The translations under genes and the position numbers were made by a program. Under the pieces are notes generated by a model that searched no databases, was not told where the DNA came from, and saw nothing but the letters and a program-made list of their open reading frames with translations. Shown piece after piece: positions 1-64,000 of a stretch of 64,000 nt of DNA. This DNA comes from a virus. The DNA lies in the IMG/VR virus record IMGVR_UViG_3300022890_000014, positions 64,001 to 128,000 of that record. One strand, 5' to 3'. Numbering within the stretch: the stretch's first letter is position 1; every line of letters begins with the position of its first letter.

Positions 1-61
1 TCCAGAGACCAAGATAACTCTTCTCGTAAAAGAAGACAGTACGTTCATAAAATCATCTGTC

Positions 62-442
62 GTGTACGGTGTTCAGATAGAACAGCCTATACATGAGTTC
101 GCAAAGATGATTATGGGTGTTAAGGTATTTGAGAAGAGAGAGAAAGAGAATACTATACTCACCATAGGAAACGAGGTTATTCCTGGTGGGCTGTATATTC
201 TCTATAGTGTACTCGAACAACAAATGCTTTGTATGAATTTCTATACAGAGGCAGAAGCAAAAGCTTACAAGAACCACTTCGTTTATCTGGACTCAAAATA
301 TCAATTAGGTCAGTTCGTTCCTCATAAGGTTCAAACAAGCTTCCCTCAACATCCTTGGTTCAATGGAGACTTTATTAATCCAGCAGAACTATCTTTTCTT
401 ACTATATCTAGCAATAAGGTTGCAAAGGACAGCATGTCATGA
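62..442 (+). CDS. hypothetical protein (start uncertain)
   Basis: ORF with ATGA overlap into the next gene. Confidence 0.6.
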   Translation: MYGVQIEQPIHEFAKMIMGVKVFEKREKENTILTIGNEVIPGGLYILYSVLEQQMLCMNFYTEAEAKAYKNHFVYLDSKYQLGQFVPHKVQTSFPQHPWFNGDFINPAELSFLTISSNKVAKDSMS

Positions 443-684
443 TCATATTGATTGTTGAGATAGCAGAAGATGTAGATACCTGGGTTTACCTAATCGATAC
501 CAGAAAGATACTTGGTGTCAGATCGGAGGACTACAAGTACAAAGACCAGATAGACGAAGCTATGTCTAGTAAGGATAAATCTCTGTCTGGATGCACAGTG
601 TTCATGTCACACGGCGACATGCCTAAATCAATATGTGTTAAGCCACCACAATTTGTGGAACACATGATTGAGTTTTCATACTAA
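439..684 (+). CDS. hypothetical protein
   Basis: ORF translationally coupled to the upstream gene. Confidence 0.65.
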   Translation: MIILIVEIAEDVDTWVYLIDTRKILGVRSEDYKYKDQIDEAMSSKDKSLSGCTVFMSHGDMPKSICVKPPQFVEHMIEFSY

Positions 685-716
685 TGCGTAAGCCTTACGC
701 AAACGGAGAAAGTCTA

Positions 717-1220
717 ATGATCGAATACAAAAAGGTTGGAGAACTAGCTAACATTCACTGCATATCAGAATGGGACAGATGTCAAGTAGAGGAGGCTATC
801 GAGCTACTGCAATTTCTATTCAAAAGAGGAAGCACCGAAGTAAAAGACTTCGAGTGGGAAGATGTTCACATGTTCGCTGGATGCAACGGAAGTATATTTC
901 TTCAAAATAGACATGAACAAACAGCTGCGTACTCGAAATCAGACAATGAAATACTTCGTGTATATGATTGCTCATGCGGAGAAGAGATTCTTGGGTATGA
1001 AAATCTCCTTCAGCATATGGTAGACGAAACTGTTAGGGCTGTTGTTTTTGGAGATAGAGATATAAAAAGTTGTGGAGATTTCTTCTATGGTGTGTCGGGG
1101 ATAGACAAAGGAAAAATAGAGGAGTTATGGGAGTGGATAAAAAAAGAAATGAAAGAATGTGGCCTTGGAGATCCAGATCCAACAAGTCTAGAGGAATTGC
1201 AAGGAAAACAAAAAGGATAA
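717..1220 (+). CDS. hypothetical protein
   Basis: GGAG upstream of ATG 717; the longer MRKPYA start in the ORF track runs through the palindrome. Confidence 0.7.
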   Translation: MIEYKKVGELANIHCISEWDRCQVEEAIELLQFLFKRGSTEVKDFEWEDVHMFAGCNGSIFLQNRHEQTAAYSKSDNEILRVYDCSCGEEILGYENLLQHMVDETVRAVVFGDRDIKSCGDFFYGVSGIDKGKIEELWEWIKKEMKECGLGDPDPTSLEELQGKQKG

Positions 1221-1429
1221 TAAAAAAATATGATGTAGCCATACTTGTGGCTATATGGTACATCGGTGTGATAATCTTCTGCTATACACAATAAAAAAAG
1301 GGACAATCCGGTAGCCAGCCAGAAAGTCCCTTTCTTTATTGGAGAAGGTCTAATGAACAACTCTTATGCGGAGGTTGTGACGCAAAGGAGTATGCGTACA
1401 TAGTCTCACACTGTTGTTCATTTGTCAAC

Positions 1430-1738
1430 TTATATTTTTTTACACAATGTACATATTTTTATCCTAGGCATCAACATTTGTTTTCTGCCAAACTCTTCTT
1501 TTATTCTATTTATTTCCGACAATGAATGTTCGACTAGTACATGTATATTTTTATTTCCACACAAACAACATCTTGATGATGCATTTTTAGGGATAATTCC
1601 ACGAGAAAGCCAAGAACCCCACGTCACAGTTTTATTCTTTCTGTTCAATGGATACTCTTTTTCAGACTCTACTACGTGAGAACCGCCCCACTTATCAGAT
1701 GATTGTCCGATAAGTTTTATTGATGTGGCCTTAGCCAT
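1430..1738 (-). CDS. hypothetical protein with CxxC pairs
   Basis: CCLCG and CTLCK motifs. Confidence 0.6.
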   Translation of the reverse strand: MAKATSIKLIGQSSDKWGGSHVVESEKEYPLNRKNKTVTWGSWLSRGIIPKNASSRCCLCGNKNIHVLVEHSLSEINRIKEEFGRKQMLMPRIKICTLCKKI

Positions 1739-1755
1739 CTAGTTACACTGACCAT

Positions 1756-2268
1756 TCATGTCGAGTTCCTTTCACACATCTTGCATAGTAACTTGTGGGC
1801 TTCTCTATACCCATCTGTTTTTGCTTTTACGAACACTCTTCTTTTTCTTTCTAAACCTTTTGCCCACCTCTTACATTTCTCACACCTTCCATTCATCATG
1901 CACCAATAGCAATAAGGAAGAACTTTTCCTTCATCTCCTGTTATCCAGAAGATATTTCTGTCTTCATATACCTTATCGCAGTTCGAGCATACTGATTCTG
2001 GATCTTGCAAGTATGCTTCTGAGTATAGGTCAAGGATTATGTAGTGCTTGCACCACGAATTCCTTTGTCTAACCCTTGTCATCTTATTTCCAACACTAGA
2101 GGAGTTAAGCATCTCTAGTGCATCTTCTATCATAACCTCCTTTATCGACTGCCCATATAGTTCTTCTGAAAGAATATCGTCTAACCTTCTGACAACAGAG
2201 ACTATTTTCTCCTCATACTTCTCTGGGTTATTGAAAATATCCATAAGGATTGATTCTGACATAAGCAC
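1756..2268 (-). CDS. hypothetical Cys-rich (Zn-finger-like) protein
   Basis: CSNC, CYWC, CEKC, CKMC motifs. Confidence 0.65.
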   Translation of the reverse strand: MLMSESILMDIFNNPEKYEEKIVSVVRRLDDILSEELYGQSIKEVMIEDALEMLNSSSVGNKMTRVRQRNSWCKHYIILDLYSEAYLQDPESVCSNCDKVYEDRNIFWITGDEGKVLPYCYWCMMNGRCEKCKRWAKGLERKRRVFVKAKTDGYREAHKLLCKMCERNST

Positions 2269-2568
2269 CTACTCTTTCAGTTTTCTTTCATCCCTTAAGT
2301 CTTTCAGGAAGTATATTATCTCTTCGTCGGATAGTATCATCGCCCCTAGGTTTTCTGCCTTCATTCTCATTGGTGCTGATAGATAAAACCTAGGAACATG
2401 CTCATCTGAACCTTTCACGAACCACTTGTCAGACCAACCTAAAACATGAACAAAATCTCTCAGGTCTTCCTCTTTTTCTGAGAATAGATAACACCAGTTA
2501 GGTCCATACATTGAAGCACCTTTTGGTAGCTTCCTAGCATTTAGATAGAGTCCTGATAAATATATCAC
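2269..2568 (-). CDS. DUF4031-like protein
   Basis: WCYLFS..EEDLRDF...LG....WF....PRFYL...R.KA..LGA pattern resembles DUF4031. Confidence 0.55.
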   Translation of the reverse strand: MIYLSGLYLNARKLPKGASMYGPNWCYLFSEKEEDLRDFVHVLGWSDKWFVKGSDEHVPRFYLSAPMRMKAENLGAMILSDEEIIYFLKDLRDERKLKE

Positions 2569-2595
2569 TGTCCCTCCTTGCGTAAGCCTTACGCA

Positions 2596-3321
2596 TTACG
2601 TGTGCATCTGAGATTTCTCATGGTCTACAGACAGACCACCATTCATTACTATTGCAGAGTTTGAGGTTCCAACAAGCATGTACTCGAAGTCCATGTACAT
2701 ACTGTCGTCATCTTCTATCTTTCCGTTACTGAACATCACGATGCCCTTAACATTAGAAGGGTATTTGCTAGCTATTGAGTCTACAGTATTAGACATGTTC
2801 TTACAGGTAGACATAAGAGAGATCCACCTTTTGAGCTTCATGAATCTTTCTGATGGTTTGGTTTTAGATTTTATAGATTTATATCTTGCTGTGTTGTCTT
2901 CTCCACGAAGTAGATTATCAACATCCATTCCATTGATCTTTTCTTCTCTTCCAAGAAGCATTTCAATAAGATGTCTTCCATCTATGCGTCCTGCCATGTC
3001 AAGAATGTGTGGACTCATTATGAGTGAATAAAGTGAGTTTCTAAGTATGTCTGAGATAATTTCATTCATCTCGACGTACTTTTCAATCATGCTTTTGAAT
3101 ATCTGATAAGTGCCTTCTCCTTTTGAAAGAATCCTGTGCGCTGGAGATCTAAGACTTGTTGACAGAGTATATTCAGTAAACTTAGTGTTCAATCCTAGAC
3201 CCCTGAAGATGGATATTATATCTCCATCTTCTTCCATGCATCTAATCATTCTTGATTGACATAAGTTGTCTCTAGAATTGATGATTGATCTTGGAGTTGC
3301 AAACCAAACTGCTTCTTTCAT
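2596..3321 (-). CDS. hypothetical protein
   Basis: 241-aa ORF with GGAG upstream. Confidence 0.75.
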   Translation of the reverse strand: MKEAVWFATPRSIINSRDNLCQSRMIRCMEEDGDIISIFRGLGLNTKFTEYTLSTSLRSPAHRILSKGEGTYQIFKSMIEKYVEMNEIISDILRNSLYSLIMSPHILDMAGRIDGRHLIEMLLGREEKINGMDVDNLLRGEDNTARYKSIKSKTKPSERFMKLKRWISLMSTCKNMSNTVDSIASKYPSNVKGIVMFSNGKIEDDDSMYMDFEYMLVGTSNSAIVMNGGLSVDHEKSQMHT

Positions 3322-3348
3322 GGCGATCTCCTGTTAGTGTAAATTGTA

Positions 3349-3378
3349 TTGACCTTCTATCTTGTACCAATATATAAT
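3349..3378 (+). promoter_or_regulatory. sigma70-like promoter
   Basis: TTGACC-N18-TATAAT upstream of ATG 3410. Confidence 0.5.
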
Positions 3379-3409
3379 GATTCATCACCCATGCATTGAG
3401 GAATGTAAA

Positions 3410-4462
3410 ATGAACAAACTAATGGTTCCTGGTAAATACATCAAGTCTATTACTACCGAGAAAGTTAACACGTACATAAAGGCAATAGCTGCTCTAAACA
3501 TAATTGCTTTGCAGGACGGAACAGATAGTATAGGACATATAGCTATAGCAGCAGAGAAGGAACTCAAGAGGTTCTCTAGTAAAAAGATTGAAGATCTAGC
3601 ATACGATTACAGCGGAAAGGATTCGTTTGTATCAAAAATGGTAGATGTGTGTAGGTGGGATTGGACTATACCTGGAACACTCCCTATACTTCTAGTAAAA
3701 AACTTACTTATGGCCTACAGGACCAGGTTGATGAACTGGGCTACAGGAAAGGAGTTTGGGGAAGCTATTCACAACAATGGCTTTGATAGGGGAAATAAAG
3801 AGAATAGAATGGACAACTTTCCATCTTTGCTTACGAGTCAACTCGAAGCTCTTGAGTTCATGGATAGCACATTAGATGCCTCTACTATGGCTATGTCCAA
3901 CTTTGGGATGTTTAAGCCTTTCTCTGGTGTAAACGAAGCTAGTGCTGTTCTTTTGAAGAGCCTTGTTGATATATGCTCCGCTCTTAAGCAAGCATGCAAC
4001 CCTATAGCTTCGGCATGCAACTGGAGATCAAATCTTCCTGTTCACTCCTTGTACATGATGACAATAAGAGCTATATCTGGAGGATCAATCATACCTACCT
4101 ATGATAATCACAGCAAGGAATACAGTCAGTCTCCAAACCTGAATATGCATTCCTTAGACATGATGATGTGCAAGAACCTCAATGATGTATACTCTGAACT
4201 ACACATGTTCGGACAGCAAATGGCAATCATATTCTTTGAGAAATCAAACTCCCCAATTGGCACAGTCGGCGGTGATATGATTAAAAAAATATCAGACATG
4301 CTGATATTCGAGTCCGTTTGCAAGATGGTTGGTTCCAAGGATAGGCTTGTCAGTAAACTAAGTTCCAAACTTAAGACAAACCTTCTGTTTGGAAGAAGTC
4401 GTATAGAACCACTGCTTAAGCTAATTCATGTGGAGTCTCAACTCCCTCGTTGGATTAGCTAG
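3410..4462 (+). CDS. hypothetical protein
   Basis: Long ORF; GAGGA upstream of ATG 3410. Confidence 0.75.
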   Translation: MNKLMVPGKYIKSITTEKVNTYIKAIAALNIIALQDGTDSIGHIAIAAEKELKRFSSKKIEDLAYDYSGKDSFVSKMVDVCRWDWTIPGTLPILLVKNLLMAYRTRLMNWATGKEFGEAIHNNGFDRGNKENRMDNFPSLLTSQLEALEFMDSTLDASTMAMSNFGMFKPFSGVNEASAVLLKSLVDICSALKQACNPIASACNWRSNLPVHSLYMMTIRAISGGSIIPTYDNHSKEYSQSPNLNMHSLDMMMCKNLNDVYSELHMFGQQMAIIFFEKSNSPIGTVGGDMIKKISDMLIFESVCKMVGSKDRLVSKLSSKLKTNLLFGRSRIEPLLKLIHVESQLPRWIS

Positions 4463-4770
4463 TCTACATATCTCCATCTCCCAGACTTTGTTACTCTTGT
4501 CTCCAGTTCTGGAAACTCCCATAGTTTATTATTAAGGAACCATCTTCCAGAACACTGAGACACATCTACCCCAGGTATTCCACTTAACCTACTTCTTGTG
4601 GTTTGTGTCTTTTCACCACAGGAAGTAATGTGTATTCCTCCTTCTTTTAACCACGCTATCTTATTTCCAAACAGAAACATTTTGTCGCCTCTAACTGCCG
4701 TGTTGGTTCTGTGGAAATATCGTCCCTCAACTAATGCTTCACCTGCTCTGACTGATTGCTTTCTTGGCAT
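4459..4770 (-). CDS. hypothetical phage protein
   Basis: ORF with GGAG RBS. Confidence 0.7.
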   Translation of the reverse strand: MPRKQSVRAGEALVEGRYFHRTNTAVRGDKMFLFGNKIAWLKEGGIHITSCGEKTQTTRSRLSGIPGVDVSQCSGRWFLNNKLWEFPELETRVTKSGRWRYVD

Positions 4771-4828
4771 CTTTTACTCCTACATGTTTTGTGGTTCAGT
4801 AAAAGACTTATACCCAATTGCGTAAGCC

Positions 4829-6649
4829 TTACGCATCATCAACATCCCTGAGTGACTCCCATATATTCTCAATATTAGGAACCAAGAAATCATCCATGCT
4901 AAATCCAGTAGATGTGATGGTCTGAGTTCTCTGTTTCTTTCTCATCGAAATCACAACCTTTTCATCACGGGTGTTTCTTGCTACGAGGAAGTATGCAAAA
5001 ATTGGTCTTTCTTGTCCATCTCTGTAGTTTCTATCGAATGATTGCTCGAAGTGCAGTAAGTTATCTGATAGAGAGAAGTAAAACATATAGTTAGCACACT
5101 GCATATTAGTCCCAACACCAACCGAAGCAGGATGAGCTACAAGAAAAATCTCTTCTGGCTCATCTAAGAACTTATCAAGAGCCTTCATTGTTTTGCCAGG
5201 TGTTTGCCCACCATAGGCAACCCCGTGATTTATACCTTTCTTTTTTAGCATTGCAGATATACTTCTGACTTCATGCTGAAACGAACACCATATTATTCCT
5301 TTGTTCTCTCTTATTTGAACCATCTCATCTACAAGTTCCTCAAGACACTCCATTTTTGCACTTGGTAGATCCTTCACTTCTCCTTCATCAGACTTGAAGA
5401 ATCCACTTGTTGCCTGTCTTAGTTTTGTGAACTTTGGAAGTAATTGTTCATATGAGGCTTGATGACCTTCATGCTCTGCAAACTGATCTTCGCATAGGTG
5501 CTTATAGAACGAACCTTGCTTTCTTCCCATCTTCACAGTCTTTAGAATGAGCGTTCTTTCTGGTAGGTCAAGCACGTCCTTCTTCATAAATCTAACTATG
5601 AATGGAGCTAGATGGTCTGCTAGCTGCCCTTCTGCCCCTCTCTTTGGAACCCAGTTGTATGAAAACTTGTTGTACTGGTATTTTTCGCGATAGGTTTTAT
5701 AATGTGTATCGAGTACGATACCGTTGTCTAGGAACTCGAATTGCCCGTAGTAGTCATCAATGCCGTTAGGTGCTGGAGATCCGTTAAGTATCATCTTGTG
5801 ATTTGCACTCTCAGATATTTTCTTTATCTTCTGTAGAGTCTTTGACTTCCAGTTCTTTATACCAGCAGACTCATCAACAATAACTAGATCTGGACCCCAA
5901 TCAATAATCCTAGGCATAAGACCAGCCAATGCTATGCTTGGGTTGCACAATATGATGTCGCACTTGGAGTCGAAGCAATCATCTATGTATCTCTGCTTCT
6001 TTTTACTAGTGAACTCAGACCATAGTATCCTATGGTCTAAAGACGTGAACTTTCGTATGTCACTTCTCCATGCATTCTTCATGGTAGATAATGGCGCTAA
6101 TACGAATGCTCTATCTATTATGCCTTGCTCAATGAGGAATTCTGCCCATACAAGAGACACATATGTTTTTCCAATACCCATGTCGAATAGAATTGCATGT
6201 GTATCCCTGACACCTAACTGCTCAAACATCCATCTTAGTGTTACTTGCTGATGCTTTCTTGGGTCCATCAGTGGAGACATCGCTCTTGGTAAATCAGGTA
6301 CTATTTCGTCATTCATGTAAGGCAATATGATTTCTTGCCTAAGTCTTACTAGAAGTTCTCTCTGTTTATTGTATATAGAATTCATCTTCTCAAGATATGA
6401 CTTTCTCATGTCATATTCTCTAGTCGATTCTATGTCAGGAACTAAGTCCTCAACTAGCTCAAGATTAACTCTTGACGCCTCCATTGTTATTGCGCCTGAG
6501 TCAGTCGGCGTAACATTGTAAAACATAGAGTGGAGTGCTGACTCCTCGTTCATATCTTTGTATTTAGGCTTGATTCGGAAGAATGATCTGTCCTCATAGT
6601 AGAATATATCTTTTTTCATTAGTTTCTCCATATAAGTATTTTCGGACAT
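4829..6649 (-). CDS. SNF2-family (SF2) helicase/ATPase
   Basis: Motifs DMGIGKT, VIVDESAGIKN, LNGSPAPN, GVGTNMQ, QSFDRNYRDGQ. Confidence 0.9.
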   Translation of the reverse strand: MSENTYMEKLMKKDIFYYEDRSFFRIKPKYKDMNEESALHSMFYNVTPTDSGAITMEASRVNLELVEDLVPDIESTREYDMRKSYLEKMNSIYNKQRELLVRLRQEIILPYMNDEIVPDLPRAMSPLMDPRKHQQVTLRWMFEQLGVRDTHAILFDMGIGKTYVSLVWAEFLIEQGIIDRAFVLAPLSTMKNAWRSDIRKFTSLDHRILWSEFTSKKKQRYIDDCFDSKCDIILCNPSIALAGLMPRIIDWGPDLVIVDESAGIKNWKSKTLQKIKKISESANHKMILNGSPAPNGIDDYYGQFEFLDNGIVLDTHYKTYREKYQYNKFSYNWVPKRGAEGQLADHLAPFIVRFMKKDVLDLPERTLILKTVKMGRKQGSFYKHLCEDQFAEHEGHQASYEQLLPKFTKLRQATSGFFKSDEGEVKDLPSAKMECLEELVDEMVQIRENKGIIWCSFQHEVRSISAMLKKKGINHGVAYGGQTPGKTMKALDKFLDEPEEIFLVAHPASVGVGTNMQCANYMFYFSLSDNLLHFEQSFDRNYRDGQERPIFAYFLVARNTRDEKVVISMRKKQRTQTITSTGFSMDDFLVPNIENIWESLRDVDDA

Positions 6650-6721
6650 TATCTTATACCTTGGTATAAGTATAGTACGCGTAAGCCTTACGCAACAAAC
6701 AATAAAAAAAAGAGGTGTGTC

Positions 6722-7189
6722 ATGGACAGGCAGTACTACAAGGTCGTTAGAAGGCCGGAAAACTTCGTCGAAAAGTATCCTGAGTATGTATCTCAGTCAA
6801 GTATGGTATTCGAGCTGAAATATCGTCCTGATGAATGGACTAAGGCGATAGAAGGAACTGGCGTACTAGTTCACTACTTGGATGATGACGGACTATTTGA
6901 ACTTGCTAGATTCTTTAGACATGACCCATTTGCTGTTTTCAAAGTATCTGTTGAAGATGAAGTTCAGATGCCAAGCAAAAGGATTATAAGCAGCGGTTAC
7001 TCTGCGATAGTTGATAACTGGGTATATAGAAGTGGGATATTAGGAGAGGCTGAAGATTTGATTGCAGAATTTTGGGCTAATGAAAAACTTAATGTAAAAA
7101 CATCAACATGGCCCATACACTCCAAGGCATTCATAAGAGTCAAGTTGGTCAAAGAGGTGAATTATGAAGAAGTACTACATAATATATGA
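6722..7189 (+). CDS. hypothetical protein
   Basis: ORF with GAGGTG RBS. Confidence 0.75.
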   Translation: MDRQYYKVVRRPENFVEKYPEYVSQSSMVFELKYRPDEWTKAIEGTGVLVHYLDDDGLFELARFFRHDPFAVFKVSVEDEVQMPSKRIISSGYSAIVDNWVYRSGILGEAEDLIAEFWANEKLNVKTSTWPIHSKAFIRVKLVKEVNYEEVLHNI

Positions 7190-7529
7190 GGACACAACTA
7201 GAGATTGGGTTGAACATATATTGAGAAACACTGGAAGGATGTGGACTAAATTCCTGTATCTCCCAGATGATAACGATGTTGCATACCTAAGGTGTATAGG
7301 CTACACATCTGAGAATAGAGGAACAGAAGCGGGGGATGTGCCCAAATCAACTCAGGAGTTTGCAGAGTTTGACAACACTCATAGAAAGACTCAGTATATA
7401 GACAGTATGCAGATGTTCGAGGAAGAAGACTTTCCAGAATACATGCCTTCTTTATTCAAGGTATACTTAGGTGAGTTTCCGTCAAAAGAAGAAGCTCTAG
7501 AATACTACAAGAATACAGATCTTGCGTAA
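7164..7529 (+). CDS. hypothetical protein
   Basis: GAGGTG RBS; stop codon lies in a palindrome. Confidence 0.7.
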   Translation: MKKYYIIYEDTTRDWVEHILRNTGRMWTKFLYLPDDNDVAYLRCIGYTSENRGTEAGDVPKSTQEFAEFDNTHRKTQYIDSMQMFEEEDFPEYMPSLFKVYLGEFPSKEEALEYYKNTDLA

Positions 7530-7550
7530 GGCTTACGCGAAGGACTAACA

Positions 7551-7886
7551 ATGACATTCTCAGAATTGTTTACGAATTTCCTGAAAGAAGAAAAGCTACT
7601 TAATGAAGGTGGAGAGTTCCGCACATGGGACAACAAACCAAGAATGATACGCAGAAACAGCAGTAACTTGGCGTCAAAACTATATAGCGAAGTAGTTAGA
7701 GCAAAGAGAGAAGATACCGGCATTATCTCTGATGAATGCTGTATTATATTCTGTACTGAAAATATGATTTCTGTAGTTGGCGGGGTAGACTCTATTCATG
7801 GTATAGAGAGTAAGCTGGAATACATGGATGAAAGAGCTTCTACTTCGGATTTTCCAACGCTACCAACTCCCCAACAAAAGAAGTAG
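7551..7886 (+). CDS. hypothetical protein
   Basis: ORF with AAGGA RBS. Confidence 0.65.
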   Translation: MTFSELFTNFLKEEKLLNEGGEFRTWDNKPRMIRRNSSNLASKLYSEVVRAKREDTGIISDECCIIFCTENMISVVGGVDSIHGIESKLEYMDERASTSDFPTLPTPQQKK

Positions 7887-8370
7887 GTAGCACATTCAGT
7901 GTGGCCTTGACTCTTCCAATTTCAGATGGCTTCAATTCAGAGATGGGAGTACCTGGGGCTATCTTGATTTCGATTGAGTCTCTAACGATACGAGAAGAAA
8001 CAAAGTCTATCTTACCAAGGATATTCTGAGTTTCTTTGTCTCTAATAACAATAGAGAAGGACTCTTCTGCGTTGGTCTTGCTAAACGGACATTTGATTGT
8101 GCGCTTGCTTGCAGCTAAGAGTTCATCGTATTCTTTTTTTACCGCACTGATAGTGACCTTGGCTTGCTGCCTCTTATTCCTGCTATCGTTGACTGTGTTA
8201 AAAACAGTCTCTAACTCGTACCCCCTCTCAATACCTTCGTTAATCATTGACTTGTCAATGGAATCCAGAATGTGAGTAACATCCATGAGGTGTTTTCTTG
8301 ACTTTCTCGGATCTATGATTACTGTAGATCCGTCACCAAATGCTGTTATCGGCTTTGCTTTTTTTGACAT
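7840..8370 (-). CDS. hypothetical protein
   Basis: ORF with GGAG RBS. Confidence 0.7.
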   Translation of the reverse strand: MSKKAKPITAFGDGSTVIIDPRKSRKHLMDVTHILDSIDKSMINEGIERGYELETVFNTVNDSRNKRQQAKVTISAVKKEYDELLAASKRTIKCPFSKTNAEESFSIVIRDKETQNILGKIDFVSSRIVRDSIEIKIAPGTPISELKPSEIGRVKATLNVLPTSFVGELVALENPK

Positions 8371-8450
8371 GATTTCTCCAATTTGTTTTTAATATAATGA
8401 CGTGCTGATTGTAGACTATCAATCAGAGTAAGTCAACAGTAAGGATTGTA

Positions 8451-8975
8451 ATGATGCTGGATACACTTATGGTTATGGATGTTGACATTCTGACAAAGCG
8501 CGTGTCAGTGGCTAGGTTCCGACTTAGACCATTAGGACTGATAGGTGTTGTATACGGAGAGTCTGAGTATCCTTATGATGATATAGCCGACATACTGAGA
8601 CAAGCAACTATATGGCAGACGTATGATAGAAACTCTATCCTACTAATACCTGATGGTGCTATGTCTCTTGAATGGTCTTCTTTCTTCTCTTGCTATGTAA
8701 AAAGAGAGAATGGTAGAGAAAAGCTAGTTAGTTACTGTGGACCGTTCGATGGATTCCATCTTGAGCCAGTATCAGATAAAATAAAGCTCTACTCTTTGTC
8801 TGGCAAGTTTATAGATATGATCGAGAAGAACCCTATAGAGAGGGAGTTGGAAGAGACTATTCTAAATAAAGAAGAGTGGGACTGGATGTCATCAGCAGCT
8901 ATAGCACACCTCTTCAATAGAGGGTTGTGCAGCGAAACCAATAACATGAACGGAGTCCCAGTGTTGAAGTTCTAG
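8451..8975 (+). CDS. hypothetical protein
   Basis: ORF with AAGGA RBS. Confidence 0.7.
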   Translation: MMLDTLMVMDVDILTKRVSVARFRLRPLGLIGVVYGESEYPYDDIADILRQATIWQTYDRNSILLIPDGAMSLEWSSFFSCYVKRENGREKLVSYCGPFDGFHLEPVSDKIKLYSLSGKFIDMIEKNPIERELEETILNKEEWDWMSSAAIAHLFNRGLCSETNNMNGVPVLKF

Positions 8976-9241
8976 AATAGGTCTTTTAGCTTAGGATTAA
9001 TTTTCTCACTAACAACCACTTCGTCTGCAATTTCTCCATCGTGGAATGTAATGGAAACTTTGTCAGGATTGCCTATCGAACTATTGAGAGAGACAGACCT
9101 GACTCCATTGTCCTTCATATACTTCTCAAGCTTATTGCTTGCCTTTGTCAGTCGCCTTTTTGAATCATAGAGGCGACAGTATTTTCTATGCTTATCTCTT
9201 ACCAATTGTGCTGCTTTTTTAGCGATTTCTTCTGAACTCAT
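8972..9241 (-). CDS. hypothetical protein
   Basis: ORF with GGAG RBS. Confidence 0.65.
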   Translation of the reverse strand: MSSEEIAKKAAQLVRDKHRKYCRLYDSKRRLTKASNKLEKYMKDNGVRSVSLNSSIGNPDKVSITFHDGEIADEVVVSEKINPKLKDLF

Positions 9242-9539
9242 TTTTTGCTTCTCCTTGTATTGTATCCATTATGCGCATAGACTTCCTTGGGTTCTCTTTG
9301 AATTCAACTTCGAGTCCAATGACCCAATCTCTGACATCTTTATCACTTTGATTTTCTACGCAATACCCCTTAAGTATTGCGATTAGTGTTTCTAAGAAGC
9401 TGGCTATATCATCATCTGCATCTTGACTACCCGATGATAACAGATCTTTCATCCATTTGTGAATCTTGAGAGAATCACTTTCAGCACTATCCATTTCGTG
9501 ATTGTATGCGGCGATAACTTTTTCTTCAATATTGAACAT
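9219..9539 (-). CDS. hypothetical protein
   Basis: ORF with GGAG RBS directly after a palindrome variant. Confidence 0.7.
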   Translation of the reverse strand: MFNIEEKVIAAYNHEMDSAESDSLKIHKWMKDLLSSGSQDADDDIASFLETLIAILKGYCVENQSDKDVRDWVIGLEVEFKENPRKSMRIMDTIQGEAKNEFRRNR

Positions 9540-9636
9540 CTATTTCTCCGTTTGCGTAAGGCTTACTCATTTCTATTCTTCTCCAATTTATAGGCTGAAT
9601 TGCCTACTAGATTACTTATACCTAGTTATTTCTCTA

Positions 9637-9652
9637 TGCAAGAAGCGTGCCA
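9637..9652 (-). promoter_or_regulatory. sigma54 (-24/-12)-type promoter, leftward
   Basis: Minus strand reads TGGCACG-CTTC-TTGCA, matching the RpoN consensus. Confidence 0.65.
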
Positions 9653-10132
9653 ACTATGAATGATGTGTTATCCTAGGGGTACATAGAGCATTACTTTATG
9701 CAGATGAACATTGTATCGAACGCGCAACAGAATGCTCGCTGTGTTGCTCTCTGCTATCCTCAGAGCAATCCTAGTGGATATAATCACCTAGGGAATTGAC
9801 CAGCACGGCTCAGGATTATAATGAGGAAGCTATGAGCTAGACAATTGGTAAGCCTTACTCATGAGCCGTTTCGATTCTCACCATTACTATTTGACCAGAA
9901 GCACTCTGATAGCTCCTGACAGCAAATTCTGCATAGGCTTACATACTCATTTGATACGATGTTCATCTGGACACCTAGAATCCACTCTGTGGGCACCATA
10001 TGAAGGATTCCTATATACTCATCAATTCCTACCAAACTAGTTCCCCCTAAAACAGACTTCAGACATATATACAGCCCCGCAGGTAGGTCATGAGAACCAA
10101 ATCGGAGAAAGTGATAAAACAGTTTATTTGAG

Positions 10133-10249
10133 AAAACTAATACAAGGGGTAAAACTAATACAGGGGTTGGAGGGACGAGGAAGAAAAAAGAATAGTATAT
10201 ATGAATATATATTTAAGTTTATATATTTAAATATATATAGTATTATTAC
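10133..10249. other. putative replication origin core (direct repeats plus AT-rich tract)
   Basis: AAAACTAATACA(A)GGGGT twice at 10133-10167, then a nearly pure AT tract 10191-10249, inside a 1.1-kb non-coding gap next to the primase-helicase. Confidence 0.45.
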
Positions 10250-10510
10250 TGGGTGGGCTGGCTGGGGTTAGAGATTTGCGCTTAGAATGCCTTACGGATT
10301 GAGTACTTAGAATTTTTTATTGACTATTTTCTTGATACCCATTGACAAGCAAAACGCATATATACGAGCTTACGCAACTTGGAAAAACATAAGTCCTCTA
10401 TCTATTATAATTGCTCTTTTGCGCTTTTTGTGGAAACAAACTATTAATGAGTGACAAAAAACGTCACTGTGGAATCACACAAGTATATGCATTTTGTGTT
10501 TTCTATAAGT

Positions 10511-10526
10511 TGGCATACTTCTTGCA
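10511..10526 (+). promoter_or_regulatory. sigma54 (-24/-12)-type promoter, rightward
   Basis: TGGCATA-CTTC-TTGCA upstream of the primase-helicase. Confidence 0.6.
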
Positions 10527-10639
10527 TAGAATATTTGCATACATTTATTCAAGTGCGTAAGCCTTACATGTGGTATAAGAATAACAGCATATCACGAACT
10601 TAATCGCCACTATAGCCATAATCATCAACCGAGGTAATA

Positions 10640-13600
10640 ATGAACAGAACTACGGTAATTCAGAGGTACTCAGAAGCTATAGCTCCGTACTACAAGCCGC
10701 ATGGTCTTGTTGAGGTATGGGCTACAGGAAGTAAGAAAAAATGGACAAGGATAAGAATAGAGAACATCTCAGCGTGGACTGAAGCTGTAGGGAATACAGA
10801 CGTACATTGTACTCTACAGCAGTTCAAGATTCATCCAACACCATTCGAGGGAAAAGACAAGCATAGTGAGCCATACATAGCTCCGATATTCTTTGAGTTC
10901 GATGCATCAGAAAAGAGAGGGACAACACTAGAAGACTCTCGTAAGGATGCAATGAAGCTATGCACGTTCATTATAAACTCTGTCAATCCAGCCAAAGGAG
11001 TGTTGCGTATCTGGTACTCGGGGAGTCGAGGCTTCCACATTACAATAGATCCTCGTATGTTTGGCATACTACCAGACCCAGAACTACACATGTTCTACAA
11101 GGTTATTGCATTCCATTACGCAGAATTACTTAACTTGAAAACTCTAGACGAACAGGTGTATTCTGTACGAAGAACATTTAGGTTGCCAGATTCTAAGCGA
11201 AGTACTCAATGGGAGAGGGGTAAAGGAGACCTTGTAGACCAGCACAAGGTCGAGATAGAGTTCAATGAACTAGACATGATGTCTGTCGATGAGATACGAG
11301 AATTAGGAAGTGAGCCAAGAGGAGCACTATATAGTGACGAAGAGCTTGCTAGTATAGAGTTCAACCCAGACAGCACAAAATGGCTAAGGCATGCATACCA
11401 AGAGTTTCAGAATGAAAAAAGACTGAAAAACACGTCAAATAAGACTAAGGTTGTCATCAAAGCTGCTGATGACCAATCATTCCCAATATGTATAAAAGCT
11501 ATACTTGAATATGAGTTCGCAACAGACAAGCGCAATAAAGCCTGTTTGTCGTTGCTTTGTTTCCTAAATGATAGTGGTCGGTCGTATGATGACTCATGGG
11601 CTATCATTGAGGAATGGACAAGAGGTATTCCCTGGGACACTAAAAAAGAGGAAGAAAGAGTAGCAAACGCAAGAGCAATCATGCGTCGTGTGTTTACTGA
11701 AGACTCTATATACAACTTCGAGTGTCAATTTATCAGGTCGTGTGCTGGTGTTAACAACTCAAATAACGAGGTGTCAATACCATGTCTATACAACAACTGT
11801 AAGTTTGTCGAGAGTTCTGAGACAAGTTCAAGTGATGCTCCTAGAATTGAGCTTCAAGAATTCATCAGACCTGAGTACAATCGGACTCCGTGTAAGGCTT
11901 ACGCACACCTAATTGGCTTCATGGATAGAGCATTTTCTGTTCCAGCACAAGTAAGACTTAGTTGTCCTCATATTCTCAGTGATGGGAATACTCATCTTGT
12001 TCTTTGCGATACATGTGCAATGCCTAGTACTTCTGAGCAAATAAGCAGCGAAGATACACACGGGCAGGCATTGTCTAGAACAATGGAGATAAACCTCTTA
12101 CGTAATGGACTAGCCTTAATTGACGTGACATCTAAGATGAAGAAAGGGATGATACGTAGCTTGGCTGGTATTCATCCAAAGTGCCAGTCGTGGAGGATGG
12201 AAGAGGTTCAGAGTGCCACTATTAGACAGGTGATGCTTAAACCTCCATCAATTGATGAGTCGTCGTCTTCAGTATGGGATGCAGAAAGCTTTGAGGCTAA
12301 AAAGCAAGTAGGATTCCTAGCTACTAGAGAAGAAGACTCTATCTTGTCAAAAGAGAATACCGAAGTAGAGATTGTTGCTATGCCAATGGCATCACCTAAA
12401 GACCAGAGTATTCATCTTGCTATTTCTGGCATGACTAGTAGTGAGTCTGACTTAGATAAGTTTACAGTCACAGACGAGCTAAAGGAGCAACTATACTCTA
12501 TACATGCTGTAAAAGAAGGAGATACGGTAGAAGGTAAAGTCTTTGATAGAATACAGAAGATTGCATCACATATAGGTATTAGAGGAAGAGATGAGTTGAT
12601 ACTAGCAATGGACTTGGTGTTTCACTCAACTATGGCAGTAAAGCTAAGTGAGAAGGACATCGAAGAAAGAGGCTGGATGCAGTTGCTAGTCGTTGGAGAT
12701 CCAGGGCAAGGCAAGAGTAGTATCAGCAAAAGCCTCATGCGACATTACAATCTTGGACGCTCGATAGAATGTGGAGGCGCATCACGCACAGGCATCGTAT
12801 ATAGTATTGACATTACAAAGTACGGAAAAATGCTTGTTTGGGGTGTACTACCACAAGAGGATAGGCGACTGGTTGTAATAGATGAGTTCCACCAGTTAGA
12901 CGCAGAAGACCTTGAGATGATGACAGGTATGAGATCGTCAGGAATAGTAAAGGTCAATCGTATAGTTAGTGGAACAACACTATGTAGAACCAGAATGATA
13001 TTCCTTGCGAACCCTCCTGGTGATGGCAAGCTAGATGGGTACAGCTTCGGAATCAAGGCTATTAATGCGGTTATGACTAAGCAGCAAGATATACGCAGAC
13101 TTGACCTAGCTTCTATATGTAGGTCTGGTGATGTTAGCTTGGAAGATCTTAATAAGGTCTCTACAGATGGAGACTACGGAGAATATGAACCAAACTCTTG
13201 CAAGAACCTAATCTTATGGGCATGGACAAGGAAGACAGAACATATCAAATGGACTGAGCAGGCTGTTACTACTCTGATGAAGCAGTCTATTGATATAGCT
13301 AGATGGCTTGAGTGCGACATATCACTTGCAGAAGGTAGCGACATGAGATTCAGGCTTGCTAGGATAGCTCAGTCTGTTGCAGCCATGTGCTACTCATCTG
13401 ATTCCGAAGGCGAGAACCTTTGGATAAAACCAGAACATGTTGAGTTCGCAGCAGATGTATTTGTGCAATTGTCTACATCTGTTGGCAAAATGAACCTTCA
13501 TGTATATGCAAAGTCGTGGCAAGCAAGAAACACACTAACCGACAAGCAAAGAGAGGACTTAGGCAGAACACTAACTGGTAATACATGGTTCTTGGTGTTC

Positions 13601-13867
13601 TGTGATCACATGCTAACTCACGACTTCTTTCGCAAGGAAGATGTATCTGTATTGGTCGATATGGACGTTGAAGACTTTAAGGAGCTATGGAAGTTCCTTA
13701 TCCGTTCAAACATGATAGAACAAGCTAAGGGCGGCAGAGGATTCAGAAAGAACCCTAAGTTCACCCTGTGGCTAGGAGAACATATAAAAGGGATGAAGCC
13801 AGAAGAAATATCTAACTCTGTAACTCTTTCTGGAGATCAGTATCTTGGTGATGCTGAGTATGAATGA
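10640..13867 (+). CDS. AEP primase - MCM-like AAA+ helicase fusion
   Basis: AEP motifs FFEFD, SGSRGFH, LDEQVY..RRTFRLP; Cys-rich PriL/PriCT-like region; MCM-like GDPGQGKS, VIDEF, FLANP, RRLDL. Confidence 0.85.
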   Translation: MNRTTVIQRYSEAIAPYYKPHGLVEVWATGSKKKWTRIRIENISAWTEAVGNTDVHCTLQQFKIHPTPFEGKDKHSEPYIAPIFFEFDASEKRGTTLEDSRKDAMKLCTFIINSVNPAKGVLRIWYSGSRGFHITIDPRMFGILPDPELHMFYKVIAFHYAELLNLKTLDEQVYSVRRTFRLPDSKRSTQWERGKGDLVDQHKVEIEFNELDMMSVDEIRELGSEPRGALYSDEELASIEFNPDSTKWLRHAYQEFQNEKRLKNTSNKTKVVIKAADDQSFPICIKAILEYEFATDKRNKACLSLLCFLNDSGRSYDDSWAIIEEWTRGIPWDTKKEEERVANARAIMRRVFTEDSIYNFECQFIRSCAGVNNSNNEVSIPCLYNNCKFVESSETSSSDAPRIELQEFIRPEYNRTPCKAYAHLIGFMDRAFSVPAQVRLSCPHILSDGNTHLVLCDTCAMPSTSEQISSEDTHGQALSRTMEINLLRNGLALIDVTSKMKKGMIRSLAGIHPKCQSWRMEEVQSATIRQVMLKPPSIDESSSSVWDAESFEAKKQVGFLATREEDSILSKENTEVEIVAMPMASPKDQSIHLAISGMTSSESDLDKFTVTDELKEQLYSIHAVKEGDTVEGKVFDRIQKIASHIGIRGRDELILAMDLVFHSTMAVKLSEKDIEERGWMQLLVVGDPGQGKSSISKSLMRHYNLGRSIECGGASRTGIVYSIDITKYGKMLVWGVLPQEDRRLVVIDEFHQLDAEDLEMMTGMRSSGIVKVNRIVSGTTLCRTRMIFLANPPGDGKLDGYSFGIKAINAVMTKQQDIRRLDLASICRSGDVSLEDLNKVSTDGDYGEYEPNSCKNLILWAWTRKTEHIKWTEQAVTTLMKQSIDIARWLECDISLAEGSDMRFRLARIAQSVAAMCYSSDSEGENLWIKPEHVEFAADVFVQLSTSVGKMNLHVYAKSWQARNTLTDKQREDLGRTLTGNTWFLVFCDHMLTHDFFRKEDVSVLVDMDVEDFKELWKFLIRSNMIEQAKGGRGFRKNPKFTLWLGEHIKGMKPEEISNSVTLSGDQYLGDAEYE

Positions 13868-13884
13868 TAGGTGTAAAATTCCTA

Positions 13885-13913
13885 TTGACTTAATCACTAC
13901 GATGTGAGATAGT
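13885..13913 (+). promoter_or_regulatory. sigma70-like promoter
   Basis: TTGACT-N17-GATAGT. Confidence 0.35.
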
Positions 13914-13926
13914 GCCTGTTGGTACT

Positions 13927-13964
13927 AAGAGCAAGGTGTACCAGATATATCTTGCTCTTTTTTT
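13927..13964 (+). terminator. rho-independent terminator
   Basis: AAGAGCAAG...CTTGCTCTT stem followed by a T run. Confidence 0.65.
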
Positions 13965-14040
13965 AATGCGTAAGAAGTATCATGTAAGTATCATGTAAGT
14001 ATTACTTACGTAAGGCTTACGCAAACAATTGGAGAAGGTA

Positions 14041-15270
14041 ATGAGCAAAGAAGTTATTGATAAGAACAAAAAAGAGTTTAGTGAGGCTGTTATGAATAAT
14101 GATAGGCTAAAGATTGCCGAACTGACTAAAGGCGACAAAGAGATTGAAGTCAGCAGCATGTTCGATGATGACGAAGAGATTGAGATTTCTGGAGATCTCG
14201 GTGTTACGAATCCAGATGAATACAGAGAGATGGCTGCGGAGCTAACCAAAGGTACAACCCATAAGAAAGTCAACGATTCAGATTTAATGAAGGATCAGAG
14301 AGTAATCAACCTACTCACAGAAAAGATCCCAGAAGTTGGAGGACTGTACAAAGAGTATCCAGAAGACTTCAGCATGAAGGATGTCATCTCAGAAACAATG
14401 AAGCTTATCTTCTTGACCGCTGGCATGGCTAAAGAGTCCGGTATCTCACTTGGTGCTATCGAAAACGATTCTGAAAGTCTCAGCAGATTCGTTGGCACGA
14501 TCTCTGACGAAATACAAGAACGACTAAACATCTATCGCCCAGCAGGAAAAGATGCTGCCAGAATCCGCATGGGTGAGTGGCTTGTGTCAAACTCTGACAA
14601 TCAAGTTATGTTTGTCAATGCTTTGTCTGGTTTTCCCGATGGAAGCTTGGCTTATATTATAGCTGGAGCAAACGAAGAGTTCGTTACTCTTGAAATCGAT
14701 CCTGATGTTGTTGGCCTGTATTCCTTCTATGGTGAGAATGGATTCAGCAAAAACATTAAACCAGACCAGAAACAACTCAAGCCCGCTATCTTTATTAAGA
14801 GATGGGATGAGATTCTTGAGTACGGATTCTGCCTAACAAAGAGAGTCGATCTTGTTGACGGTATGCATCCAGAAGCTTCTACTCCAGAAGAAAACAAAAG
14901 AGGTGCTGTTAGTTATCCTGAAGTAGCACCAGGAGCAGAAGCAGGTTCTATCGTGTATCCAGAGAGTCTTCTTCCTACAGAGCCTATTCTTAAGAAGAAA
15001 ATGGAGAGTGACTTCAATGACCTCTCTTCAGAAGATAAAAACAAAATTGCAACGCTATCTCTAACGGATGGAAATTCTGCTATTGAGATATGTGTCAGAA
15101 ATAATGTCGATCCAAGCTCGTTTGTCAGAGCCATGTCTCAGAATGGGTACAGCATCGATAAAGAACACGGTGTGTTTGTGACAACTCCTGCTGAAGCACC
15201 TGTTGTCGATGAAACACCAGAAGACAACACAGGCAACGCACTTAGCTCTATGATGAACTTCATGGGATAG
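14041..15270 (+). CDS. hypothetical acidic protein
   Basis: Long ORF; GGAGAAGG upstream of ATG 14041. Confidence 0.8.
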   Translation: MSKEVIDKNKKEFSEAVMNNDRLKIAELTKGDKEIEVSSMFDDDEEIEISGDLGVTNPDEYREMAAELTKGTTHKKVNDSDLMKDQRVINLLTEKIPEVGGLYKEYPEDFSMKDVISETMKLIFLTAGMAKESGISLGAIENDSESLSRFVGTISDEIQERLNIYRPAGKDAARIRMGEWLVSNSDNQVMFVNALSGFPDGSLAYIIAGANEEFVTLEIDPDVVGLYSFYGENGFSKNIKPDQKQLKPAIFIKRWDEILEYGFCLTKRVDLVDGMHPEASTPEENKRGAVSYPEVAPGAEAGSIVYPESLLPTEPILKKKMESDFNDLSSEDKNKIATLSLTDGNSAIEICVRNNVDPSSFVRAMSQNGYSIDKEHGVFVTTPAEAPVVDETPEDNTGNALSSMMNFMG

Positions 15271-15309
15271 ATTAACTACCTCTTCACACAAAACACGGAG
15301 AAATAAAAG

Positions 15310-16209
15310 ATGAGTACAGGATCTCCAGAATACTTTCAGGTTCCAGTAGAAGGAGAGGTGGTTGATAGGTTAGCTGGCATAGCTTCTGATCTAAACCTTC
15401 CTGATGTAGCCTCTATTGTTAACGGAATATTGAAGGAAAAAATCTTTCAGATCACTGGTGAGAATCTAGCTAAACCAGTGGTTCAAAAACCAAGCGTAAG
15501 CCTTACGCAACCACAAAATCCCTCTGTCGATGTTATGAATCTAGCAGATGAGCTTATTGCTGCTTCATCGAATGATGGGATGCTCAGTAACTCTCTCGGT
15601 CCATCACTGAATAGTGAAGCCACTCTAAACGATCTTCCTAGTTCACTACAGAAGCAAGCGGCTACTTACGTTGCACCTGCTCCTACTCCAAATGACAACC
15701 AGGTAAATACTCAGGATAGCGAAATAAAGAACATGTTGATGTCTCTATCAAATGAAATCAGGACAATTGGAAGTAGAGTAGAGTCGATTGAAGGAGCACA
15801 GAAACCTGTCCCTTTCGTCCAAGCGGGGAAAAAATCTTCTAGACCTGAAGATTCTCCGCATTGGAGAGCCGATGGTGTTCCCCCAGGTTTGTATCCAAGA
15901 TGCGCAGAGACATTTGTGATGGACCCAACGGTTAAACCTGCTACAAGCGATAGATGCACTCCGTATACTCAGGTAAACAATGCCGAAGGTAGATCTATTC
16001 ATAGATTCCTTGGCTGGAGAAGCCCACCAAAGAAGACACAAGGAAGACAGGCTGCACCTGTTGTTAACCATAAGCTTCCACCTTCCATAAGGGAGGCCCC
16101 TGTAGCATGGCATCACTCTTCGATGTTTCCAGATCATAAATCTACCCAGGTAGAGTATCCCACTGATGACAAGAAGGGTAAACGAAGAATTTTCATTAGT
16201 CCTGGTTGA
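15310..16209 (+). CDS. hypothetical protein, possible N-terminal RHH-like segment
   Basis: GGAG RBS; contains an in-frame palindrome (SVSLTQ). Confidence 0.75.
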   Translation: MSTGSPEYFQVPVEGEVVDRLAGIASDLNLPDVASIVNGILKEKIFQITGENLAKPVVQKPSVSLTQPQNPSVDVMNLADELIAASSNDGMLSNSLGPSLNSEATLNDLPSSLQKQAATYVAPAPTPNDNQVNTQDSEIKNMLMSLSNEIRTIGSRVESIEGAQKPVPFVQAGKKSSRPEDSPHWRADGVPPGLYPRCAETFVMDPTVKPATSDRCTPYTQVNNAEGRSIHRFLGWRSPPKKTQGRQAAPVVNHKLPPSIREAPVAWHHSSMFPDHKSTQVEYPTDDKKGKRRIFISPG

Positions 16210-16284
16210 TGACTATGAGAAATCTGGTATAAGTCTTCTGTAAGTGTTAGTCATATTAATTGCTAATTTGGAGAAGAAAAAAGC

Positions 16285-17703
16285 ATGCTGATGATTATTC
16301 GCAAGGAAGCCCAGAGGGCCAACCACATTAGAATTGGTGTACCTTCTGGGCAAGAGGTTGCTTCTACCAGAGTCAAAGGTAAGAAAGCTGCAATCAAGAA
16401 GCTTCCATTCTTTCAGTTCTGCAACACCGTAAGAAACGACCAGGGGTACTATGACCTTGACCATGAGATGCACGAAAAGATTGGTCCAGAGCCAGAGAGT
16501 TTTGGTCCTGTCTTTCTGACAAGCGACCATATCCATGAGTGTATCGAGTCTGGGTTTAGCTTTTGGAAAGGCCCAGGAGGAAAAGGAAAGCTATTTTGTG
16601 GTCGAGCCCTTAGTGTTTTCGACGAGGGTGTTATTCGCACTGGTAATGCCTCAAGAAGAAGAGGTGAAGACTTCTTTGACTTTGAATGTAATGCAAATGA
16701 ATGCCCTGACTTCAAAAGTGGTTCATGCGGCATCTTCACTAAGTACAAGTTTTTCCATCCAGAAACAATACGGTTTGGCGAGTGTGACATGACTATAAAG
16801 TCATACCGTGGAATGGGAGCAATGATAGGTTTCCTTTCTACCATCATGTCTACCGGACTATTCAAGATTGATGTTGAAAGAGGCATCATACATGGTCTCT
16901 CTAAGATACCAATCATGTTTGAGATGAGAGGAATGACCATTACTAACAATGGATACACCTCTAAGGCTTGGTATCCAACACCAGTTGTCTACAATGATAC
17001 AAAAAAGCCAGCACTACTTCTCGTAAAGAGTATAGCGGAAAGTATTGTAAAGCAGACCCAAAACCTGCTGGGTCCAGTAGTCTCCAATCAAGTAAGAATG
17101 ATTGAGGGAATCAAGTCAAATGAGAACATTGATCTTGAAGACTTCCTAGAGGTTATAGATGAGCCAGATAAAAAAGATAAAAAAACCCTTGACTATCCTC
17201 AAGAATCTGATAAGGTAAGTAAAGAGTTAGCTGATGCAGACAGAGCAATCAAGGAACAGCAGAATATAGAAGCAGCCAACATCAGTGCTCAAAAACTCAG
17301 AGATATGCAGGCCCCACAAGCAGCAGTCGAACAAGTTGTTCCAGAACCAGTGAAAACAGTAGCTCCTATACCAACACCAAGCGAGCCAACACCTGAACCA
17401 CAACAAGAGCAAGAATCAACACAGGAAGGTTTTCATATCTTCTCTGCTAACAATCAAGAGGGGACTATTAATAGATACCTTCTTGATCAATTAGAGAGTA
17501 GATTCATCCTGAAGGCAACATCAAAAGAGCATGGAACAATATCTGTTCTTTCTTGGGGTCCAAATCGCACAGAAATTGACATAGCCCTCTCTTCAAAGGA
17601 ACTTGCAGACAGGTTCGAGAAGTCAGGATGGAAGATTCCGAAGCTATTCTTTATGGCTGATGGCAGAGGACTTGACGTAGCATACGAGAAGTTGAGCAAA
17701 TGA
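16285..17703 (+). CDS. Gp3-like / recombination-directionality-factor-like phage protein
   Basis: IRIG..K.LPFF, GPEP, W.G.GG...C, C..ECP....CG and IPI.F pattern resembles the Gp3-like family; Pro/Gln-rich linker. Confidence 0.55.
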   Translation: MLMIIRKEAQRANHIRIGVPSGQEVASTRVKGKKAAIKKLPFFQFCNTVRNDQGYYDLDHEMHEKIGPEPESFGPVFLTSDHIHECIESGFSFWKGPGGKGKLFCGRALSVFDEGVIRTGNASRRRGEDFFDFECNANECPDFKSGSCGIFTKYKFFHPETIRFGECDMTIKSYRGMGAMIGFLSTIMSTGLFKIDVERGIIHGLSKIPIMFEMRGMTITNNGYTSKAWYPTPVVYNDTKKPALLLVKSIAESIVKQTQNLLGPVVSNQVRMIEGIKSNENIDLEDFLEVIDEPDKKDKKTLDYPQESDKVSKELADADRAIKEQQNIEAANISAQKLRDMQAPQAAVEQVVPEPVKTVAPIPTPSEPTPEPQQEQESTQEGFHIFSANNQEGTINRYLLDQLESRFILKATSKEHGTISVLSWGPNRTEIDIALSSKELADRFEKSGWKIPKLFFMADGRGLDVAYEKLSK

Positions 17704-17954
17704 CAAGAACAGGAAAATTGGTACAAGATACTCGCAAGAAAAGAATTTTGAAAGTAGAGTGTGCCAATTCGACTGTTATCATTATTGGCGCTAATGATAA
17801 CATCGCAAACATCCTAGAAGGTGGAGCCTTGGTTGACGGTAAAGCGCCTATGCAATTGCGTTGCATACATGAAATAGATTGGGTTGAAGGAGAAATCAAC
17901 CTAATCAGTAAGAAGAAACTGTTTCCTCCAGTTCTAAACGAAGAGGTTGCGTAA
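17700..17954 (+). CDS. hypothetical protein
   Basis: ATGA-coupled; stop codon lies in a palindrome. Confidence 0.65.
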   Translation: MTRTGKLVQDTRKKRILKVECANSTVIIIGANDNIANILEGGALVDGKAPMQLRCIHEIDWVEGEINLISKKKLFPPVLNEEVA

Positions 17955-17985
17955 GCCTTACGCACCAATAACGGAGAAGTCTAGA

Positions 17986-19620
17986 ATGACAATCGCTAAG
18001 AAAATCCTAACCACATGCACCCCCGAACAATTGATTATCGTCAGCAACATTAAGTCCGGTGAACTCAAAAACGTCGAGAGCCTTGGCCGCACGATGCTGC
18101 CACCCACGGGACAGAAGGTTCCACTGCTTGTTTTCCAGGTTGCTGATGATCTCAAAGTCATCTATGCTGCTCTTAAAGAAAGAGGGGTTGAACTAGAAGA
18201 TCTCTTGGTAGAACTCAAAGATCTCGATAAAGAGACCGAGAAGACCGACTACGAAGAGTTAGAACGTATGATTGAGGGTGTCCGAGCTAATATAAAATTG
18301 ATGGAACAAGACCTCGAAATCCTTGAAGAAGTGGAAGACCCCGAAAATACCTACCGTATTGTTGATGGTCATCGCCGCTTCACCGCTGGTGTCTTCATTG
18401 GTCTCTCAAGCTTCGATATTATCATCCATCCCGCAGAAGCCGACCCATCAAAGGTCATCACTGACCAGATGATTTTGGGTATGCAACAAGAAACCCTGTC
18501 AAAACTCGACGAAGCCCGTACCTACCGCAACCTTCGCAGCTTAGGCAAAACACAAGACGAAATCATCAAAGATACTGGTAATGCCGTTAAGCGTTCCACT
18601 ATCCTTCAGCGTGGCAAAATCCTCGACGTTTATGAAAGAGTTGAGCAGTTCCCACAAGCTAACGAAGAAGCTAGCGTCTTCCTCGATGCAATCGATAACG
18701 ATTCTTTCAAAGTCCAGATTCTCACCAAAATGGGTCAGTATCTCGAAGAAGATGATGTCGCCGATTCTGGCTGGTTGTGGATGATTGAACTCGCTAACAC
18801 AGGCGTTTCCGGTGAAAACTTCGCCACACAATGCAACGATAAATTCGGTGCAAAAGCTGGCCCGACCTCAACTGCAAAGAGCACTGAAGAAGGTGGAATC
18901 AAGACCGCTGGTGGTGTTCGTAAACGCAATGCTTCTGAAATCGAAAAGACATGCAAGTTCTGGCAAAACCTCGCAACCGCCGGACTCGAAAACAGAGCCG
19001 AAAAAGGAGATGCCTGTAATATCTCCAAGATCGATCAGGCTCGCGTCGAGTACGCTGCTTTGCAAGCAGAATGCGATCTCGGTGGAGAAGAGCCTCCAGT
19101 ACCCGAAAGCTTCAAGAAAGCTGCTGAGTACATGAAGAAGCAAGAAAAAGCTGCTGAAGTCAAAGACAAGGAAGCTAAGGCCGCTCTTAAGACCGAAGCA
19201 TCGAAAGAAAAGAAAGAAGCCGCCTCTGCTGAGAAAGAGAAGAAAAAACTCATTATCGATGAGTTCAAGAATCTCTACAAGCTTGATGTCAAAGCTGTCG
19301 AAACCACAATCAAGGCAAACAACGCCAAGATTACCAAGCTCAACGAAAAGATCACAACAGAGAAAGATGAAACCAAACTCAAGAGAGCAACTGGGGAACT
19401 CGAAAAAGCAGTGAATATGCAACTTGTCTTAGACAAGAAGCTTGCTAGCGCTAAAGAGTCTCACGAAGCGTCTAAACCCGAATGGCTGAAAGAAGACGAA
19501 GCCAAGAAGGAAAAAGCCAGAATCGAACGTGAAGCCAAGAAAGCTGACGAAGCTCTCGAAGCTGCCTCTAAGCCAGTCGTCGTCGAAGCTCCAGAAGCTC
19601 CAGAAGCTCCAGTCGAATAA
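17986..19620 (+). CDS. ParB-like protein (ParB/Srx domain, HTH, K/E/A-rich C-terminal tail)
   Basis: YRIVDGHRRFTA (GxxRxxA); LSKLDEARTYRNLRSLGKTQDEI HTH-like; GGAG before ATG 17986. Confidence 0.8.
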   Translation: MTIAKKILTTCTPEQLIIVSNIKSGELKNVESLGRTMLPPTGQKVPLLVFQVADDLKVIYAALKERGVELEDLLVELKDLDKETEKTDYEELERMIEGVRANIKLMEQDLEILEEVEDPENTYRIVDGHRRFTAGVFIGLSSFDIIIHPAEADPSKVITDQMILGMQQETLSKLDEARTYRNLRSLGKTQDEIIKDTGNAVKRSTILQRGKILDVYERVEQFPQANEEASVFLDAIDNDSFKVQILTKMGQYLEEDDVADSGWLWMIELANTGVSGENFATQCNDKFGAKAGPTSTAKSTEEGGIKTAGGVRKRNASEIEKTCKFWQNLATAGLENRAEKGDACNISKIDQARVEYAALQAECDLGGEEPPVPESFKKAAEYMKKQEKAAEVKDKEAKAALKTEASKEKKEAASAEKEKKKLIIDEFKNLYKLDVKAVETTIKANNAKITKLNEKITTEKDETKLKRATGELEKAVNMQLVLDKKLASAKESHEASKPEWLKEDEAKKEKARIEREAKKADEALEAASKPVVVEAPEAPEAPVE

Positions 19621-19666
19621 GTTTGTACTAGCCAATGGCTAGTTGGTTCTAGAAACAGCAAAGAAG

Positions 19667-19695
19667 AGGGCGGTCCACATGGTCGCCCTTTTTTT
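19667..19695 (+). terminator. rho-independent terminator
   Basis: AGGGCG...CGCCCT stem plus T run. Confidence 0.8.
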
Positions 19696-19706
19696 ATGGG
19701 GATGTA

Positions 19707-20306
19707 ATGAAACTAATAGTTGTGGAGGGTGTGAGAGGAGTTGGCAAGGATACATTTGCTGAAGTTCTCGCAGATGAGCTTCGCTCAGAAGGTGTCAATG
19801 TAATAATGTCAACTGAGCCTACTGAGGGCTTATATGGAGGGAGAGCTTTATTCAGAACTTCAAGAGGCTACAATGATGTTGAGACATCACTCTTGTTCTT
19901 CCTTGATAGAAAAACTCACATAGAAGACCTAAAAAAGATATGTCCACCGGATGGGATAGCAATCATCGTAAGGTACTCACTCAGTACATATGTATATCAG
20001 GATGATAAAAGTCTTACCGAGATGTTGCACAAAAGAATAGACAAGCCCGATTTCACTGTTCTGCTTGATTCAGATTTTGATACGTGGAAAGGAATCAACT
20101 CACGAAGCTCTAGTACAGGAGACAGAGCAAAACTTCGCTCAAGTGACATGGACGAAGAGAGATACACAAAGTATCGCAAGCTGTACATGGATGGTGTTAA
20201 ATCTCCGAACTTAACCAAAAAATATGTTGTCATTAATGCCTTCAACGATGTTAGCAAGATGGTTGAGAAGGTATGGGTTGACATGCTAGAACTAATAGGA
20301 AAGTAA
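19707..20306 (+). CDS. tmk: thymidylate kinase-like
   Basis: IVVEGVRGVGKDT P-loop, TEPT, RYSLSTYVYQ, KPDFTVLLD. Confidence 0.8.
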   Translation: MKLIVVEGVRGVGKDTFAEVLADELRSEGVNVIMSTEPTEGLYGGRALFRTSRGYNDVETSLLFFLDRKTHIEDLKKICPPDGIAIIVRYSLSTYVYQDDKSLTEMLHKRIDKPDFTVLLDSDFDTWKGINSRSSSTGDRAKLRSSDMDEERYTKYRKLYMDGVKSPNLTKKYVVINAFNDVSKMVEKVWVDMLELIGK

Positions 20307-20636
20307 ATGGTTGCACTAGATAAGTTTGCTGAAGAGAAAAGCAGAGCATTAATGTTGGCAAAGTCTAGTATCACCCAGGAAGCTGGTAATAAAAAGGTGA
20401 TGACTAGTCTGGAATCAGCTATTCATAATGTATTAGCAAAGAAACCATCGTCACATATTTGCATACCAAGCTTCATGTCTGGTATAGCCATACATGCCAA
20501 GGATGAAGAACTGGTAACAGCAAAGAAAGTTATCGGACCACTCATACACGACATGATTGATAGAGGTCATATCAAAAGACATGATACTATCGATGCATAC
20601 GTTAGAGGGTATAAGTTTATAGACTGGGAAATCTAA
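20307..20636 (+). CDS. hypothetical protein
   Basis: Adjacent ORF in the same operon. Confidence 0.65.
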   Translation: MVALDKFAEEKSRALMLAKSSITQEAGNKKVMTSLESAIHNVLAKKPSSHICIPSFMSGIAIHAKDEELVTAKKVIGPLIHDMIDRGHIKRHDTIDAYVRGYKFIDWEI

Positions 20637-20702
20637 GCTCAAACCGTGTGTGTTCTCTGTGCGTAAGCCTTACGCACTAACTTTTTTTTCAAGGAGAAAC
20701 TA

Positions 20703-21917
20703 ATGACAGCTGTATCTGAGTTCTTAGAGAAATACAAAGACTTTACTCCGTGGAGTACCACCAAGATCGCTGCAACTCAATGCCCCTATTATACAAACAA
20801 GGTGACATCACTAGGACATGGAGACACCTTTAAAGACCTTGATGTTGTAAATGTGTTTGCGAATGAGTATCTTGAAGGTGGACTAACTGTACATGACATG
20901 ATGGAAAACTGGAATCGACATCATGTATACGGTGATAGACTTAAAACTGCTGGCGAAATGCTTGCCAGTAAGAAGCTCTCCACCGATGAGATGTTGTTGT
21001 GCTCTAGACAGTACAAAAAGACAAAGAACCACTTCCAGTACAATGAAGATGGTACTCCGAAGTTCGATGGTGGCAAGGTCTTACTTATCGAAGAGTACGT
21101 CGGTTTAGATAAGGACGGCAATCCAACAACCAATCCAGATGAGGTATTCTTCGGAGGAACTATGGATCTTGTCCAAGGTGAGCAGGACGGCGAGATCCTG
21201 ATCACTGATTATAAAAGACAGTTCAACATCCTGTCCGAGACTGACATCGCTAAGAAGTTCCAAACAAAAGTGTACTTGTGTATCTTAGCAAGAATGTTCA
21301 ACGCCACCAAGGTCACATTCCGAATGTACTTCCTTCGATGGAATACATGGAGAGATGTCTCTGTATCTGGCATCGAAGCTGCATTGTGGTGGGATGAGAT
21401 CTGTGATGTTGCTGAAGCAAGACAAAGCCTGATAGAGACGTGGAAAGACAATCCAATCGCAATCCCTGGAGACTTCTGCTCATTATGCTTCTTTGCCAAC
21501 GAGTGCCCTGCGTTGTCTCTTGATTCTTCGGAAACAGGAGTTATTAGAAACTCTGTCGATGCAAGCATAGCTGCTGGTCTTCTTCTCATTGGAAAGAAGC
21601 GTGTCTCTGAGGGTGAAAGACTTCTCAAGGCTTGGTGTTCCAACAATGGTAATGTGCAAATAGGAGACTCATACTTTGGGTATCATGTGTCTGAGAATCC
21701 TTCTTGGAATGTTACTAATCATGAAGAGTTTGACAAGATTGTCTCTGGTCAAAACAGTAAGCCTCAAGCATACAAGAACTACAAGAGCGATAAGCTAAAA
21801 TCAATCATGAAAAAGGCAGAAAAGGAAGCTGCAAAAGGAAAGCCAGAACTTCTATCAAGTCTATCAGAGCATGTGAATCCATTCTACAAAACCACATTCA
21901 AAGCTAAAAAGGCGTAG
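20703..21917 (+). CDS. PD-(D/E)xK exonuclease, Cas4/RecB-like with Fe-S cysteines
   Basis: QCPY, GTMDLV, ITDYK, QTKVY, CSLCFFANECP. Confidence 0.85.
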   Translation: MTAVSEFLEKYKDFTPWSTTKIAATQCPYYTNKVTSLGHGDTFKDLDVVNVFANEYLEGGLTVHDMMENWNRHHVYGDRLKTAGEMLASKKLSTDEMLLCSRQYKKTKNHFQYNEDGTPKFDGGKVLLIEEYVGLDKDGNPTTNPDEVFFGGTMDLVQGEQDGEILITDYKRQFNILSETDIAKKFQTKVYLCILARMFNATKVTFRMYFLRWNTWRDVSVSGIEAALWWDEICDVAEARQSLIETWKDNPIAIPGDFCSLCFFANECPALSLDSSETGVIRNSVDASIAAGLLLIGKKRVSEGERLLKAWCSNNGNVQIGDSYFGYHVSENPSWNVTNHEEFDKIVSGQNSKPQAYKNYKSDKLKSIMKKAEKEAAKGKPELLSSLSEHVNPFYKTTFKAKKA

Positions 21918-21919
21918 CC

Positions 21920-22453
21920 ATGAAGAAAGCTCCCATCAACAAACTTCTTGTGCTAGGTGATAACGTTCTTGTCAGAGTGGTTCCACCAAAAAAGGTTTTG
22001 TCTTACGGTATCATCATTCCTGGCGAGATTGACGATACTACTCTCTCTCATTCAAGATGTGTTCAGATTATAGCTATCGGTGAAGGCAAGCGCGTTAAGT
22101 ATAAAACTGACAAGCTGTGGGTCGAAGGAACTCACAGATGGAGAGATGTAGTTCATGAGTTGCCAGCAGGCAAGCCAAGCAAGAAATATGTTGAAGCATT
22201 AGAGGTTGGCAAATTCTACATCATGGCACATCCTTTCTGTGCCAATGTACGCATTGAAGTGCGCACTGTTCCAGAAGCTATTGCGAAACTCTTTCATGAT
22301 GATGAAGTCAACGTTGTTGATGGTGTGAAAGAATACAGTGTCGGAATACTCCAAGCCAACGAGTTAACACTTGCTATTGAACTCGAAGAGTGCGAGACTG
22401 AACACCATATCATGCAATACGTAGAGTACGGAAAACAAATATCTATAGGATAG
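21920..22453 (+). CDS. GroES-like co-chaperonin
   Basis: LGDNVLVR...GIIIP...IIAIGEGK. Confidence 0.65.
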   Translation: MKKAPINKLLVLGDNVLVRVVPPKKVLSYGIIIPGEIDDTTLSHSRCVQIIAIGEGKRVKYKTDKLWVEGTHRWRDVVHELPAGKPSKKYVEALEVGKFYIMAHPFCANVRIEVRTVPEAIAKLFHDDEVNVVDGVKEYSVGILQANELTLAIELEECETEHHIMQYVEYGKQISIG

Positions 22454-22457
22454 TGCT

Positions 22458-22889
22458 ATGAGCATTGTGAGGTCTGATGCTATGACTCTGTTGAGGTTGG
22501 CTTTTAGTAAGATGTTGTGGATTTATGTATGCAGTATCACCAGAGATAAAGATGAGAGAGTTGAGATACATTCTCATACACTACATACAATAGATCATAT
22601 GTGCGCGAACAGGTATTCTATACCGAACAAAGTATGGACCAGGAGAGATGCAAAGAGAGTTCTTACATACATTGAGAATATAATGCCTGAGAAGAAACGG
22701 CATCTTCTTGATCAGGCTATAGCAAAAATTGATTCAGAGGATGTAACTTTTGAGAGGAAGTCAGATCTTCACGAATCCAGAGAAAACAAATCTGTTGACA
22801 AATCGTATGAATTGAGAGATCATACAAAGGTAGCATACGGAATCACCGCTGAATCGATAAGAAAAGAGATAGGCACCTGTTCTAAGTAG
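22458..22889 (+). CDS. hypothetical protein
   Basis: ORF in operon. Confidence 0.65.
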   Translation: MSIVRSDAMTLLRLAFSKMLWIYVCSITRDKDERVEIHSHTLHTIDHMCANRYSIPNKVWTRRDAKRVLTYIENIMPEKKRHLLDQAIAKIDSEDVTFERKSDLHESRENKSVDKSYELRDHTKVAYGITAESIRKEIGTCSK

Positions 22890-22916
22890 AGGCTGTCTGT
22901 CATAAAAACATTAATT

Positions 22917-22946
22917 TGCGGAGTTAGCACCTTCGCATTTTTTTTT
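22917..22946 (+). terminator. probable rho-independent terminator
   Basis: TGCGGAG...CTTCGCA stem plus long T run. Confidence 0.55.
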
Positions 22947-22957
22947 AGGAGATACTA

Positions 22958-23353
22958 ATGAGAAAAGGATCAGTAAGCACCAAGAGAGAGCTTAAACAAA
23001 ACGTCCAAGGCAAGTGGAGAGAAAAGACTATCCATGAGCATGCTCACGATGGCATCTCATTTATTCTCAAGAAGCTCAACGAAGAAGATGGCGTACAGTA
23101 TCATCTGTGCAGAGAGAAAGAGACAGTCGAAGGTAAGCCTGAAACTGCGAAATACATGAACCAGTTCACTGTAAATGGTGATGAGAAAGCTATGTCTGTA
23201 ACTGGTAACGCTGTTGTATCTTGGTTCGATATGGAAGGCAATCATCACGATAGAAAAACCAAAGTCACATACAAGTTTACTGGGTATATAGGAAGAGATA
23301 ATCTGCATCAGAACACACTGATAGTAGAAGAATACGAAGTCGATGGAATCTAG
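22958..23353 (+). CDS. hypothetical protein
   Basis: AGGAG RBS. Confidence 0.75.
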   Translation: MRKGSVSTKRELKQNVQGKWREKTIHEHAHDGISFILKKLNEEDGVQYHLCREKETVEGKPETAKYMNQFTVNGDEKAMSVTGNAVVSWFDMEGNHHDRKTKVTYKFTGYIGRDNLHQNTLIVEEYEVDGI

Positions 23354-23411
23354 TGTTTGCGTAAGCCTTACGCATGGACTGATATAACTTTTTTAGCATG
23401 GAGAATGTCAA

Positions 23412-24479
23412 ATGATTAGGTCAGAGGTTGTTATTAGTAATTGTTCCGTCAAAGAAAACAAGGGTGGCGGCAAGTGGTATCTTCAAGGCAAGCTAAAACG
23501 GGTCGGAGAAGACGTTCTGGACTTCAAGTTCTGGGACTACAGAGATCCCGAAGATGCTAGTCAAGAGCCAAAAGCAGCGAAAGATGGTTTCTATCTCGTA
23601 GAGTTCAAGATTGATCAATGGAAAGGAATAAATCAGGCTGTCATAAGCGCGATGAAGGAGACTGAGCATCCAAGTCAAGAGCTTAGAAATTGCGCAGTCG
23701 TGAAGCCTATAGCAGATATAGACATCGAGGATGTTTTAAAGAGGCTTTCATTCTACATTTCGTCTATAGAGAATGAGGCGATAAAAGACCTAGTGAAGAT
23801 GTGTCTTTCTGTGTCAGTTTTTGACTGGGACTCAAAATGGGAGCCTGAAGATATAGTTGATGTGCTTACCAGCGGTCCATCAAAATTCACAGAAATGTGG
23901 GGGGCACGAAGCCCTGGTCATCATTCGTACACCGGCGGGTGGCTTGTACATACATACGAGGTTCTTGATGGGGCAATGGGAATACTTAGTGCATCAGGCA
24001 GGATTTCTGAATTTCACAGATCTGCAACTGCTATTCCTGCTCCAATGAAGGATGCAACGATAGCCTCTGCTATCTTACATGACATTGGCAAGTTTTTCGA
24101 GTACGATATATCAAGTGGTATGTCCTGTAAGAGATCTGACGTAGGAGACTTACATTCTGGACATCTATTCTTATCGGTTCGTGTCATAGATAGAGTAATT
24201 GATATGATAGACAATCTAAGAAATTCATCAGCAGGCTCATTAAGAAGTGGCGCAACTGGAGAAGTGATTGAGCATATCATGCATGCGGTAGCTTCGCATC
24301 ATGGATTGGATGGTAATCCAGAGTCCTCACCAAGAACTATACCTGCCATATGCCTACACCACGCAGATGCCGCAACCTCGTCCATTACAAAAATCAAAGA
24401 CAATATCTTTGAAGCCGAAGGAGGAAGAAAGAAACACTTTGGAGAAATGCTTGTTAAGATGAATGCAGGTTTATATTAA
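23412..24479 (+). CDS. YhaM/Cbf1-like OB-fold + HD-domain 3'-5' exonuclease
   Basis: HHSYTGGWLVHT, LHDIGK..EY, SHHG, LHHAD. Confidence 0.85.
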   Translation: MIRSEVVISNCSVKENKGGGKWYLQGKLKRVGEDVLDFKFWDYRDPEDASQEPKAAKDGFYLVEFKIDQWKGINQAVISAMKETEHPSQELRNCAVVKPIADIDIEDVLKRLSFYISSIENEAIKDLVKMCLSVSVFDWDSKWEPEDIVDVLTSGPSKFTEMWGARSPGHHSYTGGWLVHTYEVLDGAMGILSASGRISEFHRSATAIPAPMKDATIASAILHDIGKFFEYDISSGMSCKRSDVGDLHSGHLFLSVRVIDRVIDMIDNLRNSSAGSLRSGATGEVIEHIMHAVASHHGLDGNPESSPRTIPAICLHHADAATSSITKIKDNIFEAEGGRKKHFGEMLVKMNAGLY

Positions 24480-24502
24480 AATTTTAGAGTGGAGAATACA
24501 TT

Positions 24503-25219
24503 ATGAAGAATAGAGTAGGTGGCCTAACCATAAATCGCAAAACGATAGTGGCTACTCTTTTCTTAAGCTTTGTTGCTATAGCTATCCCATTTTTGTATGT
24601 GTATGCAGCAGATACAAAAGCTGCTAGAACGATAAAGCATATTAAAGATACTATGACTGTAGAGTATATCGTTGCTGTAGTCGTAGCATCGTATGTAATT
24701 ATTACCTTCTTCCTTGAGTTCTTTAAGAAGATGGGATGGGTAAAAAGCAAGGCTGATTCACAGACTGGAGATATTTTTGAACTAAAGAACGTTTTGATGC
24801 CCAAAGGAATTGACTTTAAAAAAACAGAGATAGGTGCTATAATAAAGCGCAGTGAAGATGTTGAGGATGCAGTAAAAGATATTGCTTCTCTTCTACACAG
24901 CTTGTCCTCTGTTAAAGAAGACTGCAAAGAGATAAAGTCAAGACTAGAGGGGTGTGATGAGCACTATAGGAAAACCTCAAGGGTATACGATCTTCTGGAG
25001 ACAGATGTAGGTTCAACTCCTAAATTCTGGTGTTCTGGTCATGACAAGTTAGAAGCTGATAGCGATAGCCTTATAGTGCTATTGAAAGATCTAACTTCAA
25101 GGGTTGATGTTATGACCGAGAGCATAGAGAAGAATCAAGAAATCCAGAGGATGTATGTTCAGAATCAATCATCAATGACAGCTTTACTTGAACTTATCCT
25201 TCAGAAGAAAGCTGTGTAA
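24503..25219 (+). CDS. membrane protein (two hydrophobic segments plus coiled coil)
   Basis: Two hydrophobic stretches near the N-terminus. Confidence 0.65.
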   Translation: MKNRVGGLTINRKTIVATLFLSFVAIAIPFLYVYAADTKAARTIKHIKDTMTVEYIVAVVVASYVIITFFLEFFKKMGWVKSKADSQTGDIFELKNVLMPKGIDFKKTEIGAIIKRSEDVEDAVKDIASLLHSLSSVKEDCKEIKSRLEGCDEHYRKTSRVYDLLETDVGSTPKFWCSGHDKLEADSDSLIVLLKDLTSRVDVMTESIEKNQEIQRMYVQNQSSMTALLELILQKKAV

Positions 25220-25239
25220 CTATCCCTGGAGTACAGAGA

Positions 25240-25437
25240 ATGCAACGAACACTGGATGCCACTGGAATGTTTAGTTTGGTCTCTAGCACATCTGACAAAC
25301 TGGACAAGCTAATGGAGAAGCATCTTCCAATTAACAGCCAAACAAGACGGAAGATAGTACTCTCGCCAAAGAGTGTTCCTTCTGGCAGCAAAAACCTTTC
25401 GCGTAAGGCTTACGCAGGAAAAGAAAACGGAGAATGA
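25240..25437 (+). CDS. small hypothetical protein
   Basis: GGAG upstream; in-frame palindrome (RKAYA). Confidence 0.45.
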   Translation: MQRTLDATGMFSLVSSTSDKLDKLMEKHLPINSQTRRKIVLSPKSVPSGSKNLSRKAYAGKENGE

Positions 25438-25438
25438 T

Positions 25439-25882
25439 ATGAGCGGTTCCAAAAAGTTTGCAAGCAAGAGAAGCGGAAATATCTCGGCAAAAGGTCCGAG
25501 AACAACTACAGATAGTGACCAGACCAGAATTGAGAGACAAAAGAAGTCTGTCAAGTTATCTGAGAAGGCATATATCTGCGATCAGTGTGGAGGCAAAGGA
25601 ACATTGATGCTTCCTGAGTTCCGAAAGGAAGACGAGGGGGTAATATGGTTCCTGAAGCTCAAGAAAGCTCTTGCTTGCAAGCCTGATGGATGGAACTTAT
25701 TCATGACGGGAAAGGATATTATTGTTATAAGAGATCCAGAGAATGTAAATGAACCTTTAGATGTCTCTGGATTACGTCTCAATCTAGGTCAAATCATAGC
25801 ATATGAATCTGCTGCTCTTGACCTAGGCATAGACCTTCCAGACATGGAACAACCAGAGGAGGGCGAACCTTCTGCTGAATAG
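25439..25882 (+). CDS. hypothetical protein with CxxC
   Basis: GGAG before ATG 25439; CDQCGG. Confidence 0.7.
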   Translation: MSGSKKFASKRSGNISAKGPRTTTDSDQTRIERQKKSVKLSEKAYICDQCGGKGTLMLPEFRKEDEGVIWFLKLKKALACKPDGWNLFMTGKDIIVIRDPENVNEPLDVSGLRLNLGQIIAYESAALDLGIDLPDMEQPEEGEPSAE

Positions 25883-25890
25883 GAGTTGCC

Positions 25891-27705
25891 TTGAAGAAAT
25901 TCATAGATGGACTAACCGAAGAACAGAAAGCCCCGATTGAGAACTATCAGGGTGGTCCAACAAGGATAACAGCGATACCTGGTTCTGGAAAGACAAGAAC
26001 CTTAGTAGCACTAGCTGCTTTCCTTTGGGATAAATATGGAGGAACTAAAAGCAATCCAAAGACAAGGCTGATAACCTTCACGACAAAAGCTGCGAACGAA
26101 GCAAGAGAAAGACTAACCCTCCTGTGTGGACCTAAAGTTCTAAACTCCGTAACAAATTTTCATCAGCTAGCAAGCAGAATATATAGGTCTAGCAAACCTG
26201 ATTATTTCTGGCCGTCAGATTGCACATATACGGCTAACTCCATAGATAAGACTGTATACAACATGCTAATGGAGAAGTATGATTTAGACCTAGACAAGAA
26301 CGAAGTCAATAGGAAATGGAGCGAAACAGTAAATGGAATAGCGTCTATAGAAGAAGCTGAGAATGAGTTTATGTTCTGCGGGTCAGAAGAATCACAGATA
26401 ATATACGAGATGTTGCAAATATATAAGAAGAAAAAGATACTTCCGCTTGACCTACTAGTTCCTCTCGCCGTGTCACTACTCCGAAGAAGCTCAAGGCAAA
26501 CATGTGAATACCTACTAGTTGATGAGTTTCAAGATTCAAACAAATCACAAATGGAGTTCTGCAAGCTATTACTAGGTAATAGCAACAATATTATTGTAGC
26601 TGGTGACAAGAACCAGAGTATCTACCAATGGAGAGGAGCAAGACCAGAGAACATTGGCTATGAGTTTGAGAAGAGATACAAGGGTTTTAGTTCCTATATG
26701 TTAACGAAAAACTTCCGTTCCACGCCAATCATTCTATCTGCTGCTAAAGGTGTGCTTGAGCAGCTACATGAAGATGTGCCTCAACATGTAGCACATAGTA
26801 CAGACTGTAGTGGAAAGATATACTTTTCAGAGCCATACGGGATGAAAGAGGAGGCTTCTTTGGTATCTCGCTGGATAAACAAGAAAGTAGCCGAAGGATT
26901 GGAATACAAAGACTTCTACATATTATATAGAATGCATAGCAATATGTACGAAGTTGAAAAGTCCTTGATAAACAATAGAATACCGTATATAATTCATAAA
27001 GGGTCGTCGTTCTTCAATAGGATGGAAGTACTAGATCTTATCGCATACATCAAATGGGCCATAAATCCAAGAGATAGAGAGAGTGCTGAGAGAGTAATCA
27101 ATAAACCGAGGAGAGGTATAGGCAAGGTGACTCTTGGCAAGATAAATCTAAACTACACTGATACTAGTGATTGGCCTAAGAAAGCTATGCCTCTGAATGA
27201 TTTCATGGTAGGTTTAAACTGGTTAATCGAGAACCTATGTGCAGAACCAGACTCTCTTGTCGAAGAATTACTAGAGAAAACTGGACTGTACGAGTTCTAT
27301 GAAAACGACCCTGATAGACAAGACTCAATGATGGCTATCCTTACGATGGCTAAAGAAGCAAAAGAAGCTGGTCTTAGTCCAAAGGAGTTTCTTGACGAAC
27401 TATTCCTGTGTCAACCAGCAGACTCGAACGACGATAACGCTGTCAGGCTTATGACTATGCATTCCGCAAAAGGTCTTGAGTCTAAGGCAGTAATATTAAT
27501 ACATGCCTGCGATGCTATCATCACAGCAGGAGATGAAGAGGAGTGTAATCTTGTATACGTAGCTGTTAGTAGAGCAGAAAAGGAACTGTTAATTTCTAGT
27601 CCACAGGTTGTGTACAGATTTGGTACTCCAATAGTAACAGACAGAACATGCTTTCTAGACCACATAAACAAAGAGACATTTGGAGATAGACTTGAGATAC
27701 TATAG
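25891..27705 (+). CDS. UvrD/PcrA-family SF1 helicase
   Basis: AIPGSGKT, VDEFQD, GDKNQSIYQWRGA, NFRS, TMHSAKGLE, YVAVSRA. Confidence 0.93.
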   Translation: MKKFIDGLTEEQKAPIENYQGGPTRITAIPGSGKTRTLVALAAFLWDKYGGTKSNPKTRLITFTTKAANEARERLTLLCGPKVLNSVTNFHQLASRIYRSSKPDYFWPSDCTYTANSIDKTVYNMLMEKYDLDLDKNEVNRKWSETVNGIASIEEAENEFMFCGSEESQIIYEMLQIYKKKKILPLDLLVPLAVSLLRRSSRQTCEYLLVDEFQDSNKSQMEFCKLLLGNSNNIIVAGDKNQSIYQWRGARPENIGYEFEKRYKGFSSYMLTKNFRSTPIILSAAKGVLEQLHEDVPQHVAHSTDCSGKIYFSEPYGMKEEASLVSRWINKKVAEGLEYKDFYILYRMHSNMYEVEKSLINNRIPYIIHKGSSFFNRMEVLDLIAYIKWAINPRDRESAERVINKPRRGIGKVTLGKINLNYTDTSDWPKKAMPLNDFMVGLNWLIENLCAEPDSLVEELLEKTGLYEFYENDPDRQDSMMAILTMAKEAKEAGLSPKEFLDELFLCQPADSNDDNAVRLMTMHSAKGLESKAVILIHACDAIITAGDEEECNLVYVAVSRAEKELLISSPQVVYRFGTPIVTDRTCFLDHINKETFGDRLEIL

Positions 27706-27730
27706 CTATCTATACTGAATGTAGAAGTAT

Positions 27731-27759
27731 CCTGCTCTATCAAGGGCAGGTATTTTTTT
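27731..27759 (+). terminator. rho-independent terminator
   Basis: CCTGCTCT-ATCA-AGGGCAGG stem-loop plus T run. Confidence 0.7.
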
Positions 27760-27769
27760 AGGAAAAACT

Positions 27770-28132
27770 ATGCCTGATGAAAAGTATATAAGGATAGTAG
27801 GATGCTTAAATGGACTGGACGGTGAGACGCCAGAGCTTCCAGAAGATGAGTGCTTAAATCCTTGCATGTGGAGGATTAATGCACCAGAGTATAACAATTG
27901 TTGCTGGGTTGTATCTGAAACAACAGAGGGGATTAATGATTTAAGAAAGCTTGGAAAGATGACTGGCATGGCTCATGAAAGTGTAAGGATTGTAATAAGG
28001 AATGCTTTAGAGAAGCTACCCAAGAACCTCGAAGAACTAGACGCAGCATGTAAAAAGATAGATGGAGAAGGTGTTAGGGATAGAGTTAGGATTGATAGAT
28101 ACATGAATGATATAATCACAAAACTAATGTAG
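27770..28132 (+). CDS. small protein with sigma70 region-4-like HTH
   Basis: LRKLGKMTGMAHESVRIVIRNALEKL. Confidence 0.6.
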   Translation: MPDEKYIRIVGCLNGLDGETPELPEDECLNPCMWRINAPEYNNCCWVVSETTEGINDLRKLGKMTGMAHESVRIVIRNALEKLPKNLEELDAACKKIDGEGVRDRVRIDRYMNDIITKLM

Positions 28133-28197
28133 TTTGCGGTATAAGCCTTTTACGTGGAGAAACAAATTAATGCGTAAGTCTTACGCAAGGATGTATC

Positions 28198-28704
28198 ATG
28201 GCTAAGATTACTAATGAGAAAATGTTCATGGATTGGTTCTCAAAGAACTTAATCAAAGTATTATCACCAGATTCTAAAGTAAAGAGGTTGTCGGACAGGT
28301 CTTCTTCTGGTTATCCAGACCTAATAATTATTACACCTAGCAATGGTGTTGTTGCTGTTGAACTTAAGTTTATAAAACATGAGCCTTCACCTGGGAAAAG
28401 CCCATTCTCTCATAAACTATCTTCTCTACAGGAGAGGTTTCTGGATGACTGGGGTAAATCATGTGGTGGTAAATCGTTTATGGTTACTGGGGTTCTTGCA
28501 AGAGGAAGCAGTGAAGATAGAATAATAGTTACGAGTCACAATAGATTGGGTGAGCTTAATCTACGAGGCTGTTGCTCCATGAACGAGCTTGGGTTAGTAT
28601 CTGATGTATTCTTTATTGACATTGGTGCTGATATTGCAGCATTAAATGATCCTTTCTATGAAGAAGAATGCTGCAACCTGAGAGCACTACTACTAGGAAT
28701 GTAA
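28198..28704 (+). CDS. VRR-NUC / Holliday-junction-resolvase-like nuclease
   Basis: GYPDLII...AVELK...LSSLQERFL. Confidence 0.75.
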   Translation: MAKITNEKMFMDWFSKNLIKVLSPDSKVKRLSDRSSSGYPDLIIITPSNGVVAVELKFIKHEPSPGKSPFSHKLSSLQERFLDDWGKSCGGKSFMVTGVLARGSSEDRIIVTSHNRLGELNLRGCCSMNELGLVSDVFFIDIGADIAALNDPFYEEECCNLRALLLGM

Positions 28705-28705
28705 A

Positions 28706-29392
28706 ATGGTCAAGGTAAATAAAAAAAGATCTGGGATAGTCAAGCCTGAGAACCTTAGTCCCGCTGAATTTATGAAGTGGAGACATAAGGTTGTAGCAAA
28801 AAGAGGGCAGAGTATATTCAATGATATGGGCATACCTCTACCTGATGAGTTTGAGGAAGTGTCAGAGTATCAACAAGGAGTGTTCAACGATAGTGTTGAG
28901 CAGGCGATCTCCGACAAGTCTAGAGAGATGAGAAGTCAAGATGAGGGAGCACTAGCCAGGAAGGAGTTCGATTTCGTGTCGGAGGACGACTGGTCAACAT
29001 TACAATCGGGTTCTAAGTTTGAAGGCAATCAAGTTAGGTTTAAAGAGTTCAGGGGTAGGAACTACGACATGGAGTATGTTATATCGCCCCCAGATGTAGT
29101 ATGGCATATATTCTATCCATCCAACACTATGATGAATAAAGAAGTCATGATGGAAATACACTCTATACTAAAGCCATTTGTGCCTAGGCAGTGGAGAGTA
29201 TCGTTGTCGTTTGAGAGCAAAGTATCTCCATACTCATCTGCTGTAGAAGGCAGGGGTGATGACGTAATAGAGTGCTGTTCTTACTCAGTGAAGTTCCATG
29301 AGTTAAACCAAGAGCCAGGTGCAGCACATATAATGACTCAGATTCTCAATGAGTTCTTGCAGAAGTTTGTCATGATGGTTCATGCAATATAA
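28706..29392 (+). CDS. hypothetical protein
   Basis: 228-aa ORF in operon. Confidence 0.75.
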   Translation: MVKVNKKRSGIVKPENLSPAEFMKWRHKVVAKRGQSIFNDMGIPLPDEFEEVSEYQQGVFNDSVEQAISDKSREMRSQDEGALARKEFDFVSEDDWSTLQSGSKFEGNQVRFKEFRGRNYDMEYVISPPDVVWHIFYPSNTMMNKEVMMEIHSILKPFVPRQWRVSLSFESKVSPYSSAVEGRGDDVIECCSYSVKFHELNQEPGAAHIMTQILNEFLQKFVMMVHAI

Positions 29393-29693
29393 TAGGAGAG
29401 TAATAGTGACACCGAATATGGAAATAGATGTAGTCACATCATTAACCGCCAGATACTTAAGGGAAGAAGCGGAGGGTAAAAAGCTATGTGGATACGGTTC
29501 TATGCTTAATGGAATGGACACTGTGGTTCGCATAGAGCTTGAGGATGGATACTTGCACAACCCGTGTATAGTATCTGGAATCGAGGAAGTTCCTGGCGGT
29601 TACACATATACAATGGTTCATGCGTTCCGTCCGATAGTATATAGAAATGTTCAGCCAGGACAGTTCAGGATAATGAAAACGTTTGATGCGTAA
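29382..29693 (+). CDS. hypothetical protein
   Basis: ORF ending in a palindrome. Confidence 0.6.
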   Translation: MQYNRRVIVTPNMEIDVVTSLTARYLREEAEGKKLCGYGSMLNGMDTVVRIELEDGYLHNPCIVSGIEEVPGGYTYTMVHAFRPIVYRNVQPGQFRIMKTFDA

Positions 29694-29714
29694 GCCTTAC
29701 GCAGGGGAATAGAA

Positions 29715-29945
29715 ATGCATGACAGTAAAGAAAGGAAAAGGTTGGCTAAGTATGGATTAAACATATACCTAGTAATGTTTGTTGACTGCTCTGACAGCAA
29801 CAACATACTTAAAGAGTGCGTTGTTCAAGAAAGATCAGAATTTGAAGCAAGGATTCGTGCTAAAACACTATTCGATCACGATAGGCACTACTGTCCTAGG
29901 ATTCGCAAAGCTGGCTGCTACAGAATAGAATCATGCGAGGTGTAA
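29715..29945 (+). CDS. hypothetical protein
   Basis: ORF in operon. Confidence 0.6.
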   Translation: MHDSKERKRLAKYGLNIYLVMFVDCSDSNNILKECVVQERSEFEARIRAKTLFDHDRHYCPRIRKAGCYRIESCEV

Positions 29946-30164
29946 ATGATTTGTAAAAACAAAGAGTGCAAGAAAGAGTTTAAAGAATCAGAAATAGATG
30001 AGTTAGAATTCTTTCATTGCTGCGATTGCGACAATATAGAGTATATCATGAGGGTGTGCCCACACTGCGGCTGTGATGTAGATGAGGAACCTGATGATTC
30101 TGCTGATGATGACAGAAAAGCTTATTTAGCACCAGCGGTTCCTCCTGAAAAAATGAAGTTCTAA
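29946..30164 (+). CDS. small Cys-rich protein
   Basis: CKNKEC, CCDC, CPHCG; GAGGTG RBS. Confidence 0.6.
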   Translation: MICKNKECKKEFKESEIDELEFFHCCDCDNIEYIMRVCPHCGCDVDEEPDDSADDDRKAYLAPAVPPEKMKF

Positions 30165-30182
30165 ATACAAGAGGTTGTACAG

Positions 30183-30482
30183 ATGCCAACAGTTCGTGAA
30201 ACAGTAGAAACAGAAGTGGAAGTAAGATTAGAGTTCCAAATGTGGTGTGGTATTTGTGGTGCTGGAATATGCCACAATACAGAGTATGTAGATGGGTCGG
30301 ATAATCACTTCAATACTTACTGTGATAGCTGCAATGAAGAGAAGGAAAATCTGGAAACTGAGAGGGATGAACTAAAAGAGTCGTGCGAGAGCATGAAAGA
30401 AGAGAACGAAGAATTGGAAGAGAAAATTGAGGAGCTAGAGGAGAAGATCAAGGAATTGGAACTAGAATCAAAACTCGAATAG
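30183..30482 (+). CDS. Zn-ribbon plus acidic coiled-coil protein
   Basis: CGICG, CDSC, Glu-rich heptads. Confidence 0.7.
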   Translation: MPTVRETVETEVEVRLEFQMWCGICGAGICHNTEYVDGSDNHFNTYCDSCNEEKENLETERDELKESCESMKEENEELEEKIEELEEKIKELELESKLE

Positions 30483-30499
30483 ATTAACGGAGAAAGATA

Positions 30500-30793
30500 G
30501 TGATTAAAAAATACACAAAGATTCCAGTAGAAATCGAAGCGATCCAATTCACTGGATACAATAACGCTCATTGCCAAGCGTTTATCGGTGATAACTTTGA
30601 CAACACAAGAAACTATCCAAACATCAAGACTGACAGAGGAGTGATGAGAGTTAACAAGGGAGATTTTATTATCAAAGGTGTCGAAGGTGAATTCTATCCA
30701 TGTGACCCAGATGTATTCAAGAAAACATATTCAAACTCAAATGAATGTGACACGGAGAAAACTAGTGAAGATAACAGTGAGAACAAGATCTGA
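30500..30793 (+). CDS. conserved phage protein (GD(F/Y)IIKG..GEFYPC family)
   Basis: KIPVEIEAIQFTG...GDFIIKGVEGEFYPCDPDVFKKTY. Confidence 0.8.
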   Translation: MIKKYTKIPVEIEAIQFTGYNNAHCQAFIGDNFDNTRNYPNIKTDRGVMRVNKGDFIIKGVEGEFYPCDPDVFKKTYSNSNECDTEKTSEDNSENKI

Positions 30794-31010
30794 CGCAGAA
30801 GTTGAGAGATGTGGTGACAGATCTGCAATACAAATACATATTGACGAGAGGAAAGTCTTTTCTGTATGTGATGGGGAGCCAGAAGACGCCACGTTGTCTA
30901 GGGACTACAATGATTGCTGGTTCATACCTGATTTGCTAGAGAAAGCTTACAATGCAGGTAAGGCTGGAGAAAAGTTTGAGCTTGTCTACGAAGACGATGA
31001 CGGCATATAA
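30765..31010 (+). CDS. hypothetical phage protein
   Basis: GTG start after GGAG; DGEPEDATLSRDYN. Confidence 0.6.
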   Translation: MKITVRTRSDAEVERCGDRSAIQIHIDERKVFSVCDGEPEDATLSRDYNDCWFIPDLLEKAYNAGKAGEKFELVYEDDDGI

Positions 31011-31031
31011 AGCACAAACGGAGAAATAACC

Positions 31032-31250
31032 ATGAAAAGATACCTACTTATCCTGTTCTACTCATTCTTCACGACGTACAGCATTGTTTTCGCAACTAAG
31101 TACACACTGATTGCCCAAGGTTTACTTAAGGGAGATGGTGATAGTAGTCACACTCTAGTACCTTCGTGGCTAGGTGCCATTGTATGGGTTGGTGCATGCC
31201 TTGTAGTATGTTCTTCTGGAGCGTTCGCTAAAAAGAAAGAGGAGAAGTAG
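31032..31250 (+). CDS. small membrane protein
   Basis: Two hydrophobic segments; GGAG RBS. Confidence 0.6.
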   Translation: MKRYLLILFYSFFTTYSIVFATKYTLIAQGLLKGDGDSSHTLVPSWLGAIVWVGACLVVCSSGAFAKKKEEK

Positions 31251-31256
31251 ATACTT

Positions 31257-31589
31257 ATGGCAAATATCAGCAAACAAAAACTCGCAGAATTGCTACGTGC
31301 AAAAGAAAAACTTAATGCCTTGGAAAATGGAGGCGTTGATAATTGGGAATGGTACGACAAATCACTGGAAGAATGGCACAAAAATAATGACCTCATCGAA
31401 TCGAGAGAAGAGCTGCTCAACGAGCTTTCCGAGGTGTTTGGTGAATGCGCCTATGAACCATCTGAACGCGGGGCTGGTATTGCATTCAACGACGATCTCA
31501 TGGAAGCAGCCATGAACGTGCTAGAAAGACATGGTGTGACTTTCACTAAAAACAAAGTGATTAGAATCTTGCTAGAGATGACATGGTAG
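31257..31589 (+). CDS. hypothetical phage protein
   Basis: LNALENGGVDNWEWY motif common in phage proteins. Confidence 0.7.
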   Translation: MANISKQKLAELLRAKEKLNALENGGVDNWEWYDKSLEEWHKNNDLIESREELLNELSEVFGECAYEPSERGAGIAFNDDLMEAAMNVLERHGVTFTKNKVIRILLEMTW

Positions 31590-31696
31590 GTACTTGTCTA
31601 AAGAACAGATCGGGTACTTTGGGTTCGATTCCCATTCAATCTTGGTGACGTGAATACCTGATCATAGTGGGGTTCGAGTCCCCGCCGCTAGCTTCA
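31571..31696 (+). ncRNA. tRNA-like structured RNA with two T-loops (not a canonical tRNA)
   Basis: GCTAG.G/C.CTAGC closing stem, GACA/TGTC arm, GATCGGGTA/TACCTGATC stem enclosing TGGGTTCGATTCCCA, terminal GTGGGGTTCGAGTCCCCGC arm. Confidence 0.5.
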
Positions 31697-31824
31697 CACA
31701 AGAGAGGTGAGAATATCATGACTGATAACTAAAAGCCTGTGTTCGAGATAAAAGAAGAGCAGTTATCAAGAGAAGAGCTTTCTAGGTACGCAACCGAAAA
31801 CGAAGAAAGGTTATCTAAAAAAGA

Positions 31825-32472
31825 ATGACATACGACACTTCAGTTAGTCCGGCCTTTATTGGCATCTCAGGAATCATAGGCGTTGGAAAATCAACACTAA
31901 CCAAAGCTCTATCAAAGAGACTTGGTATTCCTGCGCACTATGAGCCAGTAGAGGATAATGAATACCTCAAAGACTTTTACAAAGATCCAGCCAGGTATTC
32001 TTTCTCAATGCAGATCTATCTTCTCTCACGGAGGTTTGAGCAGCATCAAAGAATTATCTGGTCTGGTCTTGGTGGTATTCAGGACCGGACTATCTACGAA
32101 GATACCGTATTCGCATCCATGCTAAAAAAAGATGGCCTCATGAGTGAGAGAGACTATGAGTGCTATGCTAGACTGTTCAAGAACATGGCTAACTTCATGT
32201 GTAAGCCAAGCCTAATCATCCATCTAGATGCAGCACCAGAAGAAGCCATATCAAGAGCAAGGCAAAGAAATCGTGAAGCAGAGAGCACTCTGTCTCTTGA
32301 GTACATGACAAAGTTGTATAATGAATATCAGGTGTTCATTAATGAGATTAGCGAGTCGATCAAAGTCATAAGAGTCAACTGGGGAATATCATCACTAGAG
32401 ACAACAGATACGGTCGCAGACAAGATTCTCAAAGCTCTTGACCAAAAAACACTAAACAATATGGTGAAGTAA
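31825..32472 (+). CDS. deoxynucleoside kinase
   Basis: GIIGVGKST, EPV, FSMQIYLLSRRF, QDRTIYED. Confidence 0.9.
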   Translation: MTYDTSVSPAFIGISGIIGVGKSTLTKALSKRLGIPAHYEPVEDNEYLKDFYKDPARYSFSMQIYLLSRRFEQHQRIIWSGLGGIQDRTIYEDTVFASMLKKDGLMSERDYECYARLFKNMANFMCKPSLIIHLDAAPEEAISRARQRNREAESTLSLEYMTKLYNEYQVFINEISESIKVIRVNWGISSLETTDTVADKILKALDQKTLNNMVK

Positions 32473-32732
32473 TGTCTGATGTGAAAAAGACGATATATGC
32501 CGAAAATAATGCCGACACGTTCAACAGAATCGCAAGAGACAAAGATCAGAACCAAAACAGTGAGAGATTCAAGAAGAAAGATCCATATGGAAGGAAGTGG
32601 GACATCACCAACTACAAAGTTCATTACTGCGACATTGATTGCAAGATGAAGCTATACCTAAATGGCGCTGAAGTGGATCTTCCTAACAACACGAGAGAGC
32701 GATTCGCAACACATGTGAACGGAGCAGCATAA
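32472..32732 (+). CDS. hypothetical protein
   Basis: TAATG-coupled ORF. Confidence 0.6.
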   Translation: MSDVKKTIYAENNADTFNRIARDKDQNQNSERFKKKDPYGRKWDITNYKVHYCDIDCKMKLYLNGAEVDLPNNTRERFATHVNGAA

Positions 32733-32759
32733 AGAAAGCGCAGGTGCTTTCAGTACCGT

Positions 32760-33065
32760 TTAGTGCCATACAGTGGGTATCATTTCGATGCCCATTTTTT
32801 TATGAACATACAACGATACCATTCCCTCTACTGCTATCAACTGTCCAGAGCCGCACCACTCTGGAATTCTCGCTCTCTTTCCTTCTGCCTTTCTCATGCT
32901 CCGGAGTGCCCCTGCTGTTGTAATAACTATTGGTCTCTTCTGCCCAAACTTATCTATTCGCCATTTCACTACCGACACTGTATCTGAATGATTAATGATT
33001 TGATCAAGAAGATCATTTTCCTCTACAAGAATGTCCTTTACTTCTCTCATGATAACTTTACTCAT
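32760..33065 (-). CDS. hypothetical protein
   Basis: GAGGTG RBS. Confidence 0.65.
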   Translation of the reverse strand: MSKVIMREVKDILVEENDLLDQIINHSDTVSVVKWRIDKFGQKRPIVITTAGALRSMRKAEGKRARIPEWCGSGQLIAVEGMVSLYVHKKMGIEMIPTVWH

Positions 33066-33168
33066 AACTCACCTCTGCGTTACGAACTTTTTTTAGATAA
33101 GCGAAGCAGAGTGCTACACGTCTCTATTGGTCTTATACTCATATGCGTAAGCCTTACGCAAGTAATAT

Positions 33169-33336
33169 TTACATGATATTTCTTACGCATGAAGTTAATT
33201 CTAGAAAGAACGCACGAATGCGCTCTAGTTGTCTTCCCACCTCTTCTTTTAACCATTCAGCACCAAAACACGTAGACTTGTATAATTTAGACACTAGCGA
33301 TTTTGGGTCCACGAATACTATTTTAACATTTCTCAT
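33169..33336 (-). CDS. 55-aa hypothetical protein (not in ORF track)
   Basis: MRNVKIVFVDPK...VRNIM; same AGAGGTGAGTTATGAG start context as the gene starting at 33065. Confidence 0.5.
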   Translation of the reverse strand: MRNVKIVFVDPKSLVSKLYKSTCFGAEWLKEEVGRQLERIRAFFLELTSCVRNIM

Positions 33337-33406
33337 AACTCACCTCTATTGTTGTGATTAATTAGAACTATCATTCTTATACCAATATAATAAATAAAAA
33401 TAGTTC

Positions 33407-33435
33407 TTGACATCCATCTTGATATGATGTATACT
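33407..33435 (+). promoter_or_regulatory. consensus-like sigma70 promoter
   Basis: TTGACA-N17-TATACT with AT-rich upstream region. Confidence 0.8.
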
Positions 33436-33476
33436 GTTAATCAAAGATCATAAAACACTGTAAGGAGTGATGCGAT

Positions 33477-33692
33477 ATGGGAAACAAATGGGGCGGTAAA
33501 AGAAAAGGTTCTGGCAGACCACTAGGAAGCGTTTCAGGGAATAAGAAGAAAGAGATAATATCTTTCAGGGTTGATGATGATGTGTACGAGCAATTGTCGG
33601 AACTAGGAAAGAAGAAGGGTGTGTCAGAAAACATAGTCTCTAGGGATATTATAAAATCAACACTAGTTAAGTTCAAGCTTGCTGGTGCGTAA
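33477..33692 (+). CDS. ribbon-helix-helix (Arc/CopG-like) DNA-binding protein
   Basis: WGGKRKGSGRP tail plus ISFRVDDDVYEQLSELGKKKGVS. Confidence 0.7.
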   Translation: MGNKWGGKRKGSGRPLGSVSGNKKKEIISFRVDDDVYEQLSELGKKKGVSENIVSRDIIKSTLVKFKLAGA

Positions 33693-33702
33693 GGCTTACG
33701 CA

Positions 33703-34029
33703 ATGACTACATTAGAAGAAATTAAGAAATCCCATCCAGAAGTAGAATCAAAACTTGACTGTCAGTACGGGCAGTATCTCGGAGTAACAGCAGAAAGATG
33801 GAAGCAAGCTAAAGATGTCTACCTAGCAGAGATACTTACTGGACATCACAGCAACGATAAAATTAGTACATGGAAGGCAAGAGACCTAGTCAAGTCTGCA
33901 TTGAACTTTGAGCCGAAAGGAATTTGCAGCACTTACGAAGAAGATGACGAGATTTTTATGGAGGATGAGTTTTCTGGAAATGAGCTTAGAGGTGCATATC
34001 TTTCAGGAATACTTAGTGTCACTAAATAG
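33703..34029 (+). CDS. hypothetical protein
   Basis: ATG immediately follows a palindrome. Confidence 0.65.
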   Translation: MTTLEEIKKSHPEVESKLDCQYGQYLGVTAERWKQAKDVYLAEILTGHHSNDKISTWKARDLVKSALNFEPKGICSTYEEDDEIFMEDEFSGNELRGAYLSGILSVTK

Positions 34030-34046
34030 TTAATTGGAGAAAGTCT

Positions 34047-34718
34047 ATGAAAGAAGATCTAAACAAGTATGTGGCGCAAGCAGAACCTTACGACTTTACT
34101 ATACAGAACAGAGTAGCGTATCATAAGAATCAAGCGTACTATGTCATAGTATCGAAAGAGAAAGGTTCACATCCTAAGATATGGAGAAACATAGCATTCA
34201 CAGATGATATTATGGCTCAACTATTCTTTGACCAAGAAGCATTCGCTATACCATCAGTGTTTATGCCAAATAGGTATTCAATAGAGAGAATTCATAATCG
34301 AAGAATGGAAGAGTCCAAGGATATTGTAATATACGATTACCCGAAAGAACTCAATTTAGTTATGAATGCTGGGTTCGATGGTATGGGTATCAGTGTGAAG
34401 ATGAAGATTCACCGTGGGGACAATGCGGATACAGTATATTATACAGGAAGATTCTTCACGCTTGGCTTCGGTGAAAACAACGAAGTCATGAATATGAATG
34501 ATAACTTTGATGAGGATGACTGTGAGAAGCAAGACAGAATGATAGAATCCCAGAGTCAGATGTTTGGCATACGACTTAGACCAGGGTGCTTTTCTCCTGA
34601 AAGAAAGTCATACATATCTATGAGAGCAGATGGTATTCCTGGGTTGTGGTATATATCTATAGGAGAAAGAAGAGAAAAGCTTAGAGATAGAATGAGGGTT
34701 TATCGAGAGAAACTTTAG
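34047..34718 (+). CDS. hypothetical protein
   Basis: GGAG RBS. Confidence 0.75.
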   Translation: MKEDLNKYVAQAEPYDFTIQNRVAYHKNQAYYVIVSKEKGSHPKIWRNIAFTDDIMAQLFFDQEAFAIPSVFMPNRYSIERIHNRRMEESKDIVIYDYPKELNLVMNAGFDGMGISVKMKIHRGDNADTVYYTGRFFTLGFGENNEVMNMNDNFDEDDCEKQDRMIESQSQMFGIRLRPGCFSPERKSYISMRADGIPGLWYISIGERREKLRDRMRVYREKL

Positions 34719-34839
34719 TATGCGTAAGGCTTACGCACTAGTCGCTCATTGGTTTTACACTATGTTTATTCCGCAGTTGATAATGCCTAGGGCTTCTTTT
34801 GTTAATACTACTATGTCAGTCATGACGGCCTCATGTTTG

Positions 34840-35628
34840 TTAGGGAATGTACTCAACGCCTTGTTGGATGGTGAAATTGGAAAAGTCTACATCCGCGTTA
34901 ACCGCACCAATACCAAGTGCGGAAAGCTGGCAAAGACAGGGAACCCCAACTTGATCCATCGCCTGAAACCCACTGATTGCTACCCAGCTTGATTCTGATG
35001 GTGCAGGAGTCTCAGCACTAAGGGAATAGTATATCTGAACGAAATCACCGAGCAAGACTATCCGCACCCAGCACTCATGCACATTGGGCATTATGGTATT
35101 AACAAAACTGGCCCCTGCGTAGCTCTGCATATAGCTAGCAGTGTCCGAGGAGTTGCGAACTAGGGACGCTATTACTATATGACTACCGCTGACAGTGTTT
35201 GCTAGAGTGATTCTGTTCTGAGTGTTTGGGATTATGGAACTTATGTAGCATTGTACAGATATAGGTAAATAAGTAATAACTTTACTACTGAGTTCTGCAT
35301 AAGTAAATGGCGCACCTGCTACATCATAGATATGCAACCTGCTTGCAACTGCTGTGATAGTTGAACCTCCCGCAGTTGTCAGAGTCCAATCAGCATCAAG
35401 CAAAGCACCCGCCCCATCCACAATAGCCGACAGATCGTTTTCGTACCGGCCATCCAGTGCCATTTTCTTATCAGCACTTGCGCCAGTAGGAAACGAAGCT
35501 TTTTGGTCAGCGGTAAGGAATTGAGTATCACTGGCTAGCGCCACAGGGTCCGTGACATCTGCTGTATTGGGATATGAAGCTTTTTGGTCAGCAGATAAGG
35601 AGGAATATAGTGTGCTTATCTTTGTCAT
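34840..35628 (-). CDS. fibre/decoration-like virion protein, paralog 4
   Basis: LTADQKAS repeats; beta-rich C-terminal domain ending QQGVEYIP. Confidence 0.6.
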   Translation of the reverse strand: MTKISTLYSSLSADQKASYPNTADVTDPVALASDTQFLTADQKASFPTGASADKKMALDGRYENDLSAIVDGAGALLDADWTLTTAGGSTITAVASRLHIYDVAGAPFTYAELSSKVITYLPISVQCYISSIIPNTQNRITLANTVSGSHIVIASLVRNSSDTASYMQSYAGASFVNTIMPNVHECWVRIVLLGDFVQIYYSLSAETPAPSESSWVAISGFQAMDQVGVPCLCQLSALGIGAVNADVDFSNFTIQQGVEYIP

Positions 35629-35637
35629 GGTAGCCTC

Positions 35638-36531
35638 CTATGGTACGTACTGTACGCTACGCTGGATGGTTAAATTTGAGAAGGCATATGTAGACGCTAA
35701 AGCAACTGGACCTTGCAACATCAGGTTGAAATAAGATGGAGTCATGATACTTGACACTGTTTGCGGAGCAACAGTTATCTTGATCCAGTCGGATTCCGAA
35801 GGAGGATCTGTCTCTAGGTTGGTAGAATAATAACCCTGTGCAATCCCACCTAGGAGAACTGTCCTCAACCAACATCCCATGGCAGGTGCGCCATAAACTA
35901 TAGTATTTACCCCTGTAACGGTGCTTGCCACGAAAAACCCTCCGGCTAGATTACCATACTGCAAAATTACTTTGTTTGCTATAGCCGTACCTGCAAATGA
36001 ATTTAGATAGGCCCAAGCATACGAACCCAACACAGGAGCCGCAGAGTACATATATAGTTGCATCGATATTGGCAAATAATCAAAAGTCGGGCTATTTAAA
36101 GTCAGTCTCGGTAGACCTGCCCCCGCTCCGTGATGGAGTTGAAGCCTATTCGCAACGGTTGTGATAGTGGAACCAACGGGGACGTATAAACTCCAATCAG
36201 GATCAAGCAATGCCCCTGCTGCGTCCACGACAGCCGACAAATCATTCTCGTATCTCCCATCCAGCATGATCTGATTGTCAGCATCAGCAGTGGCCGGAAA
36301 GCTCGCCTTCTGATCCGCTGTCGCAAATCTAGCATCACTGGCCAATGCCAGCGGATTTGCTAAGTTAGCACCTACGGGAAAAGAGGCTGCTTGTGCAGCC
36401 GTAAGTATTTTGCTATTGCTCTTGATAGTCAACGGGTCTAGTGGTCCAGCGCCGTCTGGGAATGCGGCAACCTGATCAGCAGTAAGCCCGTTGGCTATTA
36501 ACAGATATTCTTTACCATTTGTTCGAGACAT
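35638..36531 (-). CDS. fibre/decoration-like virion protein, paralog 3
   Basis: Same architecture; ends QRSVQYVP. Confidence 0.6.
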   Translation of the reverse strand: MSRTNGKEYLLIANGLTADQVAAFPDGAGPLDPLTIKSNSKILTAAQAASFPVGANLANPLALASDARFATADQKASFPATADADNQIMLDGRYENDLSAVVDAAGALLDPDWSLYVPVGSTITTVANRLQLHHGAGAGLPRLTLNSPTFDYLPISMQLYMYSAAPVLGSYAWAYLNSFAGTAIANKVILQYGNLAGGFFVASTVTGVNTIVYGAPAMGCWLRTVLLGGIAQGYYSTNLETDPPSESDWIKITVAPQTVSSIMTPSYFNLMLQGPVALASTYAFSNLTIQRSVQYVP

Positions 36532-36566
36532 GTCTTTTCCTTATGCGTAAGGCTTACGCACTAAGA

Positions 36567-37436
36567 TTATGGGACGTACTTGACGCCCTGCTGGACGGTT
36601 AGATTGGAAAAGTCAAACGTAGAAGCTACACCAACTCCATTTGTAGTATAGAATCTAAGTCTAAATGGAGTCACAAGTGAGCTTACTGTTTGGAATGTAT
36701 TTATAGCTGTCCAGTCACTTTCTGATGGAGGATCGGCTTCCAGATTGGTGGAATAAAAAACTTGTAGTTTCCCACCTAGTAAAACTAATCTTAACCAACA
36801 ACCTGAAACAAGAGCTATATTAGTAGATACAAGTGTTGCACCCACGTAACTGTTAATTTCACTATTTCCACCAGCATCTCTACCTAATGCTACAGATACT
36901 AAATTTGCTGCTGTTACTGGTGATGCTAATTCGATAGCTGCTTCGGTTTCATTTACAGGGATGACTGAGTTGACGTATGCCTGTACGGAGATAGGAAGGT
37001 ATCCAAAAATAGGGCTATTAAGAGTGGCGACTGGCTCACCAGCGCCAGCATCTCGAAATATCCGAAACCTACCACCGACATTAGTTAGTGATGTATTAGC
37101 AATTGCTGTTTTAGTCCAGTTTACATCTGTCTCTGCTGTGGATAAATCATCTACATACAATCCGCTCAATGCCAACTGTTCATCAGCATCAACTCCTGTG
37201 GGGATACTTGCTTTCTCATCAGATGTTAGAAAACTAGAATCACTAGCTAAAGCTACAGGATTTATACCACTAGCCAATACTGGGATTGATGCTTTCTGAT
37301 CTGCTGTGAGTATTTCGCCATCGCTCTCTAGCAATAATGGATCTGCTGCGCTTGCCCCTGTTGGGACTGACGCAATCTGGCTAGGAGTAAGCCCGTTGAC
37401 TACATCGCTATACTCTATGCCGTCTGTTCTTGACAT
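36567..37436 (-). CDS. fibre/decoration-like virion protein, paralog 2
   Basis: Same architecture; ends QQGVKYVP. Confidence 0.6.
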   Translation of the reverse strand: MSRTDGIEYSDVVNGLTPSQIASVPTGASAADPLLLESDGEILTADQKASIPVLASGINPVALASDSSFLTSDEKASIPTGVDADEQLALSGLYVDDLSTAETDVNWTKTAIANTSLTNVGGRFRIFRDAGAGEPVATLNSPIFGYLPISVQAYVNSVIPVNETEAAIELASPVTAANLVSVALGRDAGGNSEINSYVGATLVSTNIALVSGCWLRLVLLGGKLQVFYSTNLEADPPSESDWTAINTFQTVSSLVTPFRLRFYTTNGVGVASTFDFSNLTVQQGVKYVP

Positions 37437-37482
37437 GACTTTTCCTTTTGGAGATATTGTTTACGTTGTTGCGACATAGTAT

Positions 37483-38370
37483 TTAAGGGATATATTCTAC
37501 TCCGTGCTGGACTTTAAGATTTGAAAAGTCAGTTCTTGCATTTAGACCACCTAAGCCCAATGCTGAAAGTTGCAAGAAAGAAGGTGTTCCAACTCGGTCC
37601 ATTGCCTGGAAACCATTAACTGATGTCCAGTCAGATTCAGAAGGAGGATTAGATTCTATATTAGTCGAGTAATACATCTGCACTGAATCTCCAAGAAGAA
37701 CTAATCTTAACCAACATTCATAAATGTTAGCTATAGCTGTGCTAACAAGTGAGCTACCTGCATAGCTTTGTATAGTGCTGATAGTATCAATAGTGTTTCT
37801 GTCTAGAAAAATTCTTGCCAATATAGTACCTGTGCTTGAGTATAACCCTAAACTAGATTGCGTTCCACCTGCCGCTATTACAGAACTTACATAGCATTGA
37901 ATAGCGATAGGTAAATAATTAAAGACTGGAGTACTGAGAGTTGCAGATGTTAGAGGCAGTGCCGTTATATCATAAAGACGCAGCCTGTTTGCAACAGTGA
38001 TGATTGTTGATCCACCAGCAGTAGATAGAGTCCAGTTCGGATCTAATAAAACCCCTGCACCATCCACGACAGCCGACAGATCATTTTCGTACTTGCCATC
38101 TAGCTCAAGCTGTTTGCTCGCACTAGCGCCAGTAGGAATACTGGCTTTCTCATCAGCCGTAAGGAATCTCGCGTCACTAGCTAATGCCAATGGATTTATA
38201 GCTGTCGCCAACGCAGGAATACTAGCAGCCTGATCTAGTGTGAGTATCTTTGGATTACTCTCAAGTATCAGTGGATTTACAGCAGTAGCCAGTGCTGGTA
38301 CGGATGCAACCTCATCAGGAGTAAGCCCAGTTGCTATGTCGCTGTACTCTTCTCCGCTTACTCTTCCCAT
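37483..38370 (-). CDS. fibre/decoration-like virion protein, paralog 1
   Basis: Same architecture; ends QHGVEYIP. Confidence 0.6.
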   Translation of the reverse strand: MGRVSGEEYSDIATGLTPDEVASVPALATAVNPLILESNPKILTLDQAASIPALATAINPLALASDARFLTADEKASIPTGASASKQLELDGKYENDLSAVVDGAGVLLDPNWTLSTAGGSTIITVANRLRLYDITALPLTSATLSTPVFNYLPIAIQCYVSSVIAAGGTQSSLGLYSSTGTILARIFLDRNTIDTISTIQSYAGSSLVSTAIANIYECWLRLVLLGDSVQMYYSTNIESNPPSESDWTSVNGFQAMDRVGTPSFLQLSALGLGGLNARTDFSNLKVQHGVEYIP

Positions 38371-38428
38371 GATATTTCCTCTGCGTAAGCCTTACGCAAT
38401 GAAAGGTTTGCCTGATATGTCTTACTCA

Positions 38429-38884
38429 CTAACCAATAGTATCTTGCCACTTGATGTATATTGTTGCTTTGCATGCCACAGTAGTAACACCGATACTGGT
38501 AAGTTCAAGCTTGTCACCAACCATAAGAGTTGGCAATTCATCTCTTGTCTCATTGAACGAAAAATCGCCAGCAGCAGCCGCAGTAAGAAGGATGAATTCG
38601 TCTGCTCCACGGATTCTTTTTAGGACCCACGATGTTGTGCCAGCACCAAAGGTAAAGTCAATCTGTGTTACTTTGAGCGGCTTTGGATGTCCGAAAGTGA
38701 ACAGTCCTGCTCTGTCGTTAACAGAGTCATGAGGGACTTTGAATGTACCTTTATCGAATACACCAGCATCAGCATGACCTGCGGTGTCTTCATTTGTTGG
38801 TTGTAGTCCGTCAAAAACAATTCCTATGTCTAAGTTTTGTTCATAGGCAACTGGATACACACTGCCCATTATTCGTCTAGCCAT
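38429..38884 (-). CDS. putative virion protein
   Basis: Beta-rich ORF in the structural operon. Confidence 0.6.
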   Translation of the reverse strand: MARRIMGSVYPVAYEQNLDIGIVFDGLQPTNEDTAGHADAGVFDKGTFKVPHDSVNDRAGLFTFGHPKPLKVTQIDFTFGAGTTSWVLKRIRGADEFILLTAAAAGDFSFNETRDELPTLMVGDKLELTSIGVTTVACKATIYIKWQDTIG

Positions 38885-38889
38885 TATCT

Positions 38890-39264
38890 TTACCTATCTT
38901 GGTGAATGTTATACATCTTTAGGAGAGCACTCTTTAGTGAGTCAATTATCTCTTTTTTTTGCTCTTCTGTCAATTCGCCACGGGTCGGAAACATCACCTG
39001 ATAGCACTTTTTGCTGTTTGGTTCGCACACCATATCTCTATCATCGATAACTCTCACATGTATACCAGATCTAGAGCCAGATATAGTTTCTATTTGTTCA
39101 TTTGTAAAAAACGTTCCAGGCTCTTGCATTCTTTTAGTGAACCTTTGTGTCATAGGCAGACTGGATGCGTTTATAGGTGAGTTGCTTTCAATCCTGTCCA
39201 TAAACATTTGATTGTATTCTTCTGCGGTTTTTTCTTTACTCATTATCTTCTCCAAATCTAACAT
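38890..39264 (-). CDS. hypothetical protein, weakly resembling the capsid N-terminus
   Basis: YNQMFMDRIE resembles FNRLFVKRLG; see findings. Confidence 0.5.
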   Translation of the reverse strand: MLDLEKIMSKEKTAEEYNQMFMDRIESNSPINASSLPMTQRFTKRMQEPGTFFTNEQIETISGSRSGIHVRVIDDRDMVCEPNSKKCYQVMFPTRGELTEEQKKEIIDSLKSALLKMYNIHQDR

Positions 39265-39461
39265 TCTTTAGAGTGATAGATTTTCCAAGACTTCTGCCAC
39301 GTATAAACACACAGTTTTCAGATATTAGCATTTCAAAAATCTTTGTACTAAGATTTTACAGTCTCTCTTTTTCACTAACAGAAAAACTCTTAATCACACC
39401 AATCGGCATTGAGGGATCTACAACAACACCTATACCGTTGATTTCTTGATATTCTTTCTTG

Positions 39462-39782
39462 CTACTCATCACTCACTCCTGTATTGGAAAGATAGCGTAA
39501 AAGATTCTCTTCGTTTACATACTCCTTGCTATGAACAAAGATTCCGTTTATCTTTTCAACATTTACTATTTCTGCAATACTTGATGCCACTACGCGGTCG
39601 GTTATAAGACTTTTTATCATATGTGAACAACTATCCTCCTTGTAGTGTTTAAGGAAATCTTCTTCACTATAGCAAGATCCAGGCATAGGAATACCCATTG
39701 CAACCTTGCCTGTATCCCCTCTGTTAATTTTATTGTATGTAACTAGAATTAATAGATATGAAGATATGAAGTCATACTGCAC
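39462..39782 (-). CDS. hypothetical protein (start uncertain)
   Basis: GGAG upstream. Confidence 0.45.
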   Translation of the reverse strand: MQYDFISSYLLILVTYNKINRGDTGKVAMGIPMPGSCYSEEDFLKHYKEDSCSHMIKSLITDRVVASSIAEIVNVEKINGIFVHSKEYVNEENLLRYLSNTGVSDE

Positions 39783-39847
39783 ACTCCTTTTGGTTATTGG
39801 TGTATACAGTATATCATGTTCTGGATGGAATACAAGAGGGGGATTTA

Positions 39848-40543
39848 TTAGACGGAAAGTTTCATTCTGGCAGGCACTACTCTATCAAACTGACCTGAGC
39901 CACCTTCCATAAGCAGGACGCTACCGGAAGAAATAGAGAGTTGGTGTCCTTGTACATATAGGTATTCGAGATAGAGTGCGCCAACATCTCTATTTGTCAT
40001 ATCTCTAAAGTACAAGAGGTTCCCAGTGGGTTGATTGAAAACGTCGGAGTACAGAGACATCCAGAAATTATCAAACCCAGGGTTAACCTTAAGTTCAGGA
40101 GGAGCCTGACCAGCGTTAGGAGCGTATTTGATATGGAGTTGTGCAGGATTGATGCTGAACTTAGTGCTCGTATAGTAAGCATACAAGGCTCTAAGAAGAG
40201 TAACACCATGATAGAAGACTCGACCCCAGTTCATAGAGCCAACGACTCTACCAGGGATGAAGTAACTTCTTGCAGAACCAATCTCAAAGATTCGTTGAAG
40301 TTGTTTTGATTGAGAAAGTCCAGCATTTTCCATAACACCAATTGGATAAACTTGCTGGTCTACCAAACTTGAGTTGTCCATACCCTGAGTTGCACTCTGG
40401 TTGATATTGGACGTGATGTCCGGTGGTCCAGAGGCAAGCAGAGTAGACTCAGCAGATACAAACTGTCCACCTTCAAGTTCGCTTTGAACATGAAATGTGT
40501 GGAAGTTCCAAGTGCTGAGACTAGTCGTTGCGTTCTTTGCCAT
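39848..40543 (-). CDS. putative tail tube protein
   Basis: Directly downstream of the sheath; PIG..NAGLSQSKQLQRIFEIGS motif typical of tube proteins. Confidence 0.7.
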   Translation of the reverse strand: MAKNATTSLSTWNFHTFHVQSELEGGQFVSAESTLLASGPPDITSNINQSATQGMDNSSLVDQQVYPIGVMENAGLSQSKQLQRIFEIGSARSYFIPGRVVGSMNWGRVFYHGVTLLRALYAYYTSTKFSINPAQLHIKYAPNAGQAPPELKVNPGFDNFWMSLYSDVFNQPTGNLLYFRDMTNRDVGALYLEYLYVQGHQLSISSGSVLLMEGGSGQFDRVVPARMKLSV

Positions 40544-40585
40544 TTTAAAAAAATCCTTCTGCGTAAGGCTTACGCATTATGTCAT

Positions 40586-43500
40586 TTACGTTCTGACAGT
40601 CATCAACATTCTGTTGTGAGGCACAGGAGCATCGACATACCATTGATGCTCAGTTTGGTCTATCTCTGTCTCTGAAACGTCAAGCTTTTCAAGTCGCATT
40701 TCGTTGACAAGTTTACCTGCGCGTACATCACTGAACTCTTCACAGAAAGTGACTACGGCAGAGGCAGTAGTTCTCAACTGAGAGAGAAGCTCATCAGAGA
40801 TATTATATTTACCTATCCAAACTGAGAATTCTTGACGGATAACTCTCGTTACATAGTCAATAATCTTAGTGATAGAAAGTTCTTGCTTCTTGATGCTGGA
40901 AATATCAGTTGTTAGCTGATGTCGAATATGAGGTGTATCACCTGAGTCATCCTGATGAATAATCATTACACCACCACCAGCGATAGTGTTTAGCTGCGCT
41001 CTTGTGAAATAGTTGTCGGATTTGCCATGAGGAGCACTAGTGAAGCCAGTGAATCCAAGCTTAGACAAACCTTGTTGTGGAGCTAGCCCAGCAACGAAAG
41101 CACCGACTGCAACTCCCCAGTAGTATCCTGGCGCTGTTACGGAGGCTCCTGCTACATCAAAGACTGACTGATCAGGCCAAACCAAAGTGGTTCGTCTGTC
41201 TGCGAATGAGGCAGCATAGTCTCTGATAGCTTCTGCTTGCTCATCTTTTGTCTTCGGTTTAACTAACGTATATATCAGTGAGGATAAAACACCAGTAAAG
41301 ATTGCTGTGAGACCAGTCATTGAGAACTCATCGCCAACCACTGTTTTCACTATCTCTTCCGACACAACAGTATCGATAACATAGTCACCAGCGATAGCTG
41401 TTGGAGAAGTGACTCTTATCACGTCACCAGCGATGAACCCCTTGGTTACAAAAGTCTCACCAGTAACAGTAAGCTCTCTAAAGTCTCTCTGTACAGAGTA
41501 GTCTATAGAGGATTCACTTACCATAGGAGTAAGAGTTTTATCTTCGAGGCTAAAGGTGTTGTTTCCAGGTGTACTGGAGAACTCCATCTCGAAACCACCA
41601 AGATCTTCGGCAGTAGAAGAAACACCTTGTGTAGCCACAGCACCGAAAGCGGTTGTGTTAGTAAGGATAAGTTCTTCTTGTTTCACAGATTGCACGGTAT
41701 ACGATTGACCTGCGTATGTTCCCGTAAGGATTCTTACAGTTCTACCAGCGTCACCGAACCCGATTGTTCCGAAGCCAGCTATTGCAACAGAGCATAGGTT
41801 TGTTCCAGCGAACTTCTGTCCCCAGTCTTTGTTTGTAATAATGTAGTTGTGGCTCGCGTCCAACTCTGCAATTAAGAATGTCTCAGACACATAGTCTTGA
41901 TCTGCGATTGAGGCAGACACGGCATTTGCGCCAGCAGGCCATACGACCAGAAGATTTCCTAGTGTTACTTTTATATCAGAATCGATAGCAGTAATCTCTT
42001 GCACATCGATAGCTCCAGTCACATCATCAATGAATCTTAGTTCTCTTCCGATGTCTCCGAAGCCGAATGTTCCAGCAGCGAAACCACTTAGAGTTTTGGC
42101 TCCAACATCTTTAACCCCAACAAGAGCATTTCCTCTGCCAGAATATGACAGTGTATTACTCACCATTACTGTAGTCACGCCGTTGAACTCGCCAGCACCA
42201 GCGGCACCAGTTAGTTTAACAACAGAGACGGAGCAACTAGCTGTAGCATCATTAACAGTGATAGAGGCTACTGTACATGTACTTCCGTCACCAGGAGCAG
42301 TAACTATTGTATGAGACTTATTATCAGCAGGAGTAGCAGATCCGGACACTAGAACCTGAGCGCCGACAAGACCAGTGAATGTACCAGGAACACCTGAATC
42401 AACTAAGTTTGTTGCGGCTGTAAGAGCAACAGTACCAGCTATAGATCTGTTTAGTCTTGAGGCTGTGACACCTGGGGTTGCGAATACGTCATCGTATCCA
42501 ATAACAGACACCTGAGACATATTTGGAGTTGTGTATGCGACAGGAGGAACCACAGTATCATATGCTATATCAACATCAATACTAGAGTAGTCAGTAACAT
42601 TTAATGCGCTAATCTCAGTAGACATAGCATTAGATGAAATAACACCGTCCATTAGTGTGGGAAGCCAAGCAATGCACTTCAGACCTACGGGAGCTACGCC
42701 TTCGCTAGCAAGGTATCTGAATGTTCCAGCGGGTCCAGTAAGTCTGATTGTGTCTAGTGTTCCAGCTAGAGCACTACCAGAGTCAGAAGCAGTAAGACCG
42801 AATGTGCAAGAACGGATTCTATTTCCGTATGCTGCAACATAACCACGATTTGGTGACACTTCAAGAAGAACTCCAGGATCTTTTATTTTAAGATGCTCAG
42901 AGTTATTGACCCCCCAGAAGCCGTCATTAGTAAGAGTACTTCCTGACGCCTTAACTAAGTCTGTTGAGTAATCAACTGGAAGAGGAGAGACTGTTCCGTC
43001 GAAATCGGGGAATTTAACAACGCCTCTACTCCAAAGCCTATTACTCTTGTCGTTGAACTCTGCATCGTCGGAAGCTGCAACTTCTGTGACACCATTAATG
43101 TCCCATGCTACTGCTGTGTCTTTTGCATCGATAATGCTTTCGACAATCAGAGAGGTGTTGATGACAACAATTCTGACTCTATTCCAGTCTTTAGTTGGGT
43201 CAGATACGTCTCTGGCATGAGTACTCATCAAAGAGTTGTGACCTGCGTTCTGCGTAAGGCCTACGAGGACATATGCATCTTCGTCTGCAATGCGTGTAAG
43301 CGAGTCGCCAAACCCAAGCTTTGCCATGCTGTCAAATTCATACAAACCTGACTTCACACCAGCGATAACATCCATGCCGCTAAAATAAATCTTAGAGGTA
43401 GTATTTTCTCTTGCTTTGGACAAGGCCATCGCGAGAGGGTTGTACTCAGATGTGATACCAATCTTTGTGGCAATCTGTGTGCTTGCTTCGATGTAGCCAG

Positions 43501-44440
43501 TCTGATTAACCAAGCCAGTCTTAACTGAGCGGTAATTAACCTTGATAGTTCCAGATACAATAGGTCCAGTAGGAGTATTGGTATCTTGGATTCCAGAGAC
43601 CAAGGACAATTTGTCTCTTAGTACTGTGAAGTCTGTATCTCTTACTAGCTTCACAGCATTAATGTTCTGTGTTGCAGAAACAGCTATACTATCTAGGATG
43701 GCTGTCACTCTCCAGGGATTATCATCTCCAGTAGGGGCAACACCCTGAGTAACATCTACGTAACTAGAGGTTGTTGCATCAACAGCAGAAATTGTGTAGC
43801 TAGTTGCGAACCCTGCTCCCATCTCAAGTTTGTCTAGGATTCTTGCGTCATCCAGCTTGGCTGAAGAGTAGAATCTTTGAACGACACCACTGGTTGGGAT
43901 AATGGACGAATTTACAGTTTCAACAACAGTAAAGTTTGCACCGGTAAGAGTTACGGAATCTCCTGGTGCATTAACTGTACTGATAGTCCTAAGACCTCTA
44001 TCAGCCGCAGTGCCAGAGTGAACATAGATGCTCTTGCCTACATCAGTAGGGCTGAATGTTCCTGTGGGAAATCCACTAAGAGTTGTAGATGCTAGACCTT
44101 TAGCTCCAACCGCGTAGTGTCTAGTTCCACCGAAGTATCCAGTAGCAAACGAGTCAATGACTTTTTTGCCATCAACAACATAGACTTCTACAGGATACTC
44201 AAGCTCATTTGTTTCCCAAGTGTCGGACGTTCCTTGGTCAACATACTCATTGCTTCCAAGGCTAGGATAATCAACATCCTTGGAACTTCCACTATACGCA
44301 TCGACTGGGCTATTGGTCGCCAAAAACTGGACGTTGTACCCTGGGCCGACTACGTACAAGGGAAGGATTGGGTTCGTAATAGCAGTTGATGTCCCTGTAA
44401 ACTGCTGAATGATTGTGATACCCAGTTCCTTATACGACAT
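40586..44440 (-). CDS. contractile tail sheath protein with large beta-rich insertions
   Basis: C-terminal sheath-like features: RRTTLVWPD, QLNTIAGGGV, IRHQLTTD, ELSITKIIDYV, IGKYNI. Confidence 0.8.
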   Translation of the reverse strand: MSYKELGITIIQQFTGTSTAITNPILPLYVVGPGYNVQFLATNSPVDAYSGSSKDVDYPSLGSNEYVDQGTSDTWETNELEYPVEVYVVDGKKVIDSFATGYFGGTRHYAVGAKGLASTTLSGFPTGTFSPTDVGKSIYVHSGTAADRGLRTISTVNAPGDSVTLTGANFTVVETVNSSIIPTSGVVQRFYSSAKLDDARILDKLEMGAGFATSYTISAVDATTSSYVDVTQGVAPTGDDNPWRVTAILDSIAVSATQNINAVKLVRDTDFTVLRDKLSLVSGIQDTNTPTGPIVSGTIKVNYRSVKTGLVNQTGYIEASTQIATKIGITSEYNPLAMALSKARENTTSKIYFSGMDVIAGVKSGLYEFDSMAKLGFGDSLTRIADEDAYVLVGLTQNAGHNSLMSTHARDVSDPTKDWNRVRIVVINTSLIVESIIDAKDTAVAWDINGVTEVAASDDAEFNDKSNRLWSRGVVKFPDFDGTVSPLPVDYSTDLVKASGSTLTNDGFWGVNNSEHLKIKDPGVLLEVSPNRGYVAAYGNRIRSCTFGLTASDSGSALAGTLDTIRLTGPAGTFRYLASEGVAPVGLKCIAWLPTLMDGVISSNAMSTEISALNVTDYSSIDVDIAYDTVVPPVAYTTPNMSQVSVIGYDDVFATPGVTASRLNRSIAGTVALTAATNLVDSGVPGTFTGLVGAQVLVSGSATPADNKSHTIVTAPGDGSTCTVASITVNDATASCSVSVVKLTGAAGAGEFNGVTTVMVSNTLSYSGRGNALVGVKDVGAKTLSGFAAGTFGFGDIGRELRFIDDVTGAIDVQEITAIDSDIKVTLGNLLVVWPAGANAVSASIADQDYVSETFLIAELDASHNYIITNKDWGQKFAGTNLCSVAIAGFGTIGFGDAGRTVRILTGTYAGQSYTVQSVKQEELILTNTTAFGAVATQGVSSTAEDLGGFEMEFSSTPGNNTFSLEDKTLTPMVSESSIDYSVQRDFRELTVTGETFVTKGFIAGDVIRVTSPTAIAGDYVIDTVVSEEIVKTVVGDEFSMTGLTAIFTGVLSSLIYTLVKPKTKDEQAEAIRDYAASFADRRTTLVWPDQSVFDVAGASVTAPGYYWGVAVGAFVAGLAPQQGLSKLGFTGFTSAPHGKSDNYFTRAQLNTIAGGGVMIIHQDDSGDTPHIRHQLTTDISSIKKQELSITKIIDYVTRVIRQEFSVWIGKYNISDELLSQLRTTASAVVTFCEEFSDVRAGKLVNEMRLEKLDVSETEIDQTEHQWYVDAPVPHNRMLMTVRT

Positions 44441-44478
44441 ATTACTTTCTCCGTTTGCGTAAGGCTTACGCAGGCAAA

Positions 44479-45180
44479 TTAAGATATGATTACAATAGCT
44501 CTTTCACCATATATCGGATCAAAAACTTGCGATGATTTGAATATCATATTCCTAAGTATAGGGAAGTGTGTTCTGTCAACAGACACTCCAACTTCCTTAA
44601 CTATCCCCGCGCTTATAGTACATACCCAGCTTGCTGTTTTAGAATCTTTCCTGACAGCCACTAAATCTGACATTGTAGGGCTACCAACTGAGTATATTGT
44701 AAACTTTTTTAGAGGTTCTGTCAGAAACGTTAGGGCATTAAAAATTAACGAGGAATATAATTCGACATGACTATAATCGCCATAGACCCTTATGTTCAGT
44801 CCACAGCTAACTAGGTCTAGCTTTTTATATTTCTCACCAGTCATGCTTATCTCTGAAAACCTACCTAAACCACCTCTGTTGAGCGCAGTTACAGGACCCC
44901 TTTTTATAACGATGATTGGGTCCATACCAAGGTCAAGTTGAGAGAAACCTAGGTGATCTATTATTTGAATCCTTCGTTCCGGTTCTACGTCTTTATCATT
45001 ATATGAAAACTTATGCGGCAGATCATCACCTAAAAAAAGACCTTGAATAAATACAAGCATTGTCTCTGTTATCAAGGCCCCAATATTGAACCCAAATGGC
45101 AGAACTGTCTTTGGACCTTGTTGTGCCCGTGAGAACTGCACGTCTGGAAGGTGACTTCCTTCTTTGTTTTCTAAGCCCAT
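44479..45180 (-). CDS. putative tail terminator/completion protein
   Basis: Position upstream of the sheath; PIIVIKRGP. Confidence 0.45.
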   Translation of the reverse strand: MGLENKEGSHLPDVQFSRAQQGPKTVLPFGFNIGALITETMLVFIQGLFLGDDLPHKFSYNDKDVEPERRIQIIDHLGFSQLDLGMDPIIVIKRGPVTALNRGGLGRFSEISMTGEKYKKLDLVSCGLNIRVYGDYSHVELYSSLIFNALTFLTEPLKKFTIYSVGSPTMSDLVAVRKDSKTASWVCTISAGIVKEVGVSVDRTHFPILRNMIFKSSQVFDPIYGERAIVIIS

Positions 45181-45181
45181 A

Positions 45182-45502
45182 CTAGAAGCCCTCCTTGCTA
45201 GCTTGAGAGAGAGTTACTTTGAATGCCTTAGAAACCATCTTTGCCATGTCTGATTTCTTACCAAAAGAATCGTCTAGGTCTATATCTACCTGATCGTCAG
45301 TTGATTCATCGTCGTAGCTCTCGTATATTCTTACCTTGACTTTCTTACCATAAATGTATACTTCAGCCCTTCCAATCTTCTTGGACTTGTTTACTTCTGA
45401 ATCAAGAATCTCCTGAAGGTTCTCTTTGTACTTAGTGAGAAACCTTTCGGACATCAAGTTCTTGCTTAGTTTTGTCTGTAGTCTCATTGATTTAAACCTC
45501 AT
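45182..45502 (-). CDS. hypothetical protein
   Basis: ORF in structural operon. Confidence 0.6.
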   Translation of the reverse strand: MRFKSMRLQTKLSKNLMSERFLTKYKENLQEILDSEVNKSKKIGRAEVYIYGKKVKVRIYESYDDESTDDQVDIDLDDSFGKKSDMAKMVSKAFKVTLSQASKEGF

Positions 45503-45543
45503 GTGTGTCTATATACTACACTAGTTTTGAGGCTGCGTAAGGC

Positions 45544-46350
45544 TTACGCACTGGGGAGAGGTGGTGTTTTTGACTTGTTTGCTCGCTCACTGATTACTTC
45601 TTCTATTATTACTGGTGCTTGTCCAAGAGCCATGCCAGCTAGTGCTCCTACTGGACCAAACATAGATCCAACCATAGTTCCTCCGACTGTACTAACGAGC
45701 CTTCCTCTGTTCTGATGGAAGTTTCTAAGGTAAGTTTTTCCAGTATCTTCTTCGATTTGAGACTTCTCTTCTCCGTCTGCAACTTGAGACCAAGCAACTC
45801 TCTCCTTCTCCATTACATCTTCATCATGTATTTTCTTGGAGAATAGTCTAGCTAGACCTCTTGGAATATTAGCTCCACCATATGCAGTAGCTAGCTCGCC
45901 ATCATCTCTCTTCTTACTGAAGTCTGCTATATGCCCAATCTCATGATCAATAACTACTGGATTCATCTTCTTTGGAGCAATGATGTAATCTCCAGTATCA
46001 CCAGAGAACGCTAAGGCGTTACCACCATTAAGAACAACATTCTCCATGTATTCTTTAGGTCCGTTGCCCTTGAACTCTTTGTCCATTAGTACACCAACAT
46101 CTTTGACTGAAGAGACTAGGTTGACTTTACTGTTAGCTTTCAAGACTCTCTTCTTTACATTGGTTGCATTTCTACTCATGTGAGCGTCAATGTCTTCCTG
46201 TCTAGTTCTATTCTGAGACGAAGAATACACATCGTACAATCCAAGCCCTGTTAGCCCTAGGCCCACAGCACCTATGCCACCAGCAAGCCATGGATTGATT
46301 CCAGCCTGCTTTGTCATGCCGTAGAGTATTCCATTGTATATACTATTCAT
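45544..46350 (-). CDS. putative virion-internal protein with zincin HExxH motif
   Basis: DHEIGH...E.VAW; N-terminal YNGILYGMTKQAG; Gly-rich hydrophobic segments. Confidence 0.6.
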   Translation of the reverse strand: MNSIYNGILYGMTKQAGINPWLAGGIGAVGLGLTGLGLYDVYSSSQNRTRQEDIDAHMSRNATNVKKRVLKANSKVNLVSSVKDVGVLMDKEFKGNGPKEYMENVVLNGGNALAFSGDTGDYIIAPKKMNPVVIDHEIGHIADFSKKRDDGELATAYGGANIPRGLARLFSKKIHDEDVMEKERVAWSQVADGEEKSQIEEDTGKTYLRNFHQNRGRLVSTVGGTMVGSMFGPVGALAGMALGQAPVIIEEVISERANKSKTPPLPSA

Positions 46351-47314
46351 CTGGATTTATCCTAGATGTTCTTGCTTTAGGAAGCCCAGTTCTGCAACCG
46401 AACCAAGTCTTCCTTGACCTTGCCCAAACAATGTCCATGTAGTCGCGTATAGCAGCTAGGTCATTAGTTAGGTTGAGTTGCTTCTGCTCTGGAGATGAGA
46501 ACTCGACTGGCTTCAAATGTATCATTTGTATGACACCAATCTCTCCGCTCTCAGCAGCTATCCACTTTTTGTTCTCAACCCTATACATACCACCATTCAA
46601 GCCAGGGACTAGAACTACATCTCTCTTTTTGAAGTCTGGGTAGTTAACTGTCCAGAACTGCTTATCTTCTATCTCAAGCTCAAAATCGGCCATCTGTATA
46701 ATTTCAACAGTGGGACTCATCGAACCATAGAACTTTGTTGGAGTTTCAGCATATGGATACATCCATCCAGTACCCATGCACAATGTGTGCTTCTCATCGT
46801 TTGGTCTACCCCTGACAGGATTCCAGCATGTACATCTTGAACCCCATTGTCTTTGGGGGAAGAAGTACGATAGAGATCCAACAGGGAACTTTTCAAGCAT
46901 CATAAGGTGTCGTCGTATGATCTCAGATGCAACCTGAGAAGGCACACTATTCTCATGAATACTTATAGGTCCAAACTCTGCTGTGTCTCCAGATGGAGTA
47001 TGAGTCATCCTGAGCTTATAGAACATCTTTCTCCACAAGGAGAAGAGAGACTCTGGTTCATCTAGATATTCTGTGATACCAGTAAGCTCGTTTGTCACCT
47101 CATCGAATTCGCCTACATCAGTGAATCCTCTGAGGATTATAAACGTGTAGTCATCTATGTCGAAGTCAGACCCAATTATGTTAGAGACACCCCATCTCAG
47201 CATTACCTGATGCCTGTTTATCACAGCGCATTGGAACTGCTCTAGTTCTGGTATGTTGTCACTTGCATAGGAGAAGTCCTCTCTAAGCACAGGCATTGTC
47301 TGAAATGTAGTCAT
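46343..47314 (-). CDS. putative neck/head-closure protein
   Basis: N-terminal FN3-like strands; RCTCW...CMGTGW; located between adaptor and tail genes. Confidence 0.5.
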   Translation of the reverse strand: MTTFQTMPVLREDFSYASDNIPELEQFQCAVINRHQVMLRWGVSNIIGSDFDIDDYTFIILRGFTDVGEFDEVTNELTGITEYLDEPESLFSLWRKMFYKLRMTHTPSGDTAEFGPISIHENSVPSQVASEIIRRHLMMLEKFPVGSLSYFFPQRQWGSRCTCWNPVRGRPNDEKHTLCMGTGWMYPYAETPTKFYGSMSPTVEIIQMADFELEIEDKQFWTVNYPDFKKRDVVLVPGLNGGMYRVENKKWIAAESGEIGVIQMIHLKPVEFSSPEQKQLNLTNDLAAIRDYMDIVWARSRKTWFGCRTGLPKARTSRINPDE

Positions 47315-47371
47315 TGCGTAAGCCTTACGCGCTAGCGTTGTTAGTCTTTTCCTAGGTGATGTCCAGCACCC

Positions 47372-48079
47372 CTAGTCGCTGAGTCCAGCATAAGCTAATC
47401 CACCCATTCCAGCCAACCCTGCTGTTCCAGCTAGAGCTTTTGCCCATGTAGGCATGCTGCTGATTCTAGACATAATGCCTTTGCCTACTGATTTTGCTTC
47501 TGGAGCGATAGCACTCTCTGTTCTACCTAGGTTTTCTGTGATAGATGGCTTCATTGGTCCTGGTGCTATTGGCGCTACCGATGACTTTAGTGATGCTGGT
47601 TCTGGATGGCCGATATAGTTTCTTACTACGTTGCCAGTTCTCTCTTCAAGCTTCCTAGCTTTAATCACGTCGTTTACACTTATTCCTCCTGTTGGCCTAA
47701 GTGTAGATTCTGGATTAAAGAGGTTAATGTTTGGAAATGGTCTTTTGCGTTTAGTCTCTTGACCAAGCATTTGAGAGAGAGTTGTATCTGCTGCAATAGG
47801 AACTCTATCTAGGTGTTGAACTCTACCTCCGCCACCTCTTACTGTATTCTCAAGAATATTGACATCTTTAGCTAATGCCTGCTGTATATTTGTAGGCTGC
47901 TTTCGTAGAGTTAAATTTGCTCTAGCAGCAGGGGTTCCCTGTAGTCGATCATATTTAATCTGCTTTTTCGATCCGCTCCAGTTTCCAGCCTGTCTATCTG
48001 CCTGTTGCGCCTGAACTTCAGCAAATGCCTCTTCAACACCAGCACGTTTCGTCATCCCAAGAAATATTCCGTTGTACAT
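47372..48079 (-). CDS. putative virion-internal protein
   Basis: Starts MYNGIFLGMTKRAG; C-terminal Gly/Ala hydrophobic segment. Confidence 0.6.
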   Translation of the reverse strand: MYNGIFLGMTKRAGVEEAFAEVQAQQADRQAGNWSGSKKQIKYDRLQGTPAARANLTLRKQPTNIQQALAKDVNILENTVRGGGGRVQHLDRVPIAADTTLSQMLGQETKRKRPFPNINLFNPESTLRPTGGISVNDVIKARKLEERTGNVVRNYIGHPEPASLKSSVAPIAPGPMKPSITENLGRTESAIAPEAKSVGKGIMSRISSMPTWAKALAGTAGLAGMGGLAYAGLSD

Positions 48080-48080
48080 A

Positions 48081-48185
48081 TTAGTCTCCAAATGTTGCGT
48101 ACCCTAATCCACTTATTCCAGCCAATCCTGCTGTCCCAGCTAGAACTTTTGCCCATGTTGGCATACCGCTAACTCTATTTTTCAT
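48081..48185 (-). CDS. 34-aa mini-ORF duplicating the C-terminal segment of the downstream gene
   Basis: MKNRVSGMPTWAKVLAGTAGLAGISGLGYATFGD vs SRISSMPTWAKALAGTAGLAGMGGLAYAGLSD. Confidence 0.55.
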   Translation of the reverse strand: MKNRVSGMPTWAKVLAGTAGLAGISGLGYATFGD

Positions 48186-48195
48186 TGCGTAAGCC

Positions 48196-48603
48196 TTACG
48201 CGTTGTTGAATTTGTCAAACATTTTCTGTGCAGCGTCGAGTGCGTAGTTCATGTGTAGTTTAGACACCGGAACCTTGTTGCTTATGACATCTGCAATGCT
48301 TTTGTAGTACTTGTCAGCATCTTCGACTACTGCATAAGCGACCTTTCCACCTTCAACATTATACGACAGTTCGCGTATCATTGTCACTTTAGCTTTATTG
48401 GACAGGAACCATTTTACTGATTCCGAGGCAGTTTGTCGAGATATGATTCCAGGTTCAGCAACATCTTGTTGTAAGTTAATTTCCCGTTCGCTCTGGACTG
48501 AGTTAGAACTATCTTCCTTGGTGACTGGTATATCTTTTTTAGATGATCTCTGTTCTCGAAGGCAAAGGTTTCTTTGCTTCCAGGCATTAAGTGTGTCTGA
48601 CAT
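48196..48603 (-). CDS. hypothetical protein
   Basis: ORF ending in a palindrome. Confidence 0.65.
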   Translation of the reverse strand: MSDTLNAWKQRNLCLREQRSSKKDIPVTKEDSSNSVQSEREINLQQDVAEPGIISRQTASESVKWFLSNKAKVTMIRELSYNVEGGKVAYAVVEDADKYYKSIADVISNKVPVSKLHMNYALDAAQKMFDKFNNA

Positions 48604-48615
48604 TTCTTTGTTCTC

Positions 48616-49404
48616 TTAATTGTCATAGTTATCTATCATCCTTAGATTTGGCGCTGCCAGATGCTCAAGGTTTCCATTGTGATAGTCAGCGATGATGTCG
48701 TCGATTATCTTCTCGGAAAGATAGTCGCTTCGTTTGTCAGTAGCCATCCAGAGGTACATTGCTGTGCGGAAGAATAGATACGCACGAGCTTTATGTATGC
48801 CTTCCCATTCAATGAATTTATCTGGATCAACCATACATCTGACTTCTAATTGATTCCTATAAGCATGATACTCAATCCATTGTCTACCATATGCAAACTT
48901 GAACGGAAGCAGAGCGAATATATACAACCACACATATAGAGGGATTATAATAGATTGAGCGATCCATCTCATGGGAGCAATTAGATCAGATATGAATGGC
49001 CTGAACGGTTCGTTGTGATTCAAATACATCATTTGGTTGACATGTACAAACTCGTGTCTAAATATCTCATATCTAGGCAGAGGATCTAGATCTCGGAGTT
49101 CATCAATGGTATATGGCACATACACAGTACGCAGGATAGTTGTCCAATACCTGTTCATGAACTTATCATTTACTCTCCAGTAGCTAGAGAATAACTTCAA
49201 GAAGAACGAGATAGCAATCATAAGCCAAGATTCGGACTTGGGCTTTACTTTTATTCTCCAGTAGTTCACAAGCTGATTATCTATCCATAACCAGTATAAC
49301 TTCTGATCATAACCCTGTAGCTTTGCCGCCTGCATGTCTATAGGATCTGTGGTGTTGAAGCCAAGAATTCGATAGAAACTTTCGGTTCTGCTATTTACTT
49401 TCAT
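48616..49404 (-). CDS. membrane-associated zincin-like protein
   Basis: RHEFVHVNQ ... EYHAY; hydrophobic segments. Confidence 0.6.
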   Translation of the reverse strand: MKVNSRTESFYRILGFNTTDPIDMQAAKLQGYDQKLYWLWIDNQLVNYWRIKVKPKSESWLMIAISFFLKLFSSYWRVNDKFMNRYWTTILRTVYVPYTIDELRDLDPLPRYEIFRHEFVHVNQMMYLNHNEPFRPFISDLIAPMRWIAQSIIIPLYVWLYIFALLPFKFAYGRQWIEYHAYRNQLEVRCMVDPDKFIEWEGIHKARAYLFFRTAMYLWMATDKRSDYLSEKIIDDIIADYHNGNLEHLAAPNLRMIDNYDN

Positions 49405-49873
49405 CTATAACCTCCGTCATTACTGTTAGCACCTTGCTAGATATTTCTCGGTTAAGTCTATCGAATGTATCCATACCCATGTATTCAATGATATGCATGA
49501 TTTCTTTTGCAAAGTGAAGTTTTTCACTGAATACTCTTAAGTAGACTTCACCTTCTATAAAACACAGTGTTGACATCTTTTCAAAGTTAAGGAACGTCAT
49601 GTTTATATTTGATGTATCATCACCAGATATAGTGTGCCATCCATTTTTTCTATCGCACACATTGTATCTGTACCAAATAGCACTAGCACCTTTTTCTGCG
49701 ATACCAGTCTCTACGAACCCACCGTAGAGCATACCTCCTTTATCTTCTCTTACTGCTGTTTTTTTGCTATTGATTGAGTATGGAGAGAGCGACGTGAACT
49801 CTTTGAGCCACTTGATTGATTCTTCTGCGGTGTCGGGTAGCCAGTTAATCTTGTCTGTTACTGCTTGAAACAT
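49391..49873 (-). CDS. hypothetical protein
   Basis: GAGGTG RBS. Confidence 0.7.
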   Translation of the reverse strand: MFQAVTDKINWLPDTAEESIKWLKEFTSLSPYSINSKKTAVREDKGGMLYGGFVETGIAEKGASAIWYRYNVCDRKNGWHTISGDDTSNINMTFLNFEKMSTLCFIEGEVYLRVFSEKLHFAKEIMHIIEYMGMDTFDRLNREISSKVLTVMTEVIDESK

Positions 49874-49984
49874 GATTTCACCTCTAGTAATATGTTGATG
49901 TTTAGCACAGTAACAGACTTATACCACTAGTTCACTGGTTGCGTAATGAATATCAAGTAAGCTTACGCGTAAGCCTTACGCAGA

Positions 49985-50479
49985 CTATATGGACAGCGTG
50001 TTCGAGAACCACCCCATAACACCATAAGGACTTCCGATACCTGTAGGACTACCTGTGATGTCAGCAATATTTAGTGCTTGTTTCAACTCATCTGCTTGCT
50101 GCTCAAACTTCTGCCAAAGCTCATTAGCTTTAGATCTGTAGCTAGCAGCCATAGAATGAGTATCAACTGTCATTCCAGCCGCAGAGTATCCGAGGTGGTT
50201 TCTATCGTGCAGGATTGCCGAAGATTCAAGGAGACGACTCATAGTACCAGTTATAAGAAGATCCTGTGATGGGAAGTCGTTGATTGTGGATGATCCGATA
50301 GGAGGAGGCATAGTATTGTACCTATCTATAGTATCCTCAATAGCATTCTTTATTTCACTGTCAGTCTGCTCTTGTCTTCCTATTAGCTCATTAAGATGAT
50401 CAAAGTCAATCATTCTTCTGCGAACTTTGTTTACGAACCATTCAAGAGCCTTTTCATACGTAGTCAATTCAGTTGACAT
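49985..50479 (-). CDS. putative head-tail adaptor protein
   Basis: Helical 164-aa protein just downstream of the capsid gene. Confidence 0.55.
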   Translation of the reverse strand: MSTELTTYEKALEWFVNKVRRRMIDFDHLNELIGRQEQTDSEIKNAIEDTIDRYNTMPPPIGSSTINDFPSQDLLITGTMSRLLESSAILHDRNHLGYSAAGMTVDTHSMAASYRSKANELWQKFEQQADELKQALNIADITGSPTGIGSPYGVMGWFSNTLSI

Positions 50480-50539
50480 TACATTTCTCCGTGGTTATTA
50501 GTTTCTGAAATAACATTGTATCACAAATGTAGTAGATAC

Positions 50540-50575
50540 AAAAATGCCCAACTCAGACTAGCCAAGTCGGGCATT
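50540..50575 (-). terminator. rho-independent terminator after the capsid gene
   Basis: ATGCCCGACT...AGTTGGGCAT stem plus T run on the minus strand. Confidence 0.65.
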
Positions 50576-50611
50576 CATGAACCACCAGCCTACCTAGAGG
50601 TAGTTACGTGA

Positions 50612-51550
50612 TTAGAGTCCTGTCAGTGGATTGGGTACATCGATTGTGAGTTTGCATGTACCTTTGTTGTTTCCAAAGACCATGCTGATGTATTCCCAAG
50701 CCTTCATGAAGATCATGTCGTAATCTTTCTTGATAGCGAATCGGGTATCGCCCATAAGATAGAAGACTCCAAGCATTTCTGGCTTAGTGAACCCATAGAT
50801 GGAACCAGGAGCAACGGTGTCCTTGATTGTGGTGACGAGCTTGTGACCTTGAATGGTCTCGTAGCTCCAACCGCCCACAGTCATTTCACCAGCGATTTTG
50901 TCTCCGACGACGGTAGCGGGGAGGCTACACCAGTCATCGAAGTCAACTTTGTGCATGAGGGTGCAGTCGAAGTTGAGGCTGTCACCGTCAATCATCTTAA
51001 ACAATGCGGTAAGCAATTGTCGGTCAATCATTGTGGCAGGAGAGGTGATGAGCTTGCCAGTTGCGGCTGCGGCTGCATTGGAAAGTTCGATAAGCTTGTC
51101 ATCTTCTACTTTTTCAATATCTTTGACGGAGATCTTTTCGATCCACTCAGTCACGGGATAGTTGAAAGCAAGAAGGAGAGCTTCTTGAATCGAGTACTCA
51201 AGGGTCTCAATCTTATAGAGCTTTGCAGTGAAGCGGTCGCCTTCGATGAAGCGCCCATCGTGGGCACCCATGAAGTTAGCGGCCATAGCTTGTGTATCAT
51301 CATAAGCTCTGTCAATGATCTTTTCGAGTTGATCATGAGTGGTTGAGCGTTGGCAGTCATCAGCGGTGATGATTTCGGGTGGAATAATACTTCTAGCGAA
51401 TCCGCGTTCTCGAATCTTGAGTTGAATGAAGTTTCTTGTTGCGGCGGCTGCTTTATGTAATCCACCATTCTCACCAAGTCTCTTAACAAAAAGGCGATTG
51501 AACTGGCGGGGTTCCATGCCGGTTACTGTATCAAACATATTTGACCTCAT
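50612..51550 (-). CDS. putative major capsid protein (HK97-like fold)
   Basis: 312 aa, strong codon bias, own terminator; DIEKVEDDKLI helix; C-terminal MKAWEYISMVFGN strand pattern. Confidence 0.7.
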   Translation of the reverse strand: MRSNMFDTVTGMEPRQFNRLFVKRLGENGGLHKAAAATRNFIQLKIRERGFARSIIPPEIITADDCQRSTTHDQLEKIIDRAYDDTQAMAANFMGAHDGRFIEGDRFTAKLYKIETLEYSIQEALLLAFNYPVTEWIEKISVKDIEKVEDDKLIELSNAAAAATGKLITSPATMIDRQLLTALFKMIDGDSLNFDCTLMHKVDFDDWCSLPATVVGDKIAGEMTVGGWSYETIQGHKLVTTIKDTVAPGSIYGFTKPEMLGVFYLMGDTRFAIKKDYDMIFMKAWEYISMVFGNNKGTCKLTIDVPNPLTGL

Positions 51551-51640
51551 TTATAAAAAAAGATAATTGGGGTTGAACCCCGCGTAAGGCGTGTTGCGTA
51601 AGGCTCTTAGTCTTTGCGTAAGCCTTACGCAGCCAACGAA

Positions 51641-52093
51641 CTAGGCGTTGATGCGAACCTTAAGAAGACCAGATGCGGGAACTTCAATGACAGTCCCCTT
51701 GATATTCGATTCGTCATCGCTTGCAGCCAAGTATGTCGTGATAACGCCAGCAACAATAACGATAGGAAGGTCTTTTGCCCAAGCAGGACGGGCACCAGCA
51801 GGAGTAACTTCGTAGCCATCAGTGATAGCTTCGTGTGCGCCTTTACCAACGGCAACGCCATTGACTGCATCAGAGTCGGGAGCTTCGGAACCGGAGATGA
51901 CAGGAAAGAGAATATCTTTATGGTTCGCACCAACAGTAGTAGAAGCGGCAGGACTGACGATTGCTTCGTATGCTGCGTTCTGATATACCCACTGGCCTTT
52001 TGCCATAGCAGCAGTTGTAGAGGCAGCAGCAATGGTCCATTGGTGCCGTTCAAGCGTGGAGCCGAGGCCACGAGTAATTTTATAAATAGACAT
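51641..52093 (-). CDS. putative capsid decoration protein
   Basis: Small codon-biased gene immediately upstream of the capsid gene. Confidence 0.5.
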   Translation of the reverse strand: MSIYKITRGLGSTLERHQWTIAAASTTAAMAKGQWVYQNAAYEAIVSPAASTTVGANHKDILFPVISGSEAPDSDAVNGVAVGKGAHEAITDGYEVTPAGARPAWAKDLPIVIVAGVITTYLAASDDESNIKGTVIEVPASGLLKVRINA

Positions 52094-52118
52094 TTAAGCT
52101 ATCTCCTTTTGAGACTTA

Positions 52119-53198
52119 TTAAGAGCCTGGATAACTACCTGTGTTAATAGATCCAGATACGAAATCGTTCATGTAAGAATTTGCAGTCTTTCCAATCGGA
52201 ACAGGCTGACCTGGGTGCTTTCTTCTTTCACTAATATCAACATCACTAGTCTCGCCTTCGCCTTCATAAACCTCACCTATGCTTGCAGCATATTTTGGAA
52301 TAGGTCTACTTGGTTCAGCTTCGACATAGTTGTTGTTGCTATTTATGTTGCTGTATAGACTAGAAAGGTCGTCTTCTCCACTGCTTGTTTCTGCGATCTT
52401 TGGTTGGTGTGCTTCTGGCATAGAGCTAGACTGTATGCTTTGACCAACCCAAACATCGATATTTTCAGGTCTTAGTACTTGGTTAGCTACAAGTGTGGCA
52501 GCTTCCTTGTACAGACCGATAACTTTACTTTGCGTGTTAGCAAGATCTTGCAACCTAGTGATCTCATCTGATTGAGCCTTGAGTTGCATGCCTGCACTTT
52601 TCATAAGTTCTTGTTGTCTGCTCATCACTTCTTCGCTTTGTTTTGTTAATCCAGCATACTGACGAATTCTATTGAGCCTTCCTTTTGCTGCTACGTTTGC
52701 TTGATTTCTAGCAGGTGCTCCTGCCTGATAATTATCAAGTTTCTCATGGAGATACATAGTTCCAGCAAGTGGTAGAGCTATAGCTTTCACGGCACTAGAT
52801 TCGAGAGGTGCTGTAATTCTGTGAGAAATAAGCTTTCCTTCTCCAGACTGAGCAAGAAGCTTTGATATATGTTCAGGTGAAAAGTTAAGCCTCTTGCTTG
52901 CATCAGCAACATCTTTGGGAGTGACCTTGTATTTGGTTAGTCCACCGATACCAGGAATCTCACCAAGATACTTATTATATACTGAGCCTAGTCCAGTTGT
53001 CAGCTTCTCAGAGGGAGCAACGATACCATATTCAATAGCTTTTGAGCCTAGAGTATCTTTTGAGAGATACTTCTCTGCCGGATTGATAATCTTGCCTACA
53101 AGATCTCCAATCCACTTTATGGGCATGGTTGCGAATGAATCGACACCTCTTACACGAGTTGCCGCATCCATTACTGCTTTTCCAGAAGGCAGAGGCAT
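52119..53198 (-). CDS. putative scaffold/head-internal protein
   Basis: Coiled coil plus several K-x-A motifs. Confidence 0.5.
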   Translation of the reverse strand: MPLPSGKAVMDAATRVRGVDSFATMPIKWIGDLVGKIINPAEKYLSKDTLGSKAIEYGIVAPSEKLTTGLGSVYNKYLGEIPGIGGLTKYKVTPKDVADASKRLNFSPEHISKLLAQSGEGKLISHRITAPLESSAVKAIALPLAGTMYLHEKLDNYQAGAPARNQANVAAKGRLNRIRQYAGLTKQSEEVMSRQQELMKSAGMQLKAQSDEITRLQDLANTQSKVIGLYKEAATLVANQVLRPENIDVWVGQSIQSSSMPEAHQPKIAETSSGEDDLSSLYSNINSNNNYVEAEPSRPIPKYAASIGEVYEGEGETSDVDISERRKHPGQPVPIGKTANSYMNDFVSGSINTGSYPGS

Positions 53199-53201
53199 AA
53201 T

Positions 53202-54062
53202 CTATCTTCTTCCCATTCGTTGTTGCAATGCGTTTGCTAACTCTTGTTGTCCAGCTTCTTTTCCACCTGAGCGACCAGCTAGGTAAGCTCCACCACCAAC
53301 AACAGGAAGTCCAACTACTCCCCATCTGCCAATGCTTCCAAGCCTAGTGTTAGGCTTTACATCTTTAGAAACAGAATCCACCAGTTGGTCAGTTGGTTTT
53401 TCAGTTGGTTTTTCACCTGGAACTTTACTTGGTGGTCCAGGCTTAGGCGCTACTTTTGGCGTAGTTTTAGCGGCACCAGATGCGAAACCAGTAGGAGTCG
53501 AGGCTTCCACTTTGGCAACTTCTTTACCCCAGTTTTTACCAACTCCAGAACTAAAAACACTAGGCTTAACTGGTTTCTGAACACTCTTAGCAGCCATTTG
53601 TTCTCCAGCACCAGCAACTCGCATGCCTATGTTAGACATTTGTCGACCTAGCCAGTTACCAATTCGGGCAGTCTTAAGAAGCTCTTCTTCTGCATGCGTA
53701 AGGCTTACGCCTGCTTCAGCTTTTTCGGAAGTGGACTCAATGAAATCATTAAGCCAAGGAGAGGGCATACCTTGAAGATCGATGCCAGCCTCTTTTGTAA
53801 TGAATGAGAAGTCTCGATCTTTGATAGGGCCAAATCTGCTACTAAGAGCTATCTGGCTCAGTTCAGATGAGATCTTCTCAAGCATTGACCTTCCGAGGTC
53901 TGACAATCCATCTCCAGAGGGAAGCGTATCATGCCATCTAGATTCCTCTTCCTTAATGAACAACGAGGATTGCTTCGCCTGCATACAAGAAAGAGCGGTG
54001 TTAGCCTCTACGTCTTGAGCAAAAGAATTAATTCCGTTCATATAGTTGTCGAATCCAGACAT
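53202..54062 (-). CDS. putative head-internal protein
   Basis: K-x-A motifs; C-terminal Gly-rich hydrophobic segment; in-frame palindrome (VSLTH). Confidence 0.55.
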   Translation of the reverse strand: MSGFDNYMNGINSFAQDVEANTALSCMQAKQSSLFIKEEESRWHDTLPSGDGLSDLGRSMLEKISSELSQIALSSRFGPIKDRDFSFITKEAGIDLQGMPSPWLNDFIESTSEKAEAGVSLTHAEEELLKTARIGNWLGRQMSNIGMRVAGAGEQMAAKSVQKPVKPSVFSSGVGKNWGKEVAKVEASTPTGFASGAAKTTPKVAPKPGPPSKVPGEKPTEKPTDQLVDSVSKDVKPNTRLGSIGRWGVVGLPVVGGGAYLAGRSGGKEAGQQELANALQQRMGRR

Positions 54063-54077
54063 GTTATCTCTCCGAGC

Positions 54078-54368
54078 TTATCCGCAAAAAAGGTTGAAGA
54101 GATTCCTGGCAGCTTGGGGTTGCCCAGTCTGCGAAGCGATCTTATTGAGTTCGTTGGCGATGCCATGCTTGATGCCGTCAGAAACGATAATGCCGTAAGC
54201 TTGCTTATTTTCAGAAGCTTGCTTTGACATTTCTTCTTTTTGCATTTGGGCTTCTGCAACTTTCTCAAGGTATTGTTCATTAGAGAGTCCGTGAGCAGCA
54301 GCGGTCTTCGCAAGCTGGTCATCGTGACCGGAAAACTCTCTGTCATAAAGTTCAGCCAAAGTAATCAT
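54078..54368 (-). CDS. putative core/scaffold-family protein
   Basis: AAAHGLSNEQY resembles AAAEGLSVEQY in the neighbouring gene. Confidence 0.6.
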   Translation of the reverse strand: MITLAELYDREFSGHDDQLAKTAAAHGLSNEQYLEKVAEAQMQKEEMSKQASENKQAYGIIVSDGIKHGIANELNKIASQTGQPQAARNLFNLFCG

Positions 54369-54483
54369 TCTTTTATTCTCCGATTTATATACAGGCTATG
54401 TACATAAATGTTATTGCGTAAGATTCAACACGGAAGTCTTTGCGTAAGCCTTACGCGACACCGAAATGCCGCGAAATTGTAGA

Positions 54484-55179
54484 CTAGGTAAGAGCTTCGT
54501 ATCCACCGTAACCAGCACCGGCTAGACCAACAGCGGGAAGGCCACCTTCAAGAGCAAGACGGCCAGCAGCTTCGCCACGACCCATCTGCTGAACAGCTTT
54601 TGCACCTTCTGTGCTAAATAGCGGCATTTGTGCAGCGCCACCCTCGCCGAGGCCAGTAGCTCTCTGCCCAAGGTTCTTCAAGCGGCTCATGTAGTTACCA
54701 GCGGCTTCACCTGTAGCGCGACCTGCATTGCCGATTGCTCCACCAGCACTACTAATCATTCTTGACAACCAGTTAGCCACTTCGGGCGTAACTGCTTCAG
54801 CGGCACTGGCACTCTTGATGAGTTCGGCAGCTTCACCGTAGCCATTCAAGCGGAGCATATTTTCCATGAGACCGAGCTTGGCAACTTGGGCAAGCTTGAC
54901 ATGAACTTCAGAGACGCGATCTCGTACAGGATCGGCACAGGCGAACTTGGTGAGTTCGTCAAAGTAACCAAGAGCCATAACTTCGCCAAGATACTCGTTC
55001 GTGGCGGCAACTTTGTTCATCATAGCTTCTTGGTTGACAACTTGGCTAGCTTTCTTGTCCATGTATTGTTCTACAGAAAGACCTTCAGCAGCAGCGGCTC
55101 TTGCCCAACCATCTCCCTGCTCAGGAGTTTGTTGTTGAGCAGTCTTGGTCATGGTATTATAAAGGGATAATAGACTCAT
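54484..55179 (-). CDS. putative core/scaffold-family protein
   Basis: GEVMALGYFDELTKFA motif; codon-biased. Confidence 0.6.
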   Translation of the reverse strand: MSLLSLYNTMTKTAQQQTPEQGDGWARAAAAEGLSVEQYMDKKASQVVNQEAMMNKVAATNEYLGEVMALGYFDELTKFACADPVRDRVSEVHVKLAQVAKLGLMENMLRLNGYGEAAELIKSASAAEAVTPEVANWLSRMISSAGGAIGNAGRATGEAAGNYMSRLKNLGQRATGLGEGGAAQMPLFSTEGAKAVQQMGRGEAAGRLALEGGLPAVGLAGAGYGGYEALT

Positions 55180-55239
55180 ATCTTCTCCTAGTTATAGAAC
55201 TCAATCTTTTTGAAGATTGGTTTACTATATTGTTGCCGA

Positions 55240-55515
55240 CTACTTGGAAGCTTCTTCTTCCATCTTCTTTTTGTATTCGGGGTCTTTCTTCATCTTGGCG
55301 ATGATTGCTTTCTTCTTGTCAGATTTCTTTTCGTCGTCGCTCTTGCTGTCTTCTTCAGTTGTGCCAGTTGCTTCTTCGGCAGCTTTCTGAAGCTCTGCAC
55401 GAAGGACAGCTTGTCCGAGCTTGTACATGTTTTCGACTTTTTCGCCGAGGTTTTCTGTATTAACAGAAGCGACTTTTTGCTGAGAGCTATTATTGATCAA
55501 ACCAAGGATACTCAT
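55240..55515 (-). CDS. putative core/scaffold-family protein
   Basis: LGQAVLRAELQKAA; charged tail. Confidence 0.6.
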   Translation of the reverse strand: MSILGLINNSSQQKVASVNTENLGEKVENMYKLGQAVLRAELQKAAEEATGTTEEDSKSDDEKKSDKKKAIIAKMKKDPEYKKKMEEEASK

Positions 55516-55577
55516 TTCTTACCTCTCGAATTATTTCTAGTAGAAATTCTCATTGCGTAAGGCCTACGCACATAAGA

Positions 55578-56057
55578 TTAGCTGTGGGAAATAGCCATGA
55601 TTGCAGAAGTTCCTTGAGGGGAGCCACTAAGAGTGTGGATACCATCATTGGAAATATCAGCCAAGCCAGCTTGCACTTTTCTCTGCTCAACTTTGGCAGC
55701 AAACAGATCGTTGTTGTACTGACTTCCATCATTTGGCTTCACGGTACTGAGAGTATCAGCTTGCCCAGGACCATCACCAGGAACTTCAATTCCACCCTTG
55801 GGGGACGTAACGGCAGCGGAGGGAGGAAGATTGGTGTTCATTCCAGAGAGTTCTGCACCAGCAACGACTGCGGCAGAGATCTTGGACATCATGTTGAGAT
55901 AGCCCTTGCCAATAAAAGCGCCTTCGCCTTTGGCATGAGAAGCGATCTTTTCGAGTTGGGATTCTTTTTCGACGATAATAGAAGCAATCTTTTCAAAGGT
56001 GCCTTCTGTGGTTCCGCCATTGGCTTGCTCTTGCAAGAAATTCATTAAGCTAGACAT
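55578..56057 (-). CDS. putative core/scaffold-family protein
   Basis: GAGGAG RBS before ATG 56057; EKIAS twice. Confidence 0.6.
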   Translation of the reverse strand: MSSLMNFLQEQANGGTTEGTFEKIASIIVEKESQLEKIASHAKGEGAFIGKGYLNMMSKISAAVVAGAELSGMNTNLPPSAAVTSPKGGIEVPGDGPGQADTLSTVKPNDGSQYNNDLFAAKVEQRKVQAGLADISNDGIHTLSGSPQGTSAIMAISHS

Positions 56058-56155
56058 AACCGTTTCTCCTCGGTTTACTGTTTTAAACATTTGTCAATTT
56101 AGCTTCAACCATTATAATTTATATTTCACACTTTGTCTTTTTTGTAAAATGAAAT

Positions 56156-59100
56156 TTAATCGAAAGCTTTGTGCATTAGTTCTCCGTCAACCAGGCCAGC
56201 TAGCATCGTAGGTAGCGCAGCGGTAGGAGCCATAAGCGCCCATGTCAAACTACCAAGCGCCCTGTCTTGCCAATTATACGGGTTATGCGGAGCTTTAACT
56301 TTTTGTTCAGGTGGTCCTTCGATCTTATTTTGCAACTTCATGGCAAGGTTAGCTCCTTTCCTGAACACGTCAGCAGTTTTTATGCTACTGAGCTTTTTAC
56401 CTATGAGTCCCTTTGCGGCTCTTGCAGTAGACGGCCCAGCAGCGAGATAGCCGAGAGATAGAATGTCAGGATTCATTGCAACCCATTTGTTTATATCTCC
56501 TATCTGCTCTCCTCTCATTGCTCTTCGTCTCTGATGCATAGAGTATCCGTGGATAGCTGGCATTGTAGCTAGTGCTCCAAGATGAGCCTTGGCTATGTTC
56601 TCACTCCAGGGAAGAAATTCAGCTAATCCAGCGGTCTTCATTAGCTCGCTAGCAGTCTTCATTGATTCATAGATAGTTGGATCATCCCCACCATCAAAGA
56701 AGTTATCGTATGCTATACCAGCTAGACCAGTAAGAGCTACAATAGCTGCTGCTTCAGGTGACATCATTCCTGTTTGTTTGCTACCTGGAATATTAAGAGC
56801 CTTGACAGCAGCGTTTCTCAGGAATGGATAGGCCAATGCAGCAATTCCCATCGTCTCTATTACACTCATGGGTTCTCTGCTATCTTCCACTTTCTGCTTG
56901 AATCTTTCAGAGTCAGCAAGCATAGCCGGATCGATACTGCCCTGCTTGAGCATAATGACTGCGCTTCTTGCTCTTGGGAAGTAATGAGTAGGCATCATGG
57001 ATCTGTGAGCCATAATAGGTCTCAGGTCTTCCATCATGTCTTCATTGGGAGAGCCAAACATAAGAGAGTTAATTCTAGGTGTAAGCCTAGCACTTACTCT
57101 TCCTAGAACACCTTGTCCAACTTCGCTTCCAAAGTCAAACTGGTCAAAGCACATATTCTTCTTATGGAGATGGTCAGAATACCCATCCATACCCATTCCA
57201 TTAAGAAGCATGCGTTGAAATTCCATTGGTCTTGGTATGATTCGCATCTCTCTCATAGTGCTCATCACATTGCCACATGGAACAGTTCTTGATTTGTTTA
57301 TGAAGTCTTCAGGAATATCATATGGCTCAGACTGCATATCCATAGTCAGCATGACTTCTCTTAGCTGTGCGAGAACCTTGTCTATAAATTCCTCACTAAG
57401 CTTAGTCTTTCCTACTTCTTGCCTTTCCTCTGGTGGAAGGTCAATAGCTTCAGATCCACTGGTAGGAGCTTCTTTTTCAATGACTGCATGCTTTACTTCT
57501 TCTCCACCCTTAACAAAGTTAAGTAATGAGGATACCGCTGCTGTTTTACTCATTGAGTTCTCCACAAGAGATCCATCTTCACACGTAGCACTGTAAGTTT
57601 GCTCTGCGTAAGGCTTACGCACTGAAACAACGGAAGCAACTTTCATCACTCCCTCAGAAACCTTATCAGCATTAATGAACACCTTAGATATATCAAACAG
57701 AGAGGGGAGATGGTTGATTGCAAAGACCTTTGTTCCATCCCTGTTTGTTCTGCCCATACTGTGTTTGAGGTGATCGCAATACTCTGTAGTCCAGCGACTA
57801 AGACCTGGAATATTTCTTCCATGAGTTCTATTGTACTCGCTGTTATGCATAAGCACGTAGTCACCAGGAGATACATACTTCTCTCTAACAATTAGATCTG
57901 TATACCACTCGTGAATCCATCTCTCAACTTTGTCTCTCGTACCATGTATTCTGTCACATTCTGAGCAGTTATGAACAGATATCCCATTAACAAGATAGGT
58001 CTCATCCACATCAACACTTAGATTATACACAAAGCCAGAATACTTTTCTTTTTTAATTCCAGATATAGGCGTGGCATAATACTTGTTTCCAGAAGGTGTA
58101 GTCCAGAAAAATCCAGAAGAGACGTTACGTTTTTTATATGATGTGACTTTCTCGGAATATTTAGAAAGAATCTCCGAATATCCCGCTGGTATACATACAG
58201 CATAAGAGACAACTTTATCTTCAGAATAAGAACCACCATTTCCTATCCATTTATTTATTATTGCAGGAATTCCGCACTGAATTAACAGTTGTCTACACCC
58301 AACCATAAGTTGCTCATTTACACCATTTATACGAATAGAGCCACATCTGGTTCCGTGATCTTGACTTCCATCAGTATCTATCATTCCTCCAAGAAAATAA
58401 AGTTTCTCATAATAGCTGGCGTTAAAAAGATAAGGAGGAACGATCTTGTTTACACCAACAGTTCCGCAAGCAGAAATAACTGCTCTTGCAAGTTCTTGAT
58501 CGTAAATCCTGTAATATACTGCGTTTCTGTCATTCTGAACATATTTTTTTATTGATGAATTAGACAAGCTACTTATTGTCTCATCAATATTCCTCATGTG
58601 TTCTACTTCACTAATATTACACGTAAATCCTAATCCTTGCAGCTTATGTCTTCCGTCTTTTTTTCTACCACTTTTTTGAATGATTCTGTGTCCATCTCCA
58701 CAAAAATACCCAAAAAGCCTAGCTAGCATAACACTTCCACCAGTACTAGGCTCTATTATGGGGGATAGAGTATAGTCTCCGACACGAAGATTTTCAGCAT
58801 CTATCCATTCAGGACTAATTGTTATCTTCTCTGGAGGAAGCCTTCTTCCGTTGCCTGCTCTGGCAGATTCTTTTCTCACTGCAAGAATTGGATGATTTTT
58901 TGTTGCCTTTACTTTTCTATACGTACCGATGTGACTTATTTCGATAATGTCATCATCAGCCTGAGCACTCTTAATTACTCTTAGGACCTTATGTGTCTCT
59001 CCAGTATGAGTGACCACACTATGAATATGCTCATTGATAGAATCTATCCTAACTTCACCCAAGTTGGTCTTTACAAGCGAATCTGGCGTGAAGCAAATAT

Positions 59101-59620
59101 CGAACGGAACTCGCAAACCCATACTTGTGAGAGGAAGCTTGCCTGCATCTATCTGAGCGCATGTTTCTGGGTCTTTAGAGCGATCTATGGCAACAAGAAC
59201 TCTAACAAGTCCCTGGTCTACATCATACGATGAAAACAGAACATCGCCAGCAGCTTTGCTAGGATCTTTATTGTTGTGATGATGAAACCACTTGCCTTTC
59301 TGCTGATATGTTTTGTATCCGTGAGAAGAACTCTCACTAATAAGGCAGGGATCTCCGTACTTAGTTTCGCGAGGCATAGCATCGCCATTGACATTATCGC
59401 CAAAGGTCTCTTCGTCGCTCAATGCGTTGACAACTATGTAGCAAAACTTAGAAGGATCTGGATTCAAGCGATTAACAATGAAGTCTCTCAAATCTTCTTT
59501 TAGATGAGAGAGATGTTCAACTGACGCAACAATAGCACCTTTGCTACATACTGTTGCGGTCTTCTGTGATCGAAAATCGCTTATAGGCTCATAGTGGGTA
59601 AGTGCTATTTCTTTATACAT
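56156..59620 (-). CDS. putative prohead/capsid maturation protease polyprotein, intein-containing
   Basis: N-terminal N.NGD, HHHNNKDP, SMG..V..D.CxxC pattern; long C-terminal region rich in K-x-A. Confidence 0.6.
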   Translation of the reverse strand: MYKEIALTHYEPISDFRSQKTATVCSKGAIVASVEHLSHLKEDLRDFIVNRLNPDPSKFCYIVVNALSDEETFGDNVNGDAMPRETKYGDPCLISESSSHGYKTYQQKGKWFHHHNNKDPSKAAGDVLFSSYDVDQGLVRVLVAIDRSKDPETCAQIDAGKLPLTSMGLRVPFDICFTPDSLVKTNLGEVRIDSINEHIHSVVTHTGETHKVLRVIKSAQADDDIIEISHIGTYRKVKATKNHPILAVRKESARAGNGRRLPPEKITISPEWIDAENLRVGDYTLSPIIEPSTGGSVMLARLFGYFCGDGHRIIQKSGRKKDGRHKLQGLGFTCNISEVEHMRNIDETISSLSNSSIKKYVQNDRNAVYYRIYDQELARAVISACGTVGVNKIVPPYLFNASYYEKLYFLGGMIDTDGSQDHGTRCGSIRINGVNEQLMVGCRQLLIQCGIPAIINKWIGNGGSYSEDKVVSYAVCIPAGYSEILSKYSEKVTSYKKRNVSSGFFWTTPSGNKYYATPISGIKKEKYSGFVYNLSVDVDETYLVNGISVHNCSECDRIHGTRDKVERWIHEWYTDLIVREKYVSPGDYVLMHNSEYNRTHGRNIPGLSRWTTEYCDHLKHSMGRTNRDGTKVFAINHLPSLFDISKVFINADKVSEGVMKVASVVSVRKPYAEQTYSATCEDGSLVENSMSKTAAVSSLLNFVKGGEEVKHAVIEKEAPTSGSEAIDLPPEERQEVGKTKLSEEFIDKVLAQLREVMLTMDMQSEPYDIPEDFINKSRTVPCGNVMSTMREMRIIPRPMEFQRMLLNGMGMDGYSDHLHKKNMCFDQFDFGSEVGQGVLGRVSARLTPRINSLMFGSPNEDMMEDLRPIMAHRSMMPTHYFPRARSAVIMLKQGSIDPAMLADSERFKQKVEDSREPMSVIETMGIAALAYPFLRNAAVKALNIPGSKQTGMMSPEAAAIVALTGLAGIAYDNFFDGGDDPTIYESMKTASELMKTAGLAEFLPWSENIAKAHLGALATMPAIHGYSMHQRRRAMRGEQIGDINKWVAMNPDILSLGYLAAGPSTARAAKGLIGKKLSSIKTADVFRKGANLAMKLQNKIEGPPEQKVKAPHNPYNWQDRALGSLTWALMAPTAALPTMLAGLVDGELMHKAFD
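57968..59095 (-). mobile_element. intein (376 aa) with LAGLIDADG homing endonuclease
   Basis: Begins CFTPDSLV; block B ATKNHPI; LFGYFCGDG and FLGGMIDTDG; ends VYNLSV...YLVNGISVHN followed by Cys. Confidence 0.93.
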
Positions 59621-59623
59621 TAA

Positions 59624-60586
59624 TTACTGACCTATCATCTGCTTCATTACATTTTCCATAGACTCAGGATCTAGCTCTGTCTGTTGACTAAGGTTCTCAT
59701 TTGGTATCTTTTGAACACCTGGGGTCTGACCTCCTGCTCTATTATATAGTCTTTCGGACGGACCTTCCATTACTTCAGGTTGAACTGCTAGGTGAAGTGC
59801 TCTATTCTCATCCTTCAATTCGCGAATCTCATTCTCGTTCTTTTCTAGCTGGTCTTTGGATGCCTGTAGCTCTTGACTCAAGATGGATTCTTCAGGAGAT
59901 GGACCTTGCTCCATCATCATCTGTTCTTGCATCATCTGCTCTTGCATAGCAGGATCTTGCGGTGCATTAGGGTCTTGCATGGCAGCATTGGGATCTTGAG
60001 GTGTGACAGCTTGTCCTTGAGGTGCTGCGGCTGGTGCTGCCTGAGCAGGAGCTTGGCCTCCCATTTGCGCTGCTGTTTGCTCAGATGCTTGCTGTGCAGC
60101 CATTTGCTCTCTGAGTTGAGTCTTTTCTTCTATTTGCTGACCAAGCAGTGATGCCATAGTGGAGGACTGTTTTCTTTCACCTTCAGCGGCAGCTTTAAGC
60201 AGTCTGTCTGCCCTGATGTTGTCAAAGGTCATATAGTCACATTTGTAATTAGAGTCCGTCTTCGCACCAGCAGTCTTGCAGAAACCAGAAGATGGATCTC
60301 TATGCGAACACATGTCGCAACTGTCACCAGCGCAACCTTCTCTATAATTAATTGAAGCCACTTTATCTTCTCCTTGTATAAAGAATCTACATCTTGCAGT
60401 TTCGTGTATCTGGCCTTCGACTACTGTGCATGCGGAGCTTCTAAAGTGTGCACAGTTTCCACAATTCTTTGGCCCAGCACCCTTTCTATACTCTGCCTCA
60501 ACCTTAGTCTTCTTGTCGCCCATGTCACCGAAATGCATTGGGTCAGACTCTATGAGTAAGCCGTAACCAGCTTCTTTACCTAACAT
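59624..60586 (-). CDS. protein with two HiPIP-like Cys4 repeats and a Gln/Pro/Met-rich coiled-coil tail
   Basis: CGNCAHF...CTVVEGQI....RC and CDMCSH.....FC.........KC. Confidence 0.55.
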   Translation of the reverse strand: MLGKEAGYGLLIESDPMHFGDMGDKKTKVEAEYRKGAGPKNCGNCAHFRSSACTVVEGQIHETARCRFFIQGEDKVASINYREGCAGDSCDMCSHRDPSSGFCKTAGAKTDSNYKCDYMTFDNIRADRLLKAAAEGERKQSSTMASLLGQQIEEKTQLREQMAAQQASEQTAAQMGGQAPAQAAPAAAPQGQAVTPQDPNAAMQDPNAPQDPAMQEQMMQEQMMMEQGPSPEESILSQELQASKDQLEKNENEIRELKDENRALHLAVQPEVMEGPSERLYNRAGGQTPGVQKIPNENLSQQTELDPESMENVMKQMIGQ

Positions 60587-60668
60587 GTTGAATCCTAATA
60601 AAAAACAACCCCACTATGAGTACACACAGAGAGGTTAGCTTTTTCTTTGTATGCGTAAGGCTTACGCA

Positions 60669-61286
60669 CTAGTCATTCATTATTCTCCAGAGCATATCAG
60701 CAGATTTATCTCCGCTATTGATTTTCTGAACAACAACTGAGGCAACTTTAGCAAGGTCCGAAGAAGGCAGTTTTTGCATCTCTTCGATACTGATATTGCC
60801 AAGTCTCCATCCTTCATACACTGCTTCTGCCATATCATTTGTTGATGCGGTCTTGGTTGTGGGAATGCCGATTGCCCTATTGGGATTTCCCTGAGCTTGC
60901 ATTCTTCGTGATCTCTCAACCATTGCGTTGCTAAATCTAGGAGAAGTGATAAGAGACTTGAACTGATTCATGTCTTGTCTCTTTTGTTGGGCGCGGCCAT
61001 ACTCATAGATCTTCTTACTAGCAGCACCAAATCTTTGCTTGTCTTGTTTAAGTTGAGCAGAGCGTCCGTAGTCAACTCCTCTAGCTTCGCCTTCATCTTC
61101 TCCGAACTCATGGCCGACACCGTAGGCAACACCGCCTACAGCACCCAATCCAGTGATTCCACCTATGATCTTGCCAGCCATGCGACCCTTGTTTGCTTCT
61201 TTTTCAAGTTCTTCAGCAATGGGCATTCCACCAAGTATCATTCCTATTTTAGCCTGAACTTTGCTATCTTGAAACATTTTATACAA
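60669..61286 (-). CDS. putative head-internal protein
   Basis: ELEKEA followed by a Gly-rich hydrophobic segment. Confidence 0.6.
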   Translation of the reverse strand: MYKMFQDSKVQAKIGMILGGMPIAEELEKEANKGRMAGKIIGGITGLGAVGGVAYGVGHEFGEDEGEARGVDYGRSAQLKQDKQRFGAASKKIYEYGRAQQKRQDMNQFKSLITSPRFSNAMVERSRRMQAQGNPNRAIGIPTTKTASTNDMAEAVYEGWRLGNISIEEMQKLPSSDLAKVASVVVQKINSGDKSADMLWRIMND

Positions 61287-61293
61287 CTCCTAG

Positions 61294-62217
61294 TTATCTG
61301 ATATTTTCTCGTGCTTGCATCTCAAGATCCGACATTGGGTCTTTTCTACCCCTCTTATCTTTTCTATCGTCTGGATGTGTTAGATTTGCTTTAGAATAAG
61401 AACCTCGTTCCATTTTAAGCTTGGCAGCACCCTCGTCTTCATTCATTGGTTGAAGACCCATTCCCATTCCTCTAGCCTTCATCTGACCTCTGTATGCCTG
61501 TTCTTCTTCTGCTTTTCTGGTAGCAGTAACATTAGCATTTGGTCTCATGGCATCTTCTATTCCAATTCTAGATGCATGCATAACATGCTGTCCAATTCCC
61601 TGCAAGCCTTGCTGAATAAGACCTTGAGAGAACTGAGTCCCAATTGATGGACCTTTTCTATCTAGTGCTGCTTCTGCTCTAGCTAGCTGACCGACATCTT
61701 CAAATCCAACGCCACCATAGCTAGCTAAGTTTCTTTTCACAAAGTTAGCTGCCAGATGTGGATTCTTTGCCATAGTAGGTGAGGATGTTGAGAATATAGA
61801 GAAGTATTTGTCTACATCAGCCTTATCTGCATTCTTCAAGTCTGGATTATAGCTCATCATAGAGTCGTAAGCTTCTTCGTGTTGCTTCTTCTCTTTGCGC
61901 TCTGACATCCAGTCTGTTACAGCAGCACCAGCTAAACCAGCACCAGCCAGTCCTACCGTACTAAGTATAGCTGTTAGGATACCTTTGAACGGAGAAGACT
62001 TAGCAACCTCCAATCCCTCAGTAATACCCTGGGTTACAGCACTGCCTACTACCTCAGCAGTCTTATCGAAGTGTTGCATATTAACAGACATATTGTCATC
62101 GATAAACTCGCCTATCTTAACAAGTCTACCAACAACAGCTTCAAGGACTGCATCAGCTTCGGTGTGGCTAATACTTCCTTGTTTTACTAGTGTGTCTAGT
62201 TGTTGTATTGATTGCAT
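61294..62217 (-). CDS. putative head-internal protein
   Basis: DKTA; Gly/Ala hydrophobic segment; NPDL...F....P..A.NP. Confidence 0.65.
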   Translation of the reverse strand: MQSIQQLDTLVKQGSISHTEADAVLEAVVGRLVKIGEFIDDNMSVNMQHFDKTAEVVGSAVTQGITEGLEVAKSSPFKGILTAILSTVGLAGAGLAGAAVTDWMSERKEKKQHEEAYDSMMSYNPDLKNADKADVDKYFSIFSTSSPTMAKNPHLAANFVKRNLASYGGVGFEDVGQLARAEAALDRKGPSIGTQFSQGLIQQGLQGIGQHVMHASRIGIEDAMRPNANVTATRKAEEEQAYRGQMKARGMGMGLQPMNEDEGAAKLKMERGSYSKANLTHPDDRKDKRGRKDPMSDLEMQARENIR

Positions 62218-62225
62218 ATCTGCCT

Positions 62226-62486
62226 CTAAAATAGTTTGCTTGTACTTGAGCTTGGTTCTAAAAGACTAGATCTTGGCTTGAAAGATTTAGTTGTTGCCCC
62301 AACAAGACCTTTCTTGTATGCTCCAACTGCTCCAGGTACAACAAACGCTGCTGTTAGTGAATGACCAGGATTCTTCACTATAGTCTTTGCTGTACCGCCA
62401 ACGAGCTTGCCAATACCTTTTGCAGTAAGTGATCCTATAGTTCCTTGTTTAGTCATGCCTATAAAGATTCCATCATATATAGTCAT
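62226..62486 (-). CDS. small putative head-internal protein
   Basis: N-terminal IYDGIFIGMTKQG. Confidence 0.6.
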   Translation of the reverse strand: MTIYDGIFIGMTKQGTIGSLTAKGIGKLVGGTAKTIVKNPGHSLTAAFVVPGAVGAYKKGLVGATTKSFKPRSSLLEPSSSTSKLF

Positions 62487-62488
62487 TA

Positions 62489-63586
62489 TTAACTCTCGTT
62501 AGATATTCTTGAGGAGTAGTTAAGTCTGTTCTCTTCGCCTTCCACTGTTTTTAGTCCAATGTTCTTGACTTTGAGAGCTTTCTTTATTTCTCCAATATGA
62601 TTGATGTGTTTGACGATAACTGAGTCACCGTTTAGAACTCTTACTCTACCATCTAGACTCTTAGATAGCATACTCTCGCTAACCGGAAGACTAGTTCCGC
62701 CAGCAGTTTTTCTGAGATTGAGTACTCCTGAGCCAGAAATGTTATCTATAGCTCTTCTCCACTCTTCAGCCTCATCACCTCTCATAGCTCCGTAGTTCTG
62801 CATGTAGACAGAAGCTTCTTTCAACAATACGGCTGTGTCATCACTTTGCTCTGCCATCAATGCGCCTTGAATGACATCAAGGAAGTTTGTTCCTTCGTCA
62901 ACATATGCCTTGGCAGTCTTGCAGAAAGCAAGTCTTGCTCCGTCTAATTGAAGTTCAAGCATCCCTACTTCACCCTCAAGAACATCTCTTGCCATAGCAG
63001 CATACTTACCTTGGTTATCAGGAAGTACTGTTTCGTTTAGGAAAGACATGTCATCTTCAGGCATCGAGTTGAACTGAATCTCATCACCTAAAGAAACTGG
63101 ATCTATTAGGTAATCTTCGTAGTTTCCATCAGCCATGATGCCAGCAAACTTTTCGAGGTCATCGGCTTGGCTCCTTTTTATAATAGGGACTGATGGGCTG
63201 CTTTGCTGAGTGTTGACTGATGCAACCTTGACTGCTTTAACTGTCGAGTAATCCGACTCAGGCTTCATGTTTTTGCTAGCAACAATCTTTCTTACTTCTG
63301 ACTTCTTAGCGGTACTCTTATTGGTTGCCTTAGAGTCAGACCTTAAAGACTTCTGCACCAGAGCTTTGTTTGTTGCCTCTACAAGCCTATCTGTGTAGTT
63401 ACTATTGAGTCCAGCACTGATAGCTTTGTTTGCTATAGTAGTTGCTGTGTCTTTATTTACATCAGACTCAACATCGTTAGCGCACTCAGCGCCCATCATA
63501 TCGATGTCAGTGTTGCTGCATCCAGCGGTCTTTCCCACAATAGCCATCTTAAACATGTCTTCTACTGAATATAGGATTGATGTCAT
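62489..63586 (-). CDS. putative head morphogenesis protein
   Basis: I..KA...GLN.....RLVE..N; many K-x-A motifs. Confidence 0.6.
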   Translation of the reverse strand: MTSILYSVEDMFKMAIVGKTAGCSNTDIDMMGAECANDVESDVNKDTATTIANKAISAGLNSNYTDRLVEATNKALVQKSLRSDSKATNKSTAKKSEVRKIVASKNMKPESDYSTVKAVKVASVNTQQSSPSVPIIKRSQADDLEKFAGIMADGNYEDYLIDPVSLGDEIQFNSMPEDDMSFLNETVLPDNQGKYAAMARDVLEGEVGMLELQLDGARLAFCKTAKAYVDEGTNFLDVIQGALMAEQSDDTAVLLKEASVYMQNYGAMRGDEAEEWRRAIDNISGSGVLNLRKTAGGTSLPVSESMLSKSLDGRVRVLNGDSVIVKHINHIGEIKKALKVKNIGLKTVEGEENRLNYSSRISNES

Positions 63587-63811
63587 TTATTTGCTGCTCC
63601 CTGAATTGCTTGCGTAAGCCTTACGCACTTCACTATTGTTCATGTCATTGCCATCAACATCGCAGTGACTACTTTTGGTTTTTTCTCTATTTGTCACACT
63701 GCATAAGCCTATGGATGTTCCATTAACGCTTCGTTTTAGTCTATCGCAAAGATCACAGCGAAGTGCAGTTGTCTTTTTCATATTAAAATCTCCTATTAAA
63801 GATAGTACCAT
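63587..63811 (-). CDS. small Cys-rich protein (start probably internal)
   Basis: CDLC...C....C; in-frame palindrome (RKAYA). Confidence 0.45.
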   Translation of the reverse strand: MVLSLIGDFNMKKTTALRCDLCDRLKRSVNGTSIGLCSVTNREKTKSSHCDVDGNDMNNSEVRKAYASNSGSSK

Positions 63812-63905
63812 ATAGCTACAACGAATTCACTATACATAGTACGAATAAAGTGGTAAAAGAGTAGTAGGTGATAATTCTATCATCATAAACAATTGAGGTA
63901 AAGCA

Positions 63906-64000
63906 ATGAAGGATCGTAAAGAAAAGTTTCTCGACGGAACCGAAGTCACCGAAGAGTACAAGTCTGAGTTAGGTTCGATGGTCCAAGATTCGTGTATGGA
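63906..64000 (+). CDS. partial ORF, truncated by the window end
   Basis: GAGG RBS, then MKDRKEKFLDG..., open to the end of the window. Confidence 0.5.
   Translation, partial: MKDRKEKFLDGTEVTEEYKSELGSMVQDSCM

Follow-up and report, generated by a model that had tools for sequence, protein, structure and literature searches.

The genome of the phage under study carries a 17-bp palindrome, TGCGTAAG-N-CTTACGCA, as an evenly spaced lattice, and five related metagenomic phages have the same lattice, each with its own symmetric variant of the palindrome. The lattice-bearing phages also encode an orphan protein of the ParB/Noc/KorB fold, which is the candidate reader of the palindromes.

Copy number, spacing and placement of the palindromes

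The window, i.e. the whole stretch of 64,000 nucleotides that was analysed, corresponds to bases 64001-128000 of a record of 150,744 bp, which is only 82% complete. It contains 20 exact matches to the palindrome, compared with 0 in 100 shuffles, and 33 copies with at most two mismatches, where 0.01 would be expected by chance. An earlier note, made from the sequence of the window, had listed 20 perfect copies, 12 with one mismatch and four more degenerate ones; on recount these numbers, the coordinates and the largest gap inside the window (29687 to 33144, 3457 bp) all proved correct, the last four being one copy with two mismatches and three degenerate copies with three (9845, 10554 and 43251; Table 1). 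When the scan was extended to the complete record, as that note had proposed, 82 palindromes with at most two mismatches were found, including 55 perfect ones, 21 with one mismatch and 6 with two. Apart from a T in one copy, the centre base is always G or C, and in the sense strand it is C in 31 and G in 22 cases (p=0.27), in agreement with the claim that consistent polarity is absent. In imperfect copies, variation is about fivefold more frequent at the sense-strand 5' end than at the opposite end, the 5' T being less conserved than the 3' A, and lone extra half-sites are found beside some full palindromes.

The gaps between palindromes in the complete record have a mean of 1833 bp, a CV of 0.44 and a maximum of 3896 bp. 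Under three null models, in which sites were placed uniformly, at random gene junctions, or with the observed intergenic ones kept and the intragenic ones reshuffled, the CV was 0.71-1.01 and the largest gap 7.6-9.6 kb, and the observed spacing was reached in 0 of 20,000 simulations of any of them (P<5e-5); the spacing is thus more even than under all three.

With genes called by a crude ORF heuristic, the genome is ~93% coding and ~7% non-coding, and 67 of the 82 palindromes (82%) are intergenic or lie at a gene edge; 15 palindromes donate the TAA stop of the upstream gene. At roomy junctions (n=31), the palindrome abuts the ribosome-binding site (RBS) in 12 cases, the upstream stop in 11, and lies mid-junction in 8, and half of the tandem-junction palindromes end 9-16 nt before the start codon, immediately 5' of the Shine-Dalgarno (SD) sequence. 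Five palindromes end 5-6 bp upstream of the promoter-like element GGTATAAG and others 9-21 bp upstream of it, and the distances from palindrome to start or promoter are not fixed. The earlier note's view that site placement is indifferent to promoters and genes was therefore overstated, since most palindromes are pressed to gene boundaries. Convergent junctions are occupied in 2 of 17 cases versus 51 of 132 for tandem ones, and this under-occupation, together with the 5'/3' mismatch bias, hints at some coupling to gene direction.

The gaps created by long genes are filled by intragenic palindromes, which number 15; nine read x-R-K-[A/P]-Y-A, six read x-V-[S/R]-L-T-x, and none uses the third frame, which contains TAA. 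Because both open frames are used and the intragenic copies fill gaps, it is the DNA sequence and the density of sites that are under selection and not the peptide, as had been argued. Two labels given earlier to genes with such copies are doubtful: searches of Pfam and PHROG gave no match for the 'sheath' (40586-44440), and the 'protease polyprotein' (56156-59620) has a PHROG prohead protease match of 7e-5 plus an intein.

Table 1. Palindromes and candidate reader in the window (window coordinates)
Feature	Position	Strand	Context
Palindrome, perfect	685..701	.	intergenic; ATG at 717 begins 15 nt downstream
Palindrome, perfect	2579..2595	.	10 nt upstream of 2269-2568(-) start
Palindrome, perfect	4819..4835	.	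TAA stop of 4829-6649(-); promoter-like GGTATAAG 6 nt downstream
Palindrome, 1 mismatch	6678..6694	.	divergent junction; just downstream of GGTATAAG
Palindrome, 1 mismatch	7523..7539	.	TAA stop of 7164-7529(+); 11 nt upstream of ATG 7551
Palindrome, 1 mismatch	9553..9569	.	13 nt upstream of 9219-9539(-) start
Degenerate copy, 3 mismatches	9845..9861	.	intergenic
Degenerate copy, 3 mismatches	10554..10570	.	5 nt upstream of GGTATAAG preceding primase-helicase gene
Palindrome, 2 mismatches	11889..11905	.	within primase-helicase gene, peptide CKAYA; column siteless in one relative's orthologue
Palindrome, 1 mismatch	14007..14023	.	17 nt upstream of start 14041; additional GTAAG half-sites upstream
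Palindrome, 1 mismatch	15493..15509	.	within 15310-16209, peptide VSLTQ
Palindrome, perfect	17948..17964	.	TAA stop of 17700-17954; 21 nt upstream of ParB-like gene; junction occupied in 5/5 related phages
Candidate reader, orphan ParB/Noc/KorB-like, 544 aa	17986..19620	+	DGHRR box, HTH, coiled-coil insert, long coiled-coil tail
Palindrome, perfect	20660..20676	.	26 nt upstream of PD-(D/E)XK nuclease gene; junction occupied in 4/4 relatives
Palindrome, perfect	23358..23374	.	37 nt upstream of HD-domain gene
Palindrome, 1 mismatch	25400..25416	.	tail of small ORF 25240-25437; 22 nt upstream of start 25439
Palindrome, perfect, centre T (sole one)	28171..28187	.	10 nt upstream of start 28198
Palindrome, perfect	29687..29703	.	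upstream gene's TAA stop; 11 nt upstream of start 29715
Palindrome, perfect	33144..33160	.	6 nt upstream of minus-strand GTATAAG element
Palindrome, perfect	33686..33702	.	TAA stop of 33477-33692; abuts ATG 33703; centre G gives AAGG Shine-Dalgarno
Palindrome, perfect	34721..34737	.	convergent junction, gene start not nearby
Palindrome, perfect	36544..36560	.	12 nt upstream of 35638-36531(-) start
Palindrome, perfect	38382..38398	.	11 nt upstream of 37483-38370(-) start
Palindrome, perfect	40560..40576	.	16 nt upstream of 39848-40543(-) start
Degenerate copy, 3 mismatches	43251..43267	.	within 1284-aa gene; sits in genome's largest gap
Palindrome, perfect	44456..44472	.	15 nt upstream of 40586-44440(-) start
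Palindrome, perfect	45534..45550	.	stop of 45544-46350(-)
Palindrome, 1 mismatch	47315..47331	.	abuts ATG of 46343-47314(-)
Palindrome, 1 mismatch	48186..48202	.	end of 48196-48603(-)
Palindrome, 1 mismatch	49966..49982	.	immediately past stop of 49985-50479(-); then extra half-sites
Palindrome, perfect	51615..51631	.	76 nt upstream of capsid gene 50612-51538(-); then two extra CCTTACGC half-sites and terminator-like hairpin
Palindrome, 1 mismatch	53695..53711	.	within 53202-54062(-), peptide VSLTH
Palindrome, 1 mismatch	54441..54457	.	intergenic, 72 nt upstream of 54078-54368(-)
Palindrome, 1 mismatch	55554..55570	.	intergenic, 38 nt upstream of 55240-55515(-)
Palindrome, perfect	57605..57621	.	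within 1154-aa protease/intein gene, peptide RKPYA
Palindrome, perfect	60652..60668	.	immediately past stop of 60669-61277(-)
Palindrome, perfect	63611..63627	.	24 nt upstream of 62489-63586(-) start; within doubtful 64-aa ORF

Concerted change in related phages

Scanning the five related phages, which the earlier note had also proposed, showed that their lattices are likewise even (CV 0.28-0.53, P 1e-4 to 0.04). The half-site is GCGTAAG in the phage under study and L213, C-R-TAAG in L212/L214, GCATAAG in L020/L216, GCATGAG in L021/L339, and GCATGCG in L215. At syntenic junctions, the palindrome is found upstream of the ParB-like gene in 5/5 phages and upstream of the PD-(D/E)XK gene in 4/4, and never upstream of the three other genes compared. 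Because the related phages have palindromes at the same gene junctions, the palindromes have changed in concert. Among the intragenic copies, one palindrome keeps its alignment column between orthologues with 37% identity, while those in the primase gene differ in position between orthologues. In L212/L214, G and A half-sites are mixed and assort independently (GG 15, GA 4, AG 6, AA 4; Fisher p=0.39). The distant relative Arash has neither the lattice nor the ParB-like gene.

The candidate reader and competing explanations

Three window proteins had been named as possible binders, and one of them, encoded at 17986-19620, stood up. Over both the GxRR box and the HTH, the profile of its orthologues matches Spo0J (1vz0, 3.7e-13), Noc and ParB, and the top folds for its AF2 model (pLDDT 81) are ParB-CTP, Noc, ParB-parS and KorB; its Pfam ParB_N match is below threshold. 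With orthologues of ~530 aa in syntenic context in the lattice-bearing relatives, it is a genuine clade-specific orphan protein of the ParB/Noc/KorB fold, conserved in exactly the lattice clade. As for the other two, relatives' orthologues of the 120-aa protein (27770-28132) have a sigma-70 region-4 match, and the 71-aa protein (33477-33692) had no match in our searches. The recognition helix of the ParB-like protein is KRSTILQR, SFSTIGQR or SKGHVQQR in phages with a TAAG core and SRD[H/T]IRQR in those with a TG[A/C]G core, i.e. an Arg in the helix co-occurs with the A-to-G change in the palindrome core, although this co-variation may represent a single lineage event. Judged by family membership, co-occurrence in one clade and helix-site co-variation, this protein is the likely palindrome reader. 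The palindrome upstream of its own gene is non-specific evidence, because the PD-(D/E)XK junction is equally occupied. Furthermore, box III (ENLQR), needed by canonical ParBs for CTP binding and hydrolysis, is absent and GMQQE is found instead, so clamp or sliding behaviour is doubtful.

Our preferred explanation, to which we give about an even chance of being right, is that the palindromes are putative dsDNA binding or loading sites of a homodimeric phage protein, most likely this one. Selection would ensure that no point of the genome is farther than ~2 kb from a palindrome, which would be placed at the cheapest spots, i.e. between a stop codon and the next RBS, where it often supplies the TAA; a long gene would open a gap, and a palindrome would then be recoded into the protein. 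ParB-type dimers would nucleate at each palindrome and spread or slide over a limited 1-2 kb, so that the lattice would cover the entire phage chromosome, and the likely output would be KorB-like global transcription control or the marking of phage DNA for the RNA polymerase that the phage itself encodes. A dimeric reader of dsDNA is favoured because of the mixed half-sites in one relative and the weakness of the hairpin described below; with the spacing and symmetry, these also bear out the earlier preference for such a reader over a promoter regulon or a hairpin.

Another dimeric phage DNA-binding protein, e.g. a transcription factor acting with the phage RNA polymerase and sigma, would make the lattice a regulon with very densely set operators or activator sites, which we consider unlikely, if a serious competitor. 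The phage does encode a fused beta-beta' RNA polymerase and a sigma-like protein, the palindrome is the sole repeated motif of the late-gene intergenic regions, and the preference for junctions other than convergent ones and the positions upstream of GGTATAAG would also fit. However, such a regulon predicts neither the even spacing nor the gap-filling copies within long genes; stop codons are abutted as often as RBSs at varying distances from starts and promoters, the palindromes are symmetric with a directionless centre base, and our search for readers gave no other candidate.

It is improbable that the palindrome acts as an ssDNA hairpin, i.e. a lagging-strand priming, loading or recombination signal for the primase-helicase at about Okazaki-fragment spacing in either fork direction. 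An AEP primase fused to an MCM-like helicase is encoded by the phage, the ~1.8 kb spacing, hard upper limit and orientation independence fit a once-per-fragment signal, and the arms stay complementary because they co-vary symmetrically between phages. Yet the hairpin is weak (7 bp and a 3-nt loop, -4.5 to -6.8 kcal/mol (-5.9), computed as RNA), and about one third of the L212/L214 palindromes would be mismatched, non-complementary hairpins because their half-sites assort independently. In addition, the sequence is strictly identical within each genome, with no compensatory pairs, which suggests that it is read base by base; lone half-sites are unable to fold, and we know of no precedent for such a signal in dsDNA phages.

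Distinctly improbable is an RNA hairpin between cistrons that serves as a processing site, stability element or RNA-binding-protein site next to the RBS. The copies just 5' of the SD would suit it, as would the better conserved sense-strand 3' A and three 5'UTR copies (genome 417, 92171 and 130665) that lie downstream of GGTATAAG and still beside the SD. Besides the weak folding energy, however, a sense-strand T-run is present at only 1/12 copies in a 20-kb test region, with true terminator-like hairpins elsewhere; an Rfam search matched no family, mismatches are mainly C·A or A·C and not G·U, and roomy junctions show no preference for the RBS over the stop. Moreover, the 15 intragenic copies and the even spacing are left unexplained, and some palindromes lie upstream of promoters and would be absent from the downstream gene's mRNA. 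Finally, a selfish short repeat (REP- or MITE-like, or a homing-nuclease target) spread into tolerated positions could give many near-identical, mainly intergenic copies with few decayed copies and half-sites, but it is scarcely credible, as random insertion would yield a CV near 1 and leave long-gene gaps unfilled, positions are conserved across phages with the sequence changing in concert, the flanks in the record have no repeats or target duplications past 17 bp, and matches elsewhere are all single (114 in bacterial genomes, estimated at about the chance number, and 5 in other IMG/VR viruses).

Comparison with known systems

The closest precedents are KorB-O_B of plasmid RK2 and the 17-bp dyad repeat of Cluster O mycobacteriophages. 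KorB, a ParB-fold sliding clamp, loads at O_B (TTTAGC-S-GCTAAA), which is likewise a short palindrome (13 bp) with a G/C centre and many copies dispersed over a mobile genome, some near promoters and others distant or intragenic, and it slides up to 1.5 kb to reach promoters, compared with the ~2-kb reach implied by the phage lattice (PMC11790492). On the other hand, regular spacing is not reported for O_B, and KorB has a ParA partner (IncC), locking partners (KorA and TrbA) and its CTP-binding motifs, whereas ParA was searched for in the phage and not found, the candidate reader lacks box III, and the phage is of a lytic type with its own RNA polymerase. Furthermore, RK2 has about a dozen O_B sites as compared with 82 palindromes.

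As to nucleoid occlusion (Noc/NBS and SlmA/SBS), Noc belongs to the ParB family, lacks a ParA partner and binds tens of palindromic NBS across the chromosome, and the candidate reader resembles it in being an orphan, in profile and fold, and in the genome-wide palindromes that it would bind. However, NBS sites, through which DNA is tethered to the membrane during cell division, occur unevenly at one per tens of kb and are thus far sparser. ParABS (P1 and chromosomal parS) also has a ParB-fold reader and a palindrome of ~16 bp near the reader's own gene, but its partition needs ParA and uses one to about ten clustered sites. Because ParA was not found in the phage, the classical parS-type segregation entertained in the earlier note is unlikely, and a phage of this type, which packages RNA polymerase into its virion, probably has no need of segregation in the manner of plasmids. 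The other functions raised in that note, compaction, self-marking and packaging, are conjectural. In its way of working only, the T4 gp45 sliding clamp, a mobile enhancer of late transcription that tracks along DNA to activate the phage-modified RNA polymerase nearby, is similar in loading at defined DNA entry points, as proposed for the palindromes; it is PCNA-like, has no homology, and its loading points are nicks and forks rather than sequence-specific palindromes.

Cluster O mycobacteriophages, such as the 70-kb non-temperate Corndog, carry 34-37 copies of the palindrome TGTTCGG-NNN-CCGAACA, about one per 1.9 kb, in intergenic positions, near gene starts and within genes, with no orientation rule and with a host that lacks the repeat; a ParB-like domain protein is encoded, and its authors suggested that a dimeric DNA-binding protein reads the repeat and held a transcriptional role unlikely (PMC4351075). 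The spacing that we have computed for the Corndog repeat is uneven (CV 0.94), with gaps ranging from 35 to 6910 bp and copies crowded at the right end; the spacer of this repeat is 3 bp as opposed to 1 bp, and the two phages are unrelated in sequence, host and lineage. If the explanation preferred here is true, the lattice would be a new means, acting across the genome, by which a virus marks or controls its own DNA.

Number, spacing and placement of the palindrome copies

The exact form of the 17-bp palindrome, TGCGTAAG-N-CTTACGCA, has 20 copies in the window and none in 100 shuffles of it; when up to two mismatches are allowed, 33 copies are found versus 0.01 expected, and three further copies with three mismatches (Table) bring the total in the window to 36. 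Our re-scan reproduced all the copy counts and coordinates, as well as the largest in-window gap, from which the earlier note had proposed a DNA-organising site system. The scan was extended to the whole IMG/VR virus record (150,744 bp, estimated to be 82% complete, with the window as bases 64001-128000), which contains 55 perfect, 21 one-mismatch and 6 two-mismatch copies. Throughout the record the centre is occupied by G or C, except for a single copy with T, and the lack of a consistent polarity noted earlier was borne out, as the centre on the sense strand is C in 31 copies and G in 22 (p=0.27). Among the imperfect copies, by our own count of the oriented list, the 5' T on the sense strand is altered in ~19 and the 3' A in ~4, an asymmetry that could have its source in coding constraint on the left arm, since that arm frequently overlaps with the end of the upstream gene. 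In addition, twin sites 27-28 bp apart are seen, and arrays of GTAAG half-sites adjoin full sites on their upstream side, both of which hint at cooperative binding or site duplication.

The 82 copies in the record have a mean gap of 1833 bp with a coefficient of variation (CV) of 0.44, and the largest gap is 3896 bp. Three null models were simulated: a uniform placement, a placement of the same number of sites at random gene junctions and random intragenic positions, and one in which the observed intergenic sites were fixed and the intragenic ones reshuffled. Their CVs were 0.99, 1.01 and 0.71 and their mean largest gaps 8.9, 9.6 and 7.6 kb, respectively, and the observed values were reached in 0 of 20,000 simulations of any null. 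Furthermore, the largest gap would be 9.4 kb if the intragenic copies were removed. As the nulls never match and such a gap would open, the evenness is real, and the intragenic copies in long genes close the gaps. Three of them, all in frame, lie in the gene of a fused RNA polymerase, and the genes of 1440, 1206, 1154, 1140, 1075 and 733 aa carry one each. The under-dispersed spacing, together with the conservation of positions across phages, rules against mobile repeats of the REP or MITE type.

Genes were mapped by a simple ORF-based procedure (93% coding). Of the 82 copies, 67 then fall between genes or at the edge of one, and the other 15 within genes; tandem, divergent and convergent junctions are occupied in 51/132, 5/18 and 2/17 cases, respectively. 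Across 54 tandem junctions, the TAA of the palindrome itself is the stop codon of the upstream gene in 15, and the upstream gene abuts the palindrome in 5. In half of the 54, the palindrome ends no more than 16 nt from the next start, immediately 5' of the Shine-Dalgarno sequence. A link to the ribosome-binding site was nevertheless rejected: where a junction leaves 25 nt or more of free space (n=31), the palindrome abuts the ribosome-binding site in 12 cases and the upstream stop in 11, and lies between the two in 8; moreover, sites at convergent junctions have no gene start at all. The simplest reading is that a site is required about every 2 kb and is placed where it costs least. Within genes, the palindrome is read as R-K-[A/P]-Y-A in nine cases and V-[S/R]-L-T in six, the third frame being closed by TAA. 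Since both open frames are used (9:6), no peptide is under selection, in agreement with what the earlier note had claimed.

Table. Coordinates of sites, motifs and genes
Feature	Coordinates	Strand
Palindrome copies with three mismatches	window 9845, 10554, 43251	
Twin sites	genome 34019/34047, 14884/14911	
GTAAG half-site arrays beside full sites	window 14007; genome 139163	
Sites at convergent junctions	window 34721; genome 60589	
Promoter-like motif	window 4807, 6653, 6664, 9615, 10573, 16227, 28139, 33132, 33376, 49918	
Region before capsid gene	window 51540-51631	
Candidate reader, 544 aa	window 17986-19620	+
PD-(D/E)XK nuclease gene	window 20703-21917	
UvrD-type helicase gene	window 25891-27705	
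120-aa protein	window 27770-28132	+
1154-aa protein	window 56156-59620	-
Fused RNA polymerase, 2520 aa	genome 2278-9840	-
Sigma-like protein, 346 aa	genome 51815-52855	

The phage and the lattices of its relatives

The record encodes a large terminase subunit and a major head protein, as well as an AEP-primase/MCM-type helicase, a UvrD-type helicase, a PD-(D/E)XK protein and an HD protein. Outside the window, one ORF encodes an RNA polymerase of the multisubunit type in which beta and beta' are fused (Rpb2_6, 6e-39; Rpb1_2, 2.5e-32) and which is interrupted by a LAGLIDADG-type intein, and a sigma-like protein is also present (PHROG, 4.9e-8). The 1154-aa protein has a weak N-terminal match to prohead proteases and an intein with a LAGLIDADG domain at residues ~206-551, so that the phage has at least two inteins. 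The syntenic orthologues of the 120-aa protein in two related metagenomic loci, L214 and L339, match Pfam Sigma70_r4, and the 120-aa protein itself may be a minimal factor of the sigma-region-4 type, the second after the sigma-like one. GenBank phages give remote matches only, the weak relatives including Salmonella phage Arash, the virion of which contains RNA polymerase beta, beta' and sigma (PMC10585845).

Closer relatives among metagenomic phage loci were reached via the terminase (53-58% identity) and via orthologues of the ParB-like protein described below; a search with the primase-helicase as the query returned no match. Near-identical strains, at 99.7-100% identity, hold too few differences to bear on site conservation. 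The palindromes of the relatives differ (Table), with each change mirrored in both arms and the 8-1-8 architecture retained. Their spacing is under-dispersed at every locus (CV 0.28-0.53, P 1e-4 to 0.04), and the largest gaps in these shorter loci are 2.0-2.9 kb. A syntenic site lies 13-29 nt upstream of the ParB-like gene in five of five phages and upstream of the PD-(D/E)XK gene in four of four; at the syntenic junctions compared, a site is never found upstream of the Gp3-like gene, the small ORF or the thymidylate kinase gene. The conservation of intragenic copies, on which the earlier note had made its reading depend, held only in part: in the 733-aa protein the site occupies the same alignment column in two phages that are 37% identical, whereas in the primase-helicase the sites are at residues 420 versus 208. 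All the sites of one genome thus change in concert, and their positions are partly conserved and partly turned over, which is the signature of a trans-acting reader with a drifting specificity.

Table. Palindrome lattices in related metagenomic phage loci
Locus	Palindrome	Copies
L213	aTGCGTAAG-S-CTTACGCAt	11 in 15.7 kb
L212/L214	looser C-R-TAAG-S-CTTA-Y-G	30 in 42 kb
L020, L216	GCATAAG-S-CTTATGC	9 in 15 kb (L020); 5 in 7.8 kb (L216)
L021, L339	TGCATGAG-S-CTCATGCA	11 in 22 kb (L021); 13 in 19.7 kb (L339)
L215	GCATGCG-C-CGCATGC	2 in 3.3 kb

No lattice was found in 15 kb of the related loci L023/L024 (large terminase 56% identical), where AGATCT-centred motifs were rejected as a substitute, being only ~2-fold above a rough base-composition expectation, nor in the whole genome of Arash. 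Scans of IMG/VR with the palindrome of this phage gave single matches only and no multi-copy contig; those with the palindromes of two relatives likewise gave single matches only, and we consider these scans uninformative. A scan of bacterial genomes gave 114 single matches, about what we estimate for chance, and no multi-copy, host-like genome. More than 10 Faecousia metagenome-assembled genomes have one exact copy apiece, which probably reflects a single locus conserved in the genus and not a connection with the phage.

Duplex DNA, the promoter-like motif and the candidate reader

As RNA, the 17-mer could fold into a 7-bp stem with a 3-nt loop at -5.9 kcal/mol (-4.5 to -6.8 for the versions of the relatives). 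A sense-strand T-run is found at only one of 12 copies in window 14001-34000, true terminator-like hairpins lie elsewhere, and Rfam has no match in the window; the stability, T-run and Rfam results speak against an intrinsic terminator or structured intercistronic RNA element. Furthermore, at the variable half-site position in L212/L214 the two arms assort independently (GG 15, GA 4, AG 6, AA 4; Fisher p=0.39), and about one third of these sites would be mismatched hairpins if folded, with A·C commoner than G·U. Lone half-sites also occur beside some full sites, for instance ahead of the capsid gene, where CCTTACGC is present two extra times. Because the stem is weak, the arms are independent, half-sites stand alone, T-runs are few and Rfam has no match, we favour a symmetric dimer that reads duplex DNA base-specifically, and give less weight to hairpins of RNA or single-stranded DNA. 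A dimeric reader of double-stranded DNA, of whatever kind, is in our judgement probable.

A second motif, tGGTATAAG followed four bases on by ATAG, occurs in ~28 intergenic places genome-wide, mostly in the early and replication modules. Its word GGTATAAG is also present in the relatives, and TGGTATAAGTA is the most repeated 11-mer of Arash (12-13 copies). The RNA polymerase and sigma encoded by the phage probably use this motif as their promoter. The palindrome ends 5-6 bp upstream of it in five cases and 9-21 bp upstream in others, and several copies lie downstream of it in the 5'UTR, so there is no single geometry. In all, ~10 sites precede a promoter-like GGTATAAG element by 5-21 bp and others are in 5'UTRs, and most have no recognisable promoter nearby. 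By inspection, the left arm was rejected as a -35 element, as TGCGTA matches TTGACA at two of six positions at the correct spacing. Before the capsid gene, a full palindrome is followed in order by two direct CCTTACGC half-sites, an GGGGTTCAACCCC hairpin with a T-run (terminator-like), and TATAAAT immediately ahead of the Shine-Dalgarno sequence; the stretch could serve late transcription as promoter and regulatory region.

The candidate reader is a 544-aa protein with a ParB box II, DGHRRFTAG, and a ParB-type helix-turn-helix (HTH). It matches the PHROG 'ParB-like partition protein' at 5.6e-11, its Pfam ParB_N score (16 bits) being below the cut-off. Word-based homologue searches, with the single sequence or an alignment, returned the query only, probably because the low-complexity tail saturated the candidates. 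In an exhaustive search with HMMER, seven orthologues (~490-560 aa) scored E<=1e-20 and one more, P0129 (628 aa), gave a weaker match at E 3.7e-10; all eight ranked above ordinary ParBs. The orthologues are in the same gene order wherever the context is known, and box II is invariant in the eight, aligning to GERRYRAA of Spo0J (1vz0). Across box II and the HTH, the orthologue profile aligns with Spo0J (3.7e-13), Noc and ParB, and the best Foldseek folds for an AlphaFold model (pLDDT 81) are ParB-CTP, Noc, ParB-parS and KorB, at target TM-scores of 0.43-0.62. Atypical parts are a two-helix coiled-coil insert in the N-domain and a coiled-coil tail of ~150 aa. The residues of ParB box III (ENLQR) serve CTP binding and hydrolysis; they are absent here, the position being GMQQE or GLSxE in the orthologues, which makes CTP-dependent clamping uncertain. 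A ParB-like protein that does not depend on CTP has been described (PMC12260392). The genes of the PD-(D/E)XK nuclease and the UvrD-type helicase share the module of the ParB-like gene, an arrangement kept in the relatives, and their products could together form a phage helicase-nuclease.

No ParA partner was found, as AAA_31 (PF13614) has no match in the 150.7-kb, 82% complete record in a search whose control matched 14 of 14 genomes; the protein would therefore be an orphan ParB, like Noc. ParABS partition is unlikely on this ground and because the 82 sites are spread evenly over the genome, versus the few clustered sites of a centromere. As to specificity, five site-reader pairs could be compared, with the ParB-like genes of L020 and L021 not directly linked to their lattices. 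Phages with a TAAG core have the recognition helices KRSTILQR, SFSTIGQR and SKGHVQQR, and those with a TGAG or TGCG core (n=2) SRDHIRQR and SRDTIRQR, an arginine appearing where A became G. The coincidence is chemically sensible, but it may reflect common descent of the two proteins. Arash is without both the ParB-like protein and the lattice. On this circumstantial evidence, we put at about even the chance that the 544-aa protein is the reader within a DNA-lattice mechanism.

Precedents and possible meaning of the lattice

Proteins of the ParB family nucleate on a palindrome, from which they spread or slide. For KorB from plasmid RK2, the loading site is a 13-bp palindrome, TTTAGC-S-GCTAAA, and by sliding the protein reaches promoters as far as 1.5 kb off (PMC11790492). 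By analogy, KorB-O_B and Noc-NBS are the nearest mechanistic precedents, and the 17-bp dyad repeat of Cluster O mycobacteriophages is the nearest descriptive one. The latter has 34-37 copies in 70 kb, between and within genes; these phages encode a protein with a ParB-like domain, gp90, and the authors proposed that a dimeric DNA-binding protein reads the repeat and argued that a role in transcriptional regulation is unlikely (PMC4351075). Both cases have more than 30 copies of a 17-bp dyad throughout a non-temperate phage (82 here), between and within genes. They differ in spacing, however: our re-scan of the Cluster O phage Corndog found 37 copies with gaps of 35 to 6910 bp and a CV of 0.94, versus 0.44 in the present phage, and its repeat therefore lacks the regular spacing that marks the present lattice. 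A targeted search of the open-access literature found no description of an evenly spaced phage palindrome lattice.

If the reader acted over 1-2 kb, loading at each palindrome and spreading or sliding outward, it would need a gate at most every ~4 kb to cover the genome. The gap rule (at most 3.9 kb here, and 2.0-2.9 kb in the relatives, whose loci are shorter) matches such a reach. The output of such coverage might be a global control of transcription, a mark of phage DNA for the phage polymerase, or protection. In its strongest form, the loading gates would let a ParB-type clamp coat the whole chromosome, every point of which would have a gate within ~2 kb, and the coat would be an identity mark of phage DNA, acting as a polymerase co-activator or a shield of self DNA; we regard this as unlikely. 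As a co-activator, the mobile coat would pass phage RNA polymerase and sigma carried in the virion on to phage genes, and would thus resemble T4 gp45, the 'mobile enhancer'. As a shield, it would tell self from host DNA for the phage UvrD-type helicase and PD-(D/E)XK nuclease, or protect from host defences. If the coat reading is true, it would be a new whole-genome viral use of the ParB fold, in which the genome records the reach of a clamp as a maximum-gap rule, and one so strong that proteins are recoded.

We conclude that the lattice is real and non-random and that it is conserved as a system; it is best filed as a putative ParB-type site-reader system with a candidate reader. Should the ParB-like protein read the sites, no ParB-type array known to us would be denser or more regular, with 82 sites at one per 1.8 kb; the hard gap ceiling, enforced even inside genes, would be a natural readout of reach from a loading site, and long-range regulation by sliding clamps of the KorB type would be extended from plasmids to a lytic-type phage with its own RNA polymerase. 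The five natural site-reader pairs are ready material for specificity swaps, and the lattice may help explain the 17-bp repeats of Cluster O mycobacteriophages. Even with another reader, an evenly spaced and concertedly evolving lattice is an unusual constraint on phage genome architecture.

Follow-up and report, generated by a model that had tools for sequence, protein, structure and literature searches.

The window analysed here is a stretch of 64,000 nucleotides (64 kb) from an uncultured phage whose genome is about 180 kb long; the available record spans 150.7 kb and is 82% complete. The window contains a conserved block of genes encoding a primase, a Gp3-like protein, a small protein, a ParB-like protein, Tmk and a PD-(D/E)XK nuclease. 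Neither Rfam families nor tRNAs were detected within the 64 kb. The ParB-like gene and its flanks are organised as follows.

17700–17954, plus strand: conserved small ORF of 84 aa, directly upstream of the ParB-like gene in seven of seven related loci
17948–17964, no strand: perfect copy of a 17-bp palindrome, 8-1-8 dyad with a central C
17973–17976, plus strand: Shine-Dalgarno GGAG, 9 nt before the ParB-like ATG, as read from the sequence
17986–19620, plus strand: ParB-like gene of the ParB/Noc/KorB family, 544 aa plus stop
19668–19695, plus strand: intrinsic terminator, a GC-rich hairpin (19668–19688) followed by U7 (19689–19695)

The ORF delimited mechanically for the ParB-like gene (17947–19620) begins with a TTG. 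The true start is ATG 17986 and not TTG 17947: GGAG lies 9 nt upstream of this ATG, and eight homologues have N-termini that line up with the corresponding methionine. A first, sequence-only reading of the region had described a perfect palindrome 21 bp before the ATG and a strong terminator behind the gene, and both were recovered. The palindrome ends 21 nt 5′ of the ATG, and the TAA that it contains is the stop codon of the small ORF upstream. A simple consensus scan missed the terminator, which is supported by energy folding (−20.1 kcal/mol, z −3.1). The small ORF product matched no protein family and its structural model (pLDDT only 63) was too poor for a structure search; it is a possible partner of the ParB-like protein.

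Comparison with ParB, Noc and KorB by profiles and structures, as proposed with the sequence-only reading, confirmed the fold. The AF2 model of the ParB-like protein (pLDDT 90.6) retrieved Noc (7nfu first), ParB and KorB as top Foldseek matches with a probability of 1.00. In VIA superpositions, KorB 8qa9 gave a Z score of 13.2 (rmsd 3.4 Å over 192 aa), ParB 7bm8 13.0 on the N-domain (1.9 Å over 97 aa) and Noc 7nfu 12.2; PadC and sulfiredoxin scored 10.8–11.6. The family profile matched Spo0J (E 4.9e-13) as well as Noc and ParB over a region spanning the GxxRxxA box and the helix-turn-helix (HTH), and the gene product matched PHROG 6218, 'ParB-like partition protein' (E 5.6e-11). Scores for Pfam ParB_N PF02195 (13.8 bits) and TIGR00180 (34.1) were under the curated cut-offs of 26.3 and 58.45, respectively. 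The protein is a divergent member of the ParB/KorB/Noc fold (ParB/Srx superfamily). Its predicted parts are listed below.

17986–18138, plus strand: first part of the N-domain, aa 1–51, with a VSNVR..GELPN motif conserved in relatives
18139–18333, plus strand: acidic helical-hairpin insert, aa 52–116, net charge −12, splitting the N-domain
18334–18495, plus strand: second part of the N-domain, aa 117–170, with D-G-H-R-R-F-T-A (nt 18364–18387) and a degenerate box III
18496–18858, plus strand: HTH DNA-binding domain of the ParB/Noc/KorB type, aa 171–291
19105–19617, plus strand: K/E/A-rich helical tail, aa 374–544, helices 374–458, 462–495 and 499–528

All the features read from the sequence alone stood up. 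The expected GxxRxxA box is D127-G-H-R-R-F-T-A134, with both arginines kept; G128, R130, R131 and A134 are invariant in the nine-member family, and the first three also over an alignment of 50 ParB-like sequences. The suspected HTH-like segment was verified by the profile match and by superposition of Spo0J-parS 4umk on model residues 158–288 (Z 9.8) and of the Noc DNA-binding domain 6y93 on residues 170–291 (Z 8.9). The insert described as an acidic coiled coil of about 70 aa is indeed acidic and does split the N-domain, but it measures 65 aa and is predicted to be a helical hairpin (helices 52–79 and 86–113). The K/E/A-rich tail, estimated at about 170 aa, is 171 aa long; it comprises 57% K, E and A in three long predicted helices, and its residues 374–528 retrieved only generic coiled coils in structure comparisons. 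With a net charge of about −19, the protein as a whole is not a basic coat protein.

The usual ENxxR motif, said at the outset to be replaced, aligns to L-G-M-Q-Q: in the profile alignment these residues stand opposite E-N-L-Q-R, and G165 is invariant in the family. In Caulobacter ParB, loss of N136 or R139 abolishes CTP binding and E135 is required for hydrolysis (PMC8367383). The residues matching N136 and R139 are G and Q in the phage protein. It is thus doubtful that it loads and spreads as a CTPase clamp, since it lacks the box III residues on which CTP binding depends in Caulobacter ParB. A ParA gene, of which the sequence-only reading had seen none in the window, was found neither there nor anywhere in the 150.7-kb record (PF13614, PF01656), an absence that is not absolute at 82% completeness. 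The ParA-binding motif [LFI]G[KR]G[LFI] occurs in not one of the nine family members, whose N-domain begins at about residue 8, and the neighbours in seven of seven related loci are replication genes, never parA.

Codon usage sets the gene apart. C-ending codons make up 0.32 of the total, as compared to a genome mean of 0.19 (sd 0.056), and CGY accounts for 0.70 of arginine codons, the genome maximum. When ORFs were ranked by synonymous usage resembling that of the major head gene (50612–51538, minus strand), the ParB-like gene came second of 151 (z about +3.3), in agreement with the capsid-like, C-ending/CGY codons originally noted. The homologue on contig L006 ranks first of 19 genes for C-ending codons. 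The protein is probably made in large, near-structural amounts, to judge from these codons.

The 17-bp palindrome in front of the gene belongs to a genome-wide lattice. A repeat every 2 kb or so had been announced; we found 33 sites in the window, where 0.01 would be expected, and 82 in the genome, one about every 1.8 kb. The window sites are the following.

685–63627, no strand: window lattice, 33 sites carrying up to 2 mismatches each
Starts, part 1: 685, 2579, 4819, 6678, 7523, 9553, 11889, 14007, 15493, 17948, 20660
Starts, part 2: 23358, 25400, 28171, 29687, 33144, 33686, 34721, 36544, 38382, 40560, 44456
Starts, part 3: 45534, 47315, 48186, 49966, 51615, 53695, 54441, 55554, 57605, 60652, 63611

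The longest stretch free of a site is about 3.9 kb. The coefficient of variation (CV) of the spacing is 0.44, whereas sites placed at random gave 0.98 (lowest value of 5000 trials, 0.70) and random subsets of gene starts 1.06 (lowest value, 0.78). Seven of the eight long genes (>2.2 kb) carry in-frame copies, and the primase genes of three phages each contain a single copy, at the non-homologous columns 438, 250 and 648. Spacing seems to be selected on the DNA, because of this evenness, the in-frame copies in long genes and the shifted copies in primase. In 185,579 bacterial genomes the 17-mer occurs as 68 singletons, about the chance number, so that the reader of the lattice is probably encoded by the phage. 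The exact 17-mers of the phage and of L006 were present in IMG/VR as single chance copies only. No RAYT/Y1 transposase (PF01797) was found in the genome, and REP-like spread by such an enzyme is therefore not supported.

Among 1.8 billion proteins, the ParB-like family forms only nine clusters at 50% identity. The sequence-only reading had called for a survey of co-occurrence between gene and palindromes. Six of the seven contigs with a family protein carry their own homologous lattice of odd palindromes, all six with a copy just upstream of the family gene, and eleven more distant primase relatives have neither gene nor lattice. Against this, the gene of L004/L097 occurs with no repeated palindrome in about 30 kb, which means that the protein has, or can have, a lattice-free role. 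In L004, AAGATCTT is enriched inside K/D/L-rich coding sequence. Half-sites vary across relatives (CGTAAG, GGCATAAG, GGTGTAAG, TGCATGAG and CATGCG). Specificity in ParB and Noc is set by the recognition helix and the helix that follows (PMC7383237). At these positions, L/G/Q/I and Q go with TAAG half-sites, R and K/R with TG(A/C)G half-sites: the DNA-contact residues differ where the half-site differs, which is the co-variation that had been looked for. In the tree, co-occurrence and co-variation both rest on one small clade with few independent events.

Further searches delimit this group. No lattice is present on the contigs that encode two generic ParB-like proteins of phages (P0010 and P0012), so that phage ParB-like genes are not generally paired with one. 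INPHARED phages gave no match at the DNA or protein level, and related loci were found neither in IMG/VR (protein search) nor in JGI metagenomes (alignment). Word-indexed protein searches returned only the query itself, candidates being swamped by low-complexity words of the tail. Our literature search found no published description of such a lattice with a ParB-like gene.

ParB-family proteins read palindromes of 13–16 bp as dimers, and the core of the KorB operator OB is a palindrome of odd length centred on G/C (PMC11790492). The phage palindrome has G or C at its centre in 81 of 82 sites. The ParB-like protein is the best candidate for its reader, through a link that is correlative and largely confined to one clade. 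The explanation that we favour, with a confidence barely above even, is that this protein, made in near-structural amounts, reads the palindrome lattice to mark, organise or regulate the chromosome.

Another dimeric DNA-binding protein of the phage might read the lattice instead, the ParB-like protein acting in replication or recombination, for example at an origin or a few sites. We regard this as unlikely, although the ParB-like gene sits in the conserved primase-to-nuclease block and persists in a lattice-free phage, and a rival reader can be named.

27770–28132, plus strand: conserved protein of 120 aa, Cys-rich at its N-terminus, with an HTH resembling sigma-70 region 4

Conservation of this small HTH protein extends to the lattice phages L001 and L006. 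The protein is also present in the lattice-less phage, however, so the lattice-less exception does not favour it over the ParB-like protein. Its codon rank (144 of 151) is a poor fit for a protein that has to fill 82 sites per genome copy, and region-4-type HTH domains have no particular precedent for binding 17-bp dyads, whereas ParB-family proteins do.

The palindrome could alternatively act in RNA, as a hairpin 5′ of ribosome-binding sites serving in punctuation, stabilisation, processing or as a translational operator, in which case the ParB-like gene would be just one of many behind a copy. Forty-seven sites lie no more than 60 nt 5′ of a start codon, with about 30 at a distance of 9–17 nt, and most intergenic sites adjoin a Shine-Dalgarno sequence, 9–16 nt before the start codon, a placement that would equally fit a role in gene expression. 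The TAA of the palindrome is often the stop codon of the upstream gene, and its 7-bp hairpin folds at −6.6 kcal/mol (z −3.0). Nevertheless, short intergenic spacers alone would press any 17-bp insert against the Shine-Dalgarno sequence, and it is the sequence that is conserved, not the pairing. The outermost position takes 24 of 33 mismatches, with only one at positions 1–4 from the centre over 82 sites; compensatory change in both arms occurs at a single site (G000 137062), again at the outermost position, and there are no other hairpin families. Polarity relative to transcription is weak, with the central C in excess on the sense strand (40:24, p 0.06), and the palindrome is symmetric and used on both strands. 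Because mismatches are mostly outermost, compensatory changes rare and polarity weak, the palindrome appears to be read as a sequence on DNA. The in-frame copies in long genes, a spacing more even than gene starts allow and the lack of an Rfam match for the palindrome further count against an RNA element, which we consider improbable.

Still less probable is a promoter or terminator element for a multisubunit-type RNA polymerase of the phage itself. RNA polymerase beta-type domains are indeed encoded in a 2531-aa open frame of the genome, which elsewhere has a weak sigma region-4 match, and palindromes precede many genes. A symmetric element would nonetheless start or stop transcription both ways. 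Copies occur in frame inside genes, three of them in the polymerase gene, and most have no downstream U-run, while a classical terminator follows the ParB-like gene; the palindrome is moreover too near start codons for a −35-type element. Finally, an ordinary partition ParB of a plasmid-prophage, with its ParA in the missing 18% or so of this 82% complete genome, would suit the ParB fold but is highly unlikely given nine of nine family members without the ParA-binding motif and with an N-domain from about residue 8, replication genes in place of parA at seven of seven related loci, 82 dispersed sites in place of a centromere cluster, capsid-like codons and a fully virion-type gene set.

If the ParB-like protein does read the lattice, it would bind the core GCGTAAG-S-CTTACGC through its HTH as a two-fold symmetric dimer. 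The phage keeps 82 sites, evenly spaced about 1.8 kb apart and with one in front of the ParB-like gene itself, and from these sites the protein would mark, organise or globally regulate the whole chromosome without ParA, in a logic nearest to that of KorB on OB operators. Autoregulation through the palindrome before the gene is only one reading of this arrangement, because a site precedes about a third of all genes. A bolder proposal, less likely than not, is that a ParA-independent protein of capsid-level abundance, possibly nucleotide-independent or with a non-canonical pocket, loads at about 100 even sites and that a large lytic phage thereby has its entire chromosome coated, compacted or marked. 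Under whole-chromosome coating, the spacing, nowhere above about 3.9 kb, would be tuned to the reach of the protein from each site.

Among known systems, KorB/OB of the IncP plasmid RK2 (PMC11790492) has the same combination of N-domain and HTH, and none of the structures compared superposes better over the whole domain. The OB sites are palindromes of odd length centred on G/C, scattered over the replicon and often gene-adjacent as in the phage lattice, and the role of KorB is global and not purely centromeric. KorB has a small clamp-locking partner, KorA; the conserved small ORF directly upstream of the phage gene is a possible counterpart. In contrast to KorB, whose CTP pocket is full, the phage protein has lost ENxxR, carries the 65-aa hairpin in its N-domain and the 171-aa helical tail, and has no ParA; its 82 even sites on about 150 kb of a virulent-looking large phage compare with about a dozen KorB operators. 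KorB works with a ParA partner, IncC. Noc of Bacillus subtilis is a ParA-independent ParB paralogue that forms large nucleoprotein complexes from scattered palindromic sites, as proposed here for the lattice (PMC8429893, PMC7383237). Unlike the phage protein, which lacks box III, Noc is a CTPase whose pocket is intact and whose N-terminus targets the membrane, and its NBS sites are 16-bp even palindromes with no even spacing reported, whereas the phage site is odd, 17 bp long and evenly spaced.

The genome of the Cluster O mycobacteriophage Corndog has a 17-bp dyad repeat in more than 30 copies, between and inside genes, and encodes a ParB-like protein of about 500 aa, gp90; the authors who described the repeat proposed a dimeric binder and thought transcriptional control unlikely (PMC4351075). 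In hhalign, the N-domain and HTH of gp90 align with the family described here (82%, E 1e-5). The relation of gp90 to the phage protein is at the superfamily level only: gp90 lacks the insert and retains an E-N-D-Q-R box, and the Corndog repeat is 7-3-7 and uneven (CV 1.06) as opposed to 8-1-8 with a CV of 0.44. Chromosomal ParB-parS CTP clamps (PMC8367383) share the N-domain fold, the GxxRxxA arginines and a palindrome-reading HTH. They differ in their clustered parS sites, the phage sites being dispersed, and in features that the phage protein lacks or has altered: it has no ParA or ParA-binding peptide, box III is replaced, the N-domain is split and predicted long helices stand where a C-terminal dimerisation domain would be expected. 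ParT of the Streptomyces plasmid SCP2, a ParB-like protein, is reported to load at its site without binding CTP (PMC12260392), a relevant precedent because box III is lost in the phage protein; ParT belongs to a ParA-type plasmid partition system, unlike the phage protein.

Across these groups, ParB serves as a centromere binder, Noc as a division-site controller and KorB as a plasmid regulator. A lattice read by the ParB-like protein would add a fourth use of ParB, viral whole-genome occupancy that starts from evenly spaced sites and needs no ParA motor, and coating would amount to a virus-encoded chromatin or self-marking system derived from a segregation protein. Such occupancy might shield a lytic phage from nucleases, compact its DNA for packaging, keep that DNA apart from the host's or time expression globally. 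With lattice gaps of at most about 3.9 kb, the system raises the question of how far a ParB-type protein reaches from one site, and the split N-domain with its lost ENxxR would provide a natural experiment on the fold without its canonical CTP switch.

A terminator-bounded gene with biased codons, encoding a helix-turn-helix (HTH) protein of ParB/KorB/Noc fold, sits directly behind one copy of a phage-specific dyad. The features needed here are as follows.

Features of the ParB-like locus and of other loci discussed (window coordinates unless a contig of a relative, L001 to L097, or the record of this phage, G000, is named)
11889-11905: palindrome in the primase-helicase gene; counterparts at L001 647-659 and L006 2185-2197 (alignment columns 438, 250 and 648, non-homologous)
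16285-17703, plus: 472-aa protein with a weak Gp3-like N-terminal match (recombination directionality factor-like, PF18897)
17700-17954, plus: small ORF, directly 5' of the ParB-like gene in 7 of 7 related loci (75-99 aa)
17948-17964: perfect palindrome, 8-1-8, 21 nt before the ATG of the ParB-like gene
17986-19620, plus: ParB-like gene
19668-19688: terminator hairpin, then seven U (folding -20.1 kcal/mol)
27770-28132, plus: Cys-rich HTH protein; also L001 18313-18675, L006 18593-19012, L097 12509-12901
50612-51538, minus: major head gene (phrog_2522)
G000:C1:2278-9840, minus, outside the window: RNA polymerase beta-type frame, 2531 aa (PF00562, E 6e-27)

For the ParB-like gene, the ORF list starts the frame at a TTG (17947-19620). 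The true start is the ATG at 17986, since a GGAG precedes it by 9 nt and the Met it encodes aligns with the first residue of eight homologues; translation from there gives 544 aa. C-ending codons reach 0.32, where the genome averages 0.19 (sd 0.056), and the CGY share of Arg codons is 0.70. Scored by the synonymous usage of the major head gene, the ParB-like gene is placed 2nd among 151 ORFs and the Cys-rich HTH protein, the rival candidate reader, 144th. Codons of the high-expression kind are in keeping with a protein that many sites would require in stoichiometric amounts. Close to the head gene, two ORFs of unknown function, 54484-55179 (minus) and 55578-56057 (minus), have capsid-like codon ranks of 4 and 3 of 151, and are likely to encode abundant virion or scaffold proteins. 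The sequence-only reading had described the palindrome 21 bp before the ATG, the strong terminator and the capsid-like codons, all of which stand. It had also noted the absence of a ParA gene, and no ParA-type ATPase was found even in the entire IMG/VR source record (150,744 bp, 41.5% G+C, completeness estimate 82%), of which the window spans bases 64001-128000.

The ParB-like protein scores below the cut-offs of Pfam ParB_N (13.8 bits, cut-off 26.3) and TIGR00180 (34.1, cut-off 58.45), and matches PHROG 6218 (E 5.6e-11). An exhaustive phmmer search of 1.84 billion representatives with residues 1-355 returned eight full-length relatives (493-628 aa), followed by more than 200 ordinary ParB-like proteins matching residues ~85-250. 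The profile of the nine-member family matched Thermus Spo0J (E 4.9e-13), and Noc and ParB as well, over a stretch that begins at the GxxRxxA box and takes in the HTH. Foldseek ranked Noc, ParB and KorB highest for the AF2 model (pLDDT 90.6), and VIA-align gave Z 13.2 for KorB 8qa9 (rmsd 3.4 A over 192 aa, model residues 7-289), Z 13.0 for ParB 7bm8 (rmsd 1.9 A over 97 aa) and Z 12.2 for Noc 7nfu. Because of these profile and structural matches, we assign to the protein a ParB/Noc/KorB-type N-domain and an HTH DNA-binding domain, in line with the HTH-like segment first noticed.

Three features set the family apart: a helical hairpin, a long helical tail and the loss of box III. The ParB box, D-G-H-R-R-F-T-A, occupies residues 127-134, with G128, R130 and R131 invariant in 50 ParB-like sequences. 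The acidic insert said to split the N-domain is present, at 65 aa rather than about 70 (residues 52-116, net charge -12); it is modelled as two antiparallel helices between a strand ending P-L-x-V and the Y-R-I-x-D-G-H-R-R strand, and is found in eight of the nine members, P0005 being the exception. At box III, L-G-M-Q-Q aligns opposite E-N-L-Q-R in the profile alignment, and the long helical tail (171 aa, 57% K/E/A) replaces the usual C-terminal dimerisation domain. The box, the missing EN..R motif and the K/E/A-rich tail of about 170 aa are thus as first read. The whole protein is acidic (net charge ~-19), and none of the nine members carries a ParA-binding motif. CTP binding by Caulobacter ParB is lost in the N136A and R139A mutants, and hydrolysis in E135A (PMC8367383). 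The phage protein retains the GxxRxxA arginines but not the equivalents of N136 and R139, so that closure into a CTP-driven clamp is doubtful. ParT of SCP2 is a precedent for CTP-independent loading of a ParB-like protein (PMC12260392), and the ParB-type fold can also bind ATP or GTP (PMC12704722).

With up to two mismatches allowed, the window has 33 copies of the 17-mer, where 0.01 would be expected, and the genome has 82 (55 perfect). All but one of these 82 sites have G or C at the centre. The outermost position takes 24 of the 33 mismatches, positions 1-4 from the centre only a single one over all sites, and the one compensatory two-arm change is also outermost. The genome contains no other hairpin family and Rfam gave no match; the conserved property of the sites is their sequence. 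Their spacing is even, with a CV of 0.44 against 0.98 for random placement (minimum 0.70, 5000 trials) and 1.06 for random subsets of gene starts (minimum 0.78). Gaps have a median of 1823 bp and a maximum of 3896 bp, only two being shorter than 500 bp, which agrees with the repeat every ~2 kb first described.

Most of the 63 intergenic sites lie 9-16 nt ahead of a start codon, on either strand, wedged between the upstream stop and the Shine-Dalgarno (SD) sequence. The stop is often the palindrome's own TAA, as at 7527-7529, 17952-17954 (the stop of the small upstream ORF), 29691-29693 and others, giving very compact stop-palindrome-SD-start junctions. Such abutment on ribosome-binding sites would also suit a role in gene expression, but short intergenic spacers would leave any inserted 17-mer no other place. 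Sites show a weak orientation bias with respect to transcription (40:24, p 0.06). A further 19 sites fall inside called ORFs, chiefly long genes; the 16 of them in ORFs of 300 nt or more were checked, and all are translated in frame as R-K-A/P-Y-A or V-S-L-T. The 3.2-kb primase gene has one in-frame copy each in this phage, L001 and L006, and none in the lattice-less L004. Since these copies are non-homologous, they point to selection for a site in that DNA stretch, not for a function in coding or expression at that spot; sites thus turn over, each gene keeping one. A transcription signal was considered, given the phage's own RNA polymerase beta-type protein, but site symmetry, the in-frame copies (three inside the polymerase gene itself) and the lack of U-runs after most sites argue against it. 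A host repeat or host regulon site is rejected because 185,579 bacterial and archaeal genomes hold only 68 occurrences, always single, about the chance number.

Contigs were recovered for six relatives, five of which have their own odd-palindrome lattice with a G/C centre.

Palindrome lattices of relatives (contig, ParB-like protein, half-site, copies, length examined)
L001, P0002, CGTAAG type, ~14 copies, 20.8 kb
L002, P0005, GGCATAAG, 5 copies, 7.8 kb
L003, P0006, CATGCG, 2 copies, 3.3 kb
L006, P0008, TGCATGAG, 13 copies, 19.7 kb (CV 0.49)
L007, P0009, GGTGTAAG, 2 copies, 5.6 kb
L004, P0007, no lattice: single near-copy of the CGTAAG-type site, 17770-17782

Each of the six phages with a lattice, counting this one, has a palindrome copy just 5' of its ParB-like gene. 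Eleven more distant primase relatives from IMG/VR have neither gene nor lattice, and two generic phage ParB-like genes have no lattice alongside. The expected co-occurrence fails in one phage, that of P0007 (L004/L097), sister of the L006 phage, which keeps the ParB-like gene, the small upstream ORF and the Cys-rich HTH protein and lacks a repeated palindrome in ~30 kb examined. The lattice was apparently lost secondarily, and the ParB-like protein would thus have some lattice-independent role. As both candidate readers are present, this exception does not discriminate between them.

Specificity residues of ParB and Noc are carried by the recognition helix and the following helix (PMC7383237), and these helices differ with the half-site. 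The sixth position of the recognition helix is L, G, Q or I in TAAG-type phages and R in TG(A/C)G types; the next helix has Q in the former and K or R in the latter. Direct read-out would predict such a pairing of site A-to-G with protein Gln-to-Arg/Lys. The protein tree places the TG(A/C)G types in a single clade (support 94/98), so the co-variation counts as about one event, with a second within the P0005/P0009 pair. The case that ties the protein to the lattice is a correlation, drawn from a single small clade.

Overall, we put at about even the chance that a dimer of the ParB-like protein reads the dyad at every site. It is a good deal more doubtful that occupancy would reach outward from each site and thereby organise the entire chromosome, or protect, mark or silence it, with a spacing at which no DNA would lie more than ~2 kb from a site. 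Autoregulation, also proposed earlier, is plausible but not specific, because roughly one gene in three lies behind a site.

Both by logic and by fold, the nearest system is KorB with its OB operators, which are likewise odd palindromes with a G/C centre, dispersed near genes, and served by a small partner (PMC11790492). Among ParA-independent relatives that bind many sites, Noc is the nearest. In published phages, the nearest case is that of Cluster O mycobacteriophages, which have over 30 copies of a 17-bp dyad repeat and also encode the ParB-like gp90 (PMC4351075). In contrast to the lattice described here, Cluster O repeats are not evenly spaced (CV 1.06, against 0.44), and gp90 is a relative at superfamily level only. 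Our literature search found no paper on a lytic phage in which a ParB-like protein goes together with an evenly spaced lattice.

The small upstream ORF may encode a partner of the ParB-like protein; it matches no family and its AF2 pLDDT is only 63. All relatives conserve the 472-aa Gp3-like protein upstream of this ORF and the ParB-like gene. The Cys-rich HTH protein (120-139 aa) is conserved, with a Cys-rich N-terminus and a sigma-70 region-4-like HTH, and is always preceded by a UvrD-type helicase. In L004/L097, from a crustacean metagenome, the replication block carries IS605-type TnpB and HNH endonuclease genes.
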